Part shown: positions 1-64,000 of the stretch, one piece after another | How positions within the stretch are numbered: position 1 is the stretch's first letter | Layout: every line of letters starts with the position of its first letter | Source: Psammoneis japonica | Taxonomy: Eukaryota | Length of the DNA: 64,000 bases | Reading direction: 5' to 3' | Assembly (NCBI GenBank): GCA_008632985.1 | Contig: QPGO01000036.1 | Location: forward strand, 396,182 to 460,181 | Made by a program: the position numbers and the translations under genes | The notes under the pieces: generated by a model | What the model saw: only the letters and a program-made list of their open reading frames with translations | What the model was told of the DNA's origin: nothing | Database searches by the model: none

Positions 1-156
1 GCATGCATTTGATTGAAGCTTGTGCAAGAAAAGTTAGTGAGACATCAGACAAAATGCAAAAAACAGCTTCATTTTGTCAAGCACTTTTGCTGGCATTTTT
101 CAAGTTCTGCTTGTTGACAATTTTGACAATGCACACTCAAAATTTTACAAAGGAAA

Positions 157-1090
157 GTGGAAACCACTGTGTTGCCGCCTCTGATGTGCCGCAAAGAAGG
201 AAAAGACAACGTCAATGAGAACCTGCCTGATGGACATCGGCTGTCCAAAGACACCTTTGACGGTCTGCCAAAGTTCTTGCCTGGACCAGATCAAGCAGAA
301 TGCCTCAGGATTGCCAAGAAAGCCGTTCACCGAGTTGTGCGAGAAGAAGAAAAGGGCACAAAGATTGACACAGTTACAGTTTGTAGACATGGTCCAAAAT
401 GAGGCTTCATGGGAAAACAAAAGTTCAACGTTGACGGGGAAATGTTTGTGGGTTGCTCTGGATTCATTCAACACGTTCAAGCCACAGCCTTGAATGAAGA
501 AATCAGAAGTGAGAAAATCACTTTGCAGACAAGTGACCAAGACTGCATGAGAGCCAAGGACTGTTTTGACCATTTCAGCAAAATGAGTGAGACAGAGCGG
601 GGGGCTGGTTGTGACTGGGGACAGACACGTGACATCAGGATGGCAGTTCCAGGCAATGTTCTTGTGTGCAGGGTCAAAGGAAGTGCCGCTGGTGGAGCAG
701 AGTGTGCAAAGGTCAAGGATGACATGTTGGAAGAGGGACTTGAGGAATTGCTCACAAGAGTCAAAACTTCAGAGCTGCATGACGAAGACAATGCCAACGA
801 CAGCGAGGACGATGGGGGCGAATGCGCAGTCCACAGCAAAACAAGCTGTTGCCAAAAAGCCGAAAGTTTTGACAAGGACATTTTGAAAGAAACTTGAGAA
901 GCTCAAAATCCTCAAAATTGACAACCTCCAGCAGCTGAGAGTGAAAATGAAAGATGGAAAGCTCAGCAAGGAATTGAAAGACGTCTTGCTGTTGGAAGAG
1001 GACAGCAGAATCAAGGAGACCCTCAATTCAAACCAATCCAGCCCAACACTGGCCATGTTGTTTTTGTTGCCAGGCTTGCAGAATCCATGA
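157..1090 (+). pseudogene. Decayed protein-coding relic of unknown family, probably repeat-borne
   Basis: Collinear charged, protein-like ORF pieces (157-402, 409-897, and the continuation KLEKLKILKIDNLQQL...) are separated by TGA stops or frameshifts. No motif recognised. Confidence 0.3.
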
Positions 1091-4000
1091 AAGGCCAACA
1101 ATGGTGTGTTCCTGTGTGCCAGTCTGCAGGTCATGGCCACAAGATTGAGGACCCCAAAAGCAGGAAAGTGCTTGGGCATCACAAAGGAGTTGAGCACCAC
1201 ACAAAGTCATTTTGGAAGCAGAATGATGGAACTTGGGTCAAGAAGGGCGGCGGGGACACTCGAGGACATTCTGAAATCACAGCAGGTTGCCTGATGTCCT
1301 GAGCCGGTTGCAGTGGCCAGCTTCTACACAGGAACATGTGGGCGCAGCACAGCAGATGTGAATGAAGGGAAAGACAATGCCACATGGTGAACATGGTCAT
1401 GTTGCAGCAGTTTGCTGCTCTGCATGGCCAGCTCAGGGCCAGAGTGCAAGTCATTGGGGGCTTCTGTTCAGCCAAGCTCTCCTTGTGGCGACCACAAAGC
1501 ATTCGGCAGCTTGCATTGAATGATCACTCAAGTTGTGGAAATGCCTTTACCCCTCACCCACAATCAAACAAAGATTCAAGACTCACCACTGTCAGGGTCA
1601 GGTGCAAGCCCCTCTGCTGATGCAGGATGAAAACCACAGTCATTGTCTTCTGTGCAGTGCTGCTCGATGAGGACATGGTGGTTAAAGTTTGAGCCATTCT
1701 ACACTGCCGCTCGTCTTCAACAGTGAAGCTTCATCCACTCTTGGTCAGGGCCATCTGAACAACATGTTCACCCATGTGGTGCAAGGCCCACACACACACT
1801 CCTGGGCTGTGATTCTGATGTTTGACTCCAATGAAAAACAAGCCAATGTTGCATGGGCTGCAAAGACAGTGTTGACAACATCTTTCACCTCTTTTTCTTT
1901 TTGAGAAGTCAACCAGTTGTTGCCACACACATTGCTCTCATTCAGCAGTCAGAGTGAGGTCAAATCCAAGCTTCTTTGGGGTTTTAGCAATGACGATTGG
2001 TGTGCTGTTCTTCACCAACCACTCCTTGGCATTCAACATCCTGACATCTTTTTCAACTGTGGGGGACTTTTTTCCTCCAGCAACCCACACAACACCTTGG
2101 ACAGACATGGCCCAACAAGAGAAAGAGAAGAGCATGCCACCAAGCAAAGCTGTGTGATCAAAAAGGCACACAGGTGCAACTTTGTGCTGGCGCTGCATCA
2201 CAAAATGGCAGTTGAGAAGAACTCCACAATGAGTGGGGAGGTGGCTGTTCTGTCATGCCAACAAAAACTGCCAAATCCAACAAAACATGCCCCAGGAGCA
2301 ACCTGCTGTGCCACTCTTCCTTGTTTTCCAACACAGACAGTTGGTCCATTCCTGGGCCCATCCCCACAACACCGCTGCAAACAGGGTGAGAGAATGTTGT
2401 TGTCCAGTGCTGCATGCACAAAAACTTGTTGCTGGGCTCCTCACCCTCTCATGGCCACAAAAAAGCAAAGTTTTTGGCTTGCATCAAACAGCTTCACCTT
2501 TGGGTTTTTCCTGTTCTCCAAAAGAAAATGTTGGTGAAGACATTGTCATCATTTGGCACACACTCTTTTCTAAAAACTTGCCTTCTCCAAAGCTTTGTCT
2601 TTTGCAAGTTGTCTTTTTCTTTCAAGTCACCCTTTTTCAAATCACTTTTCCAATGTGTTGCTTTTTCTTCTTCTGAGCCAGCTTCATCTTTGAGTCATCT
2701 TTTTCCCAAAAGACAATCTCTTTCTGAGTCATTTCTTTTTTGGCAGCAGTCTCCAACTGTGGTCATTTTCTCATCAAGCACTGCAAAGGGAAGTTTGGTT
2801 GCAGGTGCAGCCCCCTGCTCTTTTGCAAGGAGCTGAGCTGAGCTTTGCCACATGTGGCTCACCAAACTGCCAGGTGCTTGAAGGCTCAGGTGAGGAAGGG
2901 GGCCGCTTTTCAATCTGCCTGACCAGCACTGCTGTTTCTTCTTTTGCCTTTGGTTTTGATTGTCAGGGTGATCCACAAAGTTGTGGCTTTCTTCTTTTCA
3001 CTTCCTCCTGCCTCTTTTAGGAGGTGCCAGTGATGAAGGGGGGGGGTGATGCAGATGATTGGAGCTTGAAGTTTGACAAGCGCACTGGTCATGAGTGAGT
3101 GGCACTTGGTCGTCACAGGTGCAACAAGAGAGACTCAGTGTTTGGCCAGTCTTGTCGGTCAAAACAAACCAGCTCCAAGTTTTCTTTGGATGAACAATGG
3201 GCTCCAACTTCTGGCTTCTCATTGACAAATGAGCCAAGCAGTGACACAAAGCTGGGCCAGGTTAAATTGAACAAAGAAGCTGACAACAGATGACACAACA
3301 TTCTCATGAGTGCCATCTTGCCAGCACTTGTGCTGCTGGGGGCTGGAGGGTTGGTTCTCACCCCACCCAGAGCCACGATTGCATTTGATGCCCAAGAGAC
3401 CCCCTGGACCCTGCAGCACAATGCAGCTTCAAATGCCAAACCATGGCTGGAGCTGCGCACTGCCCCCAAAGACAGGCCAAGAAAAACAGTGCACGGAGAA
3501 GAGGGAAAAATTGACATTTCTTGGCCAACCCTGATGTGTGTCATCCCATTGAAGCCTTTGCTTCTTGGCCTCAGATGCAGCAATTGGCTGTCACAAAGGG
3601 GCACAAGATGCTGCAAATGAGGGCCAAGTGCAGCTTTGGTCAGTGCTGACTGTCTGGACCCCAGAAGCCCCAGATGACACCCCTTGCAAGTCTGTTGTTC
3701 TGCATGTGCTGCAAAAGATCAGCTGAGTTGGCAGTGTGTCTTTTTTGCACTGTGCAACACTGAGCAACCCAGGAGCAGAGCCAGTGCTGTGCAAGAAGGC
3801 CAGGTCAACCTCCTTTTTGAGCTTTGTCAAAAAGATGTGAAATGAGCCAGAACACCTCTGCAAATGAGAGAATGAGTTCATGGACAAGCAGATCTGCTGT
3901 GTGTTGCAGTCTCGTGTTTTTGGAGAAAATCATGATTGAGCAACAGGGTGCCCCATCACAGGCCAAGCAAAGTTGTGGGTGTTTGTTGTTGAAAGGGGAG

Positions 4001-4609
4001 GCATGCCTTTCTTTGGAGTCCAAGCAAGGACATGGGTGGCCAAAACACATGCTGCTTTCTCAGAGCCAAGGTGGGGTGGGTGCCTTGAAGAACACTCCAT
4101 GCGCAGCAGCCATGTTCAAAAAATGTGTTGCAAACAGCCATTTTGAAAGACCAGGAGCATGCTGTTGACACTGAACAAGGTTTTGATGTCACAGGCTGGC
4201 ATGAGCTGGTACATCCACAAACAATGTGACAGAGTTCCCTGGCAGCAAGCTGCAAGAGCGAACTCACCCTTTTGGTCCCTGACTTGACTCTGGTGTCATG
4301 GCTTTGAGGGCCAAATGATGCCACCGGCAAAACCCACATTTTCTTGTTTGGTTTGCATTTGGAGAGTTGGCTTGTGTGGAGATGTTCTGTCTCTCCACCA
4401 GCTTGTCACTGTGCTGGTTGCCAAATCAACATCTTGCCATCAACAACAAAAATGTTGCTTGTTGCTGCAACTTGGTGGTGCCTTCATTGTCGCTTTTGTG
4501 TCTTTTTTTGTTGGTGCTGATGCTGTGCATGAGACTTCTCCATCTCTGAGTTCTGCTCTCTGCAGGGCAGGGGGTTTGCAGGCCTCTCGGCACTGTGCAG
4601 TGTAGATTC

Positions 4610-7400
4610 TACTGCCAGCAGAGAGATTCAATGAGATGATGGACTCTGCTGCACTTCCGCTCCGCACGCAACTCCTCCTCCTCCTCCACTCTGCCCGCCC
4701 TCCCTGCTCCTCCTCCATCCTCCCTCCTCGCACAAAAATTGTGGCATTGTCCATGTGCCATTTGCGGTTCTTCTTGGCATTCAGGATGCACAGCTCAAAT
4801 GTTTCATTGCCCTTTTGATTGCGGAGAGGGTGGTTCACAAAGGTGCTCCAGCTGAACACTCACCCCTGGTGGGCATTCGAGTCTGGCTTTGCAAGAATTC
4901 TGGCATCAACCAAAGCAATTTTGGGGAATCTACATGAGTTCTGAACCCACCATTCACCCACTTTGAAAAGTTTTGTGAGCTGCAATGCATGCAGTTGAGG
5001 AGCTTGACCTTGTCTCACTTTTAAACTGTGCACGTCAACACCCTGAGCTTTGAGAACTGCCAGCCAATTCTCTTTGATCTGCCAGAACTGGCTGACTTCT
5101 TCCTTGGCAAGTTTCTTGGGGCTGTCCTGTGCATCATTGTCTGCGGAATCAGCTGGCTCCAACTCAGCCATGAGAGAAGTGAGAAACACCAGCTCATCAT
5201 CATCATTGTCATCCTCTCACACAACAGGAGGATCACCAGCACTGTTGGATGAAGATTCAGGTGCAGGGTTGGGGTCGGAGTTGTCTTCATCGCCGCAGAT
5301 GCTGTTGGGGGGAGGGTGCATGGCTTTCACCTTGTTTTGCAACAGCTCCCCAGCCCGGCCCATCAAGGTGCATGCCTTGTCTGAGTCAATCATTTCCATG
5401 CACTTCAATCCACATGCATGTCGCCACAACAGGGTGACACGCGACAGCCAGCAACTGATCGTCCGTTGGCTCGGCAAGGTGTGGATCCATTTCTGAGAGA
5501 ATCCTCTGGTGCAGTTTCCGTCCAAAAGCAGAGAGAGGGTGGCACACCTTGGGAAGATCACTGCAGGAGGTGTTGGCGCTTGGCCAGAACTTGTCACCTC
5601 CCACTGAGGTCAACAATCTTCAGCTTGGATGCATCGGCAATGCGAGCCCATGCAGTCATGCAGTCCATGAGCGACACTGCAATGGCGGCACGTTTGTCAG
5701 CTTGAACTGACATGGAGCAATCATGAAGAGGGTGCAACAAAGCAGCTTTCTCTGCAGTGCAGAGCCAGTCCTCCTCCTTCTCAAGAACCTTGCTGTTTGC
5801 AGCAGATCTGTCACCCATCAACAAAGTGTGACATTTGATCCCGTGATGCAACACAAGCAGCTGCTGACAGAGCAGTGACACACCTGCCACTCAAGTGTCG
5901 CCAGGCAAAGACACAGCTGTGGGATCCTTGCAGCCGCTGCAGCCATGCTCAACTGTGACATTCACAAACTTGCAGTGGCGCGCTTTGTTCCTCTTGCCAA
6001 CATCCAATCAACTGGCTTCTTGGCTGAATTTAGAATCCGCATCGACTCATCAAATGAATCAACCACTGCACGGTTCTGTGTCCGCTTGGCAATGCCAGCA
6101 GAGTGCTTGATGACAAGTTCAATGACATGCATCTGCAACAAATGGGACAGCAGCAAACAAGTTAGAGTTGGAACACTGTTGAAACAATTAACAGTGCACT
6201 GGAAGTGTGGGTTAGCCAGCGCCGGCTTAGCTGGCAAAGGAGTGATGGCACTTTAAATGTGGATCTGGTTTTTTGATGGGCTGCATGCCTGGCATGTGCC
6301 TTCAATGTCTTCATCATCTGAGGCAGCAACAATGAGACTGCCAAGAGAAACGGCAGAGTTTGTTGTGTCATTGACCAAACAGCACAAGTCGTCCTCTGCA
6401 ATTCCCAAACAACTGCCTGGCTCCCTTTTGACAATGTCAGACAGAGACGCTGCTTTATGAGCAGAGACATCCTTGAGCAGAACGCAGACACGATGATGGG
6501 CAAAATTCTTGGGGTCAACAAAGGCAATGGAAAGTCCAAGCTTGGCTTCACCATCCTTTTCCCAACAGTCATGCATGACCAAGATAAATGATTTGGGTGC
6601 CCCCGTGGCGTGAATGCAGTGAGTGCGGATTTGGTCAAGCATGGCATGAGTTGCCTCCACAGCAGCTGCAAAATGACAAAGCATGACATTGTTGCACCGC
6701 ACTTGGCCAATTTGATGATCCTTGGTGTCTTTTAAATCCTTGGCATGATCAATGGCATGTGTCATGAGGTTGCAAAACTGCTTGCTTTGTGCTGCCCATG
6801 CAGAGATGTTGTTGTCATGAACACAACAACATGGTTCTCGCACTCATGAATGACCCGTGCCTTCTTTGGGTGATGACCCACGAAGCCTTGCATTGATGGC
6901 TGTCAAGGCTGACCTTTGCGTTTTGTCATCAGAGCAGAAGCAGCAGAAGACAATCCTGTGAACCCGCTCAGTGGAGAAGCTGCTGCCAACGTTGACCCAG
7001 ATCCAGATGACACATCTGCCATTGTCAACATGGATGACAAAAGCTTCTGTGTCTTTTTCTGTTTTCTTTCTTCAAGCAGGATGCTGATTTCAGGATGCTG
7101 CTTGTGATTGTTTGTCAAGTGCACCCATGTGCATTTGCAGTGGCCAGGTTTTTGAGACCAACAAGTGCCTGTGCCAAAGGGATGCGTGGGTTCTCAAAGC
7201 ACGATGGTGCACAAATGCATGTGTTCTTGCTTGTGTCTTGCATCCTGGAATGACCCCGTGTCTTCTTTTGCCCTTCCTGGTCCTCATCAATGAGCTTGCA
7301 ATGGCGAAAGCATTTCCACACATCAGATGTTGACTTCTTTCCCTGTGGGGGACCAAGATCCATCACCAACAACTTTTCCTGATTCACGCGTTGCAGATGA
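4610..7400 (-). mobile_element. hAT-superfamily DNA transposon, degenerate transposase
   Basis: Motifs in order on the minus strand: BED-finger-like STSDVWKCF...CICAPSC...HLTNNHKQH (~7350-7090); first catalytic region ILVMHDCW; VNDTTNSA (cf. VTDNASN); QMHVIELVIKHSAG (CxxH region); TRVAG; and a dimerisation-domain-like WWVQN..RFPKIALVDARILAKPDSNAHQ...VFS (~4960-4800). Several frameshifts and stops. Confidence 0.8.
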
Positions 7401-7707
7401 GCATCATCCTGTGCGCGAAACTGCTCTGACAGTTGTTGCATTTGTGCTTGGCACTCCCTGCTTTGCTCATCTTGCTGTTGCTGAGTGGAGGAGGGTTCTG
7501 GGTTGTCTGCACCATTTGGATCCCCATGATTCGAACGGGTTGTCATTGGTGCTGACATCACAAGCGTTGTCACATCGGCTTTGTCATCGTTGCGGTGGCA
7601 TCAATGGACATCGGCAATTGATTGGCATGGTCCGCAGGCACCAGCGCCGGTTCTGCATGAGACACAATGCACAGGCTCAGATGCAAGCTCTAAGAACTTG
7701 CACTTGT

Positions 7708-7865
7708 GAGTCAAAGCAGTCATGGGAGTCATTGCACAAGTCAACCAATGAGTCATTTCACAGGGCAACTCAAGTCACAGTCAAAGTCATTTCAAAGAAA
7801 CGGGTGTTGACCATGGTCACAGTTGCAGTCATCATCTTGTCAGACAGTCATCAGTCAAGTCACAG
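7708..7865. repeat. Cluster of AGTCA/GTCA motifs, likely hAT subterminal repeats
   Basis: More than ten (A)GTCA copies in ~160 bp just upstream of the minus-strand transposase. hAT ends typically carry short repeated transposase-binding motifs. Confidence 0.45.
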
Positions 7866-7899
7866 TGCAGTGGGTGCAATTCTGAACAGACTGACACAC

Positions 7900-10800
7900 C
7901 CCACCACTGAATCACAATTCTGTGCACACTCTCATTGAACCTGCCCACATGTTTTCAATGCCAGGTCCTCCGCAGAACAGCCAACCACCATGGTGTCTTC
8001 TTCCACCACTGATGGCAGCCACACCCCTGCTCTTCCCAATGATTCCACCATGGCAGATGAAGCTGCTGTGTGGACAACTCATCCCTTGAGCCTGCCAACA
8101 AGCTGACCAAGTGTCAGGTTGAAGAGATTGCCATCCGATTCAAAATTTGTGGCCCTGAGGCATCGTGTGAGCCCACAACCCTGATCACCACTCATCTGCA
8201 AGTCTCACAACAGATTCTCTTCACTTGCCACAAGGATGTCAAAATCCCAGACAACCACAACAACGAGATCACAAATGTCAATGTGGCAGATTGGGTTTCG
8301 TCTTTGCAGCATGAACGTCACTTTGGGATGTCCACCACACGCAGTGGCGACAAACACCCCGTTGCTCATCACTCATGCCATTGCATCCTCACCAAAGTTC
8401 CTCTTCGCGACATCCGATCTCATCATCACATCCAAAGCATTTTGGATTTGAACAACATGGGCATGAAACGCCATTTCTGGAATGAATCTGACACTGATGC
8501 TGCCAACTGCATTGCCACGGCAATGAAACATGCTCCAATTGACGAGGCTGCCAAAATGTTTCTCAGTGATCTCTTGGAGAGTTTAGGACCAAGATGTCTC
8601 AGTTTTGGCTGGTGCCCACCTCTGTCCATGCAGACAACAACGGCATTGCCACTCCCTTGTGCACAACAACCTTTGCAATTGAAGTGAAACAGGATGAGTG
8701 CCATGCTGCAAGAAAAGTCTTGTCACATGCTTCAAATGAGCTTCCGACCCACATTGTCATGGCAAAAACGTGACACCTGTCACCGTTGGCATTTTACAAT
8801 GCAATCAAGACCCAAGCTTGTCACAATGACAACACATGCGTGATTCCTCTGTTGTGCACGTCACCCGACATGATGTTTTATTTTGGCGACAATCCAAAGG
8901 CTTTAAAAGGAGTCCAAGCCATTTTTCCCACCACTTTGGTTAAAGGACGGCACAATGTCTTGGTCAATTGTGCTGACTTCAAATCCGCGAGAGCTGCAAT
9001 CTCCACGTGCATTTTGAATTTGATCCCGAGCCTCCTCAAAGAATCCTGTCCTTCCCCTCCCTTTCTGGATCATCCCCAGGTTTCTGGTGCATTTGACGAG
9101 CAATCAGACATGAGCAAATCTGTTGTGTTGGCCAGCATTCGGAGTCTTGAATCTTTAACTTCTTGGACGTCTCCCCCCCCTGACAGATGCTCAAGCTTCC
9201 AATGCAAACTGCCCTCTGCCTGCTGCTCATCCTGGCAGAGGTCATGCAGGACAAGGTCCTGTTCCCGGTTGCGGTGCTTCCCAGAGTTCTCCAGTTCCTC
9301 CACAGATTTTCACCCAACTCACTTCTTGCACGCCTTCAACCTTTGGTTGTTCTGGACATCCAGGTCTTAATTCTCCCCAATGTTCCTGTGCTCAAGCTGC
9401 TCAGTCTGCCACCAGTTCCTCCCTCACGTTGACACAAATGGCTGAAGTGCAACAAACTTTGTCCAAGATGCAAGAGAAAACTGACAAGGCTCCGGGAGAT
9501 CTTCGTCAACAGAACTCCCAGGACATGGAAGCTTTGAACTCTACATTCGCCAAACAACACACCAATGACATCACTGCATTGCAGTCACAGCATTCTCAGC
9601 AACTGGCAGGAATGCAGGCGCAGATGAATCAGATTGTTCAACTGTTGCAAGCCAATCAGAGACTGCTCAAAGCTCCACCAGAAAACAACCAAATGACATG
9701 GAAATGCCAGATTGGTCCAGCAATGGTCACAACAAGGAGAAGGATTTTTAGAATGGGGTTGGACTTTGCCGCCTCCACCNNCCCCCCCCCCCCCACAGAC
9801 AATCAGGCACCCTCCAGACATCCCCCCAAGAGATGCGACTCTCACTCTTGCCCACATTTTCTGTTGCACATCTCGACACCGCTGATTCGCTCCCCTCTCA
9901 GCATCCAATGGCACACATTGCTCCAAGCCCCAGTCTTCTCCTTGGAGGAGCATGGCCCAACCATGAGCAGCAAAGTTTACAGTGCATCTTCTGTCCAAGT
10001 TTGGCAGTCCATTCTAGACGGCAGAAGCAATCACCTCCCTGCCAATCGCCGCATTGATTTTTCCCGCCTGCATTCAAACAAGTCAATTTGGCATGACATC
10101 AAGCCAAAGCTTTCCCATCACACCAGATTGCACACCTTCAATGCCAACAGTTGCAAATTTGATAAAAGGGGTGGAGACATGTTGAGCTGCTGCCAGATTG
10201 CCAATGAGATTCAGGCTGATGTCATCGGCATCTCTCAGAAGTTTGTCTGGATGCTGTGCAGTGCGACGTTCTCTCACCTTCTTGATCGGCTGTTCAAAAT
10301 GTGATGAGCCATGGTTGCAGCACATTTTCCTGCAGCTCTGCTGCTTTTGCCACTCGAAGCAAACTTGGAGGCACTGCCACCATTTTGGAAATTCCATCTC
10401 CGCTGGATGTTGCAGTGTCAAGAATCTGATCCGTTGGGTTGCTGGTCCATCCAAGTGTTCAATGGCCAAAACGGATTGCAGGTCATGTTCATGTCGTGCT
10501 GTTGGGTTTGTTTGAAGAATCAAAAGGCACCTGGTTGCACTGCTGCACATGCACAACAAGCACCACTGCTGCGCCAACAAGGTTGTCAAAACACTGATCC
10601 CCAGAAAGCCTTTTGCTCGGATCCATCTTGGCTCCAGGAATTTCTCACAGACAGCAATCACGAGGTCATTTTATTCGGAGACTTCAACACGGACTTCACG
10701 GCTGACACTGAGTCCCTTGCTTTGCTTGCACAGCGATTTAATGTGTCCAATGTTCTGTTCAACTTGATGGGTGACACGGAATTTTCTACCTGCGCTCAAG

Positions 10801-12520
10801 GTTCTGAGCAACTCAATTGTGTTCTCGCTGCCCCAGGTGCTTTGGCTGCTGCTCACTTCGGTGGATCACGTCAGATCATCACACTTGCAACGTTGATTTT
10901 GACACATTGGCTCTGTTTGGAAACCCTGCTGTTGACCTGCTGAAGGCTTGTCATTGTGACATTCTGTCTTCCTCCAAACCTCAGGTGACAACGCATCTCA
11001 AAACTGTCGGACCCATGCTGACCAGCCACAATGTTCTGTCTTGCTCACAGGCTCTTCTTGATCTTGACAAACTGGACCATGAGTTGGCCAAGCAATTGGA
11101 CAGAGACCTCTTGCAATTCTCTTTGGCTGCAGCAAAGAAATGCCAAGCACACCGTGAGCCAGAATGGTCTGTTGAGCTTGCTCAGCTTCAACACAGAGTG
11201 TGCATTTTGAGCCGCGTCATGTCCATGATGTGCACTCACATTGATCGCATCCACCATGTCAGAAACATTTGGAATCAAATTGAGGGCTCCTTCATTGTTC
11301 CTGAGACTGTGGCTGAATGTCAGGCAGCTTTTTGCAAGGCCCAGTGGGGCTGCCAAAAGGTGGCAGCAGATGGCATTGCATGCAGAGAATGTGAGACGAC
11401 AGAGAAGATTGCATCCTTGGAATTGGAAGGCACCAAGGCATCCAGAAGGAAAGCAACCATCCTGCGCATCATTGGAAAAGCAGAAGAAATCAAACGTTTG
11501 TCCCGCAAGATCAAGCGCTGCAAGGCAGACACCAGTTTGGGAACAAATGGTGTCCAGGTGCCCTGTGACCCCTCAGTGAGCCCAAAAGAGTGTGATGAAT
11601 GGGTCACCATTGATGCTCCAGTGGACGTCTCTGCTGCTCTCCGCCTGCGCAATCAAAAACACTTTGGACAGGCCCACGGCACTCCTCCTGCTGTCCCTCC
11701 CTTGTCAGTGGATTTGGGTTGTGTTGGTGATGCAATCTCTCTGCTGATCTGATTCTTGACGGTGAATGTGACGCTGATCAACTCAAAGAAGCCACCTCGC
11801 TGTTTGTGCTCCATCTCAAATTTCACTTCTGCCTCCATCAAGTCAGGACTTCACCTGGGCCATTGGAAAGCCATGTGCGCTCTGCACTCCCACTCTCAGG
11901 CTGCTGCCCCGGACGGCGACCCCACCGAGGAAGACTGTCAGCATCTGGATGAGGTGCAACATGCCCTCACTCAAATGAGGCTGAACCCACTGAACTGCGC
12001 TCCATGCTGGGGACATTTCTGTGACCAATGAAAAGACATCGTCAATGTCATGATCTTTAAAGAGGCTGGGAACAACAAGATGAACCACTGAGAGTCATTC
12101 ACATCCATGAGGCTGACTTCCAGCTCATCTCCAGTGTCATGTGTGGTGCTCCCTTGCTCAGAACATGGAGCAATGCAAGCTTTGCAATCCTGGGATGTGT
12201 GGTGGTTGTCCTTTTTTGAACGCTGACACCCCCGTGTGCCTTGAGGAGTTGATGCTTGCTTTTGGTCGGGTCTCCAGAAAGACAGCCATTCACAGCGACG
12301 ACGATTGCACCTCCTGTTGCGATCAGAACATTCCAGCTCCAGCTGCTCTTGAGAGTTGCAGCGGCAGCATGCCAAGAGAAGTGACTCAAACAGCGAACCA
12401 CACCTTGGAGCAAGCATGGCACTGGTTGAAAACTGCCATTGGCTCATCCGACACGCCCCATTCCCATTCAACCGACTCTCCAATTTGTGGCACAGGGCAA
12501 GGCAGTGGGGTCTCTGGGAC
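7900..12520 (+). mobile_element. Non-LTR retrotransposon (APE endonuclease + RT, resembling diatom Ambal-type LINEs), degenerate and truncated within RT
   Basis: ORF1-like region ends in a coiled coil (9429-9690). APE motifs: FNANS...QADVIGISQ, SDPLGCWS, VILFGDFN, FSTCAQGSEQLNCVL, SDHH. RT motifs: SGLHLGHWKAM (cf. SGRHLGHYKAL), IVNVMIFKEAGN, RVIHIHEADF, DDDCTSCCDQ (cf. DNDAxACYDR), PICGTGQGSG (cf. PIYGTGQGS). Similarity stops at ~12515. Confidence 0.85.
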
Positions 12521-14271
12521 CAGCACAACAATGCCATCTATGGCCATGACTCTGAGACCAGCAAATCAGCACAGAGGAGGGACACGAAGGCTGAGGTCAA
12601 GGCTGTGCATTCTCGATCTGACGATTGCTTTTGGCCAAAGATCAGCAGAACTGCTCGACTCGGTTGAAGAACATCTGATGCACTCCACTCACAGGCTCGC
12701 AGTTGGTTGGCCATTGTTGGACCGACATTCAAATCCAGCATCCGTGAGGCAAAACGTTTGGCAGTGCGAGGAACACGCGCTGTCGCCAGTTGCTTTGGCG
12801 CGGCATCACCTGATGGTGATGCCATTTCAGGCTGATCGCCACATGCCCCTGCCGCGCGCAAGGTGTGCTGGGGGTGTGGGTTGGCTTGTTGCCGGAGTTG
12901 CGGGGCGGAAGCGTGATGGCACCTTAAATGTGGATGTTTTGTTTTGGTCCCACCACTGCCACTGAATCGATTATTTTTGCCACACACATGATGTCGTCGG
13001 CATCTTTGAAATTTTCTCGCACTTTCCAAGCACTTCCTGATGTTTTGTCGGCACTTTCTTCTTGAATCGAAATAATTAGCCATACAATGAGTCGAAGTGA
13101 AAGCGTTGGAACAACACGTACCGTACGGTAGTACATATATACAGGAATATACGTTTGATTTGAATCTGGCGATGACACTTCGCCCCATCGCTGTCTCAAA
13201 ACCAAGCCACTGTAGAACCGATCGTTATCTCCAAGTTGTGTCTCCACATGGCATGTTGACTGGATGAGGCTTAAAAAAAGGAAATGTCTAATGACGCGGA
13301 AAGTAATGGCTTGACAGCATCGACAACAACGTGGCCGCTCCTGCTCAGGCCACATTTCTTATCTTGGTGACGCCACCAACAACGCGGCCGTTCCTTTTGG
13401 CACCAATATTTTCAACGTTACTGCGCCAACAGGATCCGATGGCAGGCCTCCTCTACATCCTAATCGCCGAAATGAGGAGGATCAAGAGATGGGTTTTTCC
13501 TGATTCAAGACCTGTTCAAGTGATTGCTTCTTCTTGTGGCTTCTGGTCGTCAAGTTGGATCAAATAGAATGGCTGGGTTTAAAAAAAAAATATCCCATGT
13601 AGCAGCCAAACGAGTGCTATGAACTTGCTACCAGTTACCGGTACTCCAAATTTTAGACAACATGAACGTTTCCGTTTCATCAAGGATGATGGTCGCGGCA
13701 TCGTCGTGAAACCCCAAGCTATATAAATCGATGGCAAAAAATACAATGGCTTCGATTGTGCAGTACAGCGAGAATTTCAAATGTCAATCGACGCCTTAGA
13801 CAATGGGCCGTGTCATCTAGCAGCCGACAGCATCAAGGGTCTTCAACGAGCAAGGAAAATAGCGTAGACAATGTGAAACAGTCAGTGGCGGAGACTCTCG
13901 AGACCATTGATAACTCGAAGGACTCTGTTTTCAGGGTGCAAATAGATCTACAGACAGCGACGGTGGAAATAATTTGAGCCTGGGATAGGAATGTAGCTGA
14001 AGGACCCGAGCTGGCAATGAAACGGAACTCTAGCACAGGCCACGATCGACGCATAATGGCCGCCTTGATCGAAACCCCCCTAAGTCTAATGAAAGTCTCG
14101 CCAGCGAAATGATAGAAGTATATCAACCAAGAATCTGGCGAACGAATTTATGTCTCGGAAGTATTGTTGCCCCAGTAAATGAAAGGGTGTTACCAAAAAC
14201 TCTACCATGCAAACCACGAGCTAAGGAAGTAAGTCGGCGACCAACCAGAATTGAGTTCGAGTATCCATGTA

Positions 14272-16317
14272 TCATTTTTTATTCATGTCTTTTCGAAGGG
14301 CTCGTGCCACTTTGACGGCTCCATGACGGGCACCCAACAAGTTGAGGGCATCGGGTCCTAGGGCATGGGCGGCAAGGGATCCCAGAACAAAGCACCGTTG
14401 TCGCAAAGCTTGTTGCCACGCACGAGTATCATTGTCCTTGTCATTTTCCTTTGCTGTACCCCACGACAAGTCGTGGTCGTTCAATACCGGCAAGCCTCCC
14501 GCTACGGCAATGGGCAACTCTTGTCGGAGTGCCATCAACGCTGGATACTTGTCAAGGATGTTTTGGGCTCCGGTCGCCAGTATAATCCGATGAAAGCTAC
14601 CACTCAAAGGCGGTTCATCGTCATGCGCGGCACAAACACTACTGCCACCCTCATATGGATGATTGGTTTGAAACGAGACATGGAATTGACCATCCGTCGG
14701 ACACCAGTCCACCTGTTCGATACTGCTTTCTTCCAAAATCGAAATGGATGACTTGTCTTGCAAGGCCTGGACCATTTCGGGCGGGACACTTCCACCCTTT
14801 CGAGCTTGTTTGAGAAATGCCAGTCGTTGGTTGGACGACTCTTGCTTCCAAAATTTATCGAGACATTTGCCACGTTGCGGGCCCATCCACGCATTGTCCA
14901 AATCGAACTGGCGTTGGAGTAATTTGGACCGTTGCAGCAAGGTGACTTTTGTACTCTTATTGCATTGGGATGATGATGCCAATAACATGGCAACGTGGGC
15001 ACTCGTCAGACCGCCACCGACGACTAGAATGTTTTCCGACAACGACGTGTTGGTTTCCGTGGTATTAGTACTACACTCTTCCTCGTGTTGTTGCTGCTGC
15101 TGTCGTTGCAGTAGCCATGGCACAATTTCGTGTGCATGGAGAATCGCATCCGAAGGATAGGGTCGGGTGGAAATCATCGTACTGCCACTCTGCTGCTGAC
15201 AGGTATCTAAACGCAGACGTTCTCTCAAATCTTCTTCCCAATCGGGAATGCAGTCGGATTGAAACTGTGGACCCATGGCACAAACGACCCGGCGCGTCTT
15301 GACGCATATGGTTGAGGTCGGTGGTGTGCCGGTGGTGGTTGACGCCGATGATGATTCTTGTTGTTTTTCTTCTTCAGTCGTCGCCAATAGTTGCAGTTCA
15401 AAGTACGGCTCACCCTCCTCCTCTCCACCCTGAGAGGGCGGCGGAGGACAGGGGCGGATGGATTGTACCTGCACCTGACTGTGTACCATATCTTGAATGC
15501 CATAGGCCTTGGTGAGCAACTCATGGTATTCCAAAAACAATTCATTGGTGGGCACTTGGTAGGGTCCCTTGAAGGATTTATTTCGTTGCGTCAAGTGAGG
15601 CATTGTCACCAATCCGTAGTCATCCTGAATGGTATCGGAGTAGAGTTCGAGCGATCGGTGATCGTAGGGATCGCAGTGTGCATAGATGTGTGATCGCAAG
15701 TGAGGAATTTGGAAGGCTTGAAAGCCATTCTTCCAGTTTTGCAACCATCCGGTACTGGAACTGTTACTACCACTATCCTCCTGCTGTTGCTGCTGATCCA
15801 GCACCAAGACGGATGTGCGGAGCCGCACCAAGTCAACCGCCGGCGCTTCTTTGGAGGAATCATGATGAAATCCTTTATTCTTGCGATGAAGCAAGACACT
15901 AGTAGGGCCCTTGGAAAGGCGCTTCAGATGTTGTCGGACTTGTACGAGAGGTCTCATTTTGGACGTGTAGGCAGATATGGCGTGTCGCTGCTTGTCGGTC
16001 AAGAGGTCTGCGTCGGGCTCAAGCAAGCGCAAGACGAGACTCAATGCGTGCGGACCGGCGCCGATAATTACCAACTCTTTCATGTCCTCTTCTTCCATGC
16101 CATTGTGATTTGCGGTATTGTCATGCCCTGGTGCTTCCGTGGAAGTAGATGCATCTTTCTTTACAGCACTGCTTCTTTCTGTAGCACTAGTGAAAATCGT
16201 ACAACACTCGCAAATGGGAGCAGTCTGGTCTCGACAAGGACGAGACGAACGATCAGAGTCGTTGCTGCGCCGCCGCCTCCTGGACGAAGCATGGGACGGC
16301 GGTGGAAACTGCGTCAT
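14272..16317 (-). CDS. FAD/NAD(P)-dependent oxidoreductase (lysine/ornithine N-monooxygenase-like fold)
   Basis: Intact ~681-aa ORF with normal Tyr content. Two Rossmann motifs (VIIGAGPHAL, ILVVGGGLTSAH), IILATG, and C-terminal LGPDALNLLGAR. First ATG at 16317; the ORF track starts at a TTG at 16329. Confidence 0.8.
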   Translation of the reverse strand: MTQFPPPSHASSRRRRRSNDSDRSSRPCRDQTAPICECCTIFTSATERSSAVKKDASTSTEAPGHDNTANHNGMEEEDMKELVIIGAGPHALSLVLRLLEPDADLLTDKQRHAISAYTSKMRPLVQVRQHLKRLSKGPTSVLLHRKNKGFHHDSSKEAPAVDLVRLRTSVLVLDQQQQQEDSGSNSSSTGWLQNWKNGFQAFQIPHLRSHIYAHCDPYDHRSLELYSDTIQDDYGLVTMPHLTQRNKSFKGPYQVPTNELFLEYHELLTKAYGIQDMVHSQVQVQSIRPCPPPPSQGGEEEGEPYFELQLLATTEEEKQQESSSASTTTGTPPTSTICVKTRRVVCAMGPQFQSDCIPDWEEDLRERLRLDTCQQQSGSTMISTRPYPSDAILHAHEIVPWLLQRQQQQQHEEECSTNTTETNTSLSENILVVGGGLTSAHVAMLLASSSQCNKSTKVTLLQRSKLLQRQFDLDNAWMGPQRGKCLDKFWKQESSNQRLAFLKQARKGGSVPPEMVQALQDKSSISILEESSIEQVDWCPTDGQFHVSFQTNHPYEGGSSVCAAHDDEPPLSGSFHRIILATGAQNILDKYPALMALRQELPIAVAGGLPVLNDHDLSWGTAKENDKDNDTRAWQQALRQRCFVLGSLAAHALGPDALNLLGARHGAVKVARALRKDMNKK

Positions 16318-17424
16318 GGTTGTTGACAAACTGCTTGCTTTTTCTCATCAAAAAAGAAAAATTGTGTGATGAGAGCAGATTCAGAGCGAGCAGCGAGGGC
16401 ATAAAAGGCCTTGGAAGGCCATTGAAAAGGCTCCACTCAGGCTCTTCGGAGCGGCTCTTTAGAAGTCTGGGAGCATTCATCATCATTTGTTCATTGACAA
16501 GCATGATGACGACGACCAATGGAGAGATGGACGAAGATGTGCTCACAGAGCCGATGAGCAATGAGCGCACACATCACACGATGATCATTGTTGCCCTTGT
16601 GAGCAACAACAGTCACATGATGACACAGCCCTTTTTGTGAGAGTGTCTGGCTCTGTTTTCTTTGTTGTGCTGCTGGTTTTCCTCTCCTCCATGACAGAGG
16701 GGGGATCAGCACAGGTTTTGCATGGCTCCGTTGGGAGCTCCTGCAACTGATGAGGCACCAAACTGAGTGCATTTTGACCAACCTTCAGTCACCCGTTGCT
16801 TGGATGCCCCCCCCCCCGTGTGGCTCCCGCTGCGGTGTTTCCTGCAACCCCCCCCCCCCCTGAGGAGCTGAAGCATCAGTGCAGAACTCCTGAGTTTGAC
16901 TTTGCTTGCCATCCACAAAACAATGCAGATCACTTCCAGCTCTTCAATTCCTGCCTTCTGTCTGTGCTGAATTTCATGGGACTCTGCTCCTTTTCACCCA
17001 CAATGGATGCTCCAGCTTGACTCAACAGCAACAACAATTTCCGCTTGCATCTTCTCCCAAAAACTTTGTTTTCTATCACCTCTTTCTTCCCACAATTTTT
17101 TGTTGTTGCAACAGCTGCAAATGCATGACAAACAAATTTGGAGTCACCACAGACCCTCCCTTTGGTGGACCCAGCCAGCAGCATTTCTGTTCACTCCTTT
17201 GCTCCTTTGCCTGGCTTTGTTGTGTGCTCTAAAAACTTTTGGTTTCTGACACCTAAGTCTTCTCCAGAGTTTCTCCAAAACCCTGCTTTGAACATTGAAT
17301 GTTCTCAAATCAGCAACTCACTTGTGGAGCAACTGCTGCTGTGGTGCGTGGATTCACCGCCGGCGGCTCTTCAGGCCCCCAAATCCAAAGCAAATCTGCT
17401 CTGTGCAGAGGCTCTGCAACAGAC

Positions 17425-18400
17425 GAGCCTTGGAACACTCAACTGCTGTTCTCAAAGTGTTCCCTGGGTCCCACCAGGGACCCTTGGCACCCTCAACTTG
17501 CAACTGCTGCACTGGTCAGTGGCATCAGGGTGTTCTTTCATTTTTGAGTTGGCGGGAGCTTTTCAACTCTCACCCTGAGCATGGATGAAATGACTGCTGG
17601 GGGCACAGCTGCACCAGATGAGCCTTGCAACACTCAACTGCCATTTTCAAAGTGTCCCTTGGATTCCCCCAAAAGCTCTCAATGCCCTCAGCATGCAGCT
17701 GTTGTGATGGTCGACTGCACAAGGGTGTCCTTTCACTCTGGAGGAGTTGGGTGCCTCAGCTCTCAATCCTCTGGTGTGGACAAGTGACTGGGGGGCACAA
17801 ACTGCACAAGATGATCCTTTGCAATGCTGGGTGGCCATTCTCAAAGCAGTGTCCCTGGGTTCCATCAGAGACCCTCAATGCCCTCAGCCCGGGGTTGTTG
17901 TTTTGGTTGGAGGCATCAGGGTGTCCTTTCACTCTGGAGTTGGGGGCCTTGACACTCACTCTTCTGGTGGTGACAAAGTGACTGGTGGCCACAAATGTGC
18001 CAGATGACCCTTGCAACACTCCTCAGCTGCAGCTGTTGCAGCATTGCCATGAGGTTTTGCCAGAGACCCTCAATGCCCTGCTTGGCCAGCAGTTGTTGCA
18101 CACACATTGGTTGGCTGCATCAGGGTCTTCTTTGTTCACTCTGGAGCTGGGAGTTCTTCCAGCTCTTGTTGTGGTGTGGTTGAAGTGGCTGGGGGCACAA
18201 CTGCACCAGATGAGCTTTGAAACACTCAACTGCTGTTCTCAAAGTGTCACTTGGTTCATCCTGAGACCCTCAGGAGTGCTCTCAGCCTGCAGCTGTTGTG
18301 TCAGTTTTTGGCGGCATCAGGGTGTCCTTTCACTCCGGAGTGGGGAGTTTCAGCTCTCGTTCTGGTGTGTGGATGAAGTGACTGGGGGCCAAAACCACTC
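17425..18400. repeat. Degenerate tandem repeat, ~195-bp unit, about 5 copies
   Basis: Recurring blocks gagccttg(g/c)aacactcaactg...caaagtgt...gcatcagggtgtcctttcactctggagttg...gtgactgggggcaca, starting near 17425, 17620, 17813, 18006 and 18212. Confidence 0.8.
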
Positions 18401-18619
18401 TCCATCATGAGTCTGTGCCTTGACCAATGAACGCACACTTTGAACACCTGCTCACCTCATGGACTCTCAGAGAACACAGACAGATGGTGTGTTTCTGGTG
18501 CCCTCTGGCACCATGGTTGTTTTGTGCAGAAGTCTGTGCAGCAGAAATGTTTTTTTGCACATGCAGAAACATGCTAGAATCTGCAAGAGCACCACCAGAG
18601 CACATCACTCACACCATGC

Positions 18620-19360
18620 AACTCCTCTGGTGGAGCTCACATCAGGTGATGCGGGTGTCAGTCTCACATTGGATGTGGCCTCTCTCTGCTCAGGGGTGTG
18701 CAAACTCATCTTGCCATGTCAGAAAGCATGTTCATGGAATGACATGTCATGCTCAAAGCATTTTGATGCTGAAGTCATTTTGGCTCTGGCACCCAAGGGC
18801 ATGGGTGCTGTGTTGTGATTGGCAAGGCAGAAGCAACAATGATCAGGAGCCTTGGAGACAGCAATGATGGCTTTTCGCTTCAGCAACTCAATCACCCCAA
18901 AAATCCAAAGAAAGGAAAGGTCCATCGTGGGAAACAATTGGTCCTGAAATTTGGGAGTGTGCAGATGGCAAGGCAGGTGTTTTGGTGGTTTTTTTCAGCA
19001 AAAGAGGAGCTTCTGTTGTGGGGTGCAGTCAGCGCTTGAAGCCACTCAACCCGGCTCTTCAAATTGCAGCTGTGGAGCCATCCAAGTCAGCTGTTCTCAG
19101 TGATGGCAAGCCCAGCCCACACAAGATTCAAGGTGCAGTCATCCAAGTGTTGGGCAAAAGTGTTGCAGCCATGGCCAGGATGCTGGCCACCAACGAGGGA
19201 CTCTTTTGCTGAATTCCCAGCGAAGTGGCGGCAAGCAACAGCAGCCACTGATGTTGCCAAGCATCCTAAAAACAAGGGGAAGAGCGCGATTGTGGTGATT
19301 CCCATTTTTAGAGAATGCCACCTCAGCATGGCTCTGTTTCACAATGTGTGGGATGAAGCT
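18620..19360 (+). pseudogene. cysK: Cysteine synthase (O-acetylserine thiol-lyase, CysK-like) pseudogene
   Basis: Frameshifted pieces match CysK in order: VELTSGDAG (cf. IEPTSGNTG), FDAEVILALAPKGMG, IGKAEA, LQQLNHPKNP, LKPLNPALQIAAVEPSKSAVLSDGKPSPHKIQG, MARMLATNEGL, VAKHPKNKGK...IPIFRECHLSMALF (cf. PSFGERYLSTALF). Confidence 0.85.
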
Positions 19361-20708
19361 GTGTGGCACTCAAGGCAGAGTGGAAGTTTTGGTGATCAAC
19401 TCATTGTGTCTCCCAGTGCTGGTGATCAATTGCCACATGGTGTCTTGCCACAAGCAGTGCACATGTGCACTCCAACTGTGCCATTTCTTGTGCACACCAG
19501 TGGCAGCCCAGATTGAACTGGTCATTGCAAGCTGCCACAAGCAAAAGGATGAGAAACATGAGACCATTCTGGTGTTCACCAGCAATGATCCCCTGGCATG
19601 TCATCTCTTGAGCATCTTCCAACAGCACTGCCTCATTTTCCAGGCCTTGAAGCCATTTGCTGGTGTGCTTGGAGATTGCAACAGTCAAGATCAATGAAAT
19701 TGACAACAGTCCTCATGGCCAGACACAAGACACTTCTTGCAAATGTCAGCGCTTGGGGAACTCTACACATGCAAAGGATGTCCATTTGCAGCTGCTGAAA
19801 GATCTTGCAATGACGTGTCTTGAGGTCTTCCAATCACTCAAGAACAATGAGCTTGACATGGCTGTCATTCTTGCTGTTCAACAAGTTTTGTGTTTTGATT
19901 TGTGCTCATTGTTGTCCTTTCTAATGACTGCACTTTAACAAATCACACAGACTCGAGTCATGAGCCAACTTGTGAAGCACATTCTCAAGTTTGTAGAGGA
20001 CAGCATGGAAGATGCGCTTGGTGGTGGAGCACAAGGCGATCCCAATCATTTGCAGGTAAAATTGAATGACAGTCGGCATCTCTTGCTTCTTCATCAATTC
20101 ATGTCTCGTTTGCATTGTTCCTGGCACAAGCAGTGGTGGGCCAGGCATTGGAATCCCACCCCTCTACAACTCGGGTCAGTTTTGGGAGAGTGGGCCATGC
20201 GTGACACTGCTGCATGCAGAGCAGTTTTGGAAGACTGCTTTGCACTTTTCAAAGTGACACAATGGCAAAAAAACAGAAATAAAAATGCAGTGATGCTGTG
20301 TGCAATCCCGCATGAACTCGAAGATCAACGTTGGAATGTGGGAGCAGCAGTTCTTTCAGCGACTCCTCCACTGCCAGTCTTGTTCTCTCGTAGCCTGCTG
20401 CAAGTGAGTGTGCCAAATCTAAAGTTGTGAGAAAGGCAGAATCAATTCGACACACTTGTGGAGCTTTTCATGGGACGACTTTTCCTTTTTGGATGCACAC
20501 AGATGCTTGAGCCACGTCCACTGCCACTGGCAGTTGCTGACTGCTTTTCAATCATGTCCAGGACTTGAGCCAAGCAATGCCTGTCAGCATTTGCCAGAGC
20601 CACTCCACCATGTCCAGGTCAGACATGAGCCAAGTCAACTGCAAGGGGGGGGGCTCATGCAACTGAGTCCACGCTTTAGCATGAATGAGTCCACTGCCAG
20701 TGACGCGG

Positions 20709-21140
20709 TGCAGCATGCCTTGCCACTGGACAACACGGCGAGACCATGCACAAGCCCCTTGCATGTGGCAACGCAGTGTTGTTGACACGCACCTGGGAAG
20801 CATGACAACAGGAGGGCGTGGCTCCAGGTCTCAGGCAATTCCAGAAGGATGCTAAGAGAGCATCCGTGTGAAGCACACTGGCCCATCGTCTGGCCCACGA
20901 TGGCAGCGTGATTCCACACGATGACATCACTCGTGCACAGTGCATGATGGCTTGATTCGCACGATCCACAATGCGAACGCACGATCGATTTGATGCGATC
21001 CAAATGCGAACGAATGGGGATTTGGCAAGATTCCCCATTCACACGATCCCATTTTCTCTGCTCTAAACTAGCTCATAATTTTCACAACGACAAAGTTGCA
21101 ACACATCTTCTTTTTCAGCGCCTGGCACATGCACAGGGCA
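20709..21140 (+). repeat. 5' LTR (432 bp)
   Basis: Aligns without gaps to 24541-24972 with about 34 mismatches by manual alignment. Confidence 0.95.
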
Positions 21141-21235
21141 CAGTGGTGTTGCTCCCGCATGTTGTGCGAGGTGACGAAATCTACAGAAACAGAAACTGCG
21201 AAATGTTGGCAGGACCGACAAATCTTAAAACGACC

Positions 21236-22278
21236 ATGAAGAAGCAGATTGAGCCGCCGATTCCGTTCGCACGGCCGGAGAAGAAAGAGCTGCAGCAGGG
21301 CGAGCACCAGACGTTCAAGCTGCGTGACAACCCCACTGATCCGGACAGTCCAACGCACGAGATGGGCATTCCGCACCTTTCTACGGCTGCATGCGAGACA
21401 CTCCCAATCTTTCTTCGCAACGTGGATCGCGTGCACGAAGGACAAAACATCACGACCGGGCCAGCGAAATTTGCCCTCATGCGTGACCTGCTGCAGGGCG
21501 ATGCTCTGACGTCATTTAACAATGCCGCCGACAAGCAGGCATCTCAAACCAACGCCACGTACACAGCATGCGTTGCGAAGCTAAAGGAAAGCATCTTCCC
21601 ACATGGGGCGGTGCTGTTGCAGAAGCGTTGTCTGAGGCGCTTCATGCGCAAGCCCGCAGAGGTTTCTGCTCGTGACTACGTCGCGAGGGCTGTTGAAATT
21701 AACGGCTGTGTCTCTCAGTTTCCACCCATGACGGAGGATGGAGAAGCACCGGCACCATTGCCCAATGACAAACTGTGCGATGTGTTCGAGTGCGGTGTGC
21801 CGAACGCATGGCAGAAGTTCATGACGCTGCAGAATTTTGACCCGTTGGCACATGCTGTCGCGAATTCACACAGTTCTGCGAGCGCATCGAGCAGGTCGAG
21901 CTTGCCGAAGGTAACCAGGACCAACATGCCAAGGTTCCATGCAAGCGGGGACGTAGAACGGACAATCCTGAGTCGTTGATCACGACCCAACGGAACACCC
22001 AGAAGTCGTGCATGCTGCACAGGACTGACTGTGGACATCATACAGAGGATTGCCGTCAGCTCAAGCACCACGTGAAATGTGTCAAGACTGGACATTCCAA
22101 TGACGGAGGCAGCAAGCCTGATGCAAAACCTCGGAATGAGGAAGACATCAATGCTCTCATCGGATCGAAGGTCGAGGAGTTCTTTGCCAACACTCAGAAA
22201 AAGCGCAAGGCACGCGAGGAGGAGCTTGATCACTTCCGCGACCTCAACTTGAGTGATTCCGAAGATTCGGACGCCTGA
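21236..22278 (+). pseudogene. gag: Gypsy gag-like ORF, frameshifted, with CCHC-like knuckle
   Basis: MKKQIEPPIPFARPEKK...LLQGDALTSF...QKRCLRRFMRKP..., then CMLHRTDCGHHTEDCRQL in the next frame. It sits between the 5' LTR and pol. Confidence 0.75.
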
Positions 22279-22410
22279 GAAGGGGGAAGACACGACACAG
22301 GCAGTTTTAATGCATCAGATGAATGCACGAATGAACAACTGAATTACCATCATACACGTGTTGTAGGCCAATCCCGCAAACGAGTTAAAAAGACTCATCT
22401 TGCTCCAATC

Positions 22411-24500
22411 TTGTTTGTGGCTGTGAATGCCAAACATGGCAAGGGCAAGACTCAAACCATTGAGGCACTGCTAGATGGTGGCGTCGTCGTGACGAAAGGC
22501 ACCTGTGAAGATCACCTCAACAAACTTGAAGAAGTTTCATTGAGGGTCCAGAAAGCAGGACTAAAAGTTAACGCAACTAAATCTCACTTCTGTCAAACCC
22601 AATTAGAACACTTGGGTTGTCTGGTCAACAGAGACGGAATGCGACCAACACCCAATGAAGTCGACGCCATTAAGCGAATCGCGACCCCAACCAACAAACG
22701 CGACCTGCGCTCATTTGTTGGCATGGTGAACTGCTGCCGCGACACGTGGATCAGACATTCTGAAGTCTTGGCTCCGCTGACACGACTCGTAAGCGAGACT
22801 GTCAAGTGGGAGTGGACGTCCGTTGAAGACGAGGCGTTCGAAACCATTAAACGGGTGACATCGGATGATGTTTTGTTGTCACATCCTGATTTTAACAAAC
22901 CCTTTGAGATGCATGCCGATGCCTCTAAATGTCAATTGGGAGCAGTCACATCCCAAAACAACAAACCTGTCGCCTTTTACAGCAGAAAGCTCAACAGTGC
23001 GCAATTAAATCATGCAACAACGGAGAGAGAATCACTCGCCATTGTGGAGACGTTGAAAGAATTTCGAACGATTCTCCTTGGTCATCGTGTGATTGCACAC
23101 ACTGATCATAAAAATCTCACGTGCAAAGTGTTCAATGCCGAGCGCGTCATGCGCTGGCGGTTGACATGCGAAGAATGTGGTCCCGAATTACGCCATGTCA
23201 AGGGCACCCACAACCCAGTCGCTGACGCTCTTAGTCGCCTTCGACTGACACCCAGCTTGCCTTCCGAGGCCAATCCGGATGTAAAAGACACTCCATCGAG
23301 TCATCCTTTGCATGAAGCTTTTAATGCAGACGTGCAAGATGAGACATCTCTGCCCATTGGCTTCAAGCGCATTCAAAAAGCACAACAAAAGGACAAGCGC
23401 CTGCTCTCACGAGCTGAGGACTCGTCCGACTGCTCCATTCGCGCGCATTGTGGGGGAGGGTCATCACGACAGTTAATCTGTCATAAGGACAAAATCGCAG
23501 CACCACAGTCATTGCAGGTTCTGCTAACTGAATGGTGCCACGAGACACTGTGTCATCCAGGTGAGACACGTGCGGAAATGTCTGTTGCCCAGCACTTCTG
23601 TTGGCCTGGCATGAGGTCTATGGTGCATTCTACGTGCGTCAAGTGCGATCGATGCCAGAAGACAAAACGCCGAATGCAGCATTGTGGGAAGCTGCCAGAA
23701 AAGGTCGCAGAGATAATTCCATGGGAGACTCTGTGCACAGATGTGACAGGGCCATGTAAAATTCAAAGACGCGGAAAGGACACTTTGCAATTGTGGGCAG
23801 TCACAATGATTGACCCAGCAACCGGGTGGTTCGAGATTAAAGAAGTGTCCACAAAATGCGCAGACGTCGCAGCAAACGTCGTGGAACAAACATGGCCATG
23901 CAGACATCCGTGGCCAACCCAGGTGGTTCATGACCGTGGGACAGAATTTATGGCAGAATTTAGCCAGATGATTAAAAATGACTGTGGGGTTTTGAAGAAA
24001 CCCACAAGTGAACGGAATCCACAGGCAAATGCCACAGTGGAACGTGTGCACCAGACACTTGGCAACATGGTGCGTTCCTTTTCAGTGCAGGACATGGAAC
24101 TGGACGAAGATGACCCATGGAGTGGCATCCTCTCCGCAGTGGCCTTCGCCATTGGAGCTGCGGCACATGCGACCACGCGTGCAAGTCCCATGCAATTGGT
24201 CTTCGGACGCGATGCGGTTTCATCCATTGCCCATCGTGCCAAGTGGAAGCACGTGGAAACCAGAAAGCAGAAGCTTGTCCACTTAAACAGCAAGCGTGAA
24301 AATCAGAAACGCAAGGAGTGTCAACACACCGCAGGGCAATTGGCACTTGTCAAACAGGAACAATCCTCTAAGTGCGGTTCTGACAGCTGTGCAGGACCCG
24401 CCAGAGTTGTCCGTGTGTGTGACAATGGCACGTTGCGTGTCCAGAACGGAGCACTGACAGATGCGTGCAATCTACGGCAGATTGCACCCTGTCACCAGCA
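22411..24500 (+). pseudogene. pol: Gypsy pol remnant (protease stub fused to RT thumb, RNase H, integrase)
   Basis: ALLDGG, LKVNATKSHFCQTQLEHLGC, FEMHADASKCQLG, AFYSRKL, HTDHKNL, NPVADALSRL, HxxxxH...CxxC, and integrase core (CTDVTGP, HDRGTEF, PQANATVERVHQTL). Confidence 0.92.
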
Positions 24501-24540
24501 AGACATCCTGTCACTTGACGGCCCTGATCATGGGGGAGTG

Positions 24541-24972
24541 TGCAGTGTGCCTCGCCACTGGACAACACGGCGAGACCGTGCATGAGCCCCTTGTGCGTGG
24601 CAACGTGGCGTTGTCAACACGCACCTGGGAAGCACGACCACAGGAGGGCGTGGCTCCAGGTCTTGGGCAATTCCAGAAGGATGCCAAGAGAGCATCCGTG
24701 TGAAGCACACTGGCCCGTCGTCTGGCCCACGATGGCAGCGTGATTCCACACGATGACATCACTCGTGCACAGCGCGTGATGGCTTGATTCGCACGATCCA
24801 CAATGCGAATGCATGATCGATTTGATGGGATCCAAATGCGAACGAACAGGGATTTGGCAAGATTCCCCATTCACACGATCCCATTTTCTCTACTCTAAAC
24901 TAGCTCACAATTTTCACAACGACAAAGTCGTGACACATCTTCTTTTTCAGCGCCTGGCACATGCATGGGGCA
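24541..24972 (+). repeat. 3' LTR (432 bp)
   Basis: Follows the polypurine tract, matches the 5' LTR, and is followed by the GCGG TSD. Confidence 0.95.
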
Positions 24973-25293
24973 GCGGAAGAGTCCCACCAATCTCTGTGTT
25001 TGCCACCCCAGGAACACTGCCACTGGAGGGTTTGCAGTGCGAGCCCTGAGATGGATTCTAATGGGTTGGGTGCGAAGCCATGTCACACACAAACAAGAGG
25101 CAGGGTGCTCTGCAAAGGCAGATGCTCAACGCAATTCGCAGCGCACTTTCCCACATGACAATGCACACTGCGACAGGAACAATCATGCCCGTCTGTGCCA
25201 CATGGGCCCCCAAGGCCTCACCTCCTGATGGAAGGAGCGGGAAGTTTTCCACAGTCACCTTCCATCCCACAAATCCAAGCCTCCATTCGTCCT

Positions 25294-26010
25294 TTACAAC
25301 TTCCACCAAAATTGATGAATCTCTCGCATTGAAACAAACTTCCGCTTTCCGCACATGGGATCGTCGTGTTCCTCAACCGCCGTGATCACAAACAAAGCAC
25401 CAGGTCGAAAAAGAATTTCCCACTCACTCTTGAATTTGGATTGTTTCGTCACGTTCACACCCGATCGACTTTCAATCTTGAACAGTGCATTCTTGCTTGT
25501 GCCAAATTTATTGCAAGCAACATGCTTTCTCAGAGAGGCACTCAAAAAAGCCAGGTCCATGAAGGTGGCTCCAGGATGCAACGAATTGAAACGTGCTCCA
25601 CTGATGTTGGCACCCCGGTGGACTGCACCTTGAAACACTGGACAATTCCGCGACTTGCCCATCGCCTTGACAACAGCATCCACACGGGCTTTTATTTCTG
25701 GACTCAACTTTCCAGAGCGCAAGGCAGAATTCATCTGCTTGCAGCCACCACCCGTGCAATCCTTCATTGCCTTTTTGTCAGTCTTGCGGTCGAATGTCAG
25801 CCGTTTCTTGACAGCATTTTTCAAAAGTGCTGGCGCTCGCTTTCGTGTCGACTTGACTGTTTTGCGCTCCACCAAACAAGCCTTCAATTCCTCCACGACA
25901 CCGATCCGTGCGAATGCGAGCTTGATCCAAAAGTGCAGTTCCCGAGTTTTTGAAAGCATCGCCTGCCTGCGAGCTTCTTCTTCTGCACCGCCATTGCACG
26001 TGATGACCTG
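25294..26010 (-). pseudogene. ADP-ribosyltransferase (R-S-E class, VIP2/C3/ART-like), hypermutated
   Basis: KDCTGGGCKQMNSALR (cf. YT...Y..MN..LR), VHRG (cf. VYRG), FLSAS (cf. FLSTS), KSEWEILF (ExE). The frame is open, but the conserved Tyr/Thr changes are single TA->TG/CA substitutions. The 5' end is uncertain. Confidence 0.8.
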
Positions 26011-26880
26011 TTGAGAGATGCAAGGAGACAACGAGTTTGTGAGTTTCTTTTGGGTGGGCGACAGGGAAAAATGAACGAAAAACACAAAGAACAGACAGGT
26101 CGAGATGCCCATCTCCAACGGTCCAAACACAAAGGTTCGGCAAGGCATCCGCTGAGCCACAAAAGTTTTGGTGGAAGTGCAAGCAGCAGCCAGTCCTTTC
26201 TTTCGAACCAGCCCTGACTCAAGGATGCCGGGTCTGTTCTCGATTGACGCACAAGAAGAACGTGGCACTTGTGTGGGTGGGCCGCACCCGATGAGCATCA
26301 TGGGTGAATGCCCCTCGTCCCAATCCAACACTTTTTTTTTGGCAAGCACCAGCGTTCAACCGCTGGCCCGCATCAATGTCGAACGTTCGCACCGCCATTG
26401 TCTTTCCGTGCAATCACAGACGAAAGAGCAACGGCCAGCACTGACTTCCCTTCACAAAGTGCCTGTTGAACGAGAAGTGAGAACAAAAAGTGTCGTGTTG
26501 TTTCCCGTGTTGATTGATGGGGCGAGCCTCCGAAAAGCGCGAGCTTCGCATTGGGGCTGTTTGATTTTTGTGATAGACACATTTGCCCGTTGCGTCCTAG
26601 TAGGATAACTCAGTAGAATGGACATCACGATTCAATTGCGCTCGCCAAGTTTTTCAGCACGAGCTGACGTCACATTCGATTTGAGTTGATTAGTTGGACT
26701 TAAATCATCCGTCTGTCCCAGAGCGTTTTGCGAACAGTGCGATGCGCGCCGCAGATTCCAAGATGCCGCACTCAACTTTGCAACACACCTCAACCTCCTG
26801 CTTGATAGATTTCCGTTTCCGTCACCTCAATCACAATCACTGTATCTTGTGTTTTCTTTCAGTTCATCACCTGATACAAC

Positions 26881-28467
26881 ATGTGGTCGTCAGCAGTTAG
26901 AAGGAGTTGCTTGTTGACTTCCAGTAAGCTTAGATGCGGTTCCTGCTCCACGCGGCTTGATTTCCCCAAGATTTTCCACCAATCCAAAACAGTATCTTCG
27001 CAGATCAATACGCGCCTGACTTTTTCAGGCTTGCGTTCCTTTTCATCTTCTGGTGGTCCTACTTCCGTAGAAACCTGTGCAGAGAGCTTGCATCGTGCCA
27101 GTGAACAAATTGGAAATCAAGAGGTTGCTAGTGAGTTGGCTAGACGGTTGTCGCCCCAAGCCCGAGAAGAACTCGTAGAGCACCTCTCAAAGACAACCAC
27201 AGCCGCAGCTGCTTCATCACAAAATGTGCCTAATCCTTCCAGTCGCGATTTACGTCTGGTAGCCTTGAACCAGGCGATACCGTTTGTAGGGTTTGGTATT
27301 ATGGACAATGCGATTCTTATTATTGCAGGCGATGCCATTGACACGTCGCTAGGAGTTCTGCTGGGAATTAGCACCTTGTGTGCAGCTGCGATTGGAAATA
27401 TTATAAGTGACGTTGCGGGTGTTATGTTGGGTACAGTCATTGAAGACTTTTGTGCCATGCTGGGACTGCCAGTCCCCAATGTGACAGCGGCTCAACGACA
27501 ATTGCGGTCCGTTCGATTCGCCTCGCAACTCGGATGTGCGATTGGAATTGTGATTGGATGTATCATTGGAATGTTTCCGCTATTGTACATTGATCCCAAT
27601 AAATCACAACGGCTCAAGCAGGTATGTGCACTATTCTTTCCTTCGTGCTACAGTGTGATTGTTCTAATACTTATGCACGCGGGTAATCTTGTTGTACTGG
27701 TAGGCAAAACACATGGATCAAATCTTTCTTGACGTGGTTACCGAGGCCAAGACGTTGATTGGTGCGGAAGTCACGTCGCTCTATCTTGTCGTGGACTCGG
27801 ACACGTCCACGACCCTGTCGTCCACCAGAAATAGTACCAGTGGAAACCAATACCTCTATGCCAAGTATGTCGGAGGAGAAATATCGAGTGAAGAAGGATT
27901 TCGCGGATTGTTGACTCGCGGAATTGCTGGTCGAGCGGCATTGACAGGAGAAGCCGTCAACATCTATGAGTGAGTGTTTCTGTGACTCCAGTCATGCTTG
28001 TATACGCTGCTATCGATTGATTAACGCTGCTGTATTGCTCTTCCTTTTATTCCATCAACAGTGCCCGCACCGAACCAGATTTTGAAGCCGACATGATGTT
28101 GCTCGACAAGAAGCACGAGGTGAAAAATATGCTTTGCGTTCCTGTCTTTGATGCAAAGGGCGGCGTGATTGCTGTCATTCAGGCCATCAACAAGGTAGAA
28201 CAAGGTATAACGGGAAAAGACAAGGATAGTTTAACAATGCTCGACGGGTCGCTCAAGAGTGGCTTTACACCCGCTGATGTGCAAGTCTTGAAGGCATTGG
28301 CAACGCACATTTCCGTCACGCTGCAAAACACACGAGAAGAAGAAAATGAATTGGGATTGCGTGATACTATTCGAATGCTCAAGGACCATGGAGTTGCTGC
28401 AATAACGCAGGAAAACATAGATGGTGGAAGAAACATGCATGGGCGATTGCCACTCTTTGCAGATTAA
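26881..28467 (+). CDS. TMEM65-like membrane protein with C-terminal GAF domain; exons 26881-27621, 27704-27969, 28062-28467
   Basis: TMEM65 motif AIPFVGFGIMDNAILIIAGDAID...STLCAAAIGNIISD...GCIIGMFPL. GAF motifs RGIAGRAALTGEAVNIYD...NMLCVPV...VIAVIQAINK...FTPADVQVL. GT-AG introns restore the frame. The N-terminus is Ser/Arg-rich and presequence-like. Confidence 0.85.
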
Positions 28468-28676
28468 TAGAGCTCTAGCTAGCTAGTTCTTTTTGTTTTG
28501 GTTTTGCAAACTCCATTCAATACGTATCGCTCTCTCGTGCTGAAGCAGACTAATGATAAATAATTGCGCCGCTACCATTTATCTTTACAGTCTCTGAGAT
28601 AATTCTCTAGACTAAACGTAATCGTAGGTGTCGTACTATTGAGAAGCAAGCACAGATCCATTCATCTTTCACCATC

Positions 28677-30594
28677 TCACTCGATACTCGACGCCGAACG
28701 AAAGGAAGTCGAAAGAGAGCTGCGAAGCGAACGCCTCTTGGCTTCAATGACCGTAACATTGGAATCCTTGTTCTTGCTGTGGACTTCCTCAAATGACATT
28801 TCGTTCATGTCAAGCGTTTGCTTCCACGCCTTGCCGCCACAAATACTCATGTTGGACCTGAGAACCATGGATTCACCCGTTTCATCCATGACGGAAACCA
28901 TGACATCACCCTCTGCAGCAACAATGCCATCATCCGAATCATCCACGAGATTGTACAGAATGGCGCCCTCGGCAGCGACAATCTTCTTGGCCGTACAATT
29001 CACAATAATTGCACCCTTTGCCTCGACATGGGGAGAGTCGACCGAGGCCAAGACGGAATCCACAATAGATCCCGCACCAATGTTGCAAGAAAAGATACGC
29101 GAGGAATCCGATACCGTCACGGCGTCACCCAAATCGGAATTCATTTGCTTGTCGGTAACACCCATGAACGTCCTGAGCAAATCGGCATCACTGTCAGTCT
29201 CGATAAGCTTGAGATTGTTCTTGGAATACAAACGCAACTGTCCATAATCCCACCAGCATGCCTTACTACCAACATCAACAGCACCAAAAAGCCCCATGTC
29301 ACCCAAATCAAAATTGCTCTTTAGTTTCGCCATGCGTTCATGATGAGCCTCCGAGACTTGCTTGTCTTGGCCCTTGCCCTCCATAAGAGACGCATACTCC
29401 GAAACAGGCAAGGTGAGCGGCATCCAAAAGTGTGGATCGGTATCAAACTTGGCAACCTTTTCCTTGAGTTCGGAATCAAACTCATCACAGAGTGCCTGCA
29501 AGAGCGCGGCCGACACGGAGAAACTCCCCAAACTGGGTCCAACCTTGGAAATGTGTCCAAGAGAATCCAACATGGCAACCGCAGTAGCGTGGCTAACCTT
29601 TTCCACTTGCACAGCCTCATTGTTATCCATAACAACAATGACACCGTACTTTTCCAAACCGTGCTCGGCCCATTCTTCGGCGGTGGGAGCGGTATCTCCC
29701 AAGAGCGTGCACATGATATCTGCATGATGCGTAGACTCGTACTTGTAGGGAGCACTCGGAATAAAGACTTGATCGCCCCAAAAGACAGATAAGCGTCCCT
29801 TGCGGGAAGGCGCGTAAACACCCGTCTGCTTGACTACAGCTTCCAATACCGTCATGGGTTCATACGACCCGTCATTAAGCTTGTGACAAACCGGGAGTTT
29901 CTGTATTCACATTGCAAAATAGTACAGCGAGGAATCGTTTGTTAGCCATGAAAAGAAACACATTTTGCGAAATTATTTCGAGTTTTGACTTACCACACCG
30001 GGTTTGTTGTTATTCTCACTGGCGGGGAGTGGGGCGAGGCTGTGTGAAAGAAAAAGGCGAAACGGTATGTTTAGAAAAAAAACTGGAAGAACAGCAATTT
30101 CTCGAGCGATTTCTCAATTTCGTCATGATCAAACATAACGCAAAACCAAACTACACAATTCCAAGCCCTCTTATACACAGATATAGCATACAGAAGAACA
30201 GCACATACTAAAAACCTGTCGATCACCGTATCTAGACTCACCGTGTTCCTTTCCCCGCAGTGTGGTAGAGAGCGGCCGAGATCTCTCCCTTACTCAACAG
30301 CTCTGGCAAATCCACACCATGTCGCTCCTTAGCCACAGCACTAGCCTTCTGAAAGGCATAAAGAGTCCCCAAGCCATTTCCGGCTCCTCCAGGACCCCAG
30401 TCCTCCGACACGGCAAGCACCATGGGAAAGGCATCCGACGTAGTGTTGCGGCAAATACCCTCCGACAAACGCTTCGTCCAATACTCGGCTTGATAATCAT
30501 CTGTCGTGCAAATAATCGTCACGTCATAGAGGCGACCTTCGTTTGTCATGGCAGACACTGCAGCCTCGAGGGCCGCTTGAGCATCCGTCGTCAT
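28677..30594 (-). CDS. Nucleotidyltransferase-fold protein (sugar-phosphate NTase/AGPase-like architecture); exons 30594-30242, 30039-29994, 29900-28677
   Basis: The spliced product gives HTAGKGTRLAPLPASENNNKPGVKLP (GxGTRLxPL...K signature), WWDYGQLRLY, and a C-terminal small-residue repeat region resembling a beta-helix. Both GT-AG introns keep the frame. Confidence 0.7.
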
Positions 30595-31009
30595 TGTCGT
30601 GTCTTTTTTGTGAGACGAGAAATGAGAAATGCATCGGTCATCACGATGTCTGATGGCAAACGACTGGTATCTTTTTTACGTAGTTTCGGCGTGTCAACAT
30701 TTCTACGTGGGAATCCGTAGGAGTGTACTACAAGATCTTTGAACGACGGACGGACGGGCAAGAACTCCATTTTCCGTCCGTCCGCCATCCGTTATTTCAA
30801 TACCAGCGAGTACGTAGATTCTACGTGACCAATGACCCGATCTTTCCCAGCACGCGCCAAAATCACGCGAAGCGACACACCGCGCGCGCATCGCATCAGC
30901 ACGTTTGTCCGTTGGGTCAAGTCTCAATCAACAGACAAACAGCAACACAATCAACAACACATCGAATATCGACTGTGCATGCCTTGAAGCGATCATATCT
31001 ATTCACACC

Positions 31010-34000
31010 ATGGAAGAACCGGCAGTATCTCCGGACGCCGCTGCTACTCTATCTAATTCTATTGAAAAGGATGACTCGTCGGATCTCTGTTTTGATAATG
31101 ACGACGGCCGCGGCAGTGACTTTGTACCGGACTCTCTGGCGAAGTTTTTTTCAAAAAGCAAAGCCACCTTTGATGATATGGAAGCGTCTCTGCGTCAGCA
31201 TTTAAAACCCGACGGGTCACCTCGCTTACCAACAAACGATCCAGATGGAGAAGTCAGTACTGCTCCGGACGAAGACGATCAGGATCGCCAGTTGAAACAG
31301 GAAATCATGGAGAAATACAAGCAGAATCGCAGTGTTTTGTTTTCTCCCGCAGAGAGTGATTTGGCCTTGACTCCTCCTCCGAATCCCACAATTGACATGA
31401 CATTGTCTCAAGCAAAGCACATGGCGTTGCATAATACGAACGAAAAGGTGCTGGTGGGCGGTGCCGAACAGGTTACTCTGACTGTATCCTCCAACAACGG
31501 GAATGACCTCACGCACATCTTTGACGAAGAAAAGGAGCTGCCCACTCAAGAACTAGTGAATCGATCGCTGGAAGGAGAATTGCAACGTGCTGCGGTGCCA
31601 GAAGTCGATATGCCAAAAGAGGAGCCACAGCCCACCTCTCTCGTACTTGAAAATGAGCCACAGCCGACATCTATCGTACCGGTAGTTGAAGACGACTCTG
31701 CCTTTTTACCAAATCGTGCACCGCCCATCACGGTCCAAGCTCCGGCCCCGCAGACTGAAACACGCCGAGCTGCTGTTGCTGCACCACCGAGCAAGGTTAC
31801 CACTCGCAGGCCCAAGCCTACGACTCGATCTCGCCCCGTCTCTATTCATACTAAAAACTCTGCTGGTCCTGGAGCTTCTTCTAAACAGCGAGTCACACCA
31901 AGATCGTCCAACTCGTCGACAAGCAGGCTACTCCAGGGAACAGCCGCGTCTCGCGCTCGCTCTTCTCCACCCGCAAAAAAGGTATTGACACAGTCCAATC
32001 GGCGCGATCCTTATCGTGTGCAACAGAGTTCAGCACGGTCTAGTAAAAGGCAAACTCCGCCAGGAAAACTTCAGATTGGAGACGTAAACTCAAAGTCTGC
32101 CATAGATAGCGAGAAGAAAGCAAAGGAAGCCCAGGCTCGAGCCAAGGAACGGATTCGTCAACGAAAAGAGCAAGAGCAAAAGGCTGGAAAGGAAAACGCT
32201 ACACGGGAACAGCTAATGGCGGAACGAAAGCGACGCATGTCCACAAGCTCGTTGCGTGTTTCCTCGTGGGATCCAAACCCCATTAGTCGAGCCTCGGGAA
32301 CACCAACGCATGGATCCTCAGTGGTGCCGATGAAGACTGCAGTGTCCCGGGGATCTAGGAGAAAGTCTCATGTCACGGTCCCTAAGCCCCCACGTCTTTC
32401 CACTCTTGCCAAGTATGGAGACAAGCCACCGCCAACCGTGGTTGCAAAAAAAGAAGCGCAGGCTCCCTCTCCCACCGCAAAATCTGTATCATCCCGTCCC
32501 CAACGCACGATACCCAAGCCTTTTCACTTTCACGGTAAGCCACAGTCCAAACCTCCTGTAACTCCCCGAGAAGCGGATTTGACACTCGCAGAGCAGATGG
32601 AAGCCTTGACTCGAAAAGGCTTTGGGGACTTTTCCAAGGGAAGCACACCACCGCCCACGGACGGAAAGGTTACGATTCCCAAGACACCGCATTTTTCAAT
32701 AGCACACAAGCGTGCCTTGCCAAAGTCGACGGCACAAAAGGAAGAAGAGGAAATGGAGTACTTCAGGCAGCATCCCTTTCGAGCTAAACCCATTATGCAG
32801 CAAGCTCCTCCTCCCGCAAAGCCCAAGAATGTCTCTCGAAGGCGCACCATCACCACGGTGCAACCCTTTCACTTGCGCAGTGATGAACGAGCGGCGCACG
32901 CCAAACCGCTTCCGCCGCCGTCGGATCAGGCGGACTTGCAGGAATGCAAGAAACGTTTTCATGCGCGGCCCATGCCATCCACTAAAAGCAGGCCTCCTCG
33001 AACGACCGGTAGTTTGCCGAATGGTTCGGCTCCCAAGAAATCCACTGTAACTACGCCAGCGCCATTTCATTTGTCCACGCGTACGCGTTCTGAACCTCGC
33101 AGAGCTGCCGTTCCAGAGGAGAAGAAACACAAGCCGTTTCATGCGCGGCCAGTCCCCAAGTCAACCTTTACTCCGAGTGTCACACCGGGACGCATGAAAA
33201 ACAGCAGCAGCTCTACTTCTCGTGCAACTCCAGCAGCAGCAAAGTCTTTGGGACCCCCACGGTTGGCAACCATGACTAGATCGGATCGGCGACAAGCCGC
33301 GACCGAGTCGTCTCGTCGTAATGCAGATGCCATGGCGAGGGAGAAGAAACAATTGGCTATTCGTCGTCAACGGGAATATCACCAGGAAGAAATGGCCAAG
33401 TCCTTGGAACACTCCCCGCTCTTGGCCAAGTCTCCCGGCAAGGTTCAACCCTTTCATCTCGAATCAGAAGAACGCCACGCTGCGTGTGTACGTGAGCGTC
33501 AAACGGAAATGCGCCACGAATTAGAGCAGGAGCAAAAACTCATGGAGTTTCACGCTCGTCCCTTTCATGCATCCCCGCCACCGAAACCTTTGGCAAAGCC
33601 TCGTCACATGACGGAGCCCGAACCCTTTCATTTGCGTTCTGTAGCCTTGCACGAGCGATCCAAATCACAAGAGATGCACGACAGAATGGCTGCCGAGGAA
33701 CAAGAGGAACGAGCGTCTCGCTTTGTCGCCCGGTCGGTTCCCAAGACAACGTACAAGGCCCAACCAGTCGCGGCTACGACACCCAAACCCAAACTGGTAT
33801 CTCCGCACGGTCCCAAATTACATTCGGAACTTCGTGCCGAGCAACGGCGTGAATTTGACAAGTCTGTAGAAATGGAACGCCAGCGGGAAGCGGAGGAAAA
33901 GCTGGCGTTGGAGCGTCAATTGCAGGCGGAACAAGAAGCAGATATTCGGGAAAAGCGACACCTTCCGTCCAGCGAGGGCGGTTTCATGCCGACGGTGGAG

Positions 34001-34069
34001 CCAGTCAATGCTGTCTTTCACAACAGTAGGGGGCAACAACAAGAACACGAACATGATGGAGAAGAGTGA
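31010..34069 (+). CDS. TPX2-like microtubule-associated repeat protein
   Basis: Intact ~1019-aa ORF, low complexity and basic. Alternating repeats T.P.PF.(F/L) and F.ARP.P (TIPKPFHF, TVQPFHLRSDERA, FHARPMP, TEPEPFHLRS) with coiled-coil ends, as in TPX2-family proteins. Confidence 0.7.
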   Translation: MEEPAVSPDAAATLSNSIEKDDSSDLCFDNDDGRGSDFVPDSLAKFFSKSKATFDDMEASLRQHLKPDGSPRLPTNDPDGEVSTAPDEDDQDRQLKQEIMEKYKQNRSVLFSPAESDLALTPPPNPTIDMTLSQAKHMALHNTNEKVLVGGAEQVTLTVSSNNGNDLTHIFDEEKELPTQELVNRSLEGELQRAAVPEVDMPKEEPQPTSLVLENEPQPTSIVPVVEDDSAFLPNRAPPITVQAPAPQTETRRAAVAAPPSKVTTRRPKPTTRSRPVSIHTKNSAGPGASSKQRVTPRSSNSSTSRLLQGTAASRARSSPPAKKVLTQSNRRDPYRVQQSSARSSKRQTPPGKLQIGDVNSKSAIDSEKKAKEAQARAKERIRQRKEQEQKAGKENATREQLMAERKRRMSTSSLRVSSWDPNPISRASGTPTHGSSVVPMKTAVSRGSRRKSHVTVPKPPRLSTLAKYGDKPPPTVVAKKEAQAPSPTAKSVSSRPQRTIPKPFHFHGKPQSKPPVTPREADLTLAEQMEALTRKGFGDFSKGSTPPPTDGKVTIPKTPHFSIAHKRALPKSTAQKEEEEMEYFRQHPFRAKPIMQQAPPPAKPKNVSRRRTITTVQPFHLRSDERAAHAKPLPPPSDQADLQECKKRFHARPMPSTKSRPPRTTGSLPNGSAPKKSTVTTPAPFHLSTRTRSEPRRAAVPEEKKHKPFHARPVPKSTFTPSVTPGRMKNSSSSTSRATPAAAKSLGPPRLATMTRSDRRQAATESSRRNADAMAREKKQLAIRRQREYHQEEMAKSLEHSPLLAKSPGKVQPFHLESEERHAACVRERQTEMRHELEQEQKLMEFHARPFHASPPPKPLAKPRHMTEPEPFHLRSVALHERSKSQEMHDRMAAEEQEERASRFVARSVPKTTYKAQPVAATTPKPKLVSPHGPKLHSELRAEQRREFDKSVEMERQREAEEKLALERQLQAEQEADIREKRHLPSSEGGFMPTVEPVNAVFHNSRGQQQEHEHDGEE

Positions 34070-34587
34070 GGATCATAAAGTGTTGGGATGCGTGTTTTTG
34101 GGGAGAGCAAGATTGATCTGGCAAAAGGGAATGATTCTTGCTACTTAGTAATTAGTTTGTTGTTTCTTACATCATACAGTAGCTTACTGAAATGAATACA
34201 GGATCTATGTTTGATACGCGCTATTCTACTCAACCAATCATTTCTTCCTCTTACGAGACGTAGGGAACACGAACATTTCTGAATGGGTTTCGTGAGGCAG
34301 GGAGAGCAAGATCTATCAAACGAACAATTGCCATACTTGCTTGTTCTAGAACTTTGGAAGTTGCGCCTTACAGGACTGTATTGCGACAAGTTATTCTACT
34401 CAGTCACCGTATCGTACGTGCTATTAGACTTTACTCAGTATTTCACTCGACAGGCTGGACAAGAGCTACAAAAAGCAATAATAGCAACGAGAAAAGTACT
34501 TCGTATTTCTAGATACTATATGAGTTGTGCCTGACAAGTCATTCTATCTTCTGTTCAAACATAAGCGACGTCAAAATCCTTAGACAC

Positions 34588-35153
34588 CTAAGCCGTCACT
34601 CCTGCAGCCTTTTGCGTCGAACGAACACGAGCCGTCGGCACCTCGAGCGAAACTTCGCAGCATTTGCTCAAAAGCACATCAACGGCCTTTTGCGCATTCC
34701 TCTGAAACTGTCCCTGCATGAGCTGAATCTCCGCATTGGTTTCCGTCTGCAGCTTGGCCGACGCCGATCCCTCGTTGCCACCGGCAGACAACACCATGTT
34801 GTTGAATTCATCCTGCTTTTCGGACCGGTACGCGTCAATCAGAGTTTGAGCCTCCGCCTTGGCCTGCTTCATACGATCTCCACGGCCTATTCAAATAATC
34901 ATATAGAAGAAAAAGAAGAGCAAGCTTGAGTAAGGCTACGCCATTGTCATTTTTAGTTTGGCGAGGATCTTCTCGTCACACCCTCGCGTAGAAACAATAC
35001 GAGATCCTACGCAGCGGCACTTTTCGGCATGTTGCGCACTGCAAAGCGTAACGATTCTCTGTTGACAAACGTACCAATACGAGCTTCAGCTACAATTTGA
35101 GAGGCACGCGTCTCCGCGGCCATGAGCTCTTGAATACCAGTTCCACTCTGCAT
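34588..35153 (-). CDS. ATP6V1G: V-type H+-ATPase subunit G; exons 35153-35075, 34886-34588
   Basis: Spliced MQSGTGIQELMAAETRASQIVAEARIGRGDRMKQAKAEAQ... matches the subunit G pattern. One GT-AG intron, in frame. Confidence 0.92.
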
Positions 35154-35620
35154 TGTTGTTTACTAGAGTAGAGCGCAGAGGACGATCAACGTCGTGTTGT
35201 GTCTTTGCTTCATGGCGAGAAAGAGCGAGAGGCCGGCGACGACGGTTTAGGTGTTCGCATATTAACTTCGAATTCTCGTATATTTTCTACGTAAAATTGA
35301 TGTTGTGTGCAAAAACTGATACAATCTTGCAAATTGGGGTTCGTGTACCTGCAGTAATAGTTTTACGTGGAGAGTACGTAGATATCAACGGTCAGTCGAG
35401 TCACGAGCTGCCATTCGTGGTATGCACAAACGCGCACGACAAACGACGACAGCAAAAAATCGAACATCTTGGAGGGAAAGCAGTCGGTGTTTTGTGTAAT
35501 AACGTAAGTCTAGCTACTCTAGCTAGCAATCTCTCTTTCTCGTTGTCCCCTCAGAACATCAAAAGCAGCCATAAAACTGACTAATGCAGAATTAGCTAGC
35601 CTCTTGTCGTGCGAAGAGCC

Positions 35621-38600
35621 ATGGAAGAAGACGAAAAAGCCGCAGACGTTGCCGGGTCGTCGGAGGCGCTGTCTGCCGTCGTTCCAAGCAATCCGCAGTT
35701 CGAACCGATTTCTGATTCTTCTTCGGCAGCTACGCCATCATCATCGAAAGCTTCAGAGAATGGATTAGATTTTATTGGACCGAGTCGTGCCGTCAAAGAT
35801 TTGTTTTCTGCTCCCTATTCTGGAGCAGTCAATGTCGCGATTCATAATGTCGACGGTACTTTGTTGATTGATGCAGCCGCCGATCCAGAACATATTGCAG
35901 CGCCTCAGGTCGCTGCCTCGCAGCAAGAAAAGCAGCATCCCCAACCATTTATGTATCAAATTCCGTCATCAAAGGAAGAGAATCAGGCTGCAGAAGAACC
36001 AGAACAACAACAACAATTGATTGCTCTTCCCGAACAAAACGACGCTCTCGCTACAATAACAGCTATGCTGCAAAAATCTCAGGATCAGAGTACTTACGAG
36101 CTTGATACACAAAAGAAAGAAGACTCAGATCATCCAGATAACACAAAGGAGGACAATCCGTTGCTCTTGCCTCCGCCAGAGCACTACGCCGGGACGGTTG
36201 TACCGCACGAACCTCTGGAATACCTGCCGTGGCACTTTCACAAAATGAATTTATTGGTGGGATCGGACACGCTAGTGTATCGACCCGCAAACACTGGGGA
36301 CTCAAGCAGCACTAGTCAAGCTTTGACTGTGCGAGTTGCGGATGCTTCTGATTTGAGATTGAATCTGCAACAATACCAAGAGGCTGTTCGCCAGGGACAC
36401 CATACTCCAGATTTTCGCCAACACGATGCGCCGTCAAAAGGAAAGAAATCATATGCCGAAGCTCTCACTCCACAACCGCCTTCACAGCTGGGAAATCAAT
36501 ATCTTGATTTGAAAGAGGATCAAGCTTCTTTGTCGTCCCCTAATTCTACAATGTTGAGACTGCAATCATGCGTTGTTCCCTCTGGAAGTGTCATCGAGGG
36601 AGACATTGTATCTACGAACCCAAACGCTGCTGCTTTATCTGCATCCAAAACGGTTTGCACAGTCCTAGATGCATACTTGGATAATATCATTTCCAACGTG
36701 CCGCAATTGGCGCTCTGTTTGTACGAAAAGGGGTTCATTCAAAGTATCAAGATCCTGCCGACACCAGAAATTCCGACAAACTTGCTGCATCCTTCGACAC
36801 TCGACATGCCTTCTCCTTCCTCATCGTCAGCGGATGAGCCACTCTTTTCTCCTCAAGTTATGGAAATGAACGCCTCCATGTTGCTGAGATTTTTGAGATC
36901 AAACTGTACACGCAACAATGCTACGTACCTGTTGCGCAGACAAGAGGGAGAAACCAATATCCAGCTCTACGATATTAGTTCTATTTCAGCTCAGCGTCAA
37001 AGAAAGTGGATCTGGTGGTTGGCCATGATGTCGTACCGGTTTGCGGTTCGATTAGGCCAGTTAACTACTGCAGCTAATTTCCATGCATCCGAGAATCGAT
37101 CGTTTCGTGCGAGACAGCGAAGTTTGTTGCAGAATGCCTTGGAGTTACTTCAAGAACTCAATGACCGCGATGGGTCTGCACACGAATCATTTTGCGCCGT
37201 CGTTTGTGAGAATTTGGCAGACACCTTTCTGTCCCATCCAGACGAAAGCGAGGACGCGTCTGAATCAAAAGAAGAGGATCCTCCACTGGCACCGACTCTA
37301 TCCCCGCAGCCGTATGGTAATGTCTCGGGAGATGCACTCAATAAGGCACAGGATCATCTTTTGGCTGGTATTAAAACTCTTTGGCCGATTCTGGAAAAGA
37401 GTCGTCGGACAGAAACAAACCAGAAACGCCCAAGAGCAAAAACTAGGGCCACGTCTTCGGTGGGTCGTCGAAACGTCGTTGTACACACGGAAGGAAGTAG
37501 TAGTAGCAGCAGTGGCTCTGAGGATGATATCGAAGAAGGCGTTCAAGACGACGTTCGTTCTTCTCCTACCGAGCCGTTGTCGATGGAGGCCCAAGCTGTT
37601 ACTATGCAATTGTTCGGTCTGCATTACAAGCTCATCAATGTTAGTTTACGGTTGGCCGATCACCACCTGAACAACTACTGGTCTTCCAGTGCGATGCAAT
37701 CACTGCGAACTACCGCGAGACGTATTGCTGATGCTGCTGTATTGTTGCATTCACTAGCCGCATGCGATAACAAGCCTGGTGGGAGTAAGAGTCTGCGAGA
37801 CTCATCACCCGGGTATATGGATGTGGGTAAACTTCGCCAAAGTGTCATGTTTCAGTACGCTTGGTTATGGGAACGTTGTGGATACTTTGCGCGATCATTC
37901 GCAGCAGATGAATTGTGGAGAGATCGGGGGCACTGCTCTGGAGACGACGTTATCAGCCTCTTGCAGGATGTGGAAGCAGCCTTTGAGAAAAGTTGCGACA
38001 ACACGGCAGAGCCATGGCTTGGTTGCGATGCTCCAATATCCAAGAAAACTAACCAGCAGGCTACGTTGCATTCTTTGAGTGCAGTGATTACAGTTGTGAA
38101 TCCCCAATCAAAGTACAAGTGCGAAAAAGTGACACTCGATTGGGACCATACTGTGTTGGAGACTGCCGAAGCGATTCTAGATCGTCAAACTCAACTAAAA
38201 CGGGATGAGAGGCGGGTCCTCGTTGCAGCGTGTGTTTCTTACAGCCACGCGATTGGAACGTTTCATCGCATTTCTGGCTTTGAAGATATTGCGACTTCCA
38301 ACGGTGTTTCAGACATTGATGCTACTGACACAGCAGGACAAGGATCGATAGTGCGTGTCCTCAGACAACGATTTGGCGATGCATGCAATGAGATTGGAAA
38401 AATGTTGCTTCACGAGTTGCGTGTAGTTCTAAGCAAACCCGAGAAAGACAATACGAATGGGCACGACTCGCCTGAGATCGCTGCTGCTGTATTCCTCTCG
38501 GCGGCTCATTTTTGGTTTCTCGAGGGCTTGCATGATTTTGAAGAATGCAACGATCTTCGAAATGTTGCCTTGTTACGTTGTAATCTTTGCCAGTGCTGCA

Positions 38601-39526
38601 AATTACGAGCCAACAACGTCTTTTCGGTCCAAGAGCAAGTACCAGGAGGCAGCCCCGGTGGCACTCACGCTGAAACCTGTCTCCAAGATGCCGCAGGGCA
38701 TCTTCAAAAAGCGCATGAAAGTCTTGGACAAAGAGAAGTGGATCCGGTAACTTGGGACATGGTTAGCGAAGAATTAGCAGCAACGTTTCTGGTTCTAGGT
38801 GTTCGCCGACGACAGTCCTTGCTCGGGAGCGGATCCACTCCTCTCATTGTACAGGCAATGCGTCTTAATCCTGGCAAGGAGAGGTCCGTGGTTGAACCAA
38901 TGGAACGGTCTTTAGAGATATACAAGCAGTCGGGTAATGCGCATCAAGCAGCAGCCGTCCACTACCAATTAGCACTCTTTTACTCCAAGGTTTGGACCTG
39001 TCAGCGGGACGAAGCGAAAACACGCGAAAAACTATCAGCTGCCTTTGAGCACTACGCTGCTGCTCACGCCTACTTCGTTTCGGCTCCAAGAGGAGAAGAA
39101 CCTACCTTTTGCATTCTCAGTATTGATCTGGCAAATTTGTATGCTGCCGTTTCTGGACAAGAGTGTCTTTCCAAAGCGCTTGACCGCTGCCTTGACACAG
39201 CCGACGCATTTTCAAGCGAGGCTGTGGATGCTGCCCGTGCACGTGGAGTTGTCTTTGTAAAAGAGTGGCTTGGCAAAATGGTCACCCTTGCGTCATCTAT
39301 CGAAGATCGAATTTTCAAGCTGCTCTTAAGTTTAGTCAAATTGGAAAGGGATTCAAATTCACCTTCTGGTGAATTCAAAGAACTGTATAGAGTGGCGTTG
39401 ACATTAAGAGCTACTCGGAAACAAGTCGACTGCGATGGCGAAGAGGAGAAAGCAACTTGTATCGCTAATACCTGTGATTTGTTGACGAAGATGCGAGAAA
39501 ATAAGGAGCATACTAGAACGAAGTGA
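35621..39526 (+). CDS. EDRF1: Erythroid differentiation-related factor 1 (EDRF1)-like protein
   Basis: Intact ~1301-aa ORF with EDRF1-type blocks KDLFSAPYS..VNVAIHNVDGTLLID, MNLLVGSD, LDAYLDNIISNVPQLALC, MLLRFLRSNCT...IQLYD, and a helical-repeat C-terminus. Confidence 0.8.
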   Translation: MEEDEKAADVAGSSEALSAVVPSNPQFEPISDSSSAATPSSSKASENGLDFIGPSRAVKDLFSAPYSGAVNVAIHNVDGTLLIDAAADPEHIAAPQVAASQQEKQHPQPFMYQIPSSKEENQAAEEPEQQQQLIALPEQNDALATITAMLQKSQDQSTYELDTQKKEDSDHPDNTKEDNPLLLPPPEHYAGTVVPHEPLEYLPWHFHKMNLLVGSDTLVYRPANTGDSSSTSQALTVRVADASDLRLNLQQYQEAVRQGHHTPDFRQHDAPSKGKKSYAEALTPQPPSQLGNQYLDLKEDQASLSSPNSTMLRLQSCVVPSGSVIEGDIVSTNPNAAALSASKTVCTVLDAYLDNIISNVPQLALCLYEKGFIQSIKILPTPEIPTNLLHPSTLDMPSPSSSSADEPLFSPQVMEMNASMLLRFLRSNCTRNNATYLLRRQEGETNIQLYDISSISAQRQRKWIWWLAMMSYRFAVRLGQLTTAANFHASENRSFRARQRSLLQNALELLQELNDRDGSAHESFCAVVCENLADTFLSHPDESEDASESKEEDPPLAPTLSPQPYGNVSGDALNKAQDHLLAGIKTLWPILEKSRRTETNQKRPRAKTRATSSVGRRNVVVHTEGSSSSSSGSEDDIEEGVQDDVRSSPTEPLSMEAQAVTMQLFGLHYKLINVSLRLADHHLNNYWSSSAMQSLRTTARRIADAAVLLHSLAACDNKPGGSKSLRDSSPGYMDVGKLRQSVMFQYAWLWERCGYFARSFAADELWRDRGHCSGDDVISLLQDVEAAFEKSCDNTAEPWLGCDAPISKKTNQQATLHSLSAVITVVNPQSKYKCEKVTLDWDHTVLETAEAILDRQTQLKRDERRVLVAACVSYSHAIGTFHRISGFEDIATSNGVSDIDATDTAGQGSIVRVLRQRFGDACNEIGKMLLHELRVVLSKPEKDNTNGHDSPEIAAAVFLSAAHFWFLEGLHDFEECNDLRNVALLRCNLCQCCKLRANNVFSVQEQVPGGSPGGTHAETCLQDAAGHLQKAHESLGQREVDPVTWDMVSEELAATFLVLGVRRRQSLLGSGSTPLIVQAMRLNPGKERSVVEPMERSLEIYKQSGNAHQAAAVHYQLALFYSKVWTCQRDEAKTREKLSAAFEHYAAAHAYFVSAPRGEEPTFCILSIDLANLYAAVSGQECLSKALDRCLDTADAFSSEAVDAARARGVVFVKEWLGKMVTLASSIEDRIFKLLLSLVKLERDSNSPSGEFKELYRVALTLRATRKQVDCDGEEEKATCIANTCDLLTKMRENKEHTRTK

Positions 39527-39589
39527 CCAGCATAGTTAACGCTGCGATTCTTCTGAATAGATGCAAGAAAAGAAGGGGCAAGAAGTGAC

Positions 39590-39830
39590 CAGCATAGTTA
39601 ACGCTGCGATTCTCTTCTGAATATACGTATTTCTCAGTCTGGCATCGGAGTTGCGAGAAACGAAGAACCAAACTAGAAAGAAGTAACCAGCATACTTAAT
39701 GCTGCGCGTCTTGAGAATACCCATGTTTGTAAGTCTGGCATGCGAGACATGAGCTGTTGAATTGCTTCGGCATTTTCAGGATCTTCGCCATATTTGGAAA
39801 GGCAGTTCCGACAAATCACAAATCTTCAGT
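39590..39830 (-). pseudogene. Diverged copy of the 3' end and 3' flank of the gene at 61163-62302
   Basis: Aligns by eye with ~61025-61260 (agtctggcatcggag..aaacgaagaacca..ctagaaagaagt, agtctggcatgcgagacatgagct, gcagttccgacaaa). Encodes ...CRNCLSKYGEDPENAEAIQQLMSRMPD. Confidence 0.8.
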
Positions 39831-40549
39831 CGTTTCAAACCGGACAATGTCGGTGCGGGTCCATTGATGCCATGGAAAAGTATCCACGGTCTGGACAGTC
39901 AGTAGTCGTATTGTTGTTGGCATTTCCATAATAGTCCAGCAAATCCAGCGCCAGACCATTGTTAAGGTACAGACCTAGGACAACTGGATTGAGTACGTAC
40001 GAGGCCCACAGCAACGGAGTATCACGAGCAAAATCAACAAGATGACTTGAAATCGAAAAAAACACGGGTTCTTTTTGATTTTTTGGAATAGGACTTGTTA
40101 TGCGGTCATTCCAAGTGTCGACGAAATGCACTTGGCCAGACGTAGGTTGAGAAAGCAATTTGATAAATTTCGCGGAAATGCTCCCGAAAAGAGAATTCCG
40201 GGACCTCGATACCCTACATGGCACACGATCCGATACGAGTGGATGGATTGGAGGTATGAGTGAAACAGGTAAAAGTAGAAGCATGTGTCAGAGCAAAGCA
40301 TTCTCATACTTTGCTGCAATCAAATGCTTTTCTGTGACGCTCAACGCGTACCACTGAAAAGGTTCCTTTTCACTTTCTTCGTTGGGAATATAATATCAAT
40401 TGACACAAACGACACGCCAACGAATCCTGTCGACTACTGTGATCTGTGATGATCTCAATCCGGAGCTTTGTCATCGTCATTACGCTGAATAATGCCGTGC
40501 TTGTGGCCTAGCTTGTGCATACACAGGAGTGTCGTGGCGTCGTGAGTAC

Positions 40550-40715
40550 TTCTCTCTCTACTCTCTACTACTCTCTACTCTCTAGCTCTAGAGTAGGAGT
40601 AGAGAGTAGCTCCACTCTAAGCTCTAGCTAGAGTAGAGAGAGTAGCTCTAGAGTAGCTACTTCGTACCATAGCTACTCAGTAGTCTACCGGTAGATACTC
40701 TAGATAGCTAGTAAA
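40550..40715. repeat. CTA/TAG/AG-rich low-complexity tract
   Basis: ctctctactactctctactctctagctctagagtaggagtagagagtagc...taccggtag. It is very TA-rich and lies immediately left of a TA-depleted domain. Confidence 0.75.
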
Positions 40716-42019
40716 GACTGCTCGCCCCCCCTGCGCGCTACTCTATTGATTTAGAGGTAGCTTTTTTGGGAGCGTCTACGGTGATCAACGAGACTCGAAC
40801 CCTCGATCAACGCGGGAAACCTCACCTCTCCCTCCGAGCTCCGCGTGATGGATTTCACAAAGAACGATGATGACGAGTTGCATTTTCATGCGTCGTGTCA
40901 CCGACTTATGACTCGTCAGATGTGAATCAAACCCAAGAGTTGGTTGACAACATGGCCGAAGCTGCCGACACCCAACAAGAACATGATGGCGGCGCGGCTT
41001 CGATTCGCCCCCATCCACCCTTACAAACTGTCAATGCGTCATTTGACGCGATGTCAGCAACAAGGGAGTGGGACAAGGAATTGGAGGAGTTCAACCCCAA
41101 CTCCTTTGAAAGGGATGCCTCACATGCCATGCAACAAAATGTGGCATCAACAAATGTGGTGCAGTCGATGGAGCTGGAGCCACCAATCAGTCTGCACGAC
41201 CGATGGAGCTGGAGCAAGTGTTGCTCTTTTCAAAGATGCATTCTTTTTTGCAGATCCTTTCACTGATGAATTGTTTTCTGTTTCAACAGAAGCCATGAGA
41301 GATGAAATGATTCATTGCAGGTTTCGTCAGTTGCAGGCAAGCCACATCATGGATCTGTCTTGCCTGCCAGCTCCACCCCGGCAAGAACAAGCACAAGATT
41401 CAGCAGAGCACCGCTCGGCAACCGGTTGCCTCCGTTGATGTTGACATCACCAAGAGGTGGTGAGAACAAGAATTTTGCACCAAGGCCATTTTTTAAAACA
41501 GAAGAGGAAACATGTGCCACTGCAGCAGTCCATGCATGTGAAGAAAAGGTGGTGGATGAAACAAAAAATCAAGTGCATTCTCCAATCCGCCTGTGGTCGT
41601 CTGCCGAGTTGAAGAAGCACAATCTTGGCGGGGACTCAAAGCTTGCGCAGCATCGCAAGGCTTGTTGGACAATTAAGAAACTGGAATTGCCGCCAGGTGA
41701 TGTCAATCTCAAGCAGGCAGAAATGTCATCAAAATGTGGTGAGCTTAAAAATGAAGCTCAAATTCAAAACCCGGATTGGGAGAAGCTCGCGTCCGATGAG
41801 TGCAATGACAATCATTGCACAGGAGACTCGGCGAATCAAGATGGCAACTGCTCAGCAAGGCGGCTGGCAGCACAAGTCTAAAATGGCTTTTGTGTTCCAT
41901 GTTCCACATGAGACTTGGGTTGTCCATGTTGAAACAAAACTGACAATCGCGAAGCAAGTTGACCAGCATTGTTTCAAAACACAAAAACACGACAACACAA
42001 AGTGCAATGAAAGTGGCAC

Positions 42020-43265
42020 TGCTGTTTTTTTGCTGATTGAAACTTGCCATTGGCACCCTTGACTGCATTGCATTGGCTTGTTCTGCAGTGGTGGCCAAGG
42101 CTGTCATGGACGTTTTGGGAAAGAACGGCCAAAACTTGAAAATGGGGTCTTGGTCGTCTTCGCTTGCAAGACGATTCTGTTCGTTTCCCTTGGCAACGTA
42201 CTTCAACAACTCCGCAAGGCACTCCCAGTGACCAACGTTTTGAACCACGGCAATGTCGGCCCCACAACGAGAAGCTCACTGGGCGCCTGAGCGTCGAATG
42301 CTGTGGGACGTGCACGGCAGTCCCAGTGGGCCACAAATGCATTCCCTGAGCTGCTTGCTCCAAGTCTGAGTTGAAATGGTAAAATGTGCTGGAGCCTTTG
42401 CCTTTTTTATTTCGTCTTCACCATGACAACGCCATTCCTTGAGCATCCATGTCACAGGGTCATGCTTCAAGTTCTTTGGATTATGACAAATGTGGATGTG
42501 GTGAGGATTTCCAATGTTTGTTGGTTTCCCACCCTTCCAATTGTCAAAGCAAATGTCCAAGCGCCAAGGCGTCCCATCCTTTGGCCAATTCGTGGTCGAC
42601 AACGCAGGAGGCAGACTGGTCTTGGACACCAAGGGACAGTGTTCAGAAACATCTGATGCACGTCCAATGATGGACAGCTGACCAAGCAGCCTCAACCAAA
42701 TTCGAACCTTTCTTGTGCAGGAAAGGCCTGGTGTGCATCTCCAGAGCTGATCCCAAGCCATGGGTGGAAAAATCTCGGGATCAAAAGCTTCAGCACGAGA
42801 AACATCATCTGCCTCTTCACATGATTCCAACAGCTTTTTAATCTCAGCTGCGCGATTCAGACCCTTCAAGTGTGAAAACTCAGTTGATGCACACGACAAC
42901 AAATTGAGCTCAAGCAACATCATTCCGTGCTTCAAACTCATGCCAGCAGGAACCCCGTCTTGCAAGCACTTCACACAAGACAGAACAAGGCTTTCTCGGG
43001 GAGGCTCCTGCTTCTGCCTTGTTGGAACAACCAATGGATTTGTGTGGCATTCCTCTGTCTTCTGAAACAATCCGTTCAGATGTTGCATGTGCAGATCATT
43101 CAGGAATTTCACCTTCAAAAAGCACTCAAAATTGCTCTGGGTCCCAGCCCGAGCCTCACACTTCTTGGGCTTGTGCTGGATGGAGATCACATGCATCCTC
43201 GTTTCTTGAAACAGAGGGTTTGATGACTCATGTGCTTCAAGCTCTGGGCTTGAGTCCTGACTCAA
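42020..43265 (-). pseudogene. Tyrosine recombinase (Crypton-like), inactivated
   Basis: Catalytic set in order: IIGRASD (R), DNWK (K), SHSIRRSGAQ (HxxR), NVGHW (cf. GRW), LLKYV (Y). An in-frame TGA follows SGAQ where W is expected. No RT nearby in the same unit. Confidence 0.8.
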
Positions 43266-43560
43266 AAATCCTGTTTCTCATCCGCAACGATGTGCAATAG
43301 AGTCCCACGTGCCCTTTTGGCTGTCACTGTCATTTCGGCATCTCCACACATCATTGCCTTCAGAAACCATGCAGAGTCGATGCTGATGACCAACATGCAA
43401 ATGCCTTTGCCCATTTTCATCATGTGCGGAAGGGGCTCGGGCACCAAACCTTCCCTGGTGCCTCACCTTTTTCTTTGGGCACGCCATTCTCATGCTGTTT
43501 TTGTGATGATGGAGACCCATCAGCACACACCACCCAGTGCATTCAGTCGCAGGGCCCCGC

Positions 43561-43614
43561 AAGGAACCCGGGTCAATCTTTTTTTTTTTGAAAAAAGATT
43601 GACCCGGGTTCCTT
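43561..43614. repeat. Perfect 24-bp inverted repeat with 6-nt spacer
   Basis: aaggaacccgggtcaatctttttt (43561-43584) and aaaaaagattgacccgggttcctt (43591-43614). Confidence 0.9.
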
Positions 43615-43699
43615 TTCCTGGTCCAATGACATCATGACACAGGAGAGGGACGGATGGCATGGTTTCCCACTCCCAGCATGTGTGTGGCTGCCATTGATC

Positions 43700-46600
43700 A
43701 TGTTTCCAATTCACTTGCCAGTGAAGCATCATTGTGCATTCTGTGGCAAGAACAATGTGGAATCAAAGGGGCTTGCATTTTGGCCGATGGCTGAATGGGG
43801 ATGAAAACAGCATGGATGCTTTGTCAGCGCGTGGATTGCCTCGATGCTGATTGTTGTGGGAGGGTGGATGAAGAGGGAAAAAGGACCAAATCTTTTTGTG
43901 CCATTGACCCCCTTCATTTGTCAAGGCTTCCAGCAGAGGTTGCGGGACGGTTTGACTTTGTGACCAGTTGCCGGGGTCCTGGCATGCACGAAAGCATGGT
44001 GCATTGCTTGGCGCGCTTGTGCAATCATTCTGTTTTTTCTTGTGCATTCTCATCCATGGTGAATGAGGTAAGATCTTTTGATTGTTCTCGGCAGCAGCTG
44101 AGCCACTGCAAGAGCCTCCTTGGCTGGGATCGGTTGATGCCATTGGATGCCGCGGACAGGACACAGTTCCACACTCCACCTTTTCAGAGCCTGGGGAGCA
44201 CAATGGCATCCATTTGTCAGCCACAAGAGTTGCAAACAGCTTCATTGTGTTTGTGGAGAATGTGTTGGAGCAGCACATGCAGGGATCTTTTGAGTTTAAT
44301 CAGGACTCACAGATTGCAACGGATGCGACCTTCAAGCACTGGAGTGAGGTGCAGGCACATCTGAAGGATGGGAGCCAGGTGAAACCGTTTGTTGCTTCTG
44401 CAAATCTTGCCGTTGGATCTGGGAAAACATGTGCAAGTCCACCTGTCAATGGCAAAGGACAAGATGAAGTGGAACCCTTTTTGGAGCGCACTCAGGTGGC
44501 AAGGAAGCGCAGGGGGCCCCAAAGCTTGGCCAAGTCGACACCGACAATGCAAACACCGACAGCGGCATGTTCAATTGTGTTTTCTCAGGTGTGAATTGTT
44601 CTCAGACAAACTCAAAGCACCAAATGATTTTTCCCAGTTGCTCACTTCATGCCTGCATTGTTTCTGTGTGTTGCGCAGATCTTTCTGAAGGCGTCAGCCC
44701 GCACGTCCCGAAATCCAACACGCCTGTTCTTTGATTGCCTCACGAGCGTTTTCATCATTTCTGGGATGTGGCTGATGCTGGTCAGTGTTTCAAGGAGAAT
44801 TGTTGTGCAACAATCAATCTAAACACCAGCCATCATGGAAAGCATTGTGGGCTTGACGCCGAGTGGAACAGAGGGCGCACTGTCGAAGAGGGAGTGTGTT
44901 GGCTTCAGCCATCTTTTGAGGGGTTGCCCATGGTGGTTGTAGATCTTCATGCCATGAGGGTCTTTCCCATTTGGTTAAAACGTATGTTGGAAGATGGACA
45001 GCTCATTCCCTGCGGCAGGCAAATCGGTGGTGACCTGAACAGACTTTTGAAGGGTCGCGGCATCAATGTCAAAGACCGTTTGGAGATGGCAGCGATTGCA
45101 AAGACATGTGATGATGGCAGCTCCACTGGTGCAAAGGCTCTTGCAGAGCGAATTTTGAATGTGACATTGCTTGACAAAGAGACTGGACAAAGTGCTGATT
45201 GTGAGAGAGAATCGTCTTCCCACTGACCCAGCAAAGAGATGCTTGGCTGTGCGGCGACTGACACCATTGTCCACAGGCTTCTCACAGTGCAATTGCTGAA
45301 ACCAGTCTCTTCCAAACTCCAAGGCTTGATTCAGCCACCTGAGCTTAATGTCGTAAAGGTTGGCAGCATGGCAGACGCAATTGGTGGAGGACGAGTTGTT
45401 GCGAGAGGCGCTGTGCTTAGAATTGGCAACTGCAGAGGCACGGGAGTTTCCACAAAGTGTGGTGGTGAGCTGGTGGGCCAAGGAAAAGCTCTGGTCCAAA
45501 TTGACGATGTGTTGTTAGATTCATGGAAGCTGCCATTCGGATTCTCAGATGACAAAGCAGACAAGCCAAACCATGCAAAGGGAATGCCAATTGGAGAAGT
45601 TTGCAGAAGAGGCCACTCTGACACTGTTTTGCTCCAGACAAGCCACCTTCGAGTGCCACCTCTGGAAGAACCCAACTCAGCATCATCCATTCTCTTTTCT
45701 GAAAAAGATCTTGACTGGGAGGGAAGCGCTGTTTCCTCGGCACAACACAAGGAAAAAGATTCAGAGGCACGCACAGATTCCTTGGCTCCAGACAATGACA
45801 CCGCTGATTCAGTGCAGAACAATGCAGCATCAGAGGCAAGTGCGGAGCCAAACGGAGCCAAAGCAAGTGCCAACACAATGGCAACTGCAACACCTGATGA
45901 AATCTTAGACATGCTTTTAGATGCATCAAAGCTGGATGAAAGCATCAAGAATGAGCTTTGAAGCCGAGCCAAAAATGACACATTTCACATGATGGATGCA
46001 CTGCCGGTGCGATGCAATTGTCCCATTGGTCTCCACACCTGTGTGAACTCGCCCGAGAGGCAACCTTCATTTGCAATGACTAAGACTGCCAACCACTGTG
46101 TGAAGTGCTGAAATTGAAAGGTTTGTCTCTTGAAGAAATGGAAGAGTGTGAGCGCTGCAACAAAGAATGTGTTAGAGCACGGGTGAGGATGCCGTGTCCT
46201 GTCGGTGACGTGCATGCGTCCAATCTTTGTCTTGCACATAAATTGATTCAAGAGAGCAAGGCTTTCAAAGAATGCTGCACACCAGAGCTTGATGCATGGT
46301 TTGTCAGCACAGCAGCAAAGACTGAGAAAGGTTGGTTTGAGCCTGTGCTGGATGTTCCAGTTTGCCAAGAGAAGGGCATGGACTCAGATGGCCTCCAACT
46401 GTGGTGGCGTGGCAGTGGAACCAACCGATTAGAAAATTTCCACCAGAAGCTTTGGGCACTTCTGGTTGGTCAAGCGACAAGTGTTGAAACAGCCCACCAT
46501 CTGTTGGCACTTTGAACTTTCAGATGCAACGTCAATGCTGGCACATTGCGGTGTGGCAAGCCCAACCTTGGCCATCCACATCTTCACACTCTCGATGAGT

Positions 46601-48300
46601 CACAGAACGTCATTCAGAAGCTGTTCAATGTCGTCGTGCTTCCCAGTCACAAGAATCTTTCAGACATGAAGCCAACTCAAACTGATTGGGTCAGTGTCGG
46701 AAAGTCCACCCAAGATCCATGATTTGTTCAACACTTGGATGAGCCAGATGAAGCATTGACACCATCTTTGAAATTCTTGGCAAAGAGACTCGGGTTGCAA
46801 CACCCGCCGATTCCATGCAAAACCAAGGCAGACCATCTGGTTCAAAAGTGATGGTCGGGCGGCCTAAAAGGGAAACCAAAAGAAACAGACTTTGAGCAGC
46901 TTGTGATCATGCACAAAGAACTCTCAAATGGCACAGACGTGTTTCCCAAAACCCTGTCAATGGTCAAGTTGGAATGGGAAAAGGACAAAGCAAGAGACGT
47001 GTTGAAACATGCAAAGTCGGCAATGAAAGCCGAGCATGACAGCGTCGTTCAGAGTCTCCGTCAACAATGGGCTTCGCCACCAGAAGTGTCAAAGCAACTG
47101 CATCATAAACTGTCATCACTGAAGGAAGGCGAGAAGCCCTCTGTTTGTGTTCCACCAGTCCAGGCCCCATGCCAATCCAGCAAGGTGCAATCTGCACAGC
47201 AAAACAGAGCATGTGCGTGCCGTGACTTGGGTTGCAAACTCATGGCCAGGCAGTGCAACGGCTGGACTCGTTCTGGTTGCAAGTGCCATGGCAATCGCAA
47301 AACCACCCATGAAAGTAAAGCTGAAACAATGTCCGATCCATGCAGGCAATGCACTTGGATGGGCTTGTGCACGGCCCGTGCCAGTGCATGCGGAGGATTC
47401 ACGAAAAACTCTTGTAAATTCTTTGGCAGAAATGGAATGTTTGCAATGCCTGCTGAGCATGACAGAGAAGAAAAGCAGTTGAAAAGAAAGTGGAACAACA
47501 GGCTAAAAACTGTTGGGAAGCAACGCAAAATGGTGCAAGCAGCGGCGAAGAAATCGATCCCCGACCGGGAATGCACAGACTCACCAAAGGAGACGTCCAT
47601 TTCGAGATTGTGCTGGACAATGAGGTGACACAAGTGCTGGTGGATGAAACCAACTGCACTTGTGCAATTGGCAAAACGGATTTGCTGAGGCTGCTGCATG
47701 GGGTCTGTGTCAATGCCCCGAATGTGTGGGACTTGCTTTGTTCTGGTGCACTCATTGATGACAATGTCATTCAAGGATGCTTCAACTTGCTCCAACAGCA
47801 ATTTTCCCGGCTTGGTGTTCAAGTCATCAACACAAATTTTTACAAACAGCCACAGCGGTTCAAGTGGGCTGATGTCAATGGATGGGCAAAAGAACTTGAC
47901 GGCGAGCCTGGAACGTGGGTGACAGCAAAAGTCATTCTTGTGCCCATCTTCTCGGGATCAAACACGGCCGGCCACTGGTCAAACTTTTTTGTTGATCGCT
48001 GTTTTGAAGGAGATGCTGCTAACACCAGCCAAACACCATCTCGCAACGGCTCCGGCAAAAGCTCATTGGCATGCCGCTGAGTCCAGAAAGGCTGGGGGTG
48101 GAGTGTGTCGTTCCTCCGCGTGCAGGGCATTCATGTGTGAAAGCAGCAGCATGTTTAAAAGCGTTGGAAAATGGGTCACTGTGCACTTGCTGCCATGACA
48201 TTCAAAAGCCGACAGCGACATTCTCATTCTCTGAAGATTTGACCTTGGAAGACTGGGGTCGCTTGGGTCGTCGTCACATCTTGCAGAGTTCATGCAAAGG
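43700..48300 (+). mobile_element. Degenerate large transposon-type ORF: Zn-finger, DDE-like core (DxxH group), inserted DEDDy 3'-5' exonuclease, Cys repeats, Ulp1-like protease
   Basis: CAFC...C..C at the start; TDATFK (44322); DTDN (~44537); exonuclease GLDAEW...GRQIGGDLNRL...LAERIL...MLGCAATD (44850-45270); NDTFH (45977); DSDGLQLW..GSGTNRLENFHQKL (46381-46450); two Cys-rich repeats (47210-47430); IDDNVI..NTNFY..ILVPIF...GHWS (47750-47990). Many frameshifts and stops. Confidence 0.65.
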
Positions 48301-49736
48301 CAAAATCGATCTTGACACCTCGTCATCACTGAGACTTCAGTGTCTGTTTGCCTCCCAGGGATTGGGTGGTTCGAAAAAATGCCAGCAGGATGCCGACAGA
48401 CCAAGCTGGCAAGAAAAGTGGAATGAGCAAAATGCACACTGTGTGGTGATGTTTCACATCATCAAATTAAATGTGTGCTTGCAGAGCAACACACAAAAGC
48501 AAGCACTTTAGCTCTTCCCTTCTTTGAATCCCAAACTTGGAAAGTTGCAATCCACTGCCCGGCCTGTCATCGGGGCCATCTCGAGCGGCTACGAAGAGGC
48601 CCAGCACAATGAAAAAAGGGGGGTGAGCAAGATGCAAGGGACCGAGCACGGGTGGAAAGGCGTTGTGAGCAAAATGCACATTTTGGCAAGACACACTGTC
48701 ACTGCATTGCTTGCAGTGCCCCAACATGAACCATGCCACATTTGATTGCTGTGAAATTGTGTGGAACCTGCAAGGTGTTGCACGATGTTGTCGAAAGCAG
48801 CAAGCACGAGAAAGACATGATGGTGAACAACAAGCAGAGTTGTGTGCGTGAGCCAACAATCAACACGAACTCAACAAATGTGCCATGTGAAGCACAACGT
48901 TGGCACTTGCATTGAGACATGATTCACAATTTTTCGATCGGCACAAAATCAAAACCATGCAGCAGGCTCTCGTGCAAGTGCGAATTGAGTCTTGCATCTT
49001 GAGTCAAGCAAAACAGTCCTTGTGGTGACGTTTCTCATTTCGCTGGGGTCCACAGCTTGCAGGCGATGTGACAGAAACAATGCCGAAATTCAGGCGCTCA
49101 TTCCTGTGAATGTGAGACACAAAAGAGCTGAGCACATGGATGTTTGAGAGAGCGAGAGCGAGAGAAATGGAGACATTTCATGAAACGCAAAACGGGTTGC
49201 AGCGGCTTGCCTTCAATGCATCACAAGCCATCCCCTCCCATGCTTCTTCTTGAATCTCCCATTGCTGTCTCAACACAAACAAACAGCGCGAATGAAATGC
49301 GCTGTTTTTGAAAAGCAGCAGTGCCATTTCAAAAACTCTTTTCAAAAACTCTCGCATTTTTCACTGCGACGAAGTGTGGAGAGTCTCGAGGCTCTTCGCC
49401 TCCTGTTTTTTGGAGTCTCTCTCTCTTTGCCTCAAGACTCACGCAGAACCTGCACAAAATCCTGGTGGGGCGAAGAGAGATTTTGCCCCCACGTGAACGA
49501 CACCTGCCCTGTGGCAGGGGAGCTGTGTGTGTGTTCGTGGTTGCACGCGCACGGCTTTGCCGTGCATTGACTTTCAATGTTAATGTCCACATGCATGTGT
49601 GTGTTCCACAAGCAAAAATTCCCATTCCACAGCTCCCCTGAAACCAACTCGAACCACCAAAAACTGAGGGTGCGGAAGCGCGCTTTTTGGAAGACAGCGC
49701 ACACACCAAAACATCACGCGTTTTGATGGCTCGACC

Positions 49737-51697
49737 ATGATGTTGCCTCGTGGTTCTTCCCCATCGCCTTCCCAGGACGCCGATCCTGCTGACGGCAGTA
49801 TGAAATGGTCGTCTACGTTACGCATGACGGTTGGTTGCTTGGGAAGATCCACTCCAACCCTAACGTGGAGTCTTTTGGCCTTGCACGGTGGCGATACCGT
49901 CGTGTCGGGTGATTCCTTGGGTCATGTTCAGTTTTGGAATGGCAAGACAGGAACGCTCATTTCGAGTTGTAATCAGAATGATTCTCATGCAGACGTATTG
50001 TGCTTGGCGACCACTCGAGACGAGTCGCGTGTGTTTGCGAGTGGGGTGGATTCAAGAGTGGTGTGTATCGAGAAACAACTACACAAGAATAATTGGATCT
50101 TGACTCATGCGCAACGACCGCATACACATGATGTCAAGGCTATGGCTGTAGCTCATGATGGCGGTGGCGATTCTCAGGAGTACTTGTGCAGCGGTGGTAT
50201 CGATGCCAAGTTGTGTGTCTACAACACCAAGCGAAAAGAGTTTGCCAAGGATCGCCCGAAAATCATATATCCGTGGCCAAGCGTGTCGCCCATTACGGTG
50301 GCGCCGCACGGCCGAATCTTGGCCTTGATAAGACCTGCTTCCATTGACTTTTTCAAATTGTCACAGCCTGTGCACGATTCTTCTTCATCCCTGGTAGCTG
50401 ATCAAGATGCAGGGGAAGTCTTGTCCACGTTAAACATCAAGAGTTCAACAAATCTCATTTGTGCTGCCATGGATTCGGGCGCGACTTTTTTGGCTGTCTC
50501 GGATGCGCTGGATGGACTACTCATATTTCAGTTGGACATCAACCTACATGACAAAGCAGTGAATTCAATTCCAGTGCCGCTGCCTTCGTCCATGAGATTC
50601 CCTTGTGTTTCTGTCACTTTCTGTGGACCGAGTCGATTAGCTTGCGCTACAATCCATGGTAAGATTGTTATTGTGGAACTCGGAAAAGACGACAGCGACA
50701 AGGTCGTGGTTGAGAACCACCATATTGTCTCTACCGACGACGTGGTAGATCAGAGAATGGGCTTGTTCTCAATCCATAAACTCAGTGCCTCGCATGATGG
50801 ACAATGGCTTGTTGCATGCCAAAATGGTTTGAATCAACATGGACAGATTCAAGTCTTTTCGAAAAATGACGATGGCTCCTATCAGCATTTCTGGACTGTA
50901 CCGAAACTCGATGTCCCATTTACAACCGCAGACTTTTTGCTTGGAGAGAAGGCACAGTTGATTGTTTCGTGTATCAACTACGGATTTTATATCTTTGACT
51001 TGAAGGAAAAGTCTCTTTCAAAATGGAGTGAGAAGGCTGGCTTTCCAATTACGCCGGTTTTGCCTCAGGAACTAGCGAGTCGTAATGATTACCCGGTTCG
51101 ATTTGCCTTCAACAAGGCAACTCCCAACAAACTTTTAATGGTACCTTATTGATTCACCTTGCCATGACAAAGCAAGAACGTTATTGCGTCATGCCGGTAA
51201 AGAAACTTTCTTCGTGGCGTGCACGCTTGTCACCCTTGCAAGATTGACCTGCCCTTATTTTTTTCGCCCATTTGTGCAACACGAAAGAACGCACCCGTGG
51301 TATAGTAGGGGGCTACAATCCATAACGACCATGTATATCTCGTGAAACGGATATCACTTACACGGTTTCGCTCTTTGTGTCCTTTATTTTGCAGGGATCG
51401 TTTGGCGCCCTTTGTTCTGTTGACTTGGACAAGGCGATACCAAAGCACTGTCGCATTTTCCCAGAAAGGCACGTGCGAGGGGTCAAACGTCGTAAACCAA
51501 ACGAACGAAATGACGATTCCCAAGACGAAACAGTTTCTGACCAAGAGACGAACAACTTGACCTTTTGCTTACGTTACAATAGCGTTCTTCACATGAACTT
51601 TCTCGAAGCAAATGAGTTGCTCGTTGTGGAACAACCGTGGCTAAGCGTCGTGGCGAGCTTTCCCGACGCCATGGAAAGAAAAGTTTACGGAAGTTGA
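49737..51697 (+). CDS. UTP4: U3 snoRNP protein UTP4 (cirhin)-like WD40 protein, lacking the N-terminal part; exons ~49737-51140, 51395-51697
   Basis: VVSGDSLGHVQFW, HADVLCL, VFASGVD, HTHDVKAM, SGGIDAKL, and C-terminal ELLVVEQPW..V...FP....RKVYGS. GT-AG intron is in frame. Recognisable similarity starts mid-protein at the repeat-domain edge. Confidence 0.8.
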
Positions 51698-53171
51698 CTT
51701 CGTCATGGTGAGTTCTTTCGACGATTACAACATTGGAATGATGCGCAAAAACGCAGCGGTGCCCAGACGATACCATACTCCCACGTTTTACGGTACCTCC
51801 AAATTACAATCGATCCTTGCAACATCAAAAGCGCCCCTTCAGTTTGAGCTGCTTGTGTGCCATCATCGGCACGAGCGGTATAGATGCAGGGGACACTGCA
51901 AGCCACAAAATGAAAAGCACAAACGGTCAAAGTTTCTCACCTACTCGTTTTTGCTATCTCGCACTTGTCTAGCTATCACAGTTGCTTGGTTGATGCCGAT
52001 TAACGTGCTGGGCGCTAAAAGGTGAGAAGTAGATAGTGCCGGATCCTGCTTTGGTGACCGCAAGACGCAGCGGTATCAATCATCGATTACTCTACGCTTT
52101 GATACCTCCTATTCACATATTCCTTGCAACAATGAGCATTCGCCGATTATCTGAACTGGTTTCGTACATTTTGGTGACTTGACATTTTGCTTGATGGCAT
52201 GTTGTCTCTAGGTGGCGTAGGTGTTGCCAGTTAAGTCCAGAGGTCGGGGCAAATCGAATGCGTCTCTCCGGCCTTGAGTCCATGTCACTCTCGTGTCTTT
52301 GAGCGTAGGAAGTTGCCTGTTCGCTTGACCCGTCAGGTCACGGCTGTTGAAATAGACAGCAGCGTTCGTCTGTGAAGCAGCAAAAGCTCGCCAAGCAGAT
52401 CATGCCGTTGACGGAACGCGGGTTTGGGGTTCCGTCGTATCAGTGACATGATACGGTAAGTCTTCACTCGTAGGGAGTGTTGATTTAGAACGCGGTCGAC
52501 TCGCAAGTTTTCTTGTTGTCTCCGTAGTACGTCCCCCCTTTTACTTTTTTTTTTAAGTGATGTTTCACTCTGAAGATACGTAAAAGCTTGAGAGCCATCT
52601 TTTGACGGCGCTCTTGAGGCAACGTTACCCTACGCAACCGATTTCAATAGCTACTTTTTATGTTGGTGTGTTTCATATTTTTGAAACACGCTTTGAACCT
52701 TTACAATAGAAGTAGAAAGACTAAAAGTACGACATAGTAATCCTTATTTGCGTGTAAGCTATTCCGTACGTACGTCAATGGACTGCGATGACGGTCGTAT
52801 AGCGCTTGCGTTGATGTTGTTGCGCGTACTTTGATGTTGTCGTGTCTATTTTTTACCACGCTGCTCTCTTTTTTCAGATGGGATCCGTAATGGGGTATTC
52901 GTTACGGTATGCTCCATAAGATGATGTGTGCTACCTATAGACTATTTCGGCGCTGATATCGCCTGCTGTTTTTTGTGGATTCGTCGTGTTCACTTGTTGT
53001 TAGGGAGTTGCAAGTGTTCTGCCGAACTGGCGGAACAACAGAATAATTATAATTCTGAAGTAGCTAGCTAGAATACTCTCCGTCCAGAGATGAATGAAAA
53101 AGATTCGAAATTCGTAAGTTTATTGATGTGACGGTACTAAGGTCCGTATATCCTCCACTGGCTATTATAAT

Positions 53172-53555
53172 AATGTTTGAATACCTTTTTCACCTGAACA
53201 ACAAGTCCCCAATCAACATTCTCGAGCTTGTCTTTGAAGTTGGCCTTGAGCGCGTTGACCGATGCACGCGTCAGGGTCGAGTCGACGCCGTGAGACGAAT
53301 CGAATGGACGACAGTATTGACTATTGGGAAGTCTTCATTGACAATCATGATGGCCACGGGCGAACCCTTGCGAGCGGTCTCTTGCTCCTTGCTGTAGCTC
53401 TCAACGAGGTCATTTTCCAAACGCGTAGTCCTCCCAAGGCTGGGAGACACAACGTTAGCGCCGACTTTGAGAATACCTTCCGTAACTTTAAGACCAACAA
53501 TGATTGGATCCTTTTTGTTTAAAATGTGTAGAGGCAAAACTTTGATACACGCAGC
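53172..53555 (-). pseudogene. eIF5B: eIF5B C-terminal (domain IV) fragment, frameshifted
   Basis: CIKVLPLHILNKKDPIIVGLKVTEGILKVG...EQETARKGSPVAI..., then in another frame LTRASVNALKANFKDKLENVDWGLVVQVKKVF. No upstream GTPase domains. Confidence 0.8.
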
Positions 53556-53589
53556 CCTGGTGATGCGTTCGATTACGTCGCACTGTCAG

Positions 53590-55890
53590 CCTTCCGGAGC
53601 GGTAGTGGCCGCTGCACTCTATCTGTTTTCAGTCAAAACCACCCCAGATGTGACAGGGGCGGTAACAATAGCTGTGGTAGCAACCACAGACGCCACGATG
53701 GCACCTATTCCAACCCCTAAGCCAGTGGCCGTCGCCCCTCCGGCTGCAGCCGCAGCTGTTGCAGCTTCTGCAGTGGCTGTGTTTGCTGCAGCCTCAACCG
53801 CCATTTGCTGAGCGACTGCTTGTACGCTAAGGTAAGGTATTGAGAATAGTGAATCCACGATAAATCAGTGGGAAAACTCTTTAATTCAATCATACCAAGT
53901 CAAATACATTGTATGAGAAAACTTACGCTGGCGGTACAGTACCAGTTCCTCCTTCTCCCTGTCTTTGAGGTGCATCGGTGCTGAAGGGGTCTGTTTGACC
54001 CAAGCTTTCCATCTGACCTGCACCAGCGTCGTCGTCATCATCCGTCTTGACGATAGACTATTTCAACTTTGATGCTGCCAAGGCAACGGCTTCCAACCCA
54101 GCTACACCGGCACTCTTTTACATATCGCCGCCCTCTTCTTCTTCATCGTCTGTGTCATTCTCCTTCTCGTTCGTCTCGTCGCTCTCGACATTGGAATCAG
54201 GTGCACTTTCGTCTCTCCGTGGCATTTAGAATGGACTTGAGCTCGGCAGCTGTGAATGGTTTATTGACTCTTGCCGTAGATGGCCCAACCCCCAGTCTTG
54301 TAGAAATCGCCGAGCATGCAGTAACGGGTGTCTTCTCATTGACATAATTTTTCGCTGTGTCAGGAACATGAGAATAAAGTGGGCCTGGAGCTTTTCCCAC
54401 TCCTCCTGCTTGTCGTTCAATTATGGTAGCAGTGCACGACGACTCAGTCATCTGCCCGAAGAACACCTCAGTTTACTTTGAGTATGAAATCTGTCTCTGG
54501 GATTGTAGCGCTCCCGGACTGGTGGCGCGAGACGGCTCAGACATTGGCCAGCATGTTTGCGATTTGATTCGGGGCCGCACTCTCCAAAAAGTTCCGTTTT
54601 CGTGGGTACAGCAAAGAGCGGCGAATGCCACACCGGAAGAGCCATGCTCAGCAATCGCTGTAGCGTTAACTCAACTGAAACAGGTTGTTGCTTCATTCCT
54701 TGCCGTATTTTAGTAATTCTTCGTGGCCTTCAGAATGGACATGAGCTCAGCAGCTGTGAACGGTTTATTGACTCTTGCCGTTGATGGCCCGACCCCCAGT
54801 CTTGCTGTTTCGGAGCAATGAAAAGGTGGTCCATTTGCCAGGAGTTTCTGTTTTGGCGGAATACTATTTTCCGCCCTTCTCACTGAGCGATGAATAAGTT
54901 CCCAATCATTGTCAGATGGTCCACTTAGCTCATCGGAATCGTGTCCAGCACAAGTAGCGTCATCTGTATGACTGCTTTGGTCTTTGTGCGAATCCAGGTC
55001 GTCCTTGCTGCCGGCATGAGCCCAGAGTACAAGGCTTGTTTCGAAACTTGTAACCTCCGTTCCATCATTCATCATATATGCCGGAGGGCTTGGCACAAAA
55101 GTAGGATGATACCACACACCCGTCACTAGCGGTATAGCAACGGAGGCAATGTCGGTTGTACCTTGACGCTGGTTTTCGTACCTGGCAAAGTATCTCAACA
55201 CTTCGCTCGTCTCCGCAGAAGTGAGATCAACAAGACCGGTGTCTGGTGCTATGCCCAAAAATCGAGGCTCGTTATTCAAAATGGACAAAACCTTTCAAAA
55301 TTTGGTAAGTGAGAGGTTGGAGGGAAAATAAAGCATCTTTGTATAAAGATCCGTGATCATATTTGCTGAAGCTTCTTTTCGTGTACGTACCTGGCGGGTG
55401 TCAACGGCATAAAACCAATATATGTTGGCATGTTCGTGGCATCCCGAAGGAAGAACGACATGGTTAGTACTCGGCTTCTTTGGTTCCAGTACGTATTCTC
55501 TCCACCCTTCCTCTTTGATGTCAAGGTAGGCTTTGTACCTTGGAGAAGAATAGAGTGGAAGCAGGCGCCAGAGTTAGAGTGGGTAAGGCACGAAAAATGC
55601 TTCGTACCTGGACATGTTGAGGTGTGTGTATGATGTGCTTACCCTCGAACGAGTCCTTTTCCAATAAAGACAGCTCTAGACTCGTCTGATTCGCCCAACT
55701 GGAAATCAAGCCGATCTCGGAGAGGAAATCCGTCCTGCAATGTTCCTGACACCCCCAGAATCATGAACTGGGGTGGCTCAGTGTTGTAAGAGTCACTGTG
55801 AGCAGTTGCTGCTGCCGATTTCAGCCACGAAATGGAAACGACGAGCCTTCCAATGTATCCAGCAACAGATCGCATGCCGGTGAAAGGCAT
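53590..55890 (-). CDS. Probable multi-exon gene or gene relic of unknown function
   Basis: Several minus-strand ORF blocks with normal composition (55639-55890, 54710-55288, 54197-54466, 53619-53820) and nearby GT donors. Includes an Ala/Val/Thr hydrophobic segment. Exon structure not resolved. Confidence 0.3.
54215..54805. repeat. ~85-bp direct duplication (54215-54300 and 54720-54805)
   Basis: Both copies encode RLGVGPSTARVNKPFTAAEL.SIL.AT on the minus strand. Confidence 0.85.
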
Positions 55891-55935
55891 GATAAGAAAG
55901 AAGAAATTGTGAAGAAGGCTCGAGAATATTTTAAT

Positions 55936-55973
55936 GCGGTGAGCGGTGAGCGGTGAGCGGTGAGCGGTGAGCG
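55936..55973 (+). repeat. (GCGGTGA)5 heptamer microsatellite
   Basis: Five perfect GCGGTGA units plus GCG, read directly. Confidence 0.9.
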
Positions 55974-56099
55974 CCATGTTTTTTTGCGGAGGTTCTACCG
56001 GTACCGGTAGATAGAGAGTAGGTTATTGTGGGTTTTGCGAATGGATTTTGCGGTGGATCTTATTCCGTCCGGATGACGTAACTCCGGGTACAGTGCTCA

Positions 56100-59000
56100 A
56101 CGTCGTTCTTTTGCTCACATGCCCACAATGTCGACCTCTTATGTTGGGATTGGGAGCGGTCGCAGCAGACAGCGCCGGCAGAGAGCATAGCCTCCACTCT
56201 GCAGCCACCATGCACAATGTAGGTCATCTCTCTAGACAGTGCAGTCCAACAATGAAGCAGGAGCCAACTGATGTCAAGCTGGCGGGCGGAGTGTGAAGAG
56301 CACAGAATGGGAAGTGAGTGGATCTGCCACCCAAAACCCTCCTTTTCAACATTTGCTCATGAGTGCAAGTGTGCTCGGTGTCCAAACAATGCTCATGAAC
56401 ACAATTGCACCCAATTTGCCAACAGTTGGGGCTGTGCCAATGTGAGCGAGCGGATGATGGGTCACACCACGGACACAAAAAAGCGCGCTCTTCCAACGCA
56501 GGATTGTGGTTGGTCAAAGCATCTGATCAGTTGTGGGGCCAGATTTGCAAAATCATGTCTCTCTTGGGAAAACGCAGTGCACTCTGATGTGCATCAGAGT
56601 TGGCAGTTGTGTTTTGGAGTTGGCCAGCCCTGCTCATTTCCTCTTCTCACTCATCTCGTCAACCTGGCTTTTCTTTCACACCTTGCGTCAATGACACTCT
56701 CACTCTCCCTTTGTTCTTGTTTTCACTGCCATCTTCAGCGCCATTTCCCTCCAGATCTGTGTCATCACATTCCTTGGTTGTGCATCCCTGTCCAGGTCTG
56801 CTGCCTGCCACAAGTGTTGCTGCCCTCCTCGCGCCACTGTCTTCTCTCCCACAGGGGGCTGTGGTGTTTGCAAAATGACTGTGTTGAAGCAGCTGTGCTT
56901 CAGTGCCTTGGGTCTGGATTTGCAAAACCACAGATCTCCCTTGGAAAGATGCAGCATGCTCTGATGGGTGCCAGAGTTGACAGCAGTCTTGGAGTGTGAG
57001 CTCAGACCCTGCTCATTTCCTCTTCTGGCTCACCTTGCCAACCCCATTGTTTTTCCCACCATGAAGGATTCTTGCTCTTGTTGCTCTTCTTTTCACTCTT
57101 GCTGATGACTGCAGGTTCATCAGCTCTGCCATCTTTTAAGCTCTTCCCCCCTGGATCTGTTTCGTCATCTTCCTTGTTTGCAGTCCCTGACCACCCACCC
57201 ACCACTGCTCCCCAGGCATGCACACTCTCCACATGCTCCAACGTTGTGGCAGGCACGGGGTGGTTCTTCACAAAAACAGCATCAACACTGCTGCAAAGAC
57301 AAGCCTTGCATCACCAACCACATGTTGGAGAGATGTGTTCCAGCTCTAGGTGGGACCTTGCACTGGTGCCAGACTGTGACGTCAATGTTGACTTTTGCAG
57401 CATTTTGTGTCATTTGCAGTCCAACATTTTTTGTGTCATTTGCAGTCCAACCACTGTCAGGCCATCCATTTGACAAGAACTTTCAATGTTTTTTCACACA
57501 GTGCAATTCTCCAATTTCTTGGAAAATGTTCAGGGTGGGAGCAGCTTCGATCAATGACTTCAAGCTTCAAGAGGCACAAATTGCACCACAATCTTGGTCA
57601 TTTGCTCACATGTCAAAGACAAATGTTCTTTCATTTTGCCCAACACATGAGCTGCAGAGCTTGCAGACAAAATTTGGTGGACCCACATGTCACACAGAGT
57701 CTCACCTGGGGTGGCAGTGCATCAAAAGTTGTGCTGGAACTTAAGCTCTCAAAAGGTGACATGCCCCCAGGATGTGCCTGAAGAATGTTCTGGAGAGAAG
57801 GCACCAAGAGGAGGGCAACATGGAGTTGACTTCACACGTGGCAATTGGCCTTGTGATGATGCTTTGCTCAAGAAGGCTTGCTGAGTGGAAGATTTTCATT
57901 TGAAAGATCAACAACTGGGAGCTTGTCTTTTCATTGCTTGCCAACAAAATTTGAGCAGAACAGGTCATCAGTTGTGGAAAATTGCTGCTTGCTTGGCATT
58001 TCCAACATGGTGCTTGTTGCTGCTGAACGTTTTGCAGTCTCACCCTTCATTGCAAAAAGAACAGCAAGGTGGGGCTCTGGCAAGAGTGGTGTGTGTGCAG
58101 CCACACATCATTTCTTGCAGCGTTCACCAAGAAGAGCCAGGGAATCTTGGCACTGGCAATGGATTGTTCCATGGCAACTGGGGTTCTTGACATGTTGTTG
58201 CCATTGCACTCTGTTGTTTGATCCAGCAGGTCAATGGCCTGCTCCAGGTCTGGCTCAATGCTTTCAAAGTGTTGCAGATTGGGTTGACAAACTTGCCCTT
58301 GTCTCGTCATTTGCCTGATCTCCAACCCATGCCATTCTTGCCACAGAGGCAAGAAGTTGCCTTCAACCCATGGATGGCCTTTTTCTTTTCAAAGCCAAAA
58401 ACACATGTCACTTCAGCGAAAGAAAAGTTCAATGAAAAGTGCTTGTGACTGCCAGGCAAGGGGCACTCTTGTGTGTGTGCCTTTGTGGTGGTGGTTCAAG
58501 GTGCACCTTTTCTTTTTTCACCAGCAGGCTTTTGAGGTTTGCCCATCCACTGATGGGCAATCTCTGTGGCAAACTTGGCAAACCACCAGCAGTGGCTGTT
58601 GCAACAGCCACAACAGACAAGACTGCACTGCAACAAGCAGAGCCAAAAATCTGTGTTGTCCTTTCCATCTCACCTTTGTGCTGCTGACCAGCACTGCAAA
58701 AAAGAAGTCAATGTCTTTGGAAAGCTCACACAAGCATGTGAGCCACACTGTTCTCCAAGGGACTGTGCAGCTGCCATCTTGAATGCATTGTCAGTGTTGA
58801 AAATTTCTCCCTGGACTTTGATCTTGATGTGTGGAGCTGCTTGAGACAATTGTCAGAAAGACAAGCACACAATGCATGCCACAACTTTCACTCTCTGGCT
58901 TGTGCAGAAACTGTTGAACAACAAGAACGTTGTGAACAGCACGTGCCTTCACTCAATTCTGACAATCAACTCAAACAACACACAGCAGCAAAATGAAAAA

Positions 59001-60130
59001 GTTGGTTGTGTTTCTCTTTTGACCATGGCACTCATTGCAGTGGCCGTGGGTGCTGACACCACTCCAGCTCTGGTTGCTTGCTGCTGACTTTTGTTGCAGT
59101 GCAAGGTGTGTGTGAGTGTGTTCTTGTTGTGATCATGCATGATGTTGTTCCTTTCTCTTTTGCAGTTCATCCAGCACTCACCTTGCTCTTGCCTTCCTGT
59201 GCACAGAGACAGAGTTGTCATTTTGCTGTGGTCATGCTGGGCACAAAGCAGACACTTGTGACACAGAACTTTGAAATGCTGGTTTCTGGGTTGCAGGGTG
59301 GTCTGAGATTTTCAAGATGAGAGGATGTGTGCCAAAGACTGTGTTTTCGAATTAAAGACACCAACAAGGGCACTTTAAAAAGCAGAGCAGCAGTGTGAGG
59401 CTGCCCATTGGGGCTGAGCAGATGTGACACTCTCCTGTCTCCCAACAAACTTGCTGATGTTGGAACAAGAGGTGGCCTCTTGACAATTGCTCCAACCAAG
59501 GCAGTGGCAAAATTCCACACTTTTGAGCTTGTTGCAGCTTTTGCTGCCATGATGAAGCAGCATGAGTGTGGAAGCAGGGTTGCTCACACTTGGACAGATG
59601 TTGCACTCAGTCTTGCAACACCCAAGACAACATCTTGTAAATTGTCCAGACCTGAAGCCATGATGTGAACTCTCGCTTGAGCTCAAAGATGCAGGGTGTT
59701 GGATTGTGGGGTCACCCATTGGGTGGGGCAAGGGCAGGCATGAAGGCTTCAGCCTCTCTTGTCAGCTGCTCTTCATGGGGCCACAAAGCAGTGGCACAAA
59801 AACTTGTGCGCATGTCCACTGCAGTTGGGAGAAGAACGGATTTTGCCAATGTTAGATGGGGAAACCCAGTTGGGCATTGCGGGTGGACCAGGCAATTGGC
59901 CTTTGCTGACAGTCACAAAGCAGCAGTGCAATTCGCTAACACATTCACCAAGGTGGGGGGCATTGCATCAGTTGTGGGGTTGTCCAGTCAGGCCACCTGT
60001 GTGGCAGTCTCAAACCAGCGCAGAAAAACTCACCCCATCAGTTCCACCAATGAGTCCTTACAAAGAGGTGTTTGTTGCGACCGTCCAGTGACCATGTCAG
60101 ACCATTTGCATGAAGGCTGGTGCTTGAAAT
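56100..60130. other. TpA- and CpG-depleted hypermutated repeat domain 4, element family unresolved
   Basis: Both TA and CG are nearly absent and TG/CA is in extreme excess. No confidently recognisable protein motif remains. Confidence 0.85.
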
Positions 60131-61162
60131 TTTGATGGCTCAGTTAGTTCAAGAATGTTGCAGTCCATTAGAAAAACGCGCTTTCTCTCTACTCCAACAT
60201 GCGGTTTGCTTCTACAGCTCAAGATTCAGGCTCGCAGCATGGCAAGCTGAGGCCGTTTCAGGCGTTAAGTTGTTGAAACAGAGAGACGACATTAACGAAA
60301 GAGAATTCATGGACCGCGCTCTAATTCAGGCTTGCATGGCTGTCATATAAGTCGTGTCGCTTGGGAAGCCAAGCTTGTTTTTGAAACATTGACGAAAGAG
60401 AATAGGCATTCAGGGAGCAAGAATGTAACAAGCTTCCCATGAAAAAAAGTACAAATCATACCTCTCTAGAGAGACAAGAAAAAAGTCTCCTACAAGGATT
60501 AGAAAACAGATTCCCTGAAACTTTTACGCTGTTTACCATGGTCGTACTTTTAGCTAGCACATCAGCTGAATTGCGTACTCCTGCTGCCAATGGACTCCAG
60601 TAGCTGGCTCTTCTGCGCGCTGACAGTATGTTCATGACTCGGCATAGTACCTGCGCCGTCAACCCTTGGCAAGGTAGCGCGACACTCTGAACTCTAATAA
60701 AACGCATTTCCTTTTCTGCAGTGAAATCTCGTTCCGAGCAAAGAGTCCGGGAAGCCCACCTATCGTCGCATGCTGCGTCCAACTTCTTAGGCTAGCAGAG
60801 ACTTCCAACCTCGCATTAGATCGCGATTTCGTCGTTAGTTTTTTTCGTCCAGTGTTTCGGCTCTGAGCTTTTTGGTAACTATTTTTGTTTGACATGTCGG
60901 TGACCCACCGTCGTGTTTATTGTTAGTGAACATGTCGCGTCTGCCTTTAGTCCACCAAATATCAGTCAATACAATACCACATCCCCGCCGCGCCATCTTG
61001 TTCGCATTGTCCAAATGTCAAGCCTACACAGTCAGCGCTGTGCTTCTCTTGAGAATTTCTGTTTTTCTGAGTCTGGCATCGGAGGTGCGACAAACGAAGA
61101 ACCAAGCTAGAAAGAAGTACCAGTATAGTTGACGCTGCGCTTCTCGAGAATGTCCGTGTTTG

Positions 61163-62302
61163 TTAGTCTGGCATGCGAGACATGAGCTCTCGAATCGCTT
61201 CGATATCATTTGGATCTTCACCATACTTGGAAAAGCAGTTCCGACAAACCACAAATCCTCGCCCGTTGCAGCAATTACACTTGACCGTGCGACCATAAGT
61301 CACGTAGTAGCCCTTGGCATCACAGTTGGGACAACCCACACACCGAGAGTCGTTACAAACCGGACAAGGCGTATCATCTTTCTTGGAATTCATTGCTTCT
61401 GACTCGGCAGACAACCAGTTCCAAATGCTTCTTCCGAGATTTCCTACAGCGGGTCCGCCAAGAAAGTAGACTGGCACAATCCATAGAGGAAAGAAGCCAG
61501 TTTCGCCTTTATCTAAATACTGATATCCTCCATGTCCACCGAGAAATGACAAGAGTCCCACCTCAATCAATGGACCACCAACGGCGGTTGCGGCGCTAGT
61601 GATAAAGCCTGCCACGGTCCCGTCCAAAACTGCAAACCCCCCTGCCGCCAAGACGGACATGATGAGCATAATCACACTACGATCCATACCTGCAGAACTC
61701 ATCACACCACTCAACCAGTACTGTAGAGTAAAGTATGAAATACCAATCAGTGTTTTAGGTGGAGTCGGTTTCGTCTTTTCATCAGAACTTCCCAACACAG
61801 CATCAAGAACAATGTACAGCCATCCAATGATGAATCCAGCCAGACCAAAAAGCTCTGGTACCCACCACGCAGTAGTAAGTGCTGGTTGATCCACAGATCC
61901 CCATAGCATGGCAGATAAAGGCTCTTCGTATCGCAAAACTCCAAAAGCAGAATGATACGAGTCCAAAAACGGACCCAAGGCCGCTCCGCAAAATGAAATT
62001 AAATAGGAGAACTTCAGTGATCTTTCCGGATCGCTCGTTGCGATATCCAACCAATCTTTTCTGTTTGCACTTTGTTCATTCATCATTACAGAGGAAGGCT
62101 TCCGCGGGCGTTCTGCTAGTATTATGATCTTGCCTTGCGCTTGCGTGGCGGTTCCAAGGATGAGTTGTTTGCTCGTACCGGTAGGCGAAAGAGCAGGTGA
62201 CGCACTGAGGAATGCGTTGCTTTGCTTGGCATTGAATAACCAAAATAAGCCGAGAAAGAAAAGAGGTGTTGTAGAACAGGGCATGCTTATTGAATCAATC
62301 AA
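61163..62302 (-). CDS. INSIG-like multi-pass membrane protein with C-terminal DnaJ-type Zn finger, probably plastid-targeted
   Basis: Intact 379-aa ORF. Signal peptide followed by SNA-F (ASAF-like bipartite motif). GAALGPFLDSYHSAFGVLRY, WWVPELFG, GGPLIEVGL, WIVPVYF, and CPVC..CVGCPNC..G..CNCCNGRG..VCRNC. Confidence 0.75.
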   Translation of the reverse strand: MIDSISMPCSTTPLFFLGLFWLFNAKQSNAFLSASPALSPTGTSKQLILGTATQAQGKIIILAERPRKPSSVMMNEQSANRKDWLDIATSDPERSLKFSYLISFCGAALGPFLDSYHSAFGVLRYEEPLSAMLWGSVDQPALTTAWWVPELFGLAGFIIGWLYIVLDAVLGSSDEKTKPTPPKTLIGISYFTLQYWLSGVMSSAGMDRSVIMLIMSVLAAGGFAVLDGTVAGFITSAATAVGGPLIEVGLLSFLGGHGGYQYLDKGETGFFPLWIVPVYFLGGPAVGNLGRSIWNWLSAESEAMNSKKDDTPCPVCNDSRCVGCPNCDAKGYYVTYGRTVKCNCCNGRGFVVCRNCFSKYGEDPNDIEAIRELMSRMPD

Positions 62303-62991
62303 GCTGCTAGGGTTGGTTTCTCAATCGTCAAACGCAGATCAACGCAACGATCAACGACGCCATGGGTTTTAATACGTAGTTATCTCTTCGGTCTCGCGTC
62401 CGTTTGTCCGTGGGTTTTGGTCACCGCAAAAAGAAAGTATACACCGGTAGACATCCGCTCTCTCTCTCTCTCTCAAGCTAGAGAGCTACAGTTAGTAGAT
62501 GTAGCTCTACAGTACCGCCATACCTACTCTCTAGAGAGGGCCCTAGTTGACATTGAATGCAACTTTATGAGCAAGAACAATGCCATGGTTGTAGAATCAT
62601 TGTTATTTTAGGATTGCTTACTTTTGACTTACTCTACTAGCTTATAGGTACTGGAACCTTGCCGTTGGCTGGTAATGCCGCCCCTTGCTCCTGCTGAGGT
62701 TCTCTTAGAAGTCAAGTACCACTCAATGGAAGACTCGAAACTCGGCATATATACATGGTGACTCTGGCACAGCGAGACTTGCTGATAGGAATAGTGCAAC
62801 GGTCGACTGATATGATAAGATCTGGGTACTGAAAGGCTATTTTAAGTTATCTACTGCACGGTAACTGCGTCCGAACATGGGATGAACTCTTTTATGGCGA
62901 ATAGTAGTACGCCTTGTTTCGCCATCAATCTAAAACGAGGTACTTTAGCAAACTATTGATTTGTTCACCGTCACCTCTTACCGGCCGCTCG

Positions 62992-64000
62992 TTACATTTC
63001 CGCAATCAAATCCTCAAATTCGCCCTTCTTGAGATAAGTCAGAAACCCAACTCCCGTAGAGGCGTCGGGGCCCTTAACGTCAATGTCAATGCAGTGACAT
63101 TTGTCGAGATACTTGCGGATAACATCATCCTTCTTGTGCTTTTTCTTGGGCTCTTTCAAATTACCGTGGGTTAGGAGCGCCGCGATCAATCCCGCTACGT
63201 GAGGTGCGGCCATGCTTGTGCCGCTCATGGTCTGATATTCGCCTCCGGGCTTGAGCGAAACAACGTCCACTCCAATGCCGGCGTAATCAACATGAGGGTT
63301 ACTGTTAGAGAAGTAGGCGACAGGAGTATTGTCCTCCTTGCTGACGGCAGCAACGCTAATGGCTTCTTCCCAGAGAGCGGGGTAGCTGAAACAGAGGGGG
63401 GAAATTGGTCGAGAAAAGGAATTACGGTACAGTAGCAAAAATAATGAGACGAGCAAAAGAAGAGAGTGACAACCAAATGAAAGTCACAATTACTGAGAAT
63501 AGTATAAGAGAAACTAGGATGCACGTACCTGCGCTCGTTTGTAAGCGGGTTGTTATCGCCTTCGTTGCCGGCTGCACATACGACTATTACTCCCTGCTTT
63601 TCAGCGTACTGCACGGCAGTGCGGATGGCAACACTGGGCCATCGCCCACCCAAACTCATGTTGATTACATCGCATCCATCAAAGCAAGCCTCGAATATGG
63701 AGATAGAAATGGCTTCCTCGACACCGAAAGGCCCTTCTTCACCAAAGACGCGATAGTCATAAATCTCCGCATCAGGAGCCATCATGTGGATAGTTCCCGC
63801 GACATGCGTCCCGTGATCATCCACTGTCAATGGCGTGCCCCAACGAAACCACAGTTGCTTCTTTATCTGGCCGTGGAACCCCGGATGGGTCTCGTCCACA
63901 CCCGAGTCGATCACGGCTACGCGAACCCCCTTGCCTGTGAGACCGTCATCGCGGAGTTTCTGGCCTCCTGTAAGACGGATCCCGAGCGGAAGCTCTTCTT
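62992..64000 (-). CDS. Subtilisin-family (S8) serine peptidase, 5' end outside window; exons 64000-63529, 63385-62992
   Basis: Catalytic motifs VAVIDSGVD, HGTHVAG, AAGNEG and GTSMAAPHVAG. A GT-AG intron joins ...NERS-YPA in frame. Confidence 0.92.

Follow-up and report, generated by a model that had tools for sequence, protein, structure and literature searches.

Post-integration TpA to TpG/CpA mutation of silenced mobile and foreign DNA in a diatom-like genome

In the window, by which we mean the whole stretch of 64,000 nucleotides analyzed here, silenced mobile and foreign DNA has been mutated in place, after integration, from TpA to TpG or CpA (A:T>G:C, on either strand), a conclusion that we hold with high confidence. 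The historical scars from which the process is read probably reflect TpA hypermutation that is driven by an enzyme and targeted to silenced DNA.

Composition and content of the TA-erased blocks

Windowed observed/expected (o/e) values and changepoint analysis recovered the four sharply bounded TA-poor blocks described in an earlier note on this DNA, with changepoints at 13073, 16201, 26574, 40778, 49799, 56234 and 60145, all about 130 bp or closer to the coordinates first proposed. The blocks contain 174 TA at 36,226 positions, versus 1,495 expected at the flank rate, and TA o/e in 1-kb windows was 0.00–0.13 across most of their length and 0.39–0.92 in the flanks. The blocks (approximate limits) and their contents are as follows.

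1–13072: block B1, relic DNA, TA-erased and CpG-poor, truncated by the window start (TA o/e 0.05, CG 0.31, CA/TG 1.71)
4863–5216, minus strand: weak hAT dimerisation match in B1 (E = 5.6e-4)
9780–9781: NN gap within B1
13073–16200, minus strand: spared island, 3.1 kb of TA-normal host DNA separating B1 and B2 (TA o/e 0.57, CG 0.97)
14272–16344: 690-aa ORF in the spared island, weak Pfam FAD-oxidoreductase matches
16201–26573: block B2 (TA o/e 0.12)
16201–20708: B2a, old, TA-erased and strongly CpG-depleted (1-kb windows TA 0.02–0.12, CG 0.11–0.52)
17414–18394: degenerate direct repeats in B2a
18868–19209, plus strand: cysteine-synthase-like pseudogene fragment (PALP E = 1.2e-6; PDB cysteine synthases E = 1.2e-14)
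20709–24972, plus strand: Gypsy/Ty3 LTR retrotransposon, nested and internally shortened (TA o/e 0.23, CG 0.88)
20708–21140 and 24540–24972: Gypsy LTRs with TG..CA ends, 433 bp, 92.1% identity
20705–20708 and 24973–24976: 4-bp Gypsy target-site duplication, GCGG
22279–24585, plus strand: Gypsy pol ORF with RT C-terminus, RNase H and integrase (Pfam RT_RNaseH_2 E = 4e-27, Integrase_H2C2, rve)
24973–26573: B2b, TA-erased (TA o/e 0.07–0.22)
25297–26355, minus strand: ART-like ORF, R-S-E type ADP-ribosyltransferase (PF01129 E = 7.9e-10)
40778–49798: block B3, 9 kb, multi-copy TA-erased element(s) (TA o/e 0.07, CG 0.55; summed contig depth 260–700)
42279–43277, minus strand: tyrosine-recombinase-like ORF (atlas score 0.96 to Phage_integrase/Crypton-like clusters)
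44735–45223, plus strand: weak 3'-5' exonuclease match in B3 (E = 6.8e-4)
56234–60144: block B4, the most decayed (TA o/e 0.05, CG 0.18)

No Pfam match marked a recognisable domain in B4. Some first identifications were not confirmed: neither Pfam nor the atlas supported the LINE (PICGTGQG, 12480–12503) or the DDE call. The hAT, cysK and exonuclease identities stood as weakly recognisable, with too few Tyr columns per fragment to assess the tyrosine replacement also claimed for them.

Per block, TA o/e was 0.05–0.12, against 0.57–0.73 in the flanks; CA and TG o/e rose to 1.58–1.92 (flanks 1.07–1.23), CG fell to 0.18–0.59 (flanks 0.95–1.03), and AA, at 1.15–1.28 versus 1.13–1.18, was not depleted. 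Expressed per kb, the blocks lost 36.5 TA and 31.5 CG and gained 31.4 TG and 33.4 CA, such that 67.9 losses of TA and CG approximately balance 64.8 gains of TG and CA. Deamination of 5mC at CpG, which operates in the same blocks with the same products, accounts for about half of the TG/CA gain; it cannot remove TA, as had been argued from the outset, and instead runs alongside the TA-specific process. Among trinucleotides, TGA is increased in the blocks, and TAA and TAG are nearly absent.

Separately, TA is normal at 51.8–53.1 kb despite very high summed contig depth; if this segment is a true repeat, it has escaped TA erasure.

Timing, rate and direction of TA loss

The two 433-bp Gypsy LTRs differ at 34 positions. 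These comprise 9 CA-versus-TG double differences, against the 0.76 that CpG decay by itself would be expected to produce (Poisson p = 1e-7), along with 11 CG-versus-TG/CA, 3 TA-versus-TG/CA and 2 other differences. Because homologous sites in the two LTRs of one copy hold different products, the changes postdate integration. Each copy is estimated to have lost ~0.92 of its susceptible TA and ~0.22 of its CG, so that 5mC-type CpG decay is about 10-fold slower per site than TA loss, and the TA rate per base is about 418 times background.

The same pair implies a TA content of about 5% at insertion, which argues against the elements having been TA-poor on arrival, whether because they were foreign or because TA was selected against, with no change in place. 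Dinucleotide signatures do vary among genomes, and TA is also mildly low in the flanks, but related Gypsy loci are TA-normal (median o/e 0.78, 80 loci), one family includes both a TA-normal copy (L066) and an erased one (L072), and the replacement of conserved catalytic-fold tyrosines indicates proteins that are dead rather than adapted. We consider such an origin extremely unlikely.

The coding sequences record the direction of change. In the Gypsy pol ORF, where the motifs LEHLGC, VNCCR and EECGP quoted in the earlier note were found, 18/19 in-frame conserved tyrosines have been replaced by Cys (TGY) or His (CAY), versus retention at 290/362 of the remaining conserved columns (Fisher p = 2e-11); the 26 conserved-Tyr columns comprise 11 Cys, 7 His, 2 kept and 6 from the initial 70 residues, which are misaligned. 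A T precedes 14/21 first-position A>G replacements, compared with 7/72 unchanged A-starting codons (p = 8e-6), and NCA codons account for 12 of the 13 second-position T>C replacements. None of 120 relatives carries the Tyr>Cys/His scar. Similar replacements proposed for two further proteins were also seen. The tyrosine-recombinase-like ORF, for which 87 relatives were found, contains 0 Tyr in 333 aa, with His or Cys at 4/6 consensus-Tyr columns, and the ART-like ORF, with a Tyr fraction of 0, differs from solved ARTs by G-Y>G-C and Y-R-G>H-R-G at two motif tyrosines.

A polarized test of statistical use was available for two elements only. Of the 80 related metagenomic Gypsy loci, two are erased (L072, TA o/e 0.02; L078, 0.29) and 78 are TA-normal, demonstrating that TpA erasure is not universal. 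L072 retains none of the 54 TA sites of L066, 46 having become CA or TG. Between these copies, A>G changes affected 46/108 TpA, 7/79 ApA, 15/108 CpA and 4/100 GpA sites; the flank-by-product counts for the pair are mutually contradictory. Strand use is mixed both here (CA 25 versus TG 21) and in the Gypsy pol ORF (Cys versus His, above), in agreement with the claim of A>G change in TpA on both strands.

These data bear on whether the scar could stem from ADAR-like A-to-I editing of element RNA that was then reverse-transcribed and reintegrated. A preference for a 5' U and hyperediting of repeat-derived dsRNA are well-known traits of ADARs, to which the discussion of a preprint on the same signature also refers (10.64898/2026.01.13.699255). 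This route is, in our view, barely credible given that the two LTRs of one copy diverged after integration, that both strands were changed, and that the tyrosine-recombinase-like ORF of a DNA transposon, the ART-like ORF, the cysK-like fragment and non-coding DNA were erased equally.

Nor do we find much reason to suspect an artefact of sequencing, base-calling or polishing at modified heterochromatin bases, even though some long-read base-callers are known to misread A as G systematically where motifs are methylated. Raw reads with TA in place of TG/CA had been named as the sign of such an error, but Logan k-mer contigs of run X1 (records 7 and 8, at a depth of ~35) span 55944–60400, including B4, with 0 differences and 0 gaps; as X1 may be the assembly's source sample, this match excludes an assembler artefact, yet does not represent an independent individual. 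L072 and L078, which come from another project's metagenome contigs, bear the same scar, both products occur at homologous LTR sites, and the parallel CpG decay marks these sequences as old and diverged. The probability of an artefact is accordingly very small.

Sequence context and candidate chemistry

Block/flank ratios were 0 for ATAT, 0.005 for ATAC, 0.017 for GTAC, 0.054 for CTAG, 0.31 for CTAA and 0.72 for TTAA. More than 98% of RTAY sites in the blocks are erased, TTAA is mostly spared, and the young Gypsy element shows the same ranking. RTAY was thus erased first, and TTAA about ten-fold more slowly or slower still, a statement to which we extend the high confidence placed in the observed process as a whole.

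This near-complete erasure is difficult to reconcile with a passive by-product of error-prone repair in heterochromatic, 5mC-containing DNA, in which Pol-eta patches following T:G mismatches would leave WA>WG changes, a mechanism suggested in the earlier note. The CpG depletion of the blocks does imply that 5mC decay must often have given rise to T:G mismatches in them. However, WA includes ApA, which is undepleted in the blocks and was changed in only 7/79 cases in the L066/L072 comparison versus 46/108 at TpA, and with TA loss ~10-fold above CpG loss in the LTR pair, the proposed trigger would be rarer than its outcome. We therefore regard this explanation as improbable.

The observed process acts site by site and on each copy independently, outpacing CpG decay in these blocks ~10-fold and background by a few hundred-fold, and ends within ~100–200 bp of neighboring genes. 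Codons for Tyr, ATA-Ile, GTA-Val and TTA/CTA-Leu are erased and stop codons are not created, so that elements die by missense; composition, the LTR pair, Gypsy pol and L066/L072 all agree with the initial view of a TpA-specific inactivation by missense that is limited to mobile or foreign DNA. The label "repeat-targeted" was not supported, as B4 now has single-copy k-mer depth in the X1 contigs and the target in Bigelowiella natans is also single copy (10.64898/2026.01.13.699255). We infer that silent, methylated chromatin, rather than sequence repetition, may draw the enzyme; such chromatin-state targeting is most likely, the one observation pointing to it being the coincidence with CpG depletion.

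As for the chemistry, the leading, though tentative, candidate is a TadA/ADAT2-like enzyme, or another protein with a deaminase fold, that would deaminate adenine in DNA to hypoxanthine. The natural tRNA context of TadA/ADAT2-type enzymes is U33-A34. TadA-derived adenine base editors likewise yield A>G via hypoxanthine with a 5' T or U beside the target, and early versions preferred YAC; no natural enzyme is known to act in this way domain-wide on chromosomal double-stranded DNA.

Alternatively, the same targeted system could attack the thymine of TpA, with TET/JBP-type oxidation to 5-hydroxymethyl- or 5-formyl-uracil, mispairing with G and T>C change. TA is self-complementary, so that a TA>CA change reads as TA>TG from the opposite strand; A-centered and T-centered damage are therefore inseparable in the present data, and the context hierarchy (VTA preferred, TTA refractory) fits both equally. 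5-Formyluracil induces A:T>G:C mutations, and in dinoflagellates 5hmU is found preferentially at TpA, although our literature search did not confirm the latter; to our knowledge, no modified base has been described at TpA in diatom heterochromatin. In a possible variant, TpA would carry a 6mA-type mark and a step downstream of it would be mutagenic. We judge thymine attack unlikely; the B. natans authors prefer adenine deamination, arguing from a candidate gene only (10.64898/2026.01.13.699255).

Relation to known mutational systems

RIP in Neurospora and other fungi similarly introduces local, dense, dinucleotide-specific transitions that cripple mobile DNA for good and leave sharp compositional islands. 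Its chemistry is opposite, as the earlier note had pointed out: RIP converts C>T at CpA and makes TpA and stops, whereas here TpA is destroyed and TAA and TAG vanish. RIP is further characterized by repeat dependence, a premeiotic stage and RID-type enzymes. APOBEC3/AID and ADAR in animals share deaminase-type mutagenesis against genomic parasites and strand- and context-dependent scars in integrated copies, but act before integration on one strand of cDNA or RNA and in different contexts (C>T for APOBEC, double-stranded RNA for ADAR), in contrast to the post-integration change on both strands, also of non-retroelement DNA, observed here.

The signature was initially thought to be undescribed as a system, but it has so far been reported in one 2026 bioRxiv preprint, on the unrelated alga B. 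natans (Mettrop et al., 10.64898/2026.01.13.699255). Integrated giant-virus and virophage DNA undergoes TpA hypermutation in that species, and in a mutation-accumulation experiment 230/231 de novo mutations in two regions were A>G or T>C, every one of these lying at TpA, with a rate ~1000-fold that of the background. The scar consists of reduced TpA with elevated CpA+TpG in clustered 1-kb windows, with enrichment of TE-type Pfam domains; 30/64 windows of the present stretch satisfy the same cluster criteria. No enzyme was identified in that work, and its authors favor adenine deamination.

Both cases share A:T>G:C change exclusively at TpA, discrete foreign regions and the low-TpA/high-CpA+TpG scar. 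They differ in host (a rhizarian versus a diatom-like stramenopile), targets (NCLDV and virophage versus transposons and relic DNA), rate (~10^3 versus ~4x10^2 by the LTR clock), extent of erasure (TA o/e 0.45 in the B. natans NCLDV region versus near saturation, 0.05, here) and type of record, de novo events having been measured in B. natans and a historical scar alone being available here. The two processes are probably the same in kind. The main text of the preprint does not mention context, trinucleotides or flanking bases, and the present window adds the RTAY >> TTAA hierarchy, a direct measure of TA loss against CpG decay and LTR-based proof of action after insertion.

Composition and content of the TA-erased blocks

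We profiled dinucleotide observed/expected (o/e) ratios in sliding 1-kb windows across the window and placed edges by likelihood changepoints. Four blocks stood out, in which TA o/e in the 1-kb windows drops to 0.00–0.13, compared with 0.39–0.92 in the flanking host DNA, and CA and TG o/e are 1.58–1.92, compared with 1.07–1.23. Taken together, the blocks (36,226 positions) hold 174 TA dinucleotides versus 1,495 expected at the flank rate, and the earlier note's observation of TA-erased blocks beside normal host DNA is correct and very strong.

Dinucleotide composition of the four erased blocks and the flanks
B1 (~1–13072): TA o/e 0.05; CG o/e 0.31
B2 (16201–26573; B2a, a nested Gypsy element and B2b): TA o/e 0.12; CG o/e 0.59
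B3 (40778–49798): TA o/e 0.07; CG o/e 0.55
B4 (56234–60144): TA o/e 0.05; CG o/e 0.18
Flanks: TA o/e 0.57–0.73; CG o/e 0.95–1.03

Losses and gains balance within the blocks: TA and CG fall by 36.5 and 31.5/kb (sum 67.9/kb), and TG and CA rise by 31.4 and 33.4/kb (sum 64.8/kb). The changepoints (13073, 16201, 26574, 40778, 49799, 56234 and 60145) each lie within ~130 bp of the block limits given in the earlier note, and the nearest TA positions show the edges to be sharp to ~100–200 bp. A 3.1-kb island with a host ORF between B1 and B2 is spared, its non-coding part included. Ahead of B3 lies a low-complexity, imperfect and partly palindromic CTCTA/TAGAG tract (40550–40777) with ~40 TA, which stops 1 bp short of the block; the B3 erased domain therefore starts abruptly. 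The flanking host ORFs match the TMEM65, TPX2, EDRF1, WD40 and INSIG families. Depletion is confined to discrete blocks with Gypsy, recombinase-like and hAT-like content, and the neighboring host DNA is normal.

TGA trinucleotides are raised in the blocks and, with TAA and TAG nearly absent, long reading frames abound. Tyr makes up 0–0.9% of each of the 21 ORFs inside the blocks that reach 200 aa. Of the 180 open frames that overlap the four blocks and reach 90 aa, we scanned 163 against Pfam; left aside were two host ORFs at the margins of blocks and a further 15 frames overlapping the Gypsy element, whose pol was scanned separately. Only 5/163 gave any Pfam match at E ≤ 0.01. An adhesin match in one block ORF was dismissed as spurious.

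Pfam-matched features in the blocks
4863–5216, minus strand: hAT dimerisation domain (E = 5.6e-4)
18868–19209, plus strand: PLP-enzyme (PALP) fragment (E = 1.2e-6)
25297–26355, minus strand: ART-like ORF (E = 7.9e-10)
44735–45223, plus strand: 3'-5' exonuclease (E = 6.8e-4)

The fragment at 18868–19209 is a cysteine-synthase-like pseudogene (E = 1.2e-14 versus solved cysteine synthases) and sits in the oldest part of B2. Its presence in erased DNA indicates that DNA not derived from transposons has been erased too. It offered too few Tyr columns for a test of Tyr replacement, and the adjoining ORFs (18424–18864 and 19299–19694) had no match among solved structures. The ART-like ORF, of the R-S-E ADP-ribosyltransferase type (353 aa), is Tyr-free and lies inside erased DNA; its nearest solved relatives, all weak, are bacterial ART toxins and effectors, and it is probably dead cargo or a foreign gene. 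Two assignments in the earlier note were not borne out: its LINE (12117–12962) had no Pfam match and no usable match in the protein atlas, and a DDE domain was not found among the scanned block ORFs. No convincing terminal repeats were found for B1, B2b, B3 or B4. Degenerate direct repeats of roughly 195 bp (67–73% identity) occupy 17414–18394 in B2a, and two N at 9780–9781 in B1 mark an unresolved junction or scaffold join.

Outside the blocks, a 235-bp repeat at 39593 and 61027 consists of normal, undepleted DNA, and was set aside as uninformative, being too short and probably genic. The non-coding segment 51788–53115 has normal TA (o/e 0.5–1.25) and normal CG, and reaches a summed depth of 3,170–3,700 in Logan contigs (k-mer contigs of run reads) of at least 80% likeness, a figure that includes many short contigs and joints and does not equal copy number. 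A genuine high-copy element here would be one that escapes the TpA process. We found no RNA gene in the segment, and Rfam and tRNA scans of the whole window returned nothing.

Tyrosine replacement in mobile elements

We next examined the element nested in B2, in which conserved tyrosines could be compared with a large set of relatives.

Nested element
20709–24972: Gypsy/Ty3 LTR retrotransposon nested in B2, defined by its LTR pair, ends, target-site duplication and pol domains

The element carries paired LTRs of 433 bp (92.1% identity), TG..CA ends, a 4-bp target-site duplication (GCGG) and the pol order RT-RNase H-integrase, as expected of Gypsy/Ty3. Its pol ORF (768 aa) covers RNase H and integrase. 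The element is a shortened copy, in that protease and N-terminal RT are either absent or not in frame. Pol was aligned with its 120 best relatives (48–59% identity), and columns with Tyr in at least 70% of relatives were taken as conserved. These 26 columns hold Cys (TGY) in 11 cases, His (CAY) in 7 and Tyr in 2, and the remaining 6 fall in the misaligned first 70 residues. In the in-frame part, Cys or His occupies 18/19 Tyr columns, compared with 290/362 other conserved columns in which the residue is kept (Fisher p = 2e-11). This result provides very strong support for the direction of change proposed in the earlier note, TpA to TpG or CpA with Tyr replaced by Cys or His.

Replacements of other residues obey this rule as well. 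The codon is ACA in every case of Ile>Thr, ATG for Ile>Met, GCA for Val>Ala, TCA for Leu>Ser and CCA for Leu>Pro; 12/13 second-position T>C replacements are NCA codons, and first-position A>G replacements are preceded by T in 14/21 cases, compared with 7/72 unchanged A-starting codons (p = 8e-6). None of the pol relatives carries the scar (maximum 3 Cys/His in 25 columns), and their median Tyr content is 3.9%, compared with ~0.3% in the window copy. These comparisons contradict the explanation that the scar is simply the intrinsic composition of such elements, as do the related Gypsy loci recovered from metagenomes, 78/80 of which are TA-normal (median o/e 0.78). The four motif tyrosines of the ART-like ORF read as one Cys, one His and, at the two others, Phe.

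The two erased metagenomic loci are L072 (TA 0.02, CG 0.24), with Cys/His at 6/6 conserved Tyr columns, and L078 (TA 0.29, CG 0.63), with 4/6. A TA-normal copy of the L072 family, L066 (TA 0.93, CG 1.12; 77% identity over 866 bp), allowed substitutions to be tabulated by context. All 54 TA sites of L066 are lost in L072 (25 to CA, 21 to TG and 8 to other dinucleotides), and 70/83 CG sites are now CA or TG. Per strand, A>G from L066 to L072 affected 46/108 TpA, 7/79 ApA, 15/108 CpA and 4/100 GpA sites; the rate at TpA (0.43) thus exceeds that elsewhere (0.04–0.14), the excess on which the earlier note's TpA-specific reading depended. Even in conserved pol segments, DNA identity between these loci and the window is only ~70%, and they therefore represent a separate instance of the process.

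Tyrosine loss also extends to a tyrosine-recombinase-like ORF in B3 (42279–43277, minus strand), whose atlas feature score to the Phage_integrase and DUF3504 clusters is 0.96 and which resembles Crypton-type tyrosine recombinases. The ORF itself has no Pfam match and ends short of the expected catalytic Tyr. An exhaustive HMMER search gave 87 relatives; of 10 tested, 4 match Phage_integrase (PF00589), with E values of 6e-4 to 5e-3 that fall short of the gathering threshold. The ORF has no Tyr in 333 aa, compared with 1.1–4.4% in its relatives, and carries His (CAC) or Cys (TGT) at 4/6 consensus-Tyr columns. One relative in a public protein library (P0287; 1.1% Tyr, 7.7% Cys+His) may likewise be a copy, from a different genome, that has been erased in part.

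Timing, strands and flanking-base preference

The two LTRs of one element are identical at insertion, and their divergence records later events. The Gypsy pair differs at 34/433 positions, through 9 adjacent CA-versus-TG double differences, 11 CG-versus-TG/CA differences, 3 TA-versus-TG/CA differences and 2 others. With the per-copy CpG loss of 0.22 obtained from the CpG counts of the pair, CpG decay alone would yield 0.76 doubles versus the 9 observed (Poisson p = 1e-7), so that nearly all doubles are former TA sites, now CA in one LTR and TG in the other. The pair implies a TA content of ~5% at insertion, a per-copy loss of ~0.92 at susceptible TA sites and a TA decay ~10.6x that of CpG. Per base, the TA rate is ~418x background, two to three orders of magnitude above it, although this value is good to an order of magnitude only, as it rests on 2 background differences. 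These differences show that the process hits integrated DNA, at each site and copy independently and on both strands. Both products are present in similar numbers (TG +31.4 versus CA +33.4/kb in the blocks; 11 Cys versus 7 His in pol; 25 CA versus 21 TG between L066 and L072).

The same data contradict RNA editing as the source of the scar. ADAR-type hyperediting fixed by retrotransposition would give A>G on the transcribed strand alone, before integration and in no elements but retroelements; however, the LTRs differ at homologous sites, His, the opposite-strand product, occupies 7/18 columns, and the scar extends to the recombinase-like ORF and to non-TE fragments. A Pol-eta-like patch repair with a WA>WG signature, put forward in the earlier note, would hit ApA as well as TpA and is not supported, with AA o/e not lowered in the blocks and A>G at ApA limited to 7/79 sites.

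The loss of TA depends on the flanking bases, as determined from strand-symmetrised NTAN block/flank ratios.

Block/flank ratios of NTAN tetranucleotides
ATAT: 0
ATAC/GTAT: 0.005
GTAC: 0.017
ATAG/CTAT: 0.03
CTAG: 0.054
CTAC/GTAG: 0.067
ATAA/TTAT: 0.09
GTAA/TTAC: 0.10
CTAA/TTAG: 0.31
TTAA: 0.72

The young Gypsy element follows the same order (RTAY ≤ 0.07, CTAA 0.81, TTAA undepleted), and two TA sites survive in both LTRs, one as CTAA and one as CTAG. In our reading, these ratios agree with a simple additive per-strand model in which the target is A in TAB or, just as well, T in VTA; TA being palindromic, these data do not single out the base that is damaged. Products by flank in the L066/L072 pair, examined to separate a -2 from a +1 flank effect (GTAA, 4 CA and 0 TG; TTAC, 3 CA and 0 TG), are small numbers and contradictory under any one-flank model, and its 3'-neighbor rates are uninformative, the pair being saturated.

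Sequencing support, known systems and significance

To the possibility that the scar is an artefact, we could set the sequencing runs of the one study covering this stretch (X1–X3, one sample). X1 Logan contigs at a depth of ~35 cover 55944–57365 and 57336–60400 with 0 other letters and 0 gaps. B4 is therefore reproduced exactly, with no TA in these contigs where the assembly has TG/CA. X1 may be the run from which the assembly was made and does not count as a second individual; its k-mer contigs, assembled independently, nonetheless rule out an error of the assembler or of polishing, and the artefact explanation is contradicted. The spliced-looking X2 hardly covers B3 and a part of B4, which is uninformative either way. 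Over 49795–55959, contigs of X2 (labelled 'DNA?') skip 51706–51972 (GT..AG) and 53826–53927, which suggests that X2 was made from transcripts and that the introns of the host genes in this region are short.

The host was placed with its EDRF1-like ORF, for which 168 relatives reach E ≤ 1e-10. Among the best 120 of them, 14 are named, and all of these are diatoms (40–51% identity); a quick tree without outgroup attaches the ORF between mediophyte centric and pennate diatoms. On this sequence placement we assign the host to the diatoms or a close sister lineage rather than to Bigelowiella.

Together, these data show a real, post-insertion, DNA-level process that is TpA-specific and sharply local. 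The earlier note knew of no description of such a system, which no longer holds: a preprint on Bigelowiella natans (Mettrop et al., bioRxiv 10.64898/2026.01.13.699255) has very recently described the same kind of process. According to its main text, 231/302 nuclear mutations in mutation-accumulation lines fell in two regions, an integrated NCLDV and a virophage, 230 of these 231 being A>G or T>C and without exception at TpA, at a regional rate of ~6e-7 versus a background of 3.5e-10. The same text reports 324 TpA-depleted CDS, among which DDE and reverse-transcriptase domains are enriched, together with 124 clusters of windows poor in TpA and rich in CpA+TpG, offers an ADAT2 homologue as candidate enzyme, and makes no mention of flanking context or diatoms. 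By its window criteria, 30/64 windows here qualify, in runs of 13, 4, 8 and 4, with the Rho for CpA+TpG possibly computed slightly differently from the preprint's. Common to both cases, as far as that main text goes, are A:T>G:C changes confined to TpA with both products in similar numbers, and discrete foreign or mobile regions with a local rate far above background; the scar described here differs in belonging to another supergroup lineage and to ordinary transposons.

Literature searches found no report of the same signature, in diatoms or elsewhere, beyond this preprint, and nothing on 5-hydroxymethyluracil at TpA in dinoflagellates. In the available text of a Phaeodactylum tricornutum mutation-accumulation paper (PMC6604790), the words 'transposable' and 'hotspot' are absent. 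Fungal RIP works in the opposite sense, changing C:G to T:A at CpA, which raises TpA and makes stops, whereas here TpA is removed and CpA/TpG raised; its signature is accordingly not seen, TAA/TAG occurring at 0.85–3.5/kb in the blocks versus 6.1–12.5/kb in the flanks. RIP is, moreover, set off by sequence duplication ahead of meiosis and depends on RID/DIM-2. Repeat-targeting, as suggested in the earlier note, is unsupported here: B3 is multi-copy, but B4 is now at single-copy contig depth.

We infer that the TpA process involves an enzyme and a targeting signal. It is a tentative proposal, to which we give slightly less than even chances, that diatoms and chlorarachniophytes, perhaps much of SAR, share a chromatin-guided, TpA-specific DNA base-modifying enzyme as a repeat-independent, RIP-like defence. 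Such an enzyme would act on chromosomal DNA, either as a naturally occurring adenine deaminase or as a modifier of thymine, and would erase RTAY sites in silenced transposons and integrated viruses at hundreds of times the background rate. Candidates could include the deaminase-SAM-Tudor and LmjF36.5940-like families, listed as stramenopile-specific deaminases in the available text of Iyer et al. 2011 (PMC3239186).

A natural enzyme for A:T>G:C at TpA in chromosomal DNA would be biochemically novel and of interest for base editing, and the finding that ordinary transposons are hit after insertion, with the site preference and relative rates reported here, constrains any candidate. The erased elements are nearly invisible to profile searches, as the few Pfam matches among block ORFs illustrate, and the loss of TAA/TAG creates many long false ORFs from which gene callers will predict false proteins; both distort the repeat and gene annotation of such genomes. 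Our results extend mutational genome defence of this kind, hitherto known from a single preprint on a rhizarian alga, to a stramenopile of diatom type, and suggest that a counterpart of fungal RIP is widespread, and has gone unrecognised, in major marine phytoplankton.

Follow-up and report, generated by a model that had tools for sequence, protein, structure and literature searches.

Loss of TpA and CpG dinucleotides in the LTR pair of a diatom Ty3/gypsy retrotransposon and in the repeat blocks around it

Introduction

The closest described counterpart of the pattern reported here comes from Bigelowiella natans, in which TpA-only hypermutation of integrated viruses is described in a mutation-accumulation preprint (Mettrop et al., bioRxiv 10.64898/2026.01.13.699255). 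According to it, the changes in B. natans are near-exclusively A>G and T>C, all at TpA and yielding TpG or CpA by strand; the process is active only in some lines, an ADAT2-like deaminase is proposed as its cause, and reverse transcriptase and DDE domains are over-represented among coding sequences with low TpA (10.64898/2026.01.13.699255). In diatoms, the transposable elements carry DNMT5-dependent CG methylation, as stated by Hoguin et al. (2023, PMC9998398). A search of literature outside subscription journals, as far as its sources could be consulted, did not turn up TA hypermutation in any diatom, and within it B. natans is so far the only other alga with reported TpA-specific loss in silenced DNA.

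Fungal RIP changes CpA to TpA, creating TA and lowering GC. Animal ADAR and APOBEC3 editing operates on RNA or on pre-integration cDNA and marks one strand. Conversion of CpG to TpG or CpA is the usual product of 5-methylcytosine deamination. Here we analyze 64,000 nucleotides of Psammoneis japonica contig QPGO01000036.1 (the window, to which all positions below refer) and conclude that two context-specific transition processes, the one at TA being the faster, quite probably altered the LTRs of a single insertion after integration.

Results

The element ends exactly at 20709 and 24972, with GCGG on either side as a 4-bp target-site duplication (20705..20708 on the left; 24973..24976 in the right flank sequence) and LTRs that begin TG and finish CA. 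The 5' LTR (20709..21140, 432 bp) and the 3' LTR (24541..24972, 432 bp), both on the plus strand, as are all internal features, were delimited by a repeat finder, MAFFT, and a scripted comparison. A Gag-like open frame at 21141..21979, whose ORF starts within the LTR at 20948, has 0 Tyr and returned no match in a Pfam search. The Pol remnant (22279..24540), placed by Pfam and by alignment to 120 homologues, holds the C-terminal RT, RNase H, the integrase zinc domain, and the integrase core in the order RVT_1, RT_RNaseH, Integrase_H2C2, and rve, and its reading frame runs open into the 3' LTR up to 24585. A polypurine-tract-like purine run, read by eye, lies at 24532..24538, 2 bases upstream of the 3' LTR. 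The closest Pol homologues are full gypsy pols, with identities of up to 59%, and we classify the element as a Ty3/gypsy retrotransposon in truncated form. Its RVT_1 match begins only at profile position 126, leaving the N-terminal RT missing, Pfam matched no protease domain in the element, and 14 of 15 conserved Tyr have been substituted; the copy is therefore dead and internally deleted, lacking the protease and full RT of an autonomous element.

The two LTRs of one element are identical at insertion. Compared over 20708-21140 and 24540-24972 (433 gap-free columns, the LTR proper being the 432 bp from 20709), those of this element now differ by 32 transitions and 2 transversions. The tally that a first-pass annotation had drawn from a manual alignment was exact when the pair, recovered without gaps by the repeat finder and MAFFT, was scored by script: the 34 mismatches come from 9 sites with CA in one LTR and TG in the other, 11 with CG against TG or CA, 3 with TA against CA or TG (20853, 21060, and 21076), and the 2 transversions. 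Transitions outside these three contexts number 0 in the pair, and 20 CG and 2 TA are intact in both copies. When 34 changes (32 of them transitions) were placed randomly on the LTR in 20,000 simulations, CA/TG swaps averaged 0.49 with a maximum of 4, so that 9 was never reached, and mismatches at pyrimidine-purine steps, 32 of 34 in the real pair, averaged 17.7 with a maximum of 27. Between the LTRs, neither the orientation of the swaps (CA in the 5' LTR at 7, the reverse at 2; P=0.18) nor the retention of CG (by the 3' LTR at 9 of 11 sites, 9:2; P=0.065) is significantly skewed. In composition, the 5' LTR has observed/expected (o/e) ratios of 0.17 for TA, 0.78 for CG, 1.76 for CA, and 1.66 for TG.

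Raw divergence of the pair is 7.9%, against 0.46% from the 2 out-of-context changes. LTR dating would be inflated here about 17-fold, in line with the first-pass expectation. By arithmetic on the pair, the relative rates are about 1.8 hits per site per copy at TA, 0.2 at CpG, and 0.002 for transversions.

This dating presumes one insertion with identical ends. We also compared the window with contigs assembled from a public sequencing run, which may come from the assembly's own sample, making agreement not independent. Family depth in the run is 15,000-45,000 against 60-125 in the flanks, indicating hundreds of diverged copies, and there are many rearranged internal joints among them. Two such copies might have recombined or undergone gene conversion to give an internally deleted element whose LTRs were never identical and whose differences reflect family-level decay. 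The matching 4-bp duplication on both sides, the presence in the run of an unoccupied form of the site that has one target copy, and the occurrence of just 2 differences outside hypermutable contexts make this improbable, and even if it were true the spectrum and its DNA-level origin would stand, with the dating argument alone changing. The joints resembling an empty site are 20697>24975 (depth 69.8, shorter side 24) and 20705>24994 (depth 60.2). They might mean that the insertion is heterozygous; since the flank at 20564-20727 is itself repeated, at a run depth of 1403, they may also stem from paralogous flank copies. We take them solely as a sign of a true insertion at a single target copy.

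The direction of change can be read in Pol, where we scored 306 columns, each conserved in at least 80% of the 120 homologues. The element differs at 59 of them, and 31 of these are TA>TG (20) or TA>CA (11), which bears out the earlier proposal that either strand was changed. The others are 10 transversions, 9 multi-step changes, 4 ambiguous cases, 2 further A>G, and one each of TG>CG, CA>CG, and CG>CA. A:T>G:C transitions number 31 at TpA versus 4 elsewhere, CpG loss contributes 1 of the 59 changes, and CA>TA or TG>TA was found at none of the conserved Pol columns. In codon terms, 14 of 15 conserved Tyr have become Cys or His, with 1 kept, and 16 of 17 conserved CGN-Arg codons are kept, with 1 lost. 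The 120 homologues carry between 0 and 2 Tyr changes of this kind apiece, 89 of them carrying none. The element as a whole has TA o/e 0.14-0.27 and CG o/e 0.8-0.9. Part of the coding-region TA loss could predate insertion, if the source copy had already decayed.

Plain CpG decay would account for the LTR pair if every swap site had been CG at insertion and both copies had been deaminated on opposite strands, the TA differences being incidental. This element and its family do undergo CpG decay: besides the 11 LTR sites, among 13 listed differing sites inside the element, 4 with TG or CA in the window carry CG in 95-100% of family depth, and decayed blocks of the window fall as low as CG o/e 0.06-0.2. 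At 6 of the same 13 sites, TG or CA in the window is matched by TA in 13-66% of family depth; over all run contigs compared with the window, the differing places are 395 transitions versus 36 transversions. With the rate set by CG sites that are intact or were hit once, however, only 0.76 swaps are expected (P for at least 9 = 1e-7). When models were compared by likelihood using just the LTR counts, the one in which every one of the 9 swaps descends from TA gave p_TA 0.84, p_CG 0.19, and logL -7.22, against logL -11.64 for the one in which they all descend from CG, a three-class fit 4.4 log units below the TA model.

The loss rates in the coding region point the same way. With the swaps read as TA, the LTRs have lost 39/46 TA and 11/62 CG, compared with 14/15 (P=0.67) and 1/17 (P=0.45) in the coding region; with the swaps read as CG, the LTRs must have lost 47/98 CpG against 1/17 at conserved Arg codons (P=0.001). 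Since the LTR rates agree with the coding region under the first reading and conflict with it under the second, TA ancestry is favored. CpG decay would moreover demand an ancestral LTR with about 49 CpG, or o/e of about 1.7 by arithmetic, and it leaves Tyr>Cys/His and blocks with TA o/e 0.0-0.1 unexplained. At the swap site 20832-33, three other family copies carry TG, TA, and CA, with CG in none of them, so TA is present there in another copy.

TA ancestry is thus directly seen at one of the nine swap sites; for the other eight, the rates and the likelihood comparison suggest that it mostly applies. Site 20783, as ancestral TA, would sit in TTAA, a context that like CTAA is refractory to TA loss, and it may for that reason have been CG instead, the one swap site whose context favors CpG decay. 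These refractory contexts also ease the misfit of a homogeneous TA rate, under which a hand calculation gives about 0.4 TA intact in both LTRs versus the 2 seen. The first-pass annotation had named CG at all swap sites, with no excess loss of TA, as the pattern that would overturn its interpretation. TA loss is in fact in excess, in Tyr against CGN-Arg (14/15 versus 1/17) and in o/e (TA 0.14-0.27 versus CG 0.8-0.9), and CpG decay alone is largely refuted and very improbable.

The same two losses divide the whole window into two compartments. In 1-kb windows, which are bimodal, gene blocks have TA o/e 0.4-0.9 and CG of about 1, intergenic spacers included, and decayed repeat blocks have TA o/e of about 0.00-0.13 and CG of about 0.06-0.58, the two depletions being correlated (r=0.84). 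GC in 4-kb blocks is 0.48-0.50 in both. Decayed blocks span 1..13000 (TA o/e 0.00-0.13, CG 0.06-0.55, CA/TG 1.5-1.9), which includes a faint hAT dimerization match at 4863-5216 on the minus strand; 41001..49000 (TA 0.02-0.10, CG 0.39-0.58); 56001..60000 (TA 0.00-0.21, CG 0.11-0.44); and 16001..20704 (TA 0.02-0.17, CG 0.11-0.60), the block that received the element. Inside this last block lie a PALP fragment (18868-19209) and a diverged repeat array (17414-18394) whose period is about 195 bp. Tandem Repeats Finder gave no rows at score 80, and the array is too diverged and saturated for ancestral states.

On the other side of the element, 24977..26400 is a block in early decay (TA 0.05-0.07, CG about 0.8). 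It contains an ART-like ORF on the minus strand (25294-26355) that has 0 Tyr among 354 residues; run depth at 25156-25300 is 779, so this stretch is repeated in the genome. TA decays before CG, as shown by the two young blocks, the element and the ART-like one, which are depleted of TA yet retain CG. Other repeats within decayed blocks show 4 and 5 CA/TG swaps, and a repeat within gene blocks shows 0 swaps among 39 mismatches. Strand-specific tracts of CA or TG did not emerge from runs tests on the element and the decayed blocks (z -1.0 to 2.2), which thus give no sign of processive action on one strand. TA and CG have also been lost from DNA that is not retroelement: the hAT remnant, the pseudogene fragments, and the ART-like ORF. 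This loss, together with the differences between LTRs of one insertion, upholds the first-pass view that the changes arose in place on DNA.

Modified TA and CG in silenced DNA, if misread strand specifically, might turn identical LTRs into random CA/TG copies without any mutation; if palindromic modified sites were miscalled on one strand at a time, both the swaps and the sharp domain borders would result. Only 0.59 of the window's sampled words are present in the run, and at 21246 and 24589 no run contig has the window's letter, but short repeat contigs were filtered out, so absent letters prove nothing. TA-poor flanks are matched at single-copy depth by unbranched contigs with 0 differences, at 20400-20638 (1 TA) and at 24943-25300 (2 TA; depth 61.9), the latter covering the last 30 bases of the 3' LTR plus flank and including the swap site 24966-67. 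The run contigs also display TA, CA, and TG as copy alternatives in differing shares, and we judge a reading or assembly artifact to be highly improbable. ADAR-like RNA editing or cDNA deamination during reverse transcription, suggested by the upstream U/T preference that the preprint gives as typical of ADAR and ADAT enzymes (10.64898/2026.01.13.699255), is refuted as the main cause and has next to no probability: as first argued, one RNA templates both LTRs and cannot make those of one insertion differ, both strands are changed (20 TA>TG and 11 TA>CA), and non-retroelement DNA shows the same decay.

Relatives of the element from metagenomes (79 loci, 32-56% identical) served as controls and supply no outgroup LTRs. 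Among 23 terminal-repeat pairs of related elements on metagenome contigs, which may be chimeric, there were 6 swaps in 510 mismatches, each of them from a pair whose divergence exceeded 17%, and the 10 of these pairs at 90-97.6% identity had 0 swaps in 102 mismatches. Two of eight relatives picked from the 79 (L062 and L044) carry the Tyr-loss signature, each at 4 of 7 aligned conserved Tyr columns, and only L062 among the 79 loci combines it with strong TA depletion; these two loci hint that the signature is present in one or more further hosts. CpG-only depletion occurs in relatives from other hosts, such as L012, L060, and L066 (CG 0.12-0.16, TA 0.62-0.90). Judging from these sequences, the TA process is not a general trait of the hosts that carry this element clade.

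Discussion

The data show the signature itself, its direction, its dinucleotide specificity, its restriction to certain blocks, and the loss of TA ahead of CG. In our reading, both processes act in a repeat-rich, presumably silenced compartment and spare gene blocks. The faster converts TpA to CpA or TpG, an A:T to G:C transition on either strand of the palindromic TA, and the slower converts CpG to TpG or CpA. Most CA/TG swaps are then, in all likelihood, ancestral TA sites that took one change per LTR, on opposite strands; double changes in the same direction should be equally frequent but would be invisible in an LTR pair. For the enzymology, our preferred candidate, put forward tentatively and with less than even confidence, is an ADAT2/TadA-type DNA adenine deaminase aimed at silenced or foreign DNA, in keeping with what the preprint's authors proposed for this signature in B. 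natans. The main alternative, a modified thymine at TpA that would mispair with G, seems unlikely. A dinoflagellate-type 5-hydroxymethyluracil at TpA was dropped: a spliced-leader motif search gave 0 matches, and genes of the host contain few introns, occur on either strand, and encode products that most resemble diatom proteins. The literature search, as far as its sources were available, had nothing relevant on hydroxymethyluracil in diatoms.

The likeness to B. natans, as the preprint describes it, lies in A:T>G:C change at TpA on either strand, in confinement to foreign or silent nuclear regions, and in long-term clusters of 1-kb windows that are poor in TpA and rich in CpA and TpG. The excess over background is of similar order, about 1000-fold in B. 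natans and, by arithmetic, about 400-800-fold over the transversion rate in the diatom. The host here, however, is a diatom and thus a stramenopile, whereas B. natans is a chlorarachniophyte, a rhizarian, and its de novo rate was measured, while the diatom signal is historical, drawn from the LTR pair, conserved codons, and composition. Depletion is near-complete in the diatom (TA o/e 0.00-0.13), compared to Rho 0.45 in the B. natans NCLDV region; TA loss in the diatom blocks goes together with CpG decay, of which the available preprint text makes no mention; and the refractory TTAA and CTAA contexts are a feature seen in the diatom window.

Three other systems share part of the pattern. As in methylation-driven CpG decay of transposable elements, CG>TG/CA affects repeat blocks, where CG o/e goes down to 0.06-0.2, and leaves gene blocks at about 1.0; the 11 LTR sites, the 4 internal sites with family CG, and the block depletion all fall in the same regions as the TA loss. 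By analogy with other diatom transposable elements, the CpG loss is presumably due to methylation, but such decay covers 11 of 23 LTR sites and no part of the TA loss. Like RIP, the diatom changes are transitions in particular sequence contexts; they disable repeated or foreign DNA, make LTRs look more diverged, and form compositional islands; unlike RIP, they destroy TA, leave GC equal in both compartments, and include 0 CA>TA or TG>TA. They resemble ADAR and APOBEC3 editing as deaminase-type transitions concentrated on retroelements, but they strike integrated DNA on both strands after insertion and extend to DNA-transposon and pseudogene remnants.

It is conceivable, although we consider it doubtful, that diatoms, or at least this lineage, run a TpA-targeted DNA-editing defense (adenine deamination or thymine modification) beside CpG methylation, erasing TA and CG from transposons, and that it is homologous to the Bigelowiella system. 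If so, TpA editing would be an old immunity across the SAR supergroup, and LTR pairs would be a ready clock of its rate, as a pair yields relative mutation rates without experiment. If the pattern holds genome-wide, a second, distant, and ecologically dominant algal group would have TpA hypermutation, making it a candidate widespread genome defense. LTR dating and Kimura-distance repeat landscapes would then be inflated, as they are here, so that TA and CG sites need masking, and Tyr decay to Cys or His would mislead gene callers and domain searches. With TAA and TAG stops lost, decayed DNA would acquire long spurious ORFs in each of its six frames; in the window, these stops occur at 1.9 and 0.9 per 1000 trinucleotides in decayed DNA versus 8.0 and 9.7 in gene blocks.

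The element and its insertion

A repeat finder and MAFFT returned one long direct repeat pair within 19500-26500, consisting of a 5' LTR at 20709-21140 and a 3' LTR at 24541-24972, each starting with TG and ending with CA, with GCGG flanking the pair on either side and a purine run immediately preceding the 3' LTR. Inside lie a gag-like open reading frame and an open pol frame of 768 codons, the latter encoding only the C-terminal part of reverse transcriptase, followed by RNase H and integrase. The element is a dead, internally deleted Ty3/gypsy copy. The closest relatives of its pol, metagenome proteins from contigs about 5 kb long, reach no more than 59% identity, so none represents the same family.

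Two contigs from a public sequencing run link the left flank to the right with one target copy, GTGG replacing GCGG (joints 20697 to 24975 and 20705 to 24994, depths 69.8 and 60.2). Because these contigs carry the element-less site with a single target, they confirm a genuine insertion. As the flank itself is repeated, we do not claim that the insertion is heterozygous, and the contigs derive either from the second allele or from a paralogue of the older repeat hosting the element. At 24589 (20757 in the 5' LTR), both LTRs have C and 45 of 45 placed family contigs have T; the context, CC versus CT, is neither a TA nor a CG site, and the C is a private or subfamily variant older than the insertion.

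Mismatch spectrum of the LTR pair

Scripted, ungapped comparison of the LTRs exactly reproduced the mismatch counts made by hand in the first-pass annotation: 34 mismatches, comprising 32 transitions and 2 transversions. At nine sites one LTR had CA where the other had TG (swaps; CA in the 5' LTR at seven), 11 sites had CG versus TG or CA (CG kept by the 3' LTR at nine), and 3 had TA versus CA or TG, with no transition between the LTRs outside these contexts; 20 CG and 2 TA were unchanged in both. When 34 changes were placed randomly in 20,000 runs, the mean was 0.49 swaps and the maximum 4, none reaching nine, and 32 of the 34 observed mismatches lay in pyrimidine-purine steps versus a mean of 17.7 under random placement. 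The warning that LTR dating would be badly inflated here is borne out, as raw divergence is 7.9% versus 0.46% without TA- and CG-derived sites, an inflation of about 17-fold.

Misread modified bases could mimic swaps, if strand-specific miscalls fell at palindromic TA or CG. Against this, unbranched run contigs at single-copy depth show no differences from the window at 20400-20638 (one TA in 239 bp) or at 24943-25300 (two TA, spanning the swap site at 24966-67), and TA, CA, and TG occur at differing shares among copies in the run's own contigs. A small doubt stays because the run may come from the assembly's source sample.

Direction of change

The pol frame was aligned to 120 homologues, with columns at least 80% conserved standing in for the ancestral, functional sequence and the first 100 residues excluded because they span the deletion junction. 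The element copy differs at 59 of 306 conserved columns: 20 are TA>TG, 11 TA>CA, 10 transversions, 9 multi-step, 4 ambiguous, and 2 other A>G, with one each of TG>CG, CA>CG, and CG>CA. Conserved Tyr is replaced at 14 of 15 positions (Cys at nine, His at five), and conserved Arg encoded by CGN is retained at 16 of 17; homologues have zero to two Tyr-to-Cys/His changes each, and 89 of the 120 have none. These counts indicate that TA loss is dominant, with A:T changing to G:C on either strand, and that CpG loss is minor.

The run, which contains a 0.59 fraction of sampled words from the locus, supplied 5164 contigs placed on the window at 80% likeness. Their summed depth is 15,000-45,000 over the element versus 60-125 over some flanking stretches, which puts the family at hundreds of copies, and positions differing among placed contigs comprise 395 transitions versus 36 transversions. 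Of the 13 positions listed inside the element, at least six with TG or CA in the window show TA at 13-66% of family depth, and at least four such positions show CG at 95-100%. The swap site 20832-33 is TG in one other copy, TA in a second, and CA in a third, and is CG in none of them. Family letters at the listed sites thus agree with the dominant TA loss seen in pol.

At eight of the nine swap sites we infer the ancestral state. Rates from intact and single-hit sites alone would yield 0.76 swaps from CG or 0.56 from TA; as neither context gives nine, one must have been near saturation. A joint fit to intact, single-hit, and swap classes with all swaps derived from TA gave p_TA 0.84, p_CG 0.19, and logL -7.22, versus logL -11.64 with all derived from CG. 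Under TA ancestry, rates in the LTR and coding region match, with TA loss of 39/46 versus 14/15 and CpG loss of 11/62 versus 1/17. Deriving all swaps from CG instead requires CpG loss of 47/98 in the LTR versus 1/17 in the coding region (P=0.001), as well as an ancestral LTR of unusually high CpG content. The swap site at 20783 would have been TTAA under the TA reading and may have been CG instead.

A mosaic of gene blocks and decayed blocks

In gene blocks the observed/expected ratio is 0.4-0.9 for TA, 0.9-1.3 for CG, and about 1.0-1.35 for CA/TG. In the repeat-rich decayed blocks (1-13000, 16000-20700, 41000-49000, and 56000-60000), TA falls to 0.00-0.13 (0.17-0.21 in edge windows) and CG to 0.06-0.58, while CA/TG rises to 1.5-1.9. 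GC content is equal in the two compartments, and TA and CG depletion correlate (r=0.84, 64 one-kb windows). Two blocks are youngest: the element (TA 0.14-0.27, CG 0.8-0.9) and the adjoining ART-like (NAD:arginine ADP-ribosyltransferase) open frame at 25294-26355 on the minus strand (354 codons, no Tyr, TA 0.05, CG 0.84). Since these are TA-depleted with CG retained, TA decays before CG. The DNA directly beside the ART-like frame has a run depth of 779, which places the frame in a multi-copy sequence. The frame itself looks like an early-stage target of TA decay.

Decayed blocks contain faint remnants, all below or near Pfam cut-offs, of a hAT dimerisation region (4863-5216, minus strand, E 5.6e-4), a PALP (PLP-dependent enzyme) fragment (18868-19209, plus strand, E 1.2e-6), and a 3'-5' exonuclease fragment (44735-45223, plus strand, E 6.8e-4), which argues that the process is independent of reverse transcription. 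Two other repeats within decayed blocks have 4 and 5 swaps. As an in-window control, a 235-bp repeat common to two gene blocks (39593-39827 and 61027-61260, 83% identity) has an ordinary spectrum, its 39 mismatches comprising 24 transitions, 15 transversions, and no swaps. Runs tests found no long one-strand CA or TG tracts. One decayed block also holds a diverged direct-repeat array at 17414-18394 (period about 195 bp, units about 70% identical), which Tandem Repeats Finder misses at score 80.

Surviving TA in decayed blocks is mainly TTAA and CTAA. TTAA is almost undepleted (27 in decayed versus 33 in similarly sized gene blocks), CTAA is partly spared (ratio 0.32), and ATAC, ATAT, GTAC, and ATAG have all but vanished (ratios 0.00-0.02). 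Of five LTR sites with TA left in at least one copy, three are TAA-type, and this context effect on TA survival eases the surplus of intact TA that TA ancestry of the swaps would otherwise carry.

Compared with gene blocks, TAA is about 4-fold and TAG about 10-fold rarer in decayed blocks, and TGA is commoner; the scarcity of TAA and TAG leaves long stop-free frames in all six frames. In 1-12000, 16001-20700, 40001-48500, and 52000-60500, stretches that include some gene-block sequence, 90 frames reach at least 110 codons and only 3 of the 90 have a Pfam match, making such frames a pitfall for gene callers.

Known systems and hosts

The first-pass annotation read the LTR changes as mutation of DNA in place, and this is supported by the presence of changes on both strands and by the involvement of non-retroelement DNA. 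Editing by ADAR or APOBEC differs in targeting a single strand prior to integration. Fungal RIP converts CpA to TpA, the opposite direction to the TA loss in this diatom. Our data support the view that the LTR pair naturally records two processes in presumably silenced diatom DNA, the faster being TpA-specific A:T>G:C hypermutation, with a putative enzymatic cause, and the slower being CpG decay.

The diatom signature matches TpA hypermutation in Bigelowiella natans, as described in a 2026 preprint (10.64898/2026.01.13.699255). There, mutation-accumulation lines revealed two integrated viral regions with a mutation rate about 1000-fold that of the remaining genome; 230 of 231 changes were A>G or T>C, every one at TpA, and only some lines were affected. 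The genome has clustered windows poor in TpA and rich in CpA+TpG, and its authors propose an ADAT2-like adenine deaminase (10.64898/2026.01.13.699255). The preprint mentions neither diatoms, CpG, nor LTRs (10.64898/2026.01.13.699255), and the literature searched yielded no report of a TA process in diatoms. To this very recently described phenomenon, the diatom case adds near-complete TA erasure, coupling to CpG decay, and spared TTAA. According to one study, DNMT5a CG-methylates diatom transposons, and an uncharacterised RID-like DNMT4 is present in many diatoms (PMC9998398).

The long ORFs without introns in the window (EDRF1-like, TPX2, TMEM65, INSIG, and WD40) have diatom proteins as their closest matches. 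Every named match of the EDRF1-like ORF is from a diatom, with Fragilaria crotonensis at 53% and further matches in Attheya, Cylindrotheca, Amphora, Mayamaea, Epithemia, Nitzschia, and Thalassiosira. A dinoflagellate host, suspected from the TA depletion, was dropped given the absence of a spliced-leader match and an unfitting gene layout.

In a control set of 79 related metagenome loci, most have TA ratios of 0.6-1.0, several (e.g., L012, L060, and L066) are depleted in CpG only, and L062 alone combines TA of 0.19 with CG of 0.04. Eight of the 79 were checked for Tyr loss: L062 (1-1518) and L044 (1-1298) each have Cys or His at four of seven aligned conserved Tyr, and the other six show zero or one. 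Across 23 terminal-repeat pairs of these loci and their 510 mismatches, there are 6 swaps, every one in a pair with over 17% divergence. Together, the relatives' TA, Tyr, and swap data indicate a signature specific to certain hosts and not inherent in the element clade. L062 and L044, which are distant pol relatives, suggest that the TA process also operates in at least one further environmental host.

Follow-up and report, generated by a model that had tools for sequence, protein, structure and literature searches.

Why do a few TpA dinucleotides survive in DNA that has lost nearly all others, and what do the bases around the survivors say about the process that removed the rest? In the window, that is, the whole 64,000-nucleotide stretch of contig QPGO01000036.1 (assembly GCA_008632985.1) of the diatom Psammoneis japonica analyzed here, four domains with 2–4 TA/kb alternate with gene-like segments with 39–50 TA/kb. 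The erasure of TA in the window appears to be restricted to foreign or repeated DNA and spares genes; repeat status has been shown for two domains and for a Ty3/gypsy element (Table 1). The homologues with names that match a neighbouring gene come from diatoms. The pol remnant of this element contains the end of the reverse transcriptase, RNase H and integrase as judged by Pfam, and about 1 kb of its upstream part is missing relative to sister copies, as seen from the gap against the copy L027. The two LTRs show 34 differences per 433 aligned bases, 32 of which are transitions.

Table 1. Positions of features in the window
Feature	Position	Strand	Remarks
Pol remnant of Ty3/gypsy LTR retrotransposon	22279..24585	+	Pfam PF00078, PF17919, PF17917, PF17921, PF00665, in that order
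5' LTR, approximate ends	20708..21133	+	direct repeat D1
3' LTR	24539..24965	+	direct repeat; purine tract just before, about 24530-24538
Presumed gag region	21140..22278	+	placed by position; no Pfam match
Surviving TpA sites (n = 30)	22562..24474		18 TARA/TYTA within TTA/TAA, 9 other TTA/TAA, 3 TCTA, 0 fully permissive
TA-erased ADP-ribosyltransferase (ART)-like repeat copy, multi-copy	25294..26355	-	Pfam PF01129, E = 7.9e-10; independent test family
TA-erased domain 1	1..13072		46 survivors: 35 TTA/TAA, 38 TARA/TYTA, 1 neither
TA-erased domain	16201..19921		9 survivors: 6 TTA/TAA, 8 TARA/TYTA
TA-erased repeat domain	40778..49798		40 survivors: 35 TTA/TAA, 28 TARA/TYTA
TA-erased domain	56234..60144		9 survivors: 8 TTA/TAA, 6 TARA/TYTA

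TpA loss in the pol remnant and its sister copies

The original prediction was that about 27 of about 30 TA dinucleotides remaining in pol lie in TTA or TAA and that the few exceptions are TCTA followed by C or T. The stretch at 22560–24480 has exactly 30 TA dinucleotides, 27 of them in TTA or TAA, and the other three are all TCTA (TCTAT, TCTAC and TCTAC). The base composition of this stretch predicts a TTA/TAA share of 0.43 (binomial p = 1.2e-7), and so the survivors do not match composition. They also differ from the gene-like segments of the window, where 413 of 1146 TA sites are TTA/TAA (Fisher p = 2e-9). The fairest baseline is the same stretch in L027, the least TA-depleted sister copy, where the proportion is 68/144 (p = 1.1e-5). 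All 30 survivors are also TA in L027, indicating that none of them is newly made. Domain 1 shows the same bias, as had been proposed, and contains the contexts gttaaa, ttttag and ctttaaat. Over 30 copies, the TA count in the 2-kb stretch varies from 15 to 148, and the TTA/TAA share is 0.43–0.65 in the five copies with more than 80 TA and 0.74–0.93 in the rest. The share is 0.34–0.61 in 53 related metagenome loci, none of which is TA-erased (0/53; TA observed/expected 0.57–1.02); the lack of erased loci says little about spread to other organisms because the peptide-pattern search favours unmutated copies. The tetranucleotide TTAA occurs at 1.2/kb in the gene-like DNA of the window and at 5.2/kb in the pol remnant.

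A genome search for sister copies gave 44 matches from the 40 of 204 candidates that were scored, and further copies with less mutation came from a second search. Comparison of 29 copies with L027 has shown rates of 0.121 for A>G, 0.123 for T>C, 0.023 for G>A and 0.031 for C>T, with transversions below 0.007. The process therefore consists almost purely of A:T to G:C transitions, with transversions at TA of at most 0.6%, and CpG decay forms a separate minor class. TA becomes TG or CA but hardly ever CG, and the rate in the TA context is 0.28–0.64 against at most 0.021 in other contexts. When both members of a pair among 39 copies have lost the same TA, they agree on TG or CA with a median of 0.61, compared with 0.62 expected from site propensities, indicating that the copies were mutated separately, after insertion. 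One pair, L004 and L028, agrees at 0.93 and was either duplicated after mutation or represents haplotigs; L028 was left out of later fits because it duplicates L004.

Neighbouring losses share a strand in 1945 of 3876 cases, against a null of 1925±30, and no strand-coordinated runs are found in any of 15 distance bins (|z| < 2 in all). The ratio of sense to antisense rates is 0.98 (90% range 0.90–1.06, 25 bootstraps), so both strands are mutated, and the residual rate is 1.36 at synonymous and 1.39 at non-synonymous strand-sites (50 and 96, respectively; p = 0.98). TA loss across the sister copies thus shows no sign of selection, sense bias or strand runs. Pairs of changes 2–15 bp apart in lightly mutated blocks are in modest excess (78 versus 58±6), and this might stem from the edges of tracts or from changes that were inherited. 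A nucleosome-type 10-bp periodicity was not detected in the residual rates (permutation p = 0.72). Copy by copy, changes outside TA do not correlate significantly with TA loss, but a block-level test of the two was significant.

Flanking bases and the rate of TpA mutation

Per-context rates, which the original prediction had proposed to derive against consensus sequences, were obtained with L027 as the reference. A TA site of L027 entered the fit of strand rates when at least 15 of the 38 copies covered it and two or more still had TA there, which left 264 sites, and exposure was set per copy and 400-bp block; this filter drops the fastest sites and those private to L027, and all rates rest on this one reference copy. 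The base 3' of the mutated A has the largest effect, with factors of 0.35 for A, 0.52 for G, 1 for C and 1.36 for T. In agreement with this, the trinucleotide rates are 0.64 for both TAC and TAT and 0.36 for TAG, and TAA is the slowest. Where the two strands of a site differ, one reading TAY and the other TAR, 2008 mutations fall on the TAY strand and 901 on the TAR strand, and the former is ahead at 102 of 120 sites.

A second effect comes from the wider flanks. The model factor is 0.33 for TARA (TA-R-A on the own strand) and 0.35 for its mirror TYTA (T-Y-TA), so that the two adenines of a site both mutate about 3-fold more slowly when either strand reads TA-R-A (TAAA or TAGA). This TARA/TYTA term was chosen after the data had been seen, and it improves the cross-validated likelihood from 7496 to 7388; the model accounts for 47% of the site-level variance. 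TAY strands with a TARA partner have a rate of 0.57, compared with 2.36 otherwise, and in lightly mutated tracts the corresponding counts are 7/370 versus 206/1791. The own-strand effect of TARA is weak in such tracts (28/678 versus 77/1433).

The TARA/TYTA rule also accounts for the three TCTA exceptions in pol. Relative to L027, the window copy keeps 18 of 28 sites that are TARA/TYTA within TTA/TAA, 9 of 39 other TTA/TAA sites, 3 of 12 TCTA/TAGA sites, which belong to the TARA/TYTA class outside TTA/TAA, and none of the 64 remaining sites. The predicted preference for V-TA-B is therefore a fair shorthand for the duplex, since all 64 V-TA-B sites outside the TARA/TYTA class were lost, but it misses TCTA/TAGA, which is V-TA-B and yet protected. 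The idea that survivors mark the slow contexts of a real mutator is supported.

The fastest context is ATAT (7.0) and the slowest is TTAA (0.59). The number of purine-purine steps predicts the rate (rho = -0.46). A/T richness and duplex stability were considered as the cause of resistance and rejected, since neither the A/T count of the nearest flanks (rho = -0.08, p = 0.19) nor stability predicts the rate; the fact that ATAT is the fastest context also indicates that A/T content is not the cause. The proposal that TA beside A/T tracts is disfavoured is thus not supported.

Adenines after A, C or G are mutated at least 30-fold less than those after T. This minor target keeps the 3' rule, with changes at 215 of 774 VAY sites and 78 of 757 VAR sites, and a 3' effect of the same type sought at G as a control is absent. 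Changes at these adenines are commoner in heavily mutated tracts (74/6208 versus 6/3386). AAY is hit at 100 of 277 sites, CAY at 70 of 241 and GAY at 45 of 256. The order of preference at the 5' side of the mutated A is T >> A, C > G and that at the 3' side is C, T > G > A.

The flank rule predicts which TA sites survive elsewhere, both in further erased blocks and in a repeat that is not a retroelement. In five non-gypsy erased blocks with 108 survivors, the density relative to genes falls from 0.295 through 0.093, 0.015 and 0.008 to 0.004 across quintiles of predicted rate, genes being only a proxy for the original composition of these blocks. The ART-like repeat of the window belongs to an ORF family (L095–L112; PF01129 and PF03496) in which some copies are TA-intact and others TA-erased, indicating that the mutator also strikes a gene-like repeat. 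At 55 sites in seven erased copies, TAY strands are mutated 69 times and TAR strands 30 times (21 of 27 sites, p = 0.006), VAY is above VAR, and TARA/TYTA sites survive in 13 of 54 cases compared with 11 of 159 for the others. A first run in which unmutated copies were pooled gave 111 versus 79 (24 of 35 sites), with a strand-share correlation at p = 0.16. TTA/TAA sites without TARA are not protected in this repeat (4/49 versus 7/110), and so the claim that TTA/TAA is resistant holds in pol but is incomplete as a rule. A family reached through L070, which is about 70% identical, shows no strand preference (37 versus 32); L070:1501-3477 is a TA-intact relative, at that identity, of the erased block at 43700–45700 of the window.

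The gypsy and ART-like blocks (20700–26500) have lost TA with CpG still near the expected level, whereas 1–13072, 16201–19921 and 56234–60144 are depleted in both, which suggests that TA loss precedes CpG decay. A degenerate repeat with a spacing of about 195 bases lies at 17401–18254, inside a TA-erased domain. A duplication of about 245 bases with 82–84% identity is present in gene-like DNA at 39593–39837 and 61027–61270, 21.4 kb apart.

A possible mechanism and its alternatives

It is very probable that A:T changes to G:C in place at TpA, one site at a time and on either strand, and that the survivors are the slow contexts. The whole reading, including the enzyme class and a duplex substrate, is that a distributive adenine deaminase sensing both strands acts on silenced DNA; we prefer it tentatively, with a little less than even confidence. 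Each repeat copy would be mutated after its insertion by a deaminase converting A to inosine, which would be read as G. Over many divisions, the enzyme would strike silenced, CpG-methylated DNA in a distributive manner, and it may sense both strands in duplex DNA or in an RNA:DNA hybrid. A run of stacked purines next to the TA step would hinder its opening or the flipping of the base. The symmetry of the protection suggests that the substrate has both strands, although a single-strand enzyme with independent preferences at -3/-2 and +1/+2 could mimic it. The absence of strand runs is also expected from any low per-division rate, and sequence does not tell whether the chemistry takes place at A or at its partner T. 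We know of no natural adenine deaminase that acts on duplex DNA.

Mosaic gypsy copies contain tracts of 1–1.5 kb nearly free of TA loss within heavily mutated DNA. The mosaic copies are L017, L021, L026, L048, L059, L003, L018, L023, L056, L013, L024, L025 and L035, and the edges of their spared tracts are fairly sharp, at similar but not identical places. The spared tracts have less CpG decay, but transversions and other G>A changes are not reduced, and so these tracts look unmarked rather than younger. The mutator may therefore be tied to methylated chromatin. Within copies, TA loss and CpG decay vary together (10/1993 versus 92/3613).

Judged from sequence, three kinds of gene are candidates for action on DNA. 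These are a TadA-like gene (L082), an ADAT2-like exon (L085), which is presumably ADAT2 as labelled by motif, and two editase-family genes (PF02137; L182:3172-4888 and L181:2935-4475). The L182 gene retains its zinc-ligand motifs, and several genera of named diatoms have homologues of it. In L082, an aspartate is kept at the position of E. coli D108. At L084:313-1785 on the minus strand, a single open frame encodes a deaminase domain joined to a 2OG-Fe(II) oxygenase.

Among the alternatives, a TadA/ADAT2-type deaminase working on transiently single-stranded DNA, the candidate class named by the authors of the Bigelowiella natans study described below, survives best, but it is unlikely. TadA-derived adenine base editors need single-stranded DNA. 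The genome has the TadA-like gene and the probable ADAT2 exon, and these editors convert A to G on DNA with a strong demand for 5' T and a favoured 3' C, all of which is seen here. ABE8e leaves A-to-G changes at TA genome-wide (10.1101/2022.02.09.479813; PMC13225742), and the preference of TadA7.10 for 5' T and 3' C, as in the diatom repeats, is given in the available text of PMC8387386, while that of PMC9033269 gives no 3' preference. TadA7.10 and TadA8e are, however, engineered enzymes that disfavour 5' A (PMC8387386), whereas AA is second here, with AAY mutated at least as often as CAY. The diatom repeats also lack sense bias, strand runs and any gain at low duplex stability, and their protection is symmetric across strands. 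TadA and ADAT2 genes serve general housekeeping, and L082 has the aspartate noted above.

It is less likely still that a base mark or lesion at TpA in silenced DNA, such as an oxidised or modified T or a modified A, miscodes, so that the flank rule would be the specificity of its writer. Like CpG, TpA is palindromic, so that both strands could keep a mark, in agreement with the symmetric protection; the covariation with CpG decay is in line with this. As far as 10.1101/2024.10.28.620566 is available, however, known eukaryotic 6mA of the AMT1 type is at ApT in active genes and not in transposable elements, is absent from Phaeodactylum and has a limited mutagenic effect, whereas the diatom target is TpA in repeats. 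A search of the genome for Tet_JBP gave no match, which weighs little because the control genomes were also blank.

An error-prone Y-family polymerase like Pol eta or iota, misinserting G opposite T in repair patches of methylated repeats, is improbable. Pol eta does cause A-to-G changes at WA (10.1101/783118), and TA is among its hot motifs in somatic hypermutation; effects of both upstream and downstream flanks would suit a polymerase, and CpG deamination could open the patches. In the available text of the same source, TAA and WA repeats are dense targets and A>C (13%) and A>T (12%) accompany A>G (28%), whereas here TAA is the slowest context, AA is at least 30-fold below TA and transversions at TA are nearly absent. 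Same-strand clusters are missing as well, and TA has been lost from the gypsy element while CpG is still at about 0.9 of the expected level.

ADAR-type RNA editing fixed by reverse transcription is very improbable. The 5' order U > A > C > G of human ADAR1 and ADAR2 (PMC11276115, in its available text) agrees with that found here, ADAR flips adenine out of a duplex and two editase-family genes are present. ADAR acts on RNA, however, and its best 3' base is G (PMC11276115), whereas TAG is below TAC and TAT in the diatom repeats. Both strands are mutated equally, the copies are independent and both LTRs diverge. This strand symmetry and the non-retroelement repeat, which obeys the same rule, largely refute ADAR-type editing.

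An artefact, whether from base composition, from selection on coding sequence or from wrong long-read calls at modified TA, can hardly be the cause: flank-dependent errors are typical of basecallers and the element itself is richer in TTA/TAA (0.47) than genes (0.36), but the excess holds against the element's own L027 baseline and outcomes are random between copies. Composition and selection are refuted by this baseline and by the equal synonymous and non-synonymous rates. An assembled public DNA run, which may be the assembly's own sample, contains 0.69 of the sampled words and matches the TA-erased block 24943–25309 in contigs with zero differences; no RNA holder was listed among the public runs searched for these words.

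Comparison with known systems

Human Pol eta, ADAR and TadA, the first and last of which the original prediction had put forward for comparison in kind, thus do not fit fully, TadA and ADAR fitting in part. The signature narrows the mechanism, as had been hoped, but does not pin down an enzyme. It is a reason to set aside RNA editing and a Pol eta of the human type, and its strand resolution makes the enzyme question testable with oligonucleotide pairs that separate duplex from single-strand action. If the deaminase reading is true, a natural DNA adenine deaminase that reads the duplex would add a new branch to genome defence and would interest the field of base editing. The repeat ages and the GC content of the diatom genome are set by a targeted mutator.

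Fungal RIP resembles the diatom process, in the available accounts, in making dinucleotide-specific transitions on both strands after insertion and only in repeats. RIP changes C to T and creates TpA, whereas the diatom process destroys TpA. The diatom targets examined are all multi-copy.

In literature searches confined to papers outside subscription, only one preprint was relevant and none dealt with diatoms; no earlier flank signature was found, and such a process has been reported in print once, the diatom adding an instance of it. The available text of that preprint describes TpA hypermutation measured de novo in B. natans, for which deamination and ADAT2 are proposed (Mettrop et al., bioRxiv 10.64898/2026.01.13.699255). 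Mutation still proceeds only in certain lines of B. natans, with about 1e-7 to 1e-6 changes per site and generation (10.64898/2026.01.13.699255). It is possible, though on balance doubtful, that diatoms and chlorarachniophytes share a natural defence enzyme that deaminates adenine of duplex DNA or an RNA:DNA hybrid in silenced repeats with an R-T-A-Y-type preference, L182 being a candidate. Such an enzyme would be the adenine counterpart of RIP and APOBEC and a natural duplex adenine base editor. Applied to the 231 mutations of B. natans, the flank signature makes a prediction that bears on whether the process in these two distant lineages of algae has a common origin or arose by convergence. 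The two systems are alike in that TpA undergoes T/A to C/G transitions on either strand and only in foreign or transposon-like DNA, with TpA down and CpA plus TpG up. They differ in that B. natans is a chlorarachniophyte studied in de novo lines, whereas the present data come from repeat copies of a diatom. All mutations are placed at TpA, without flank analysis, in the available B. natans text, while both the flank rule and the minor VAY target are resolved in the diatom.
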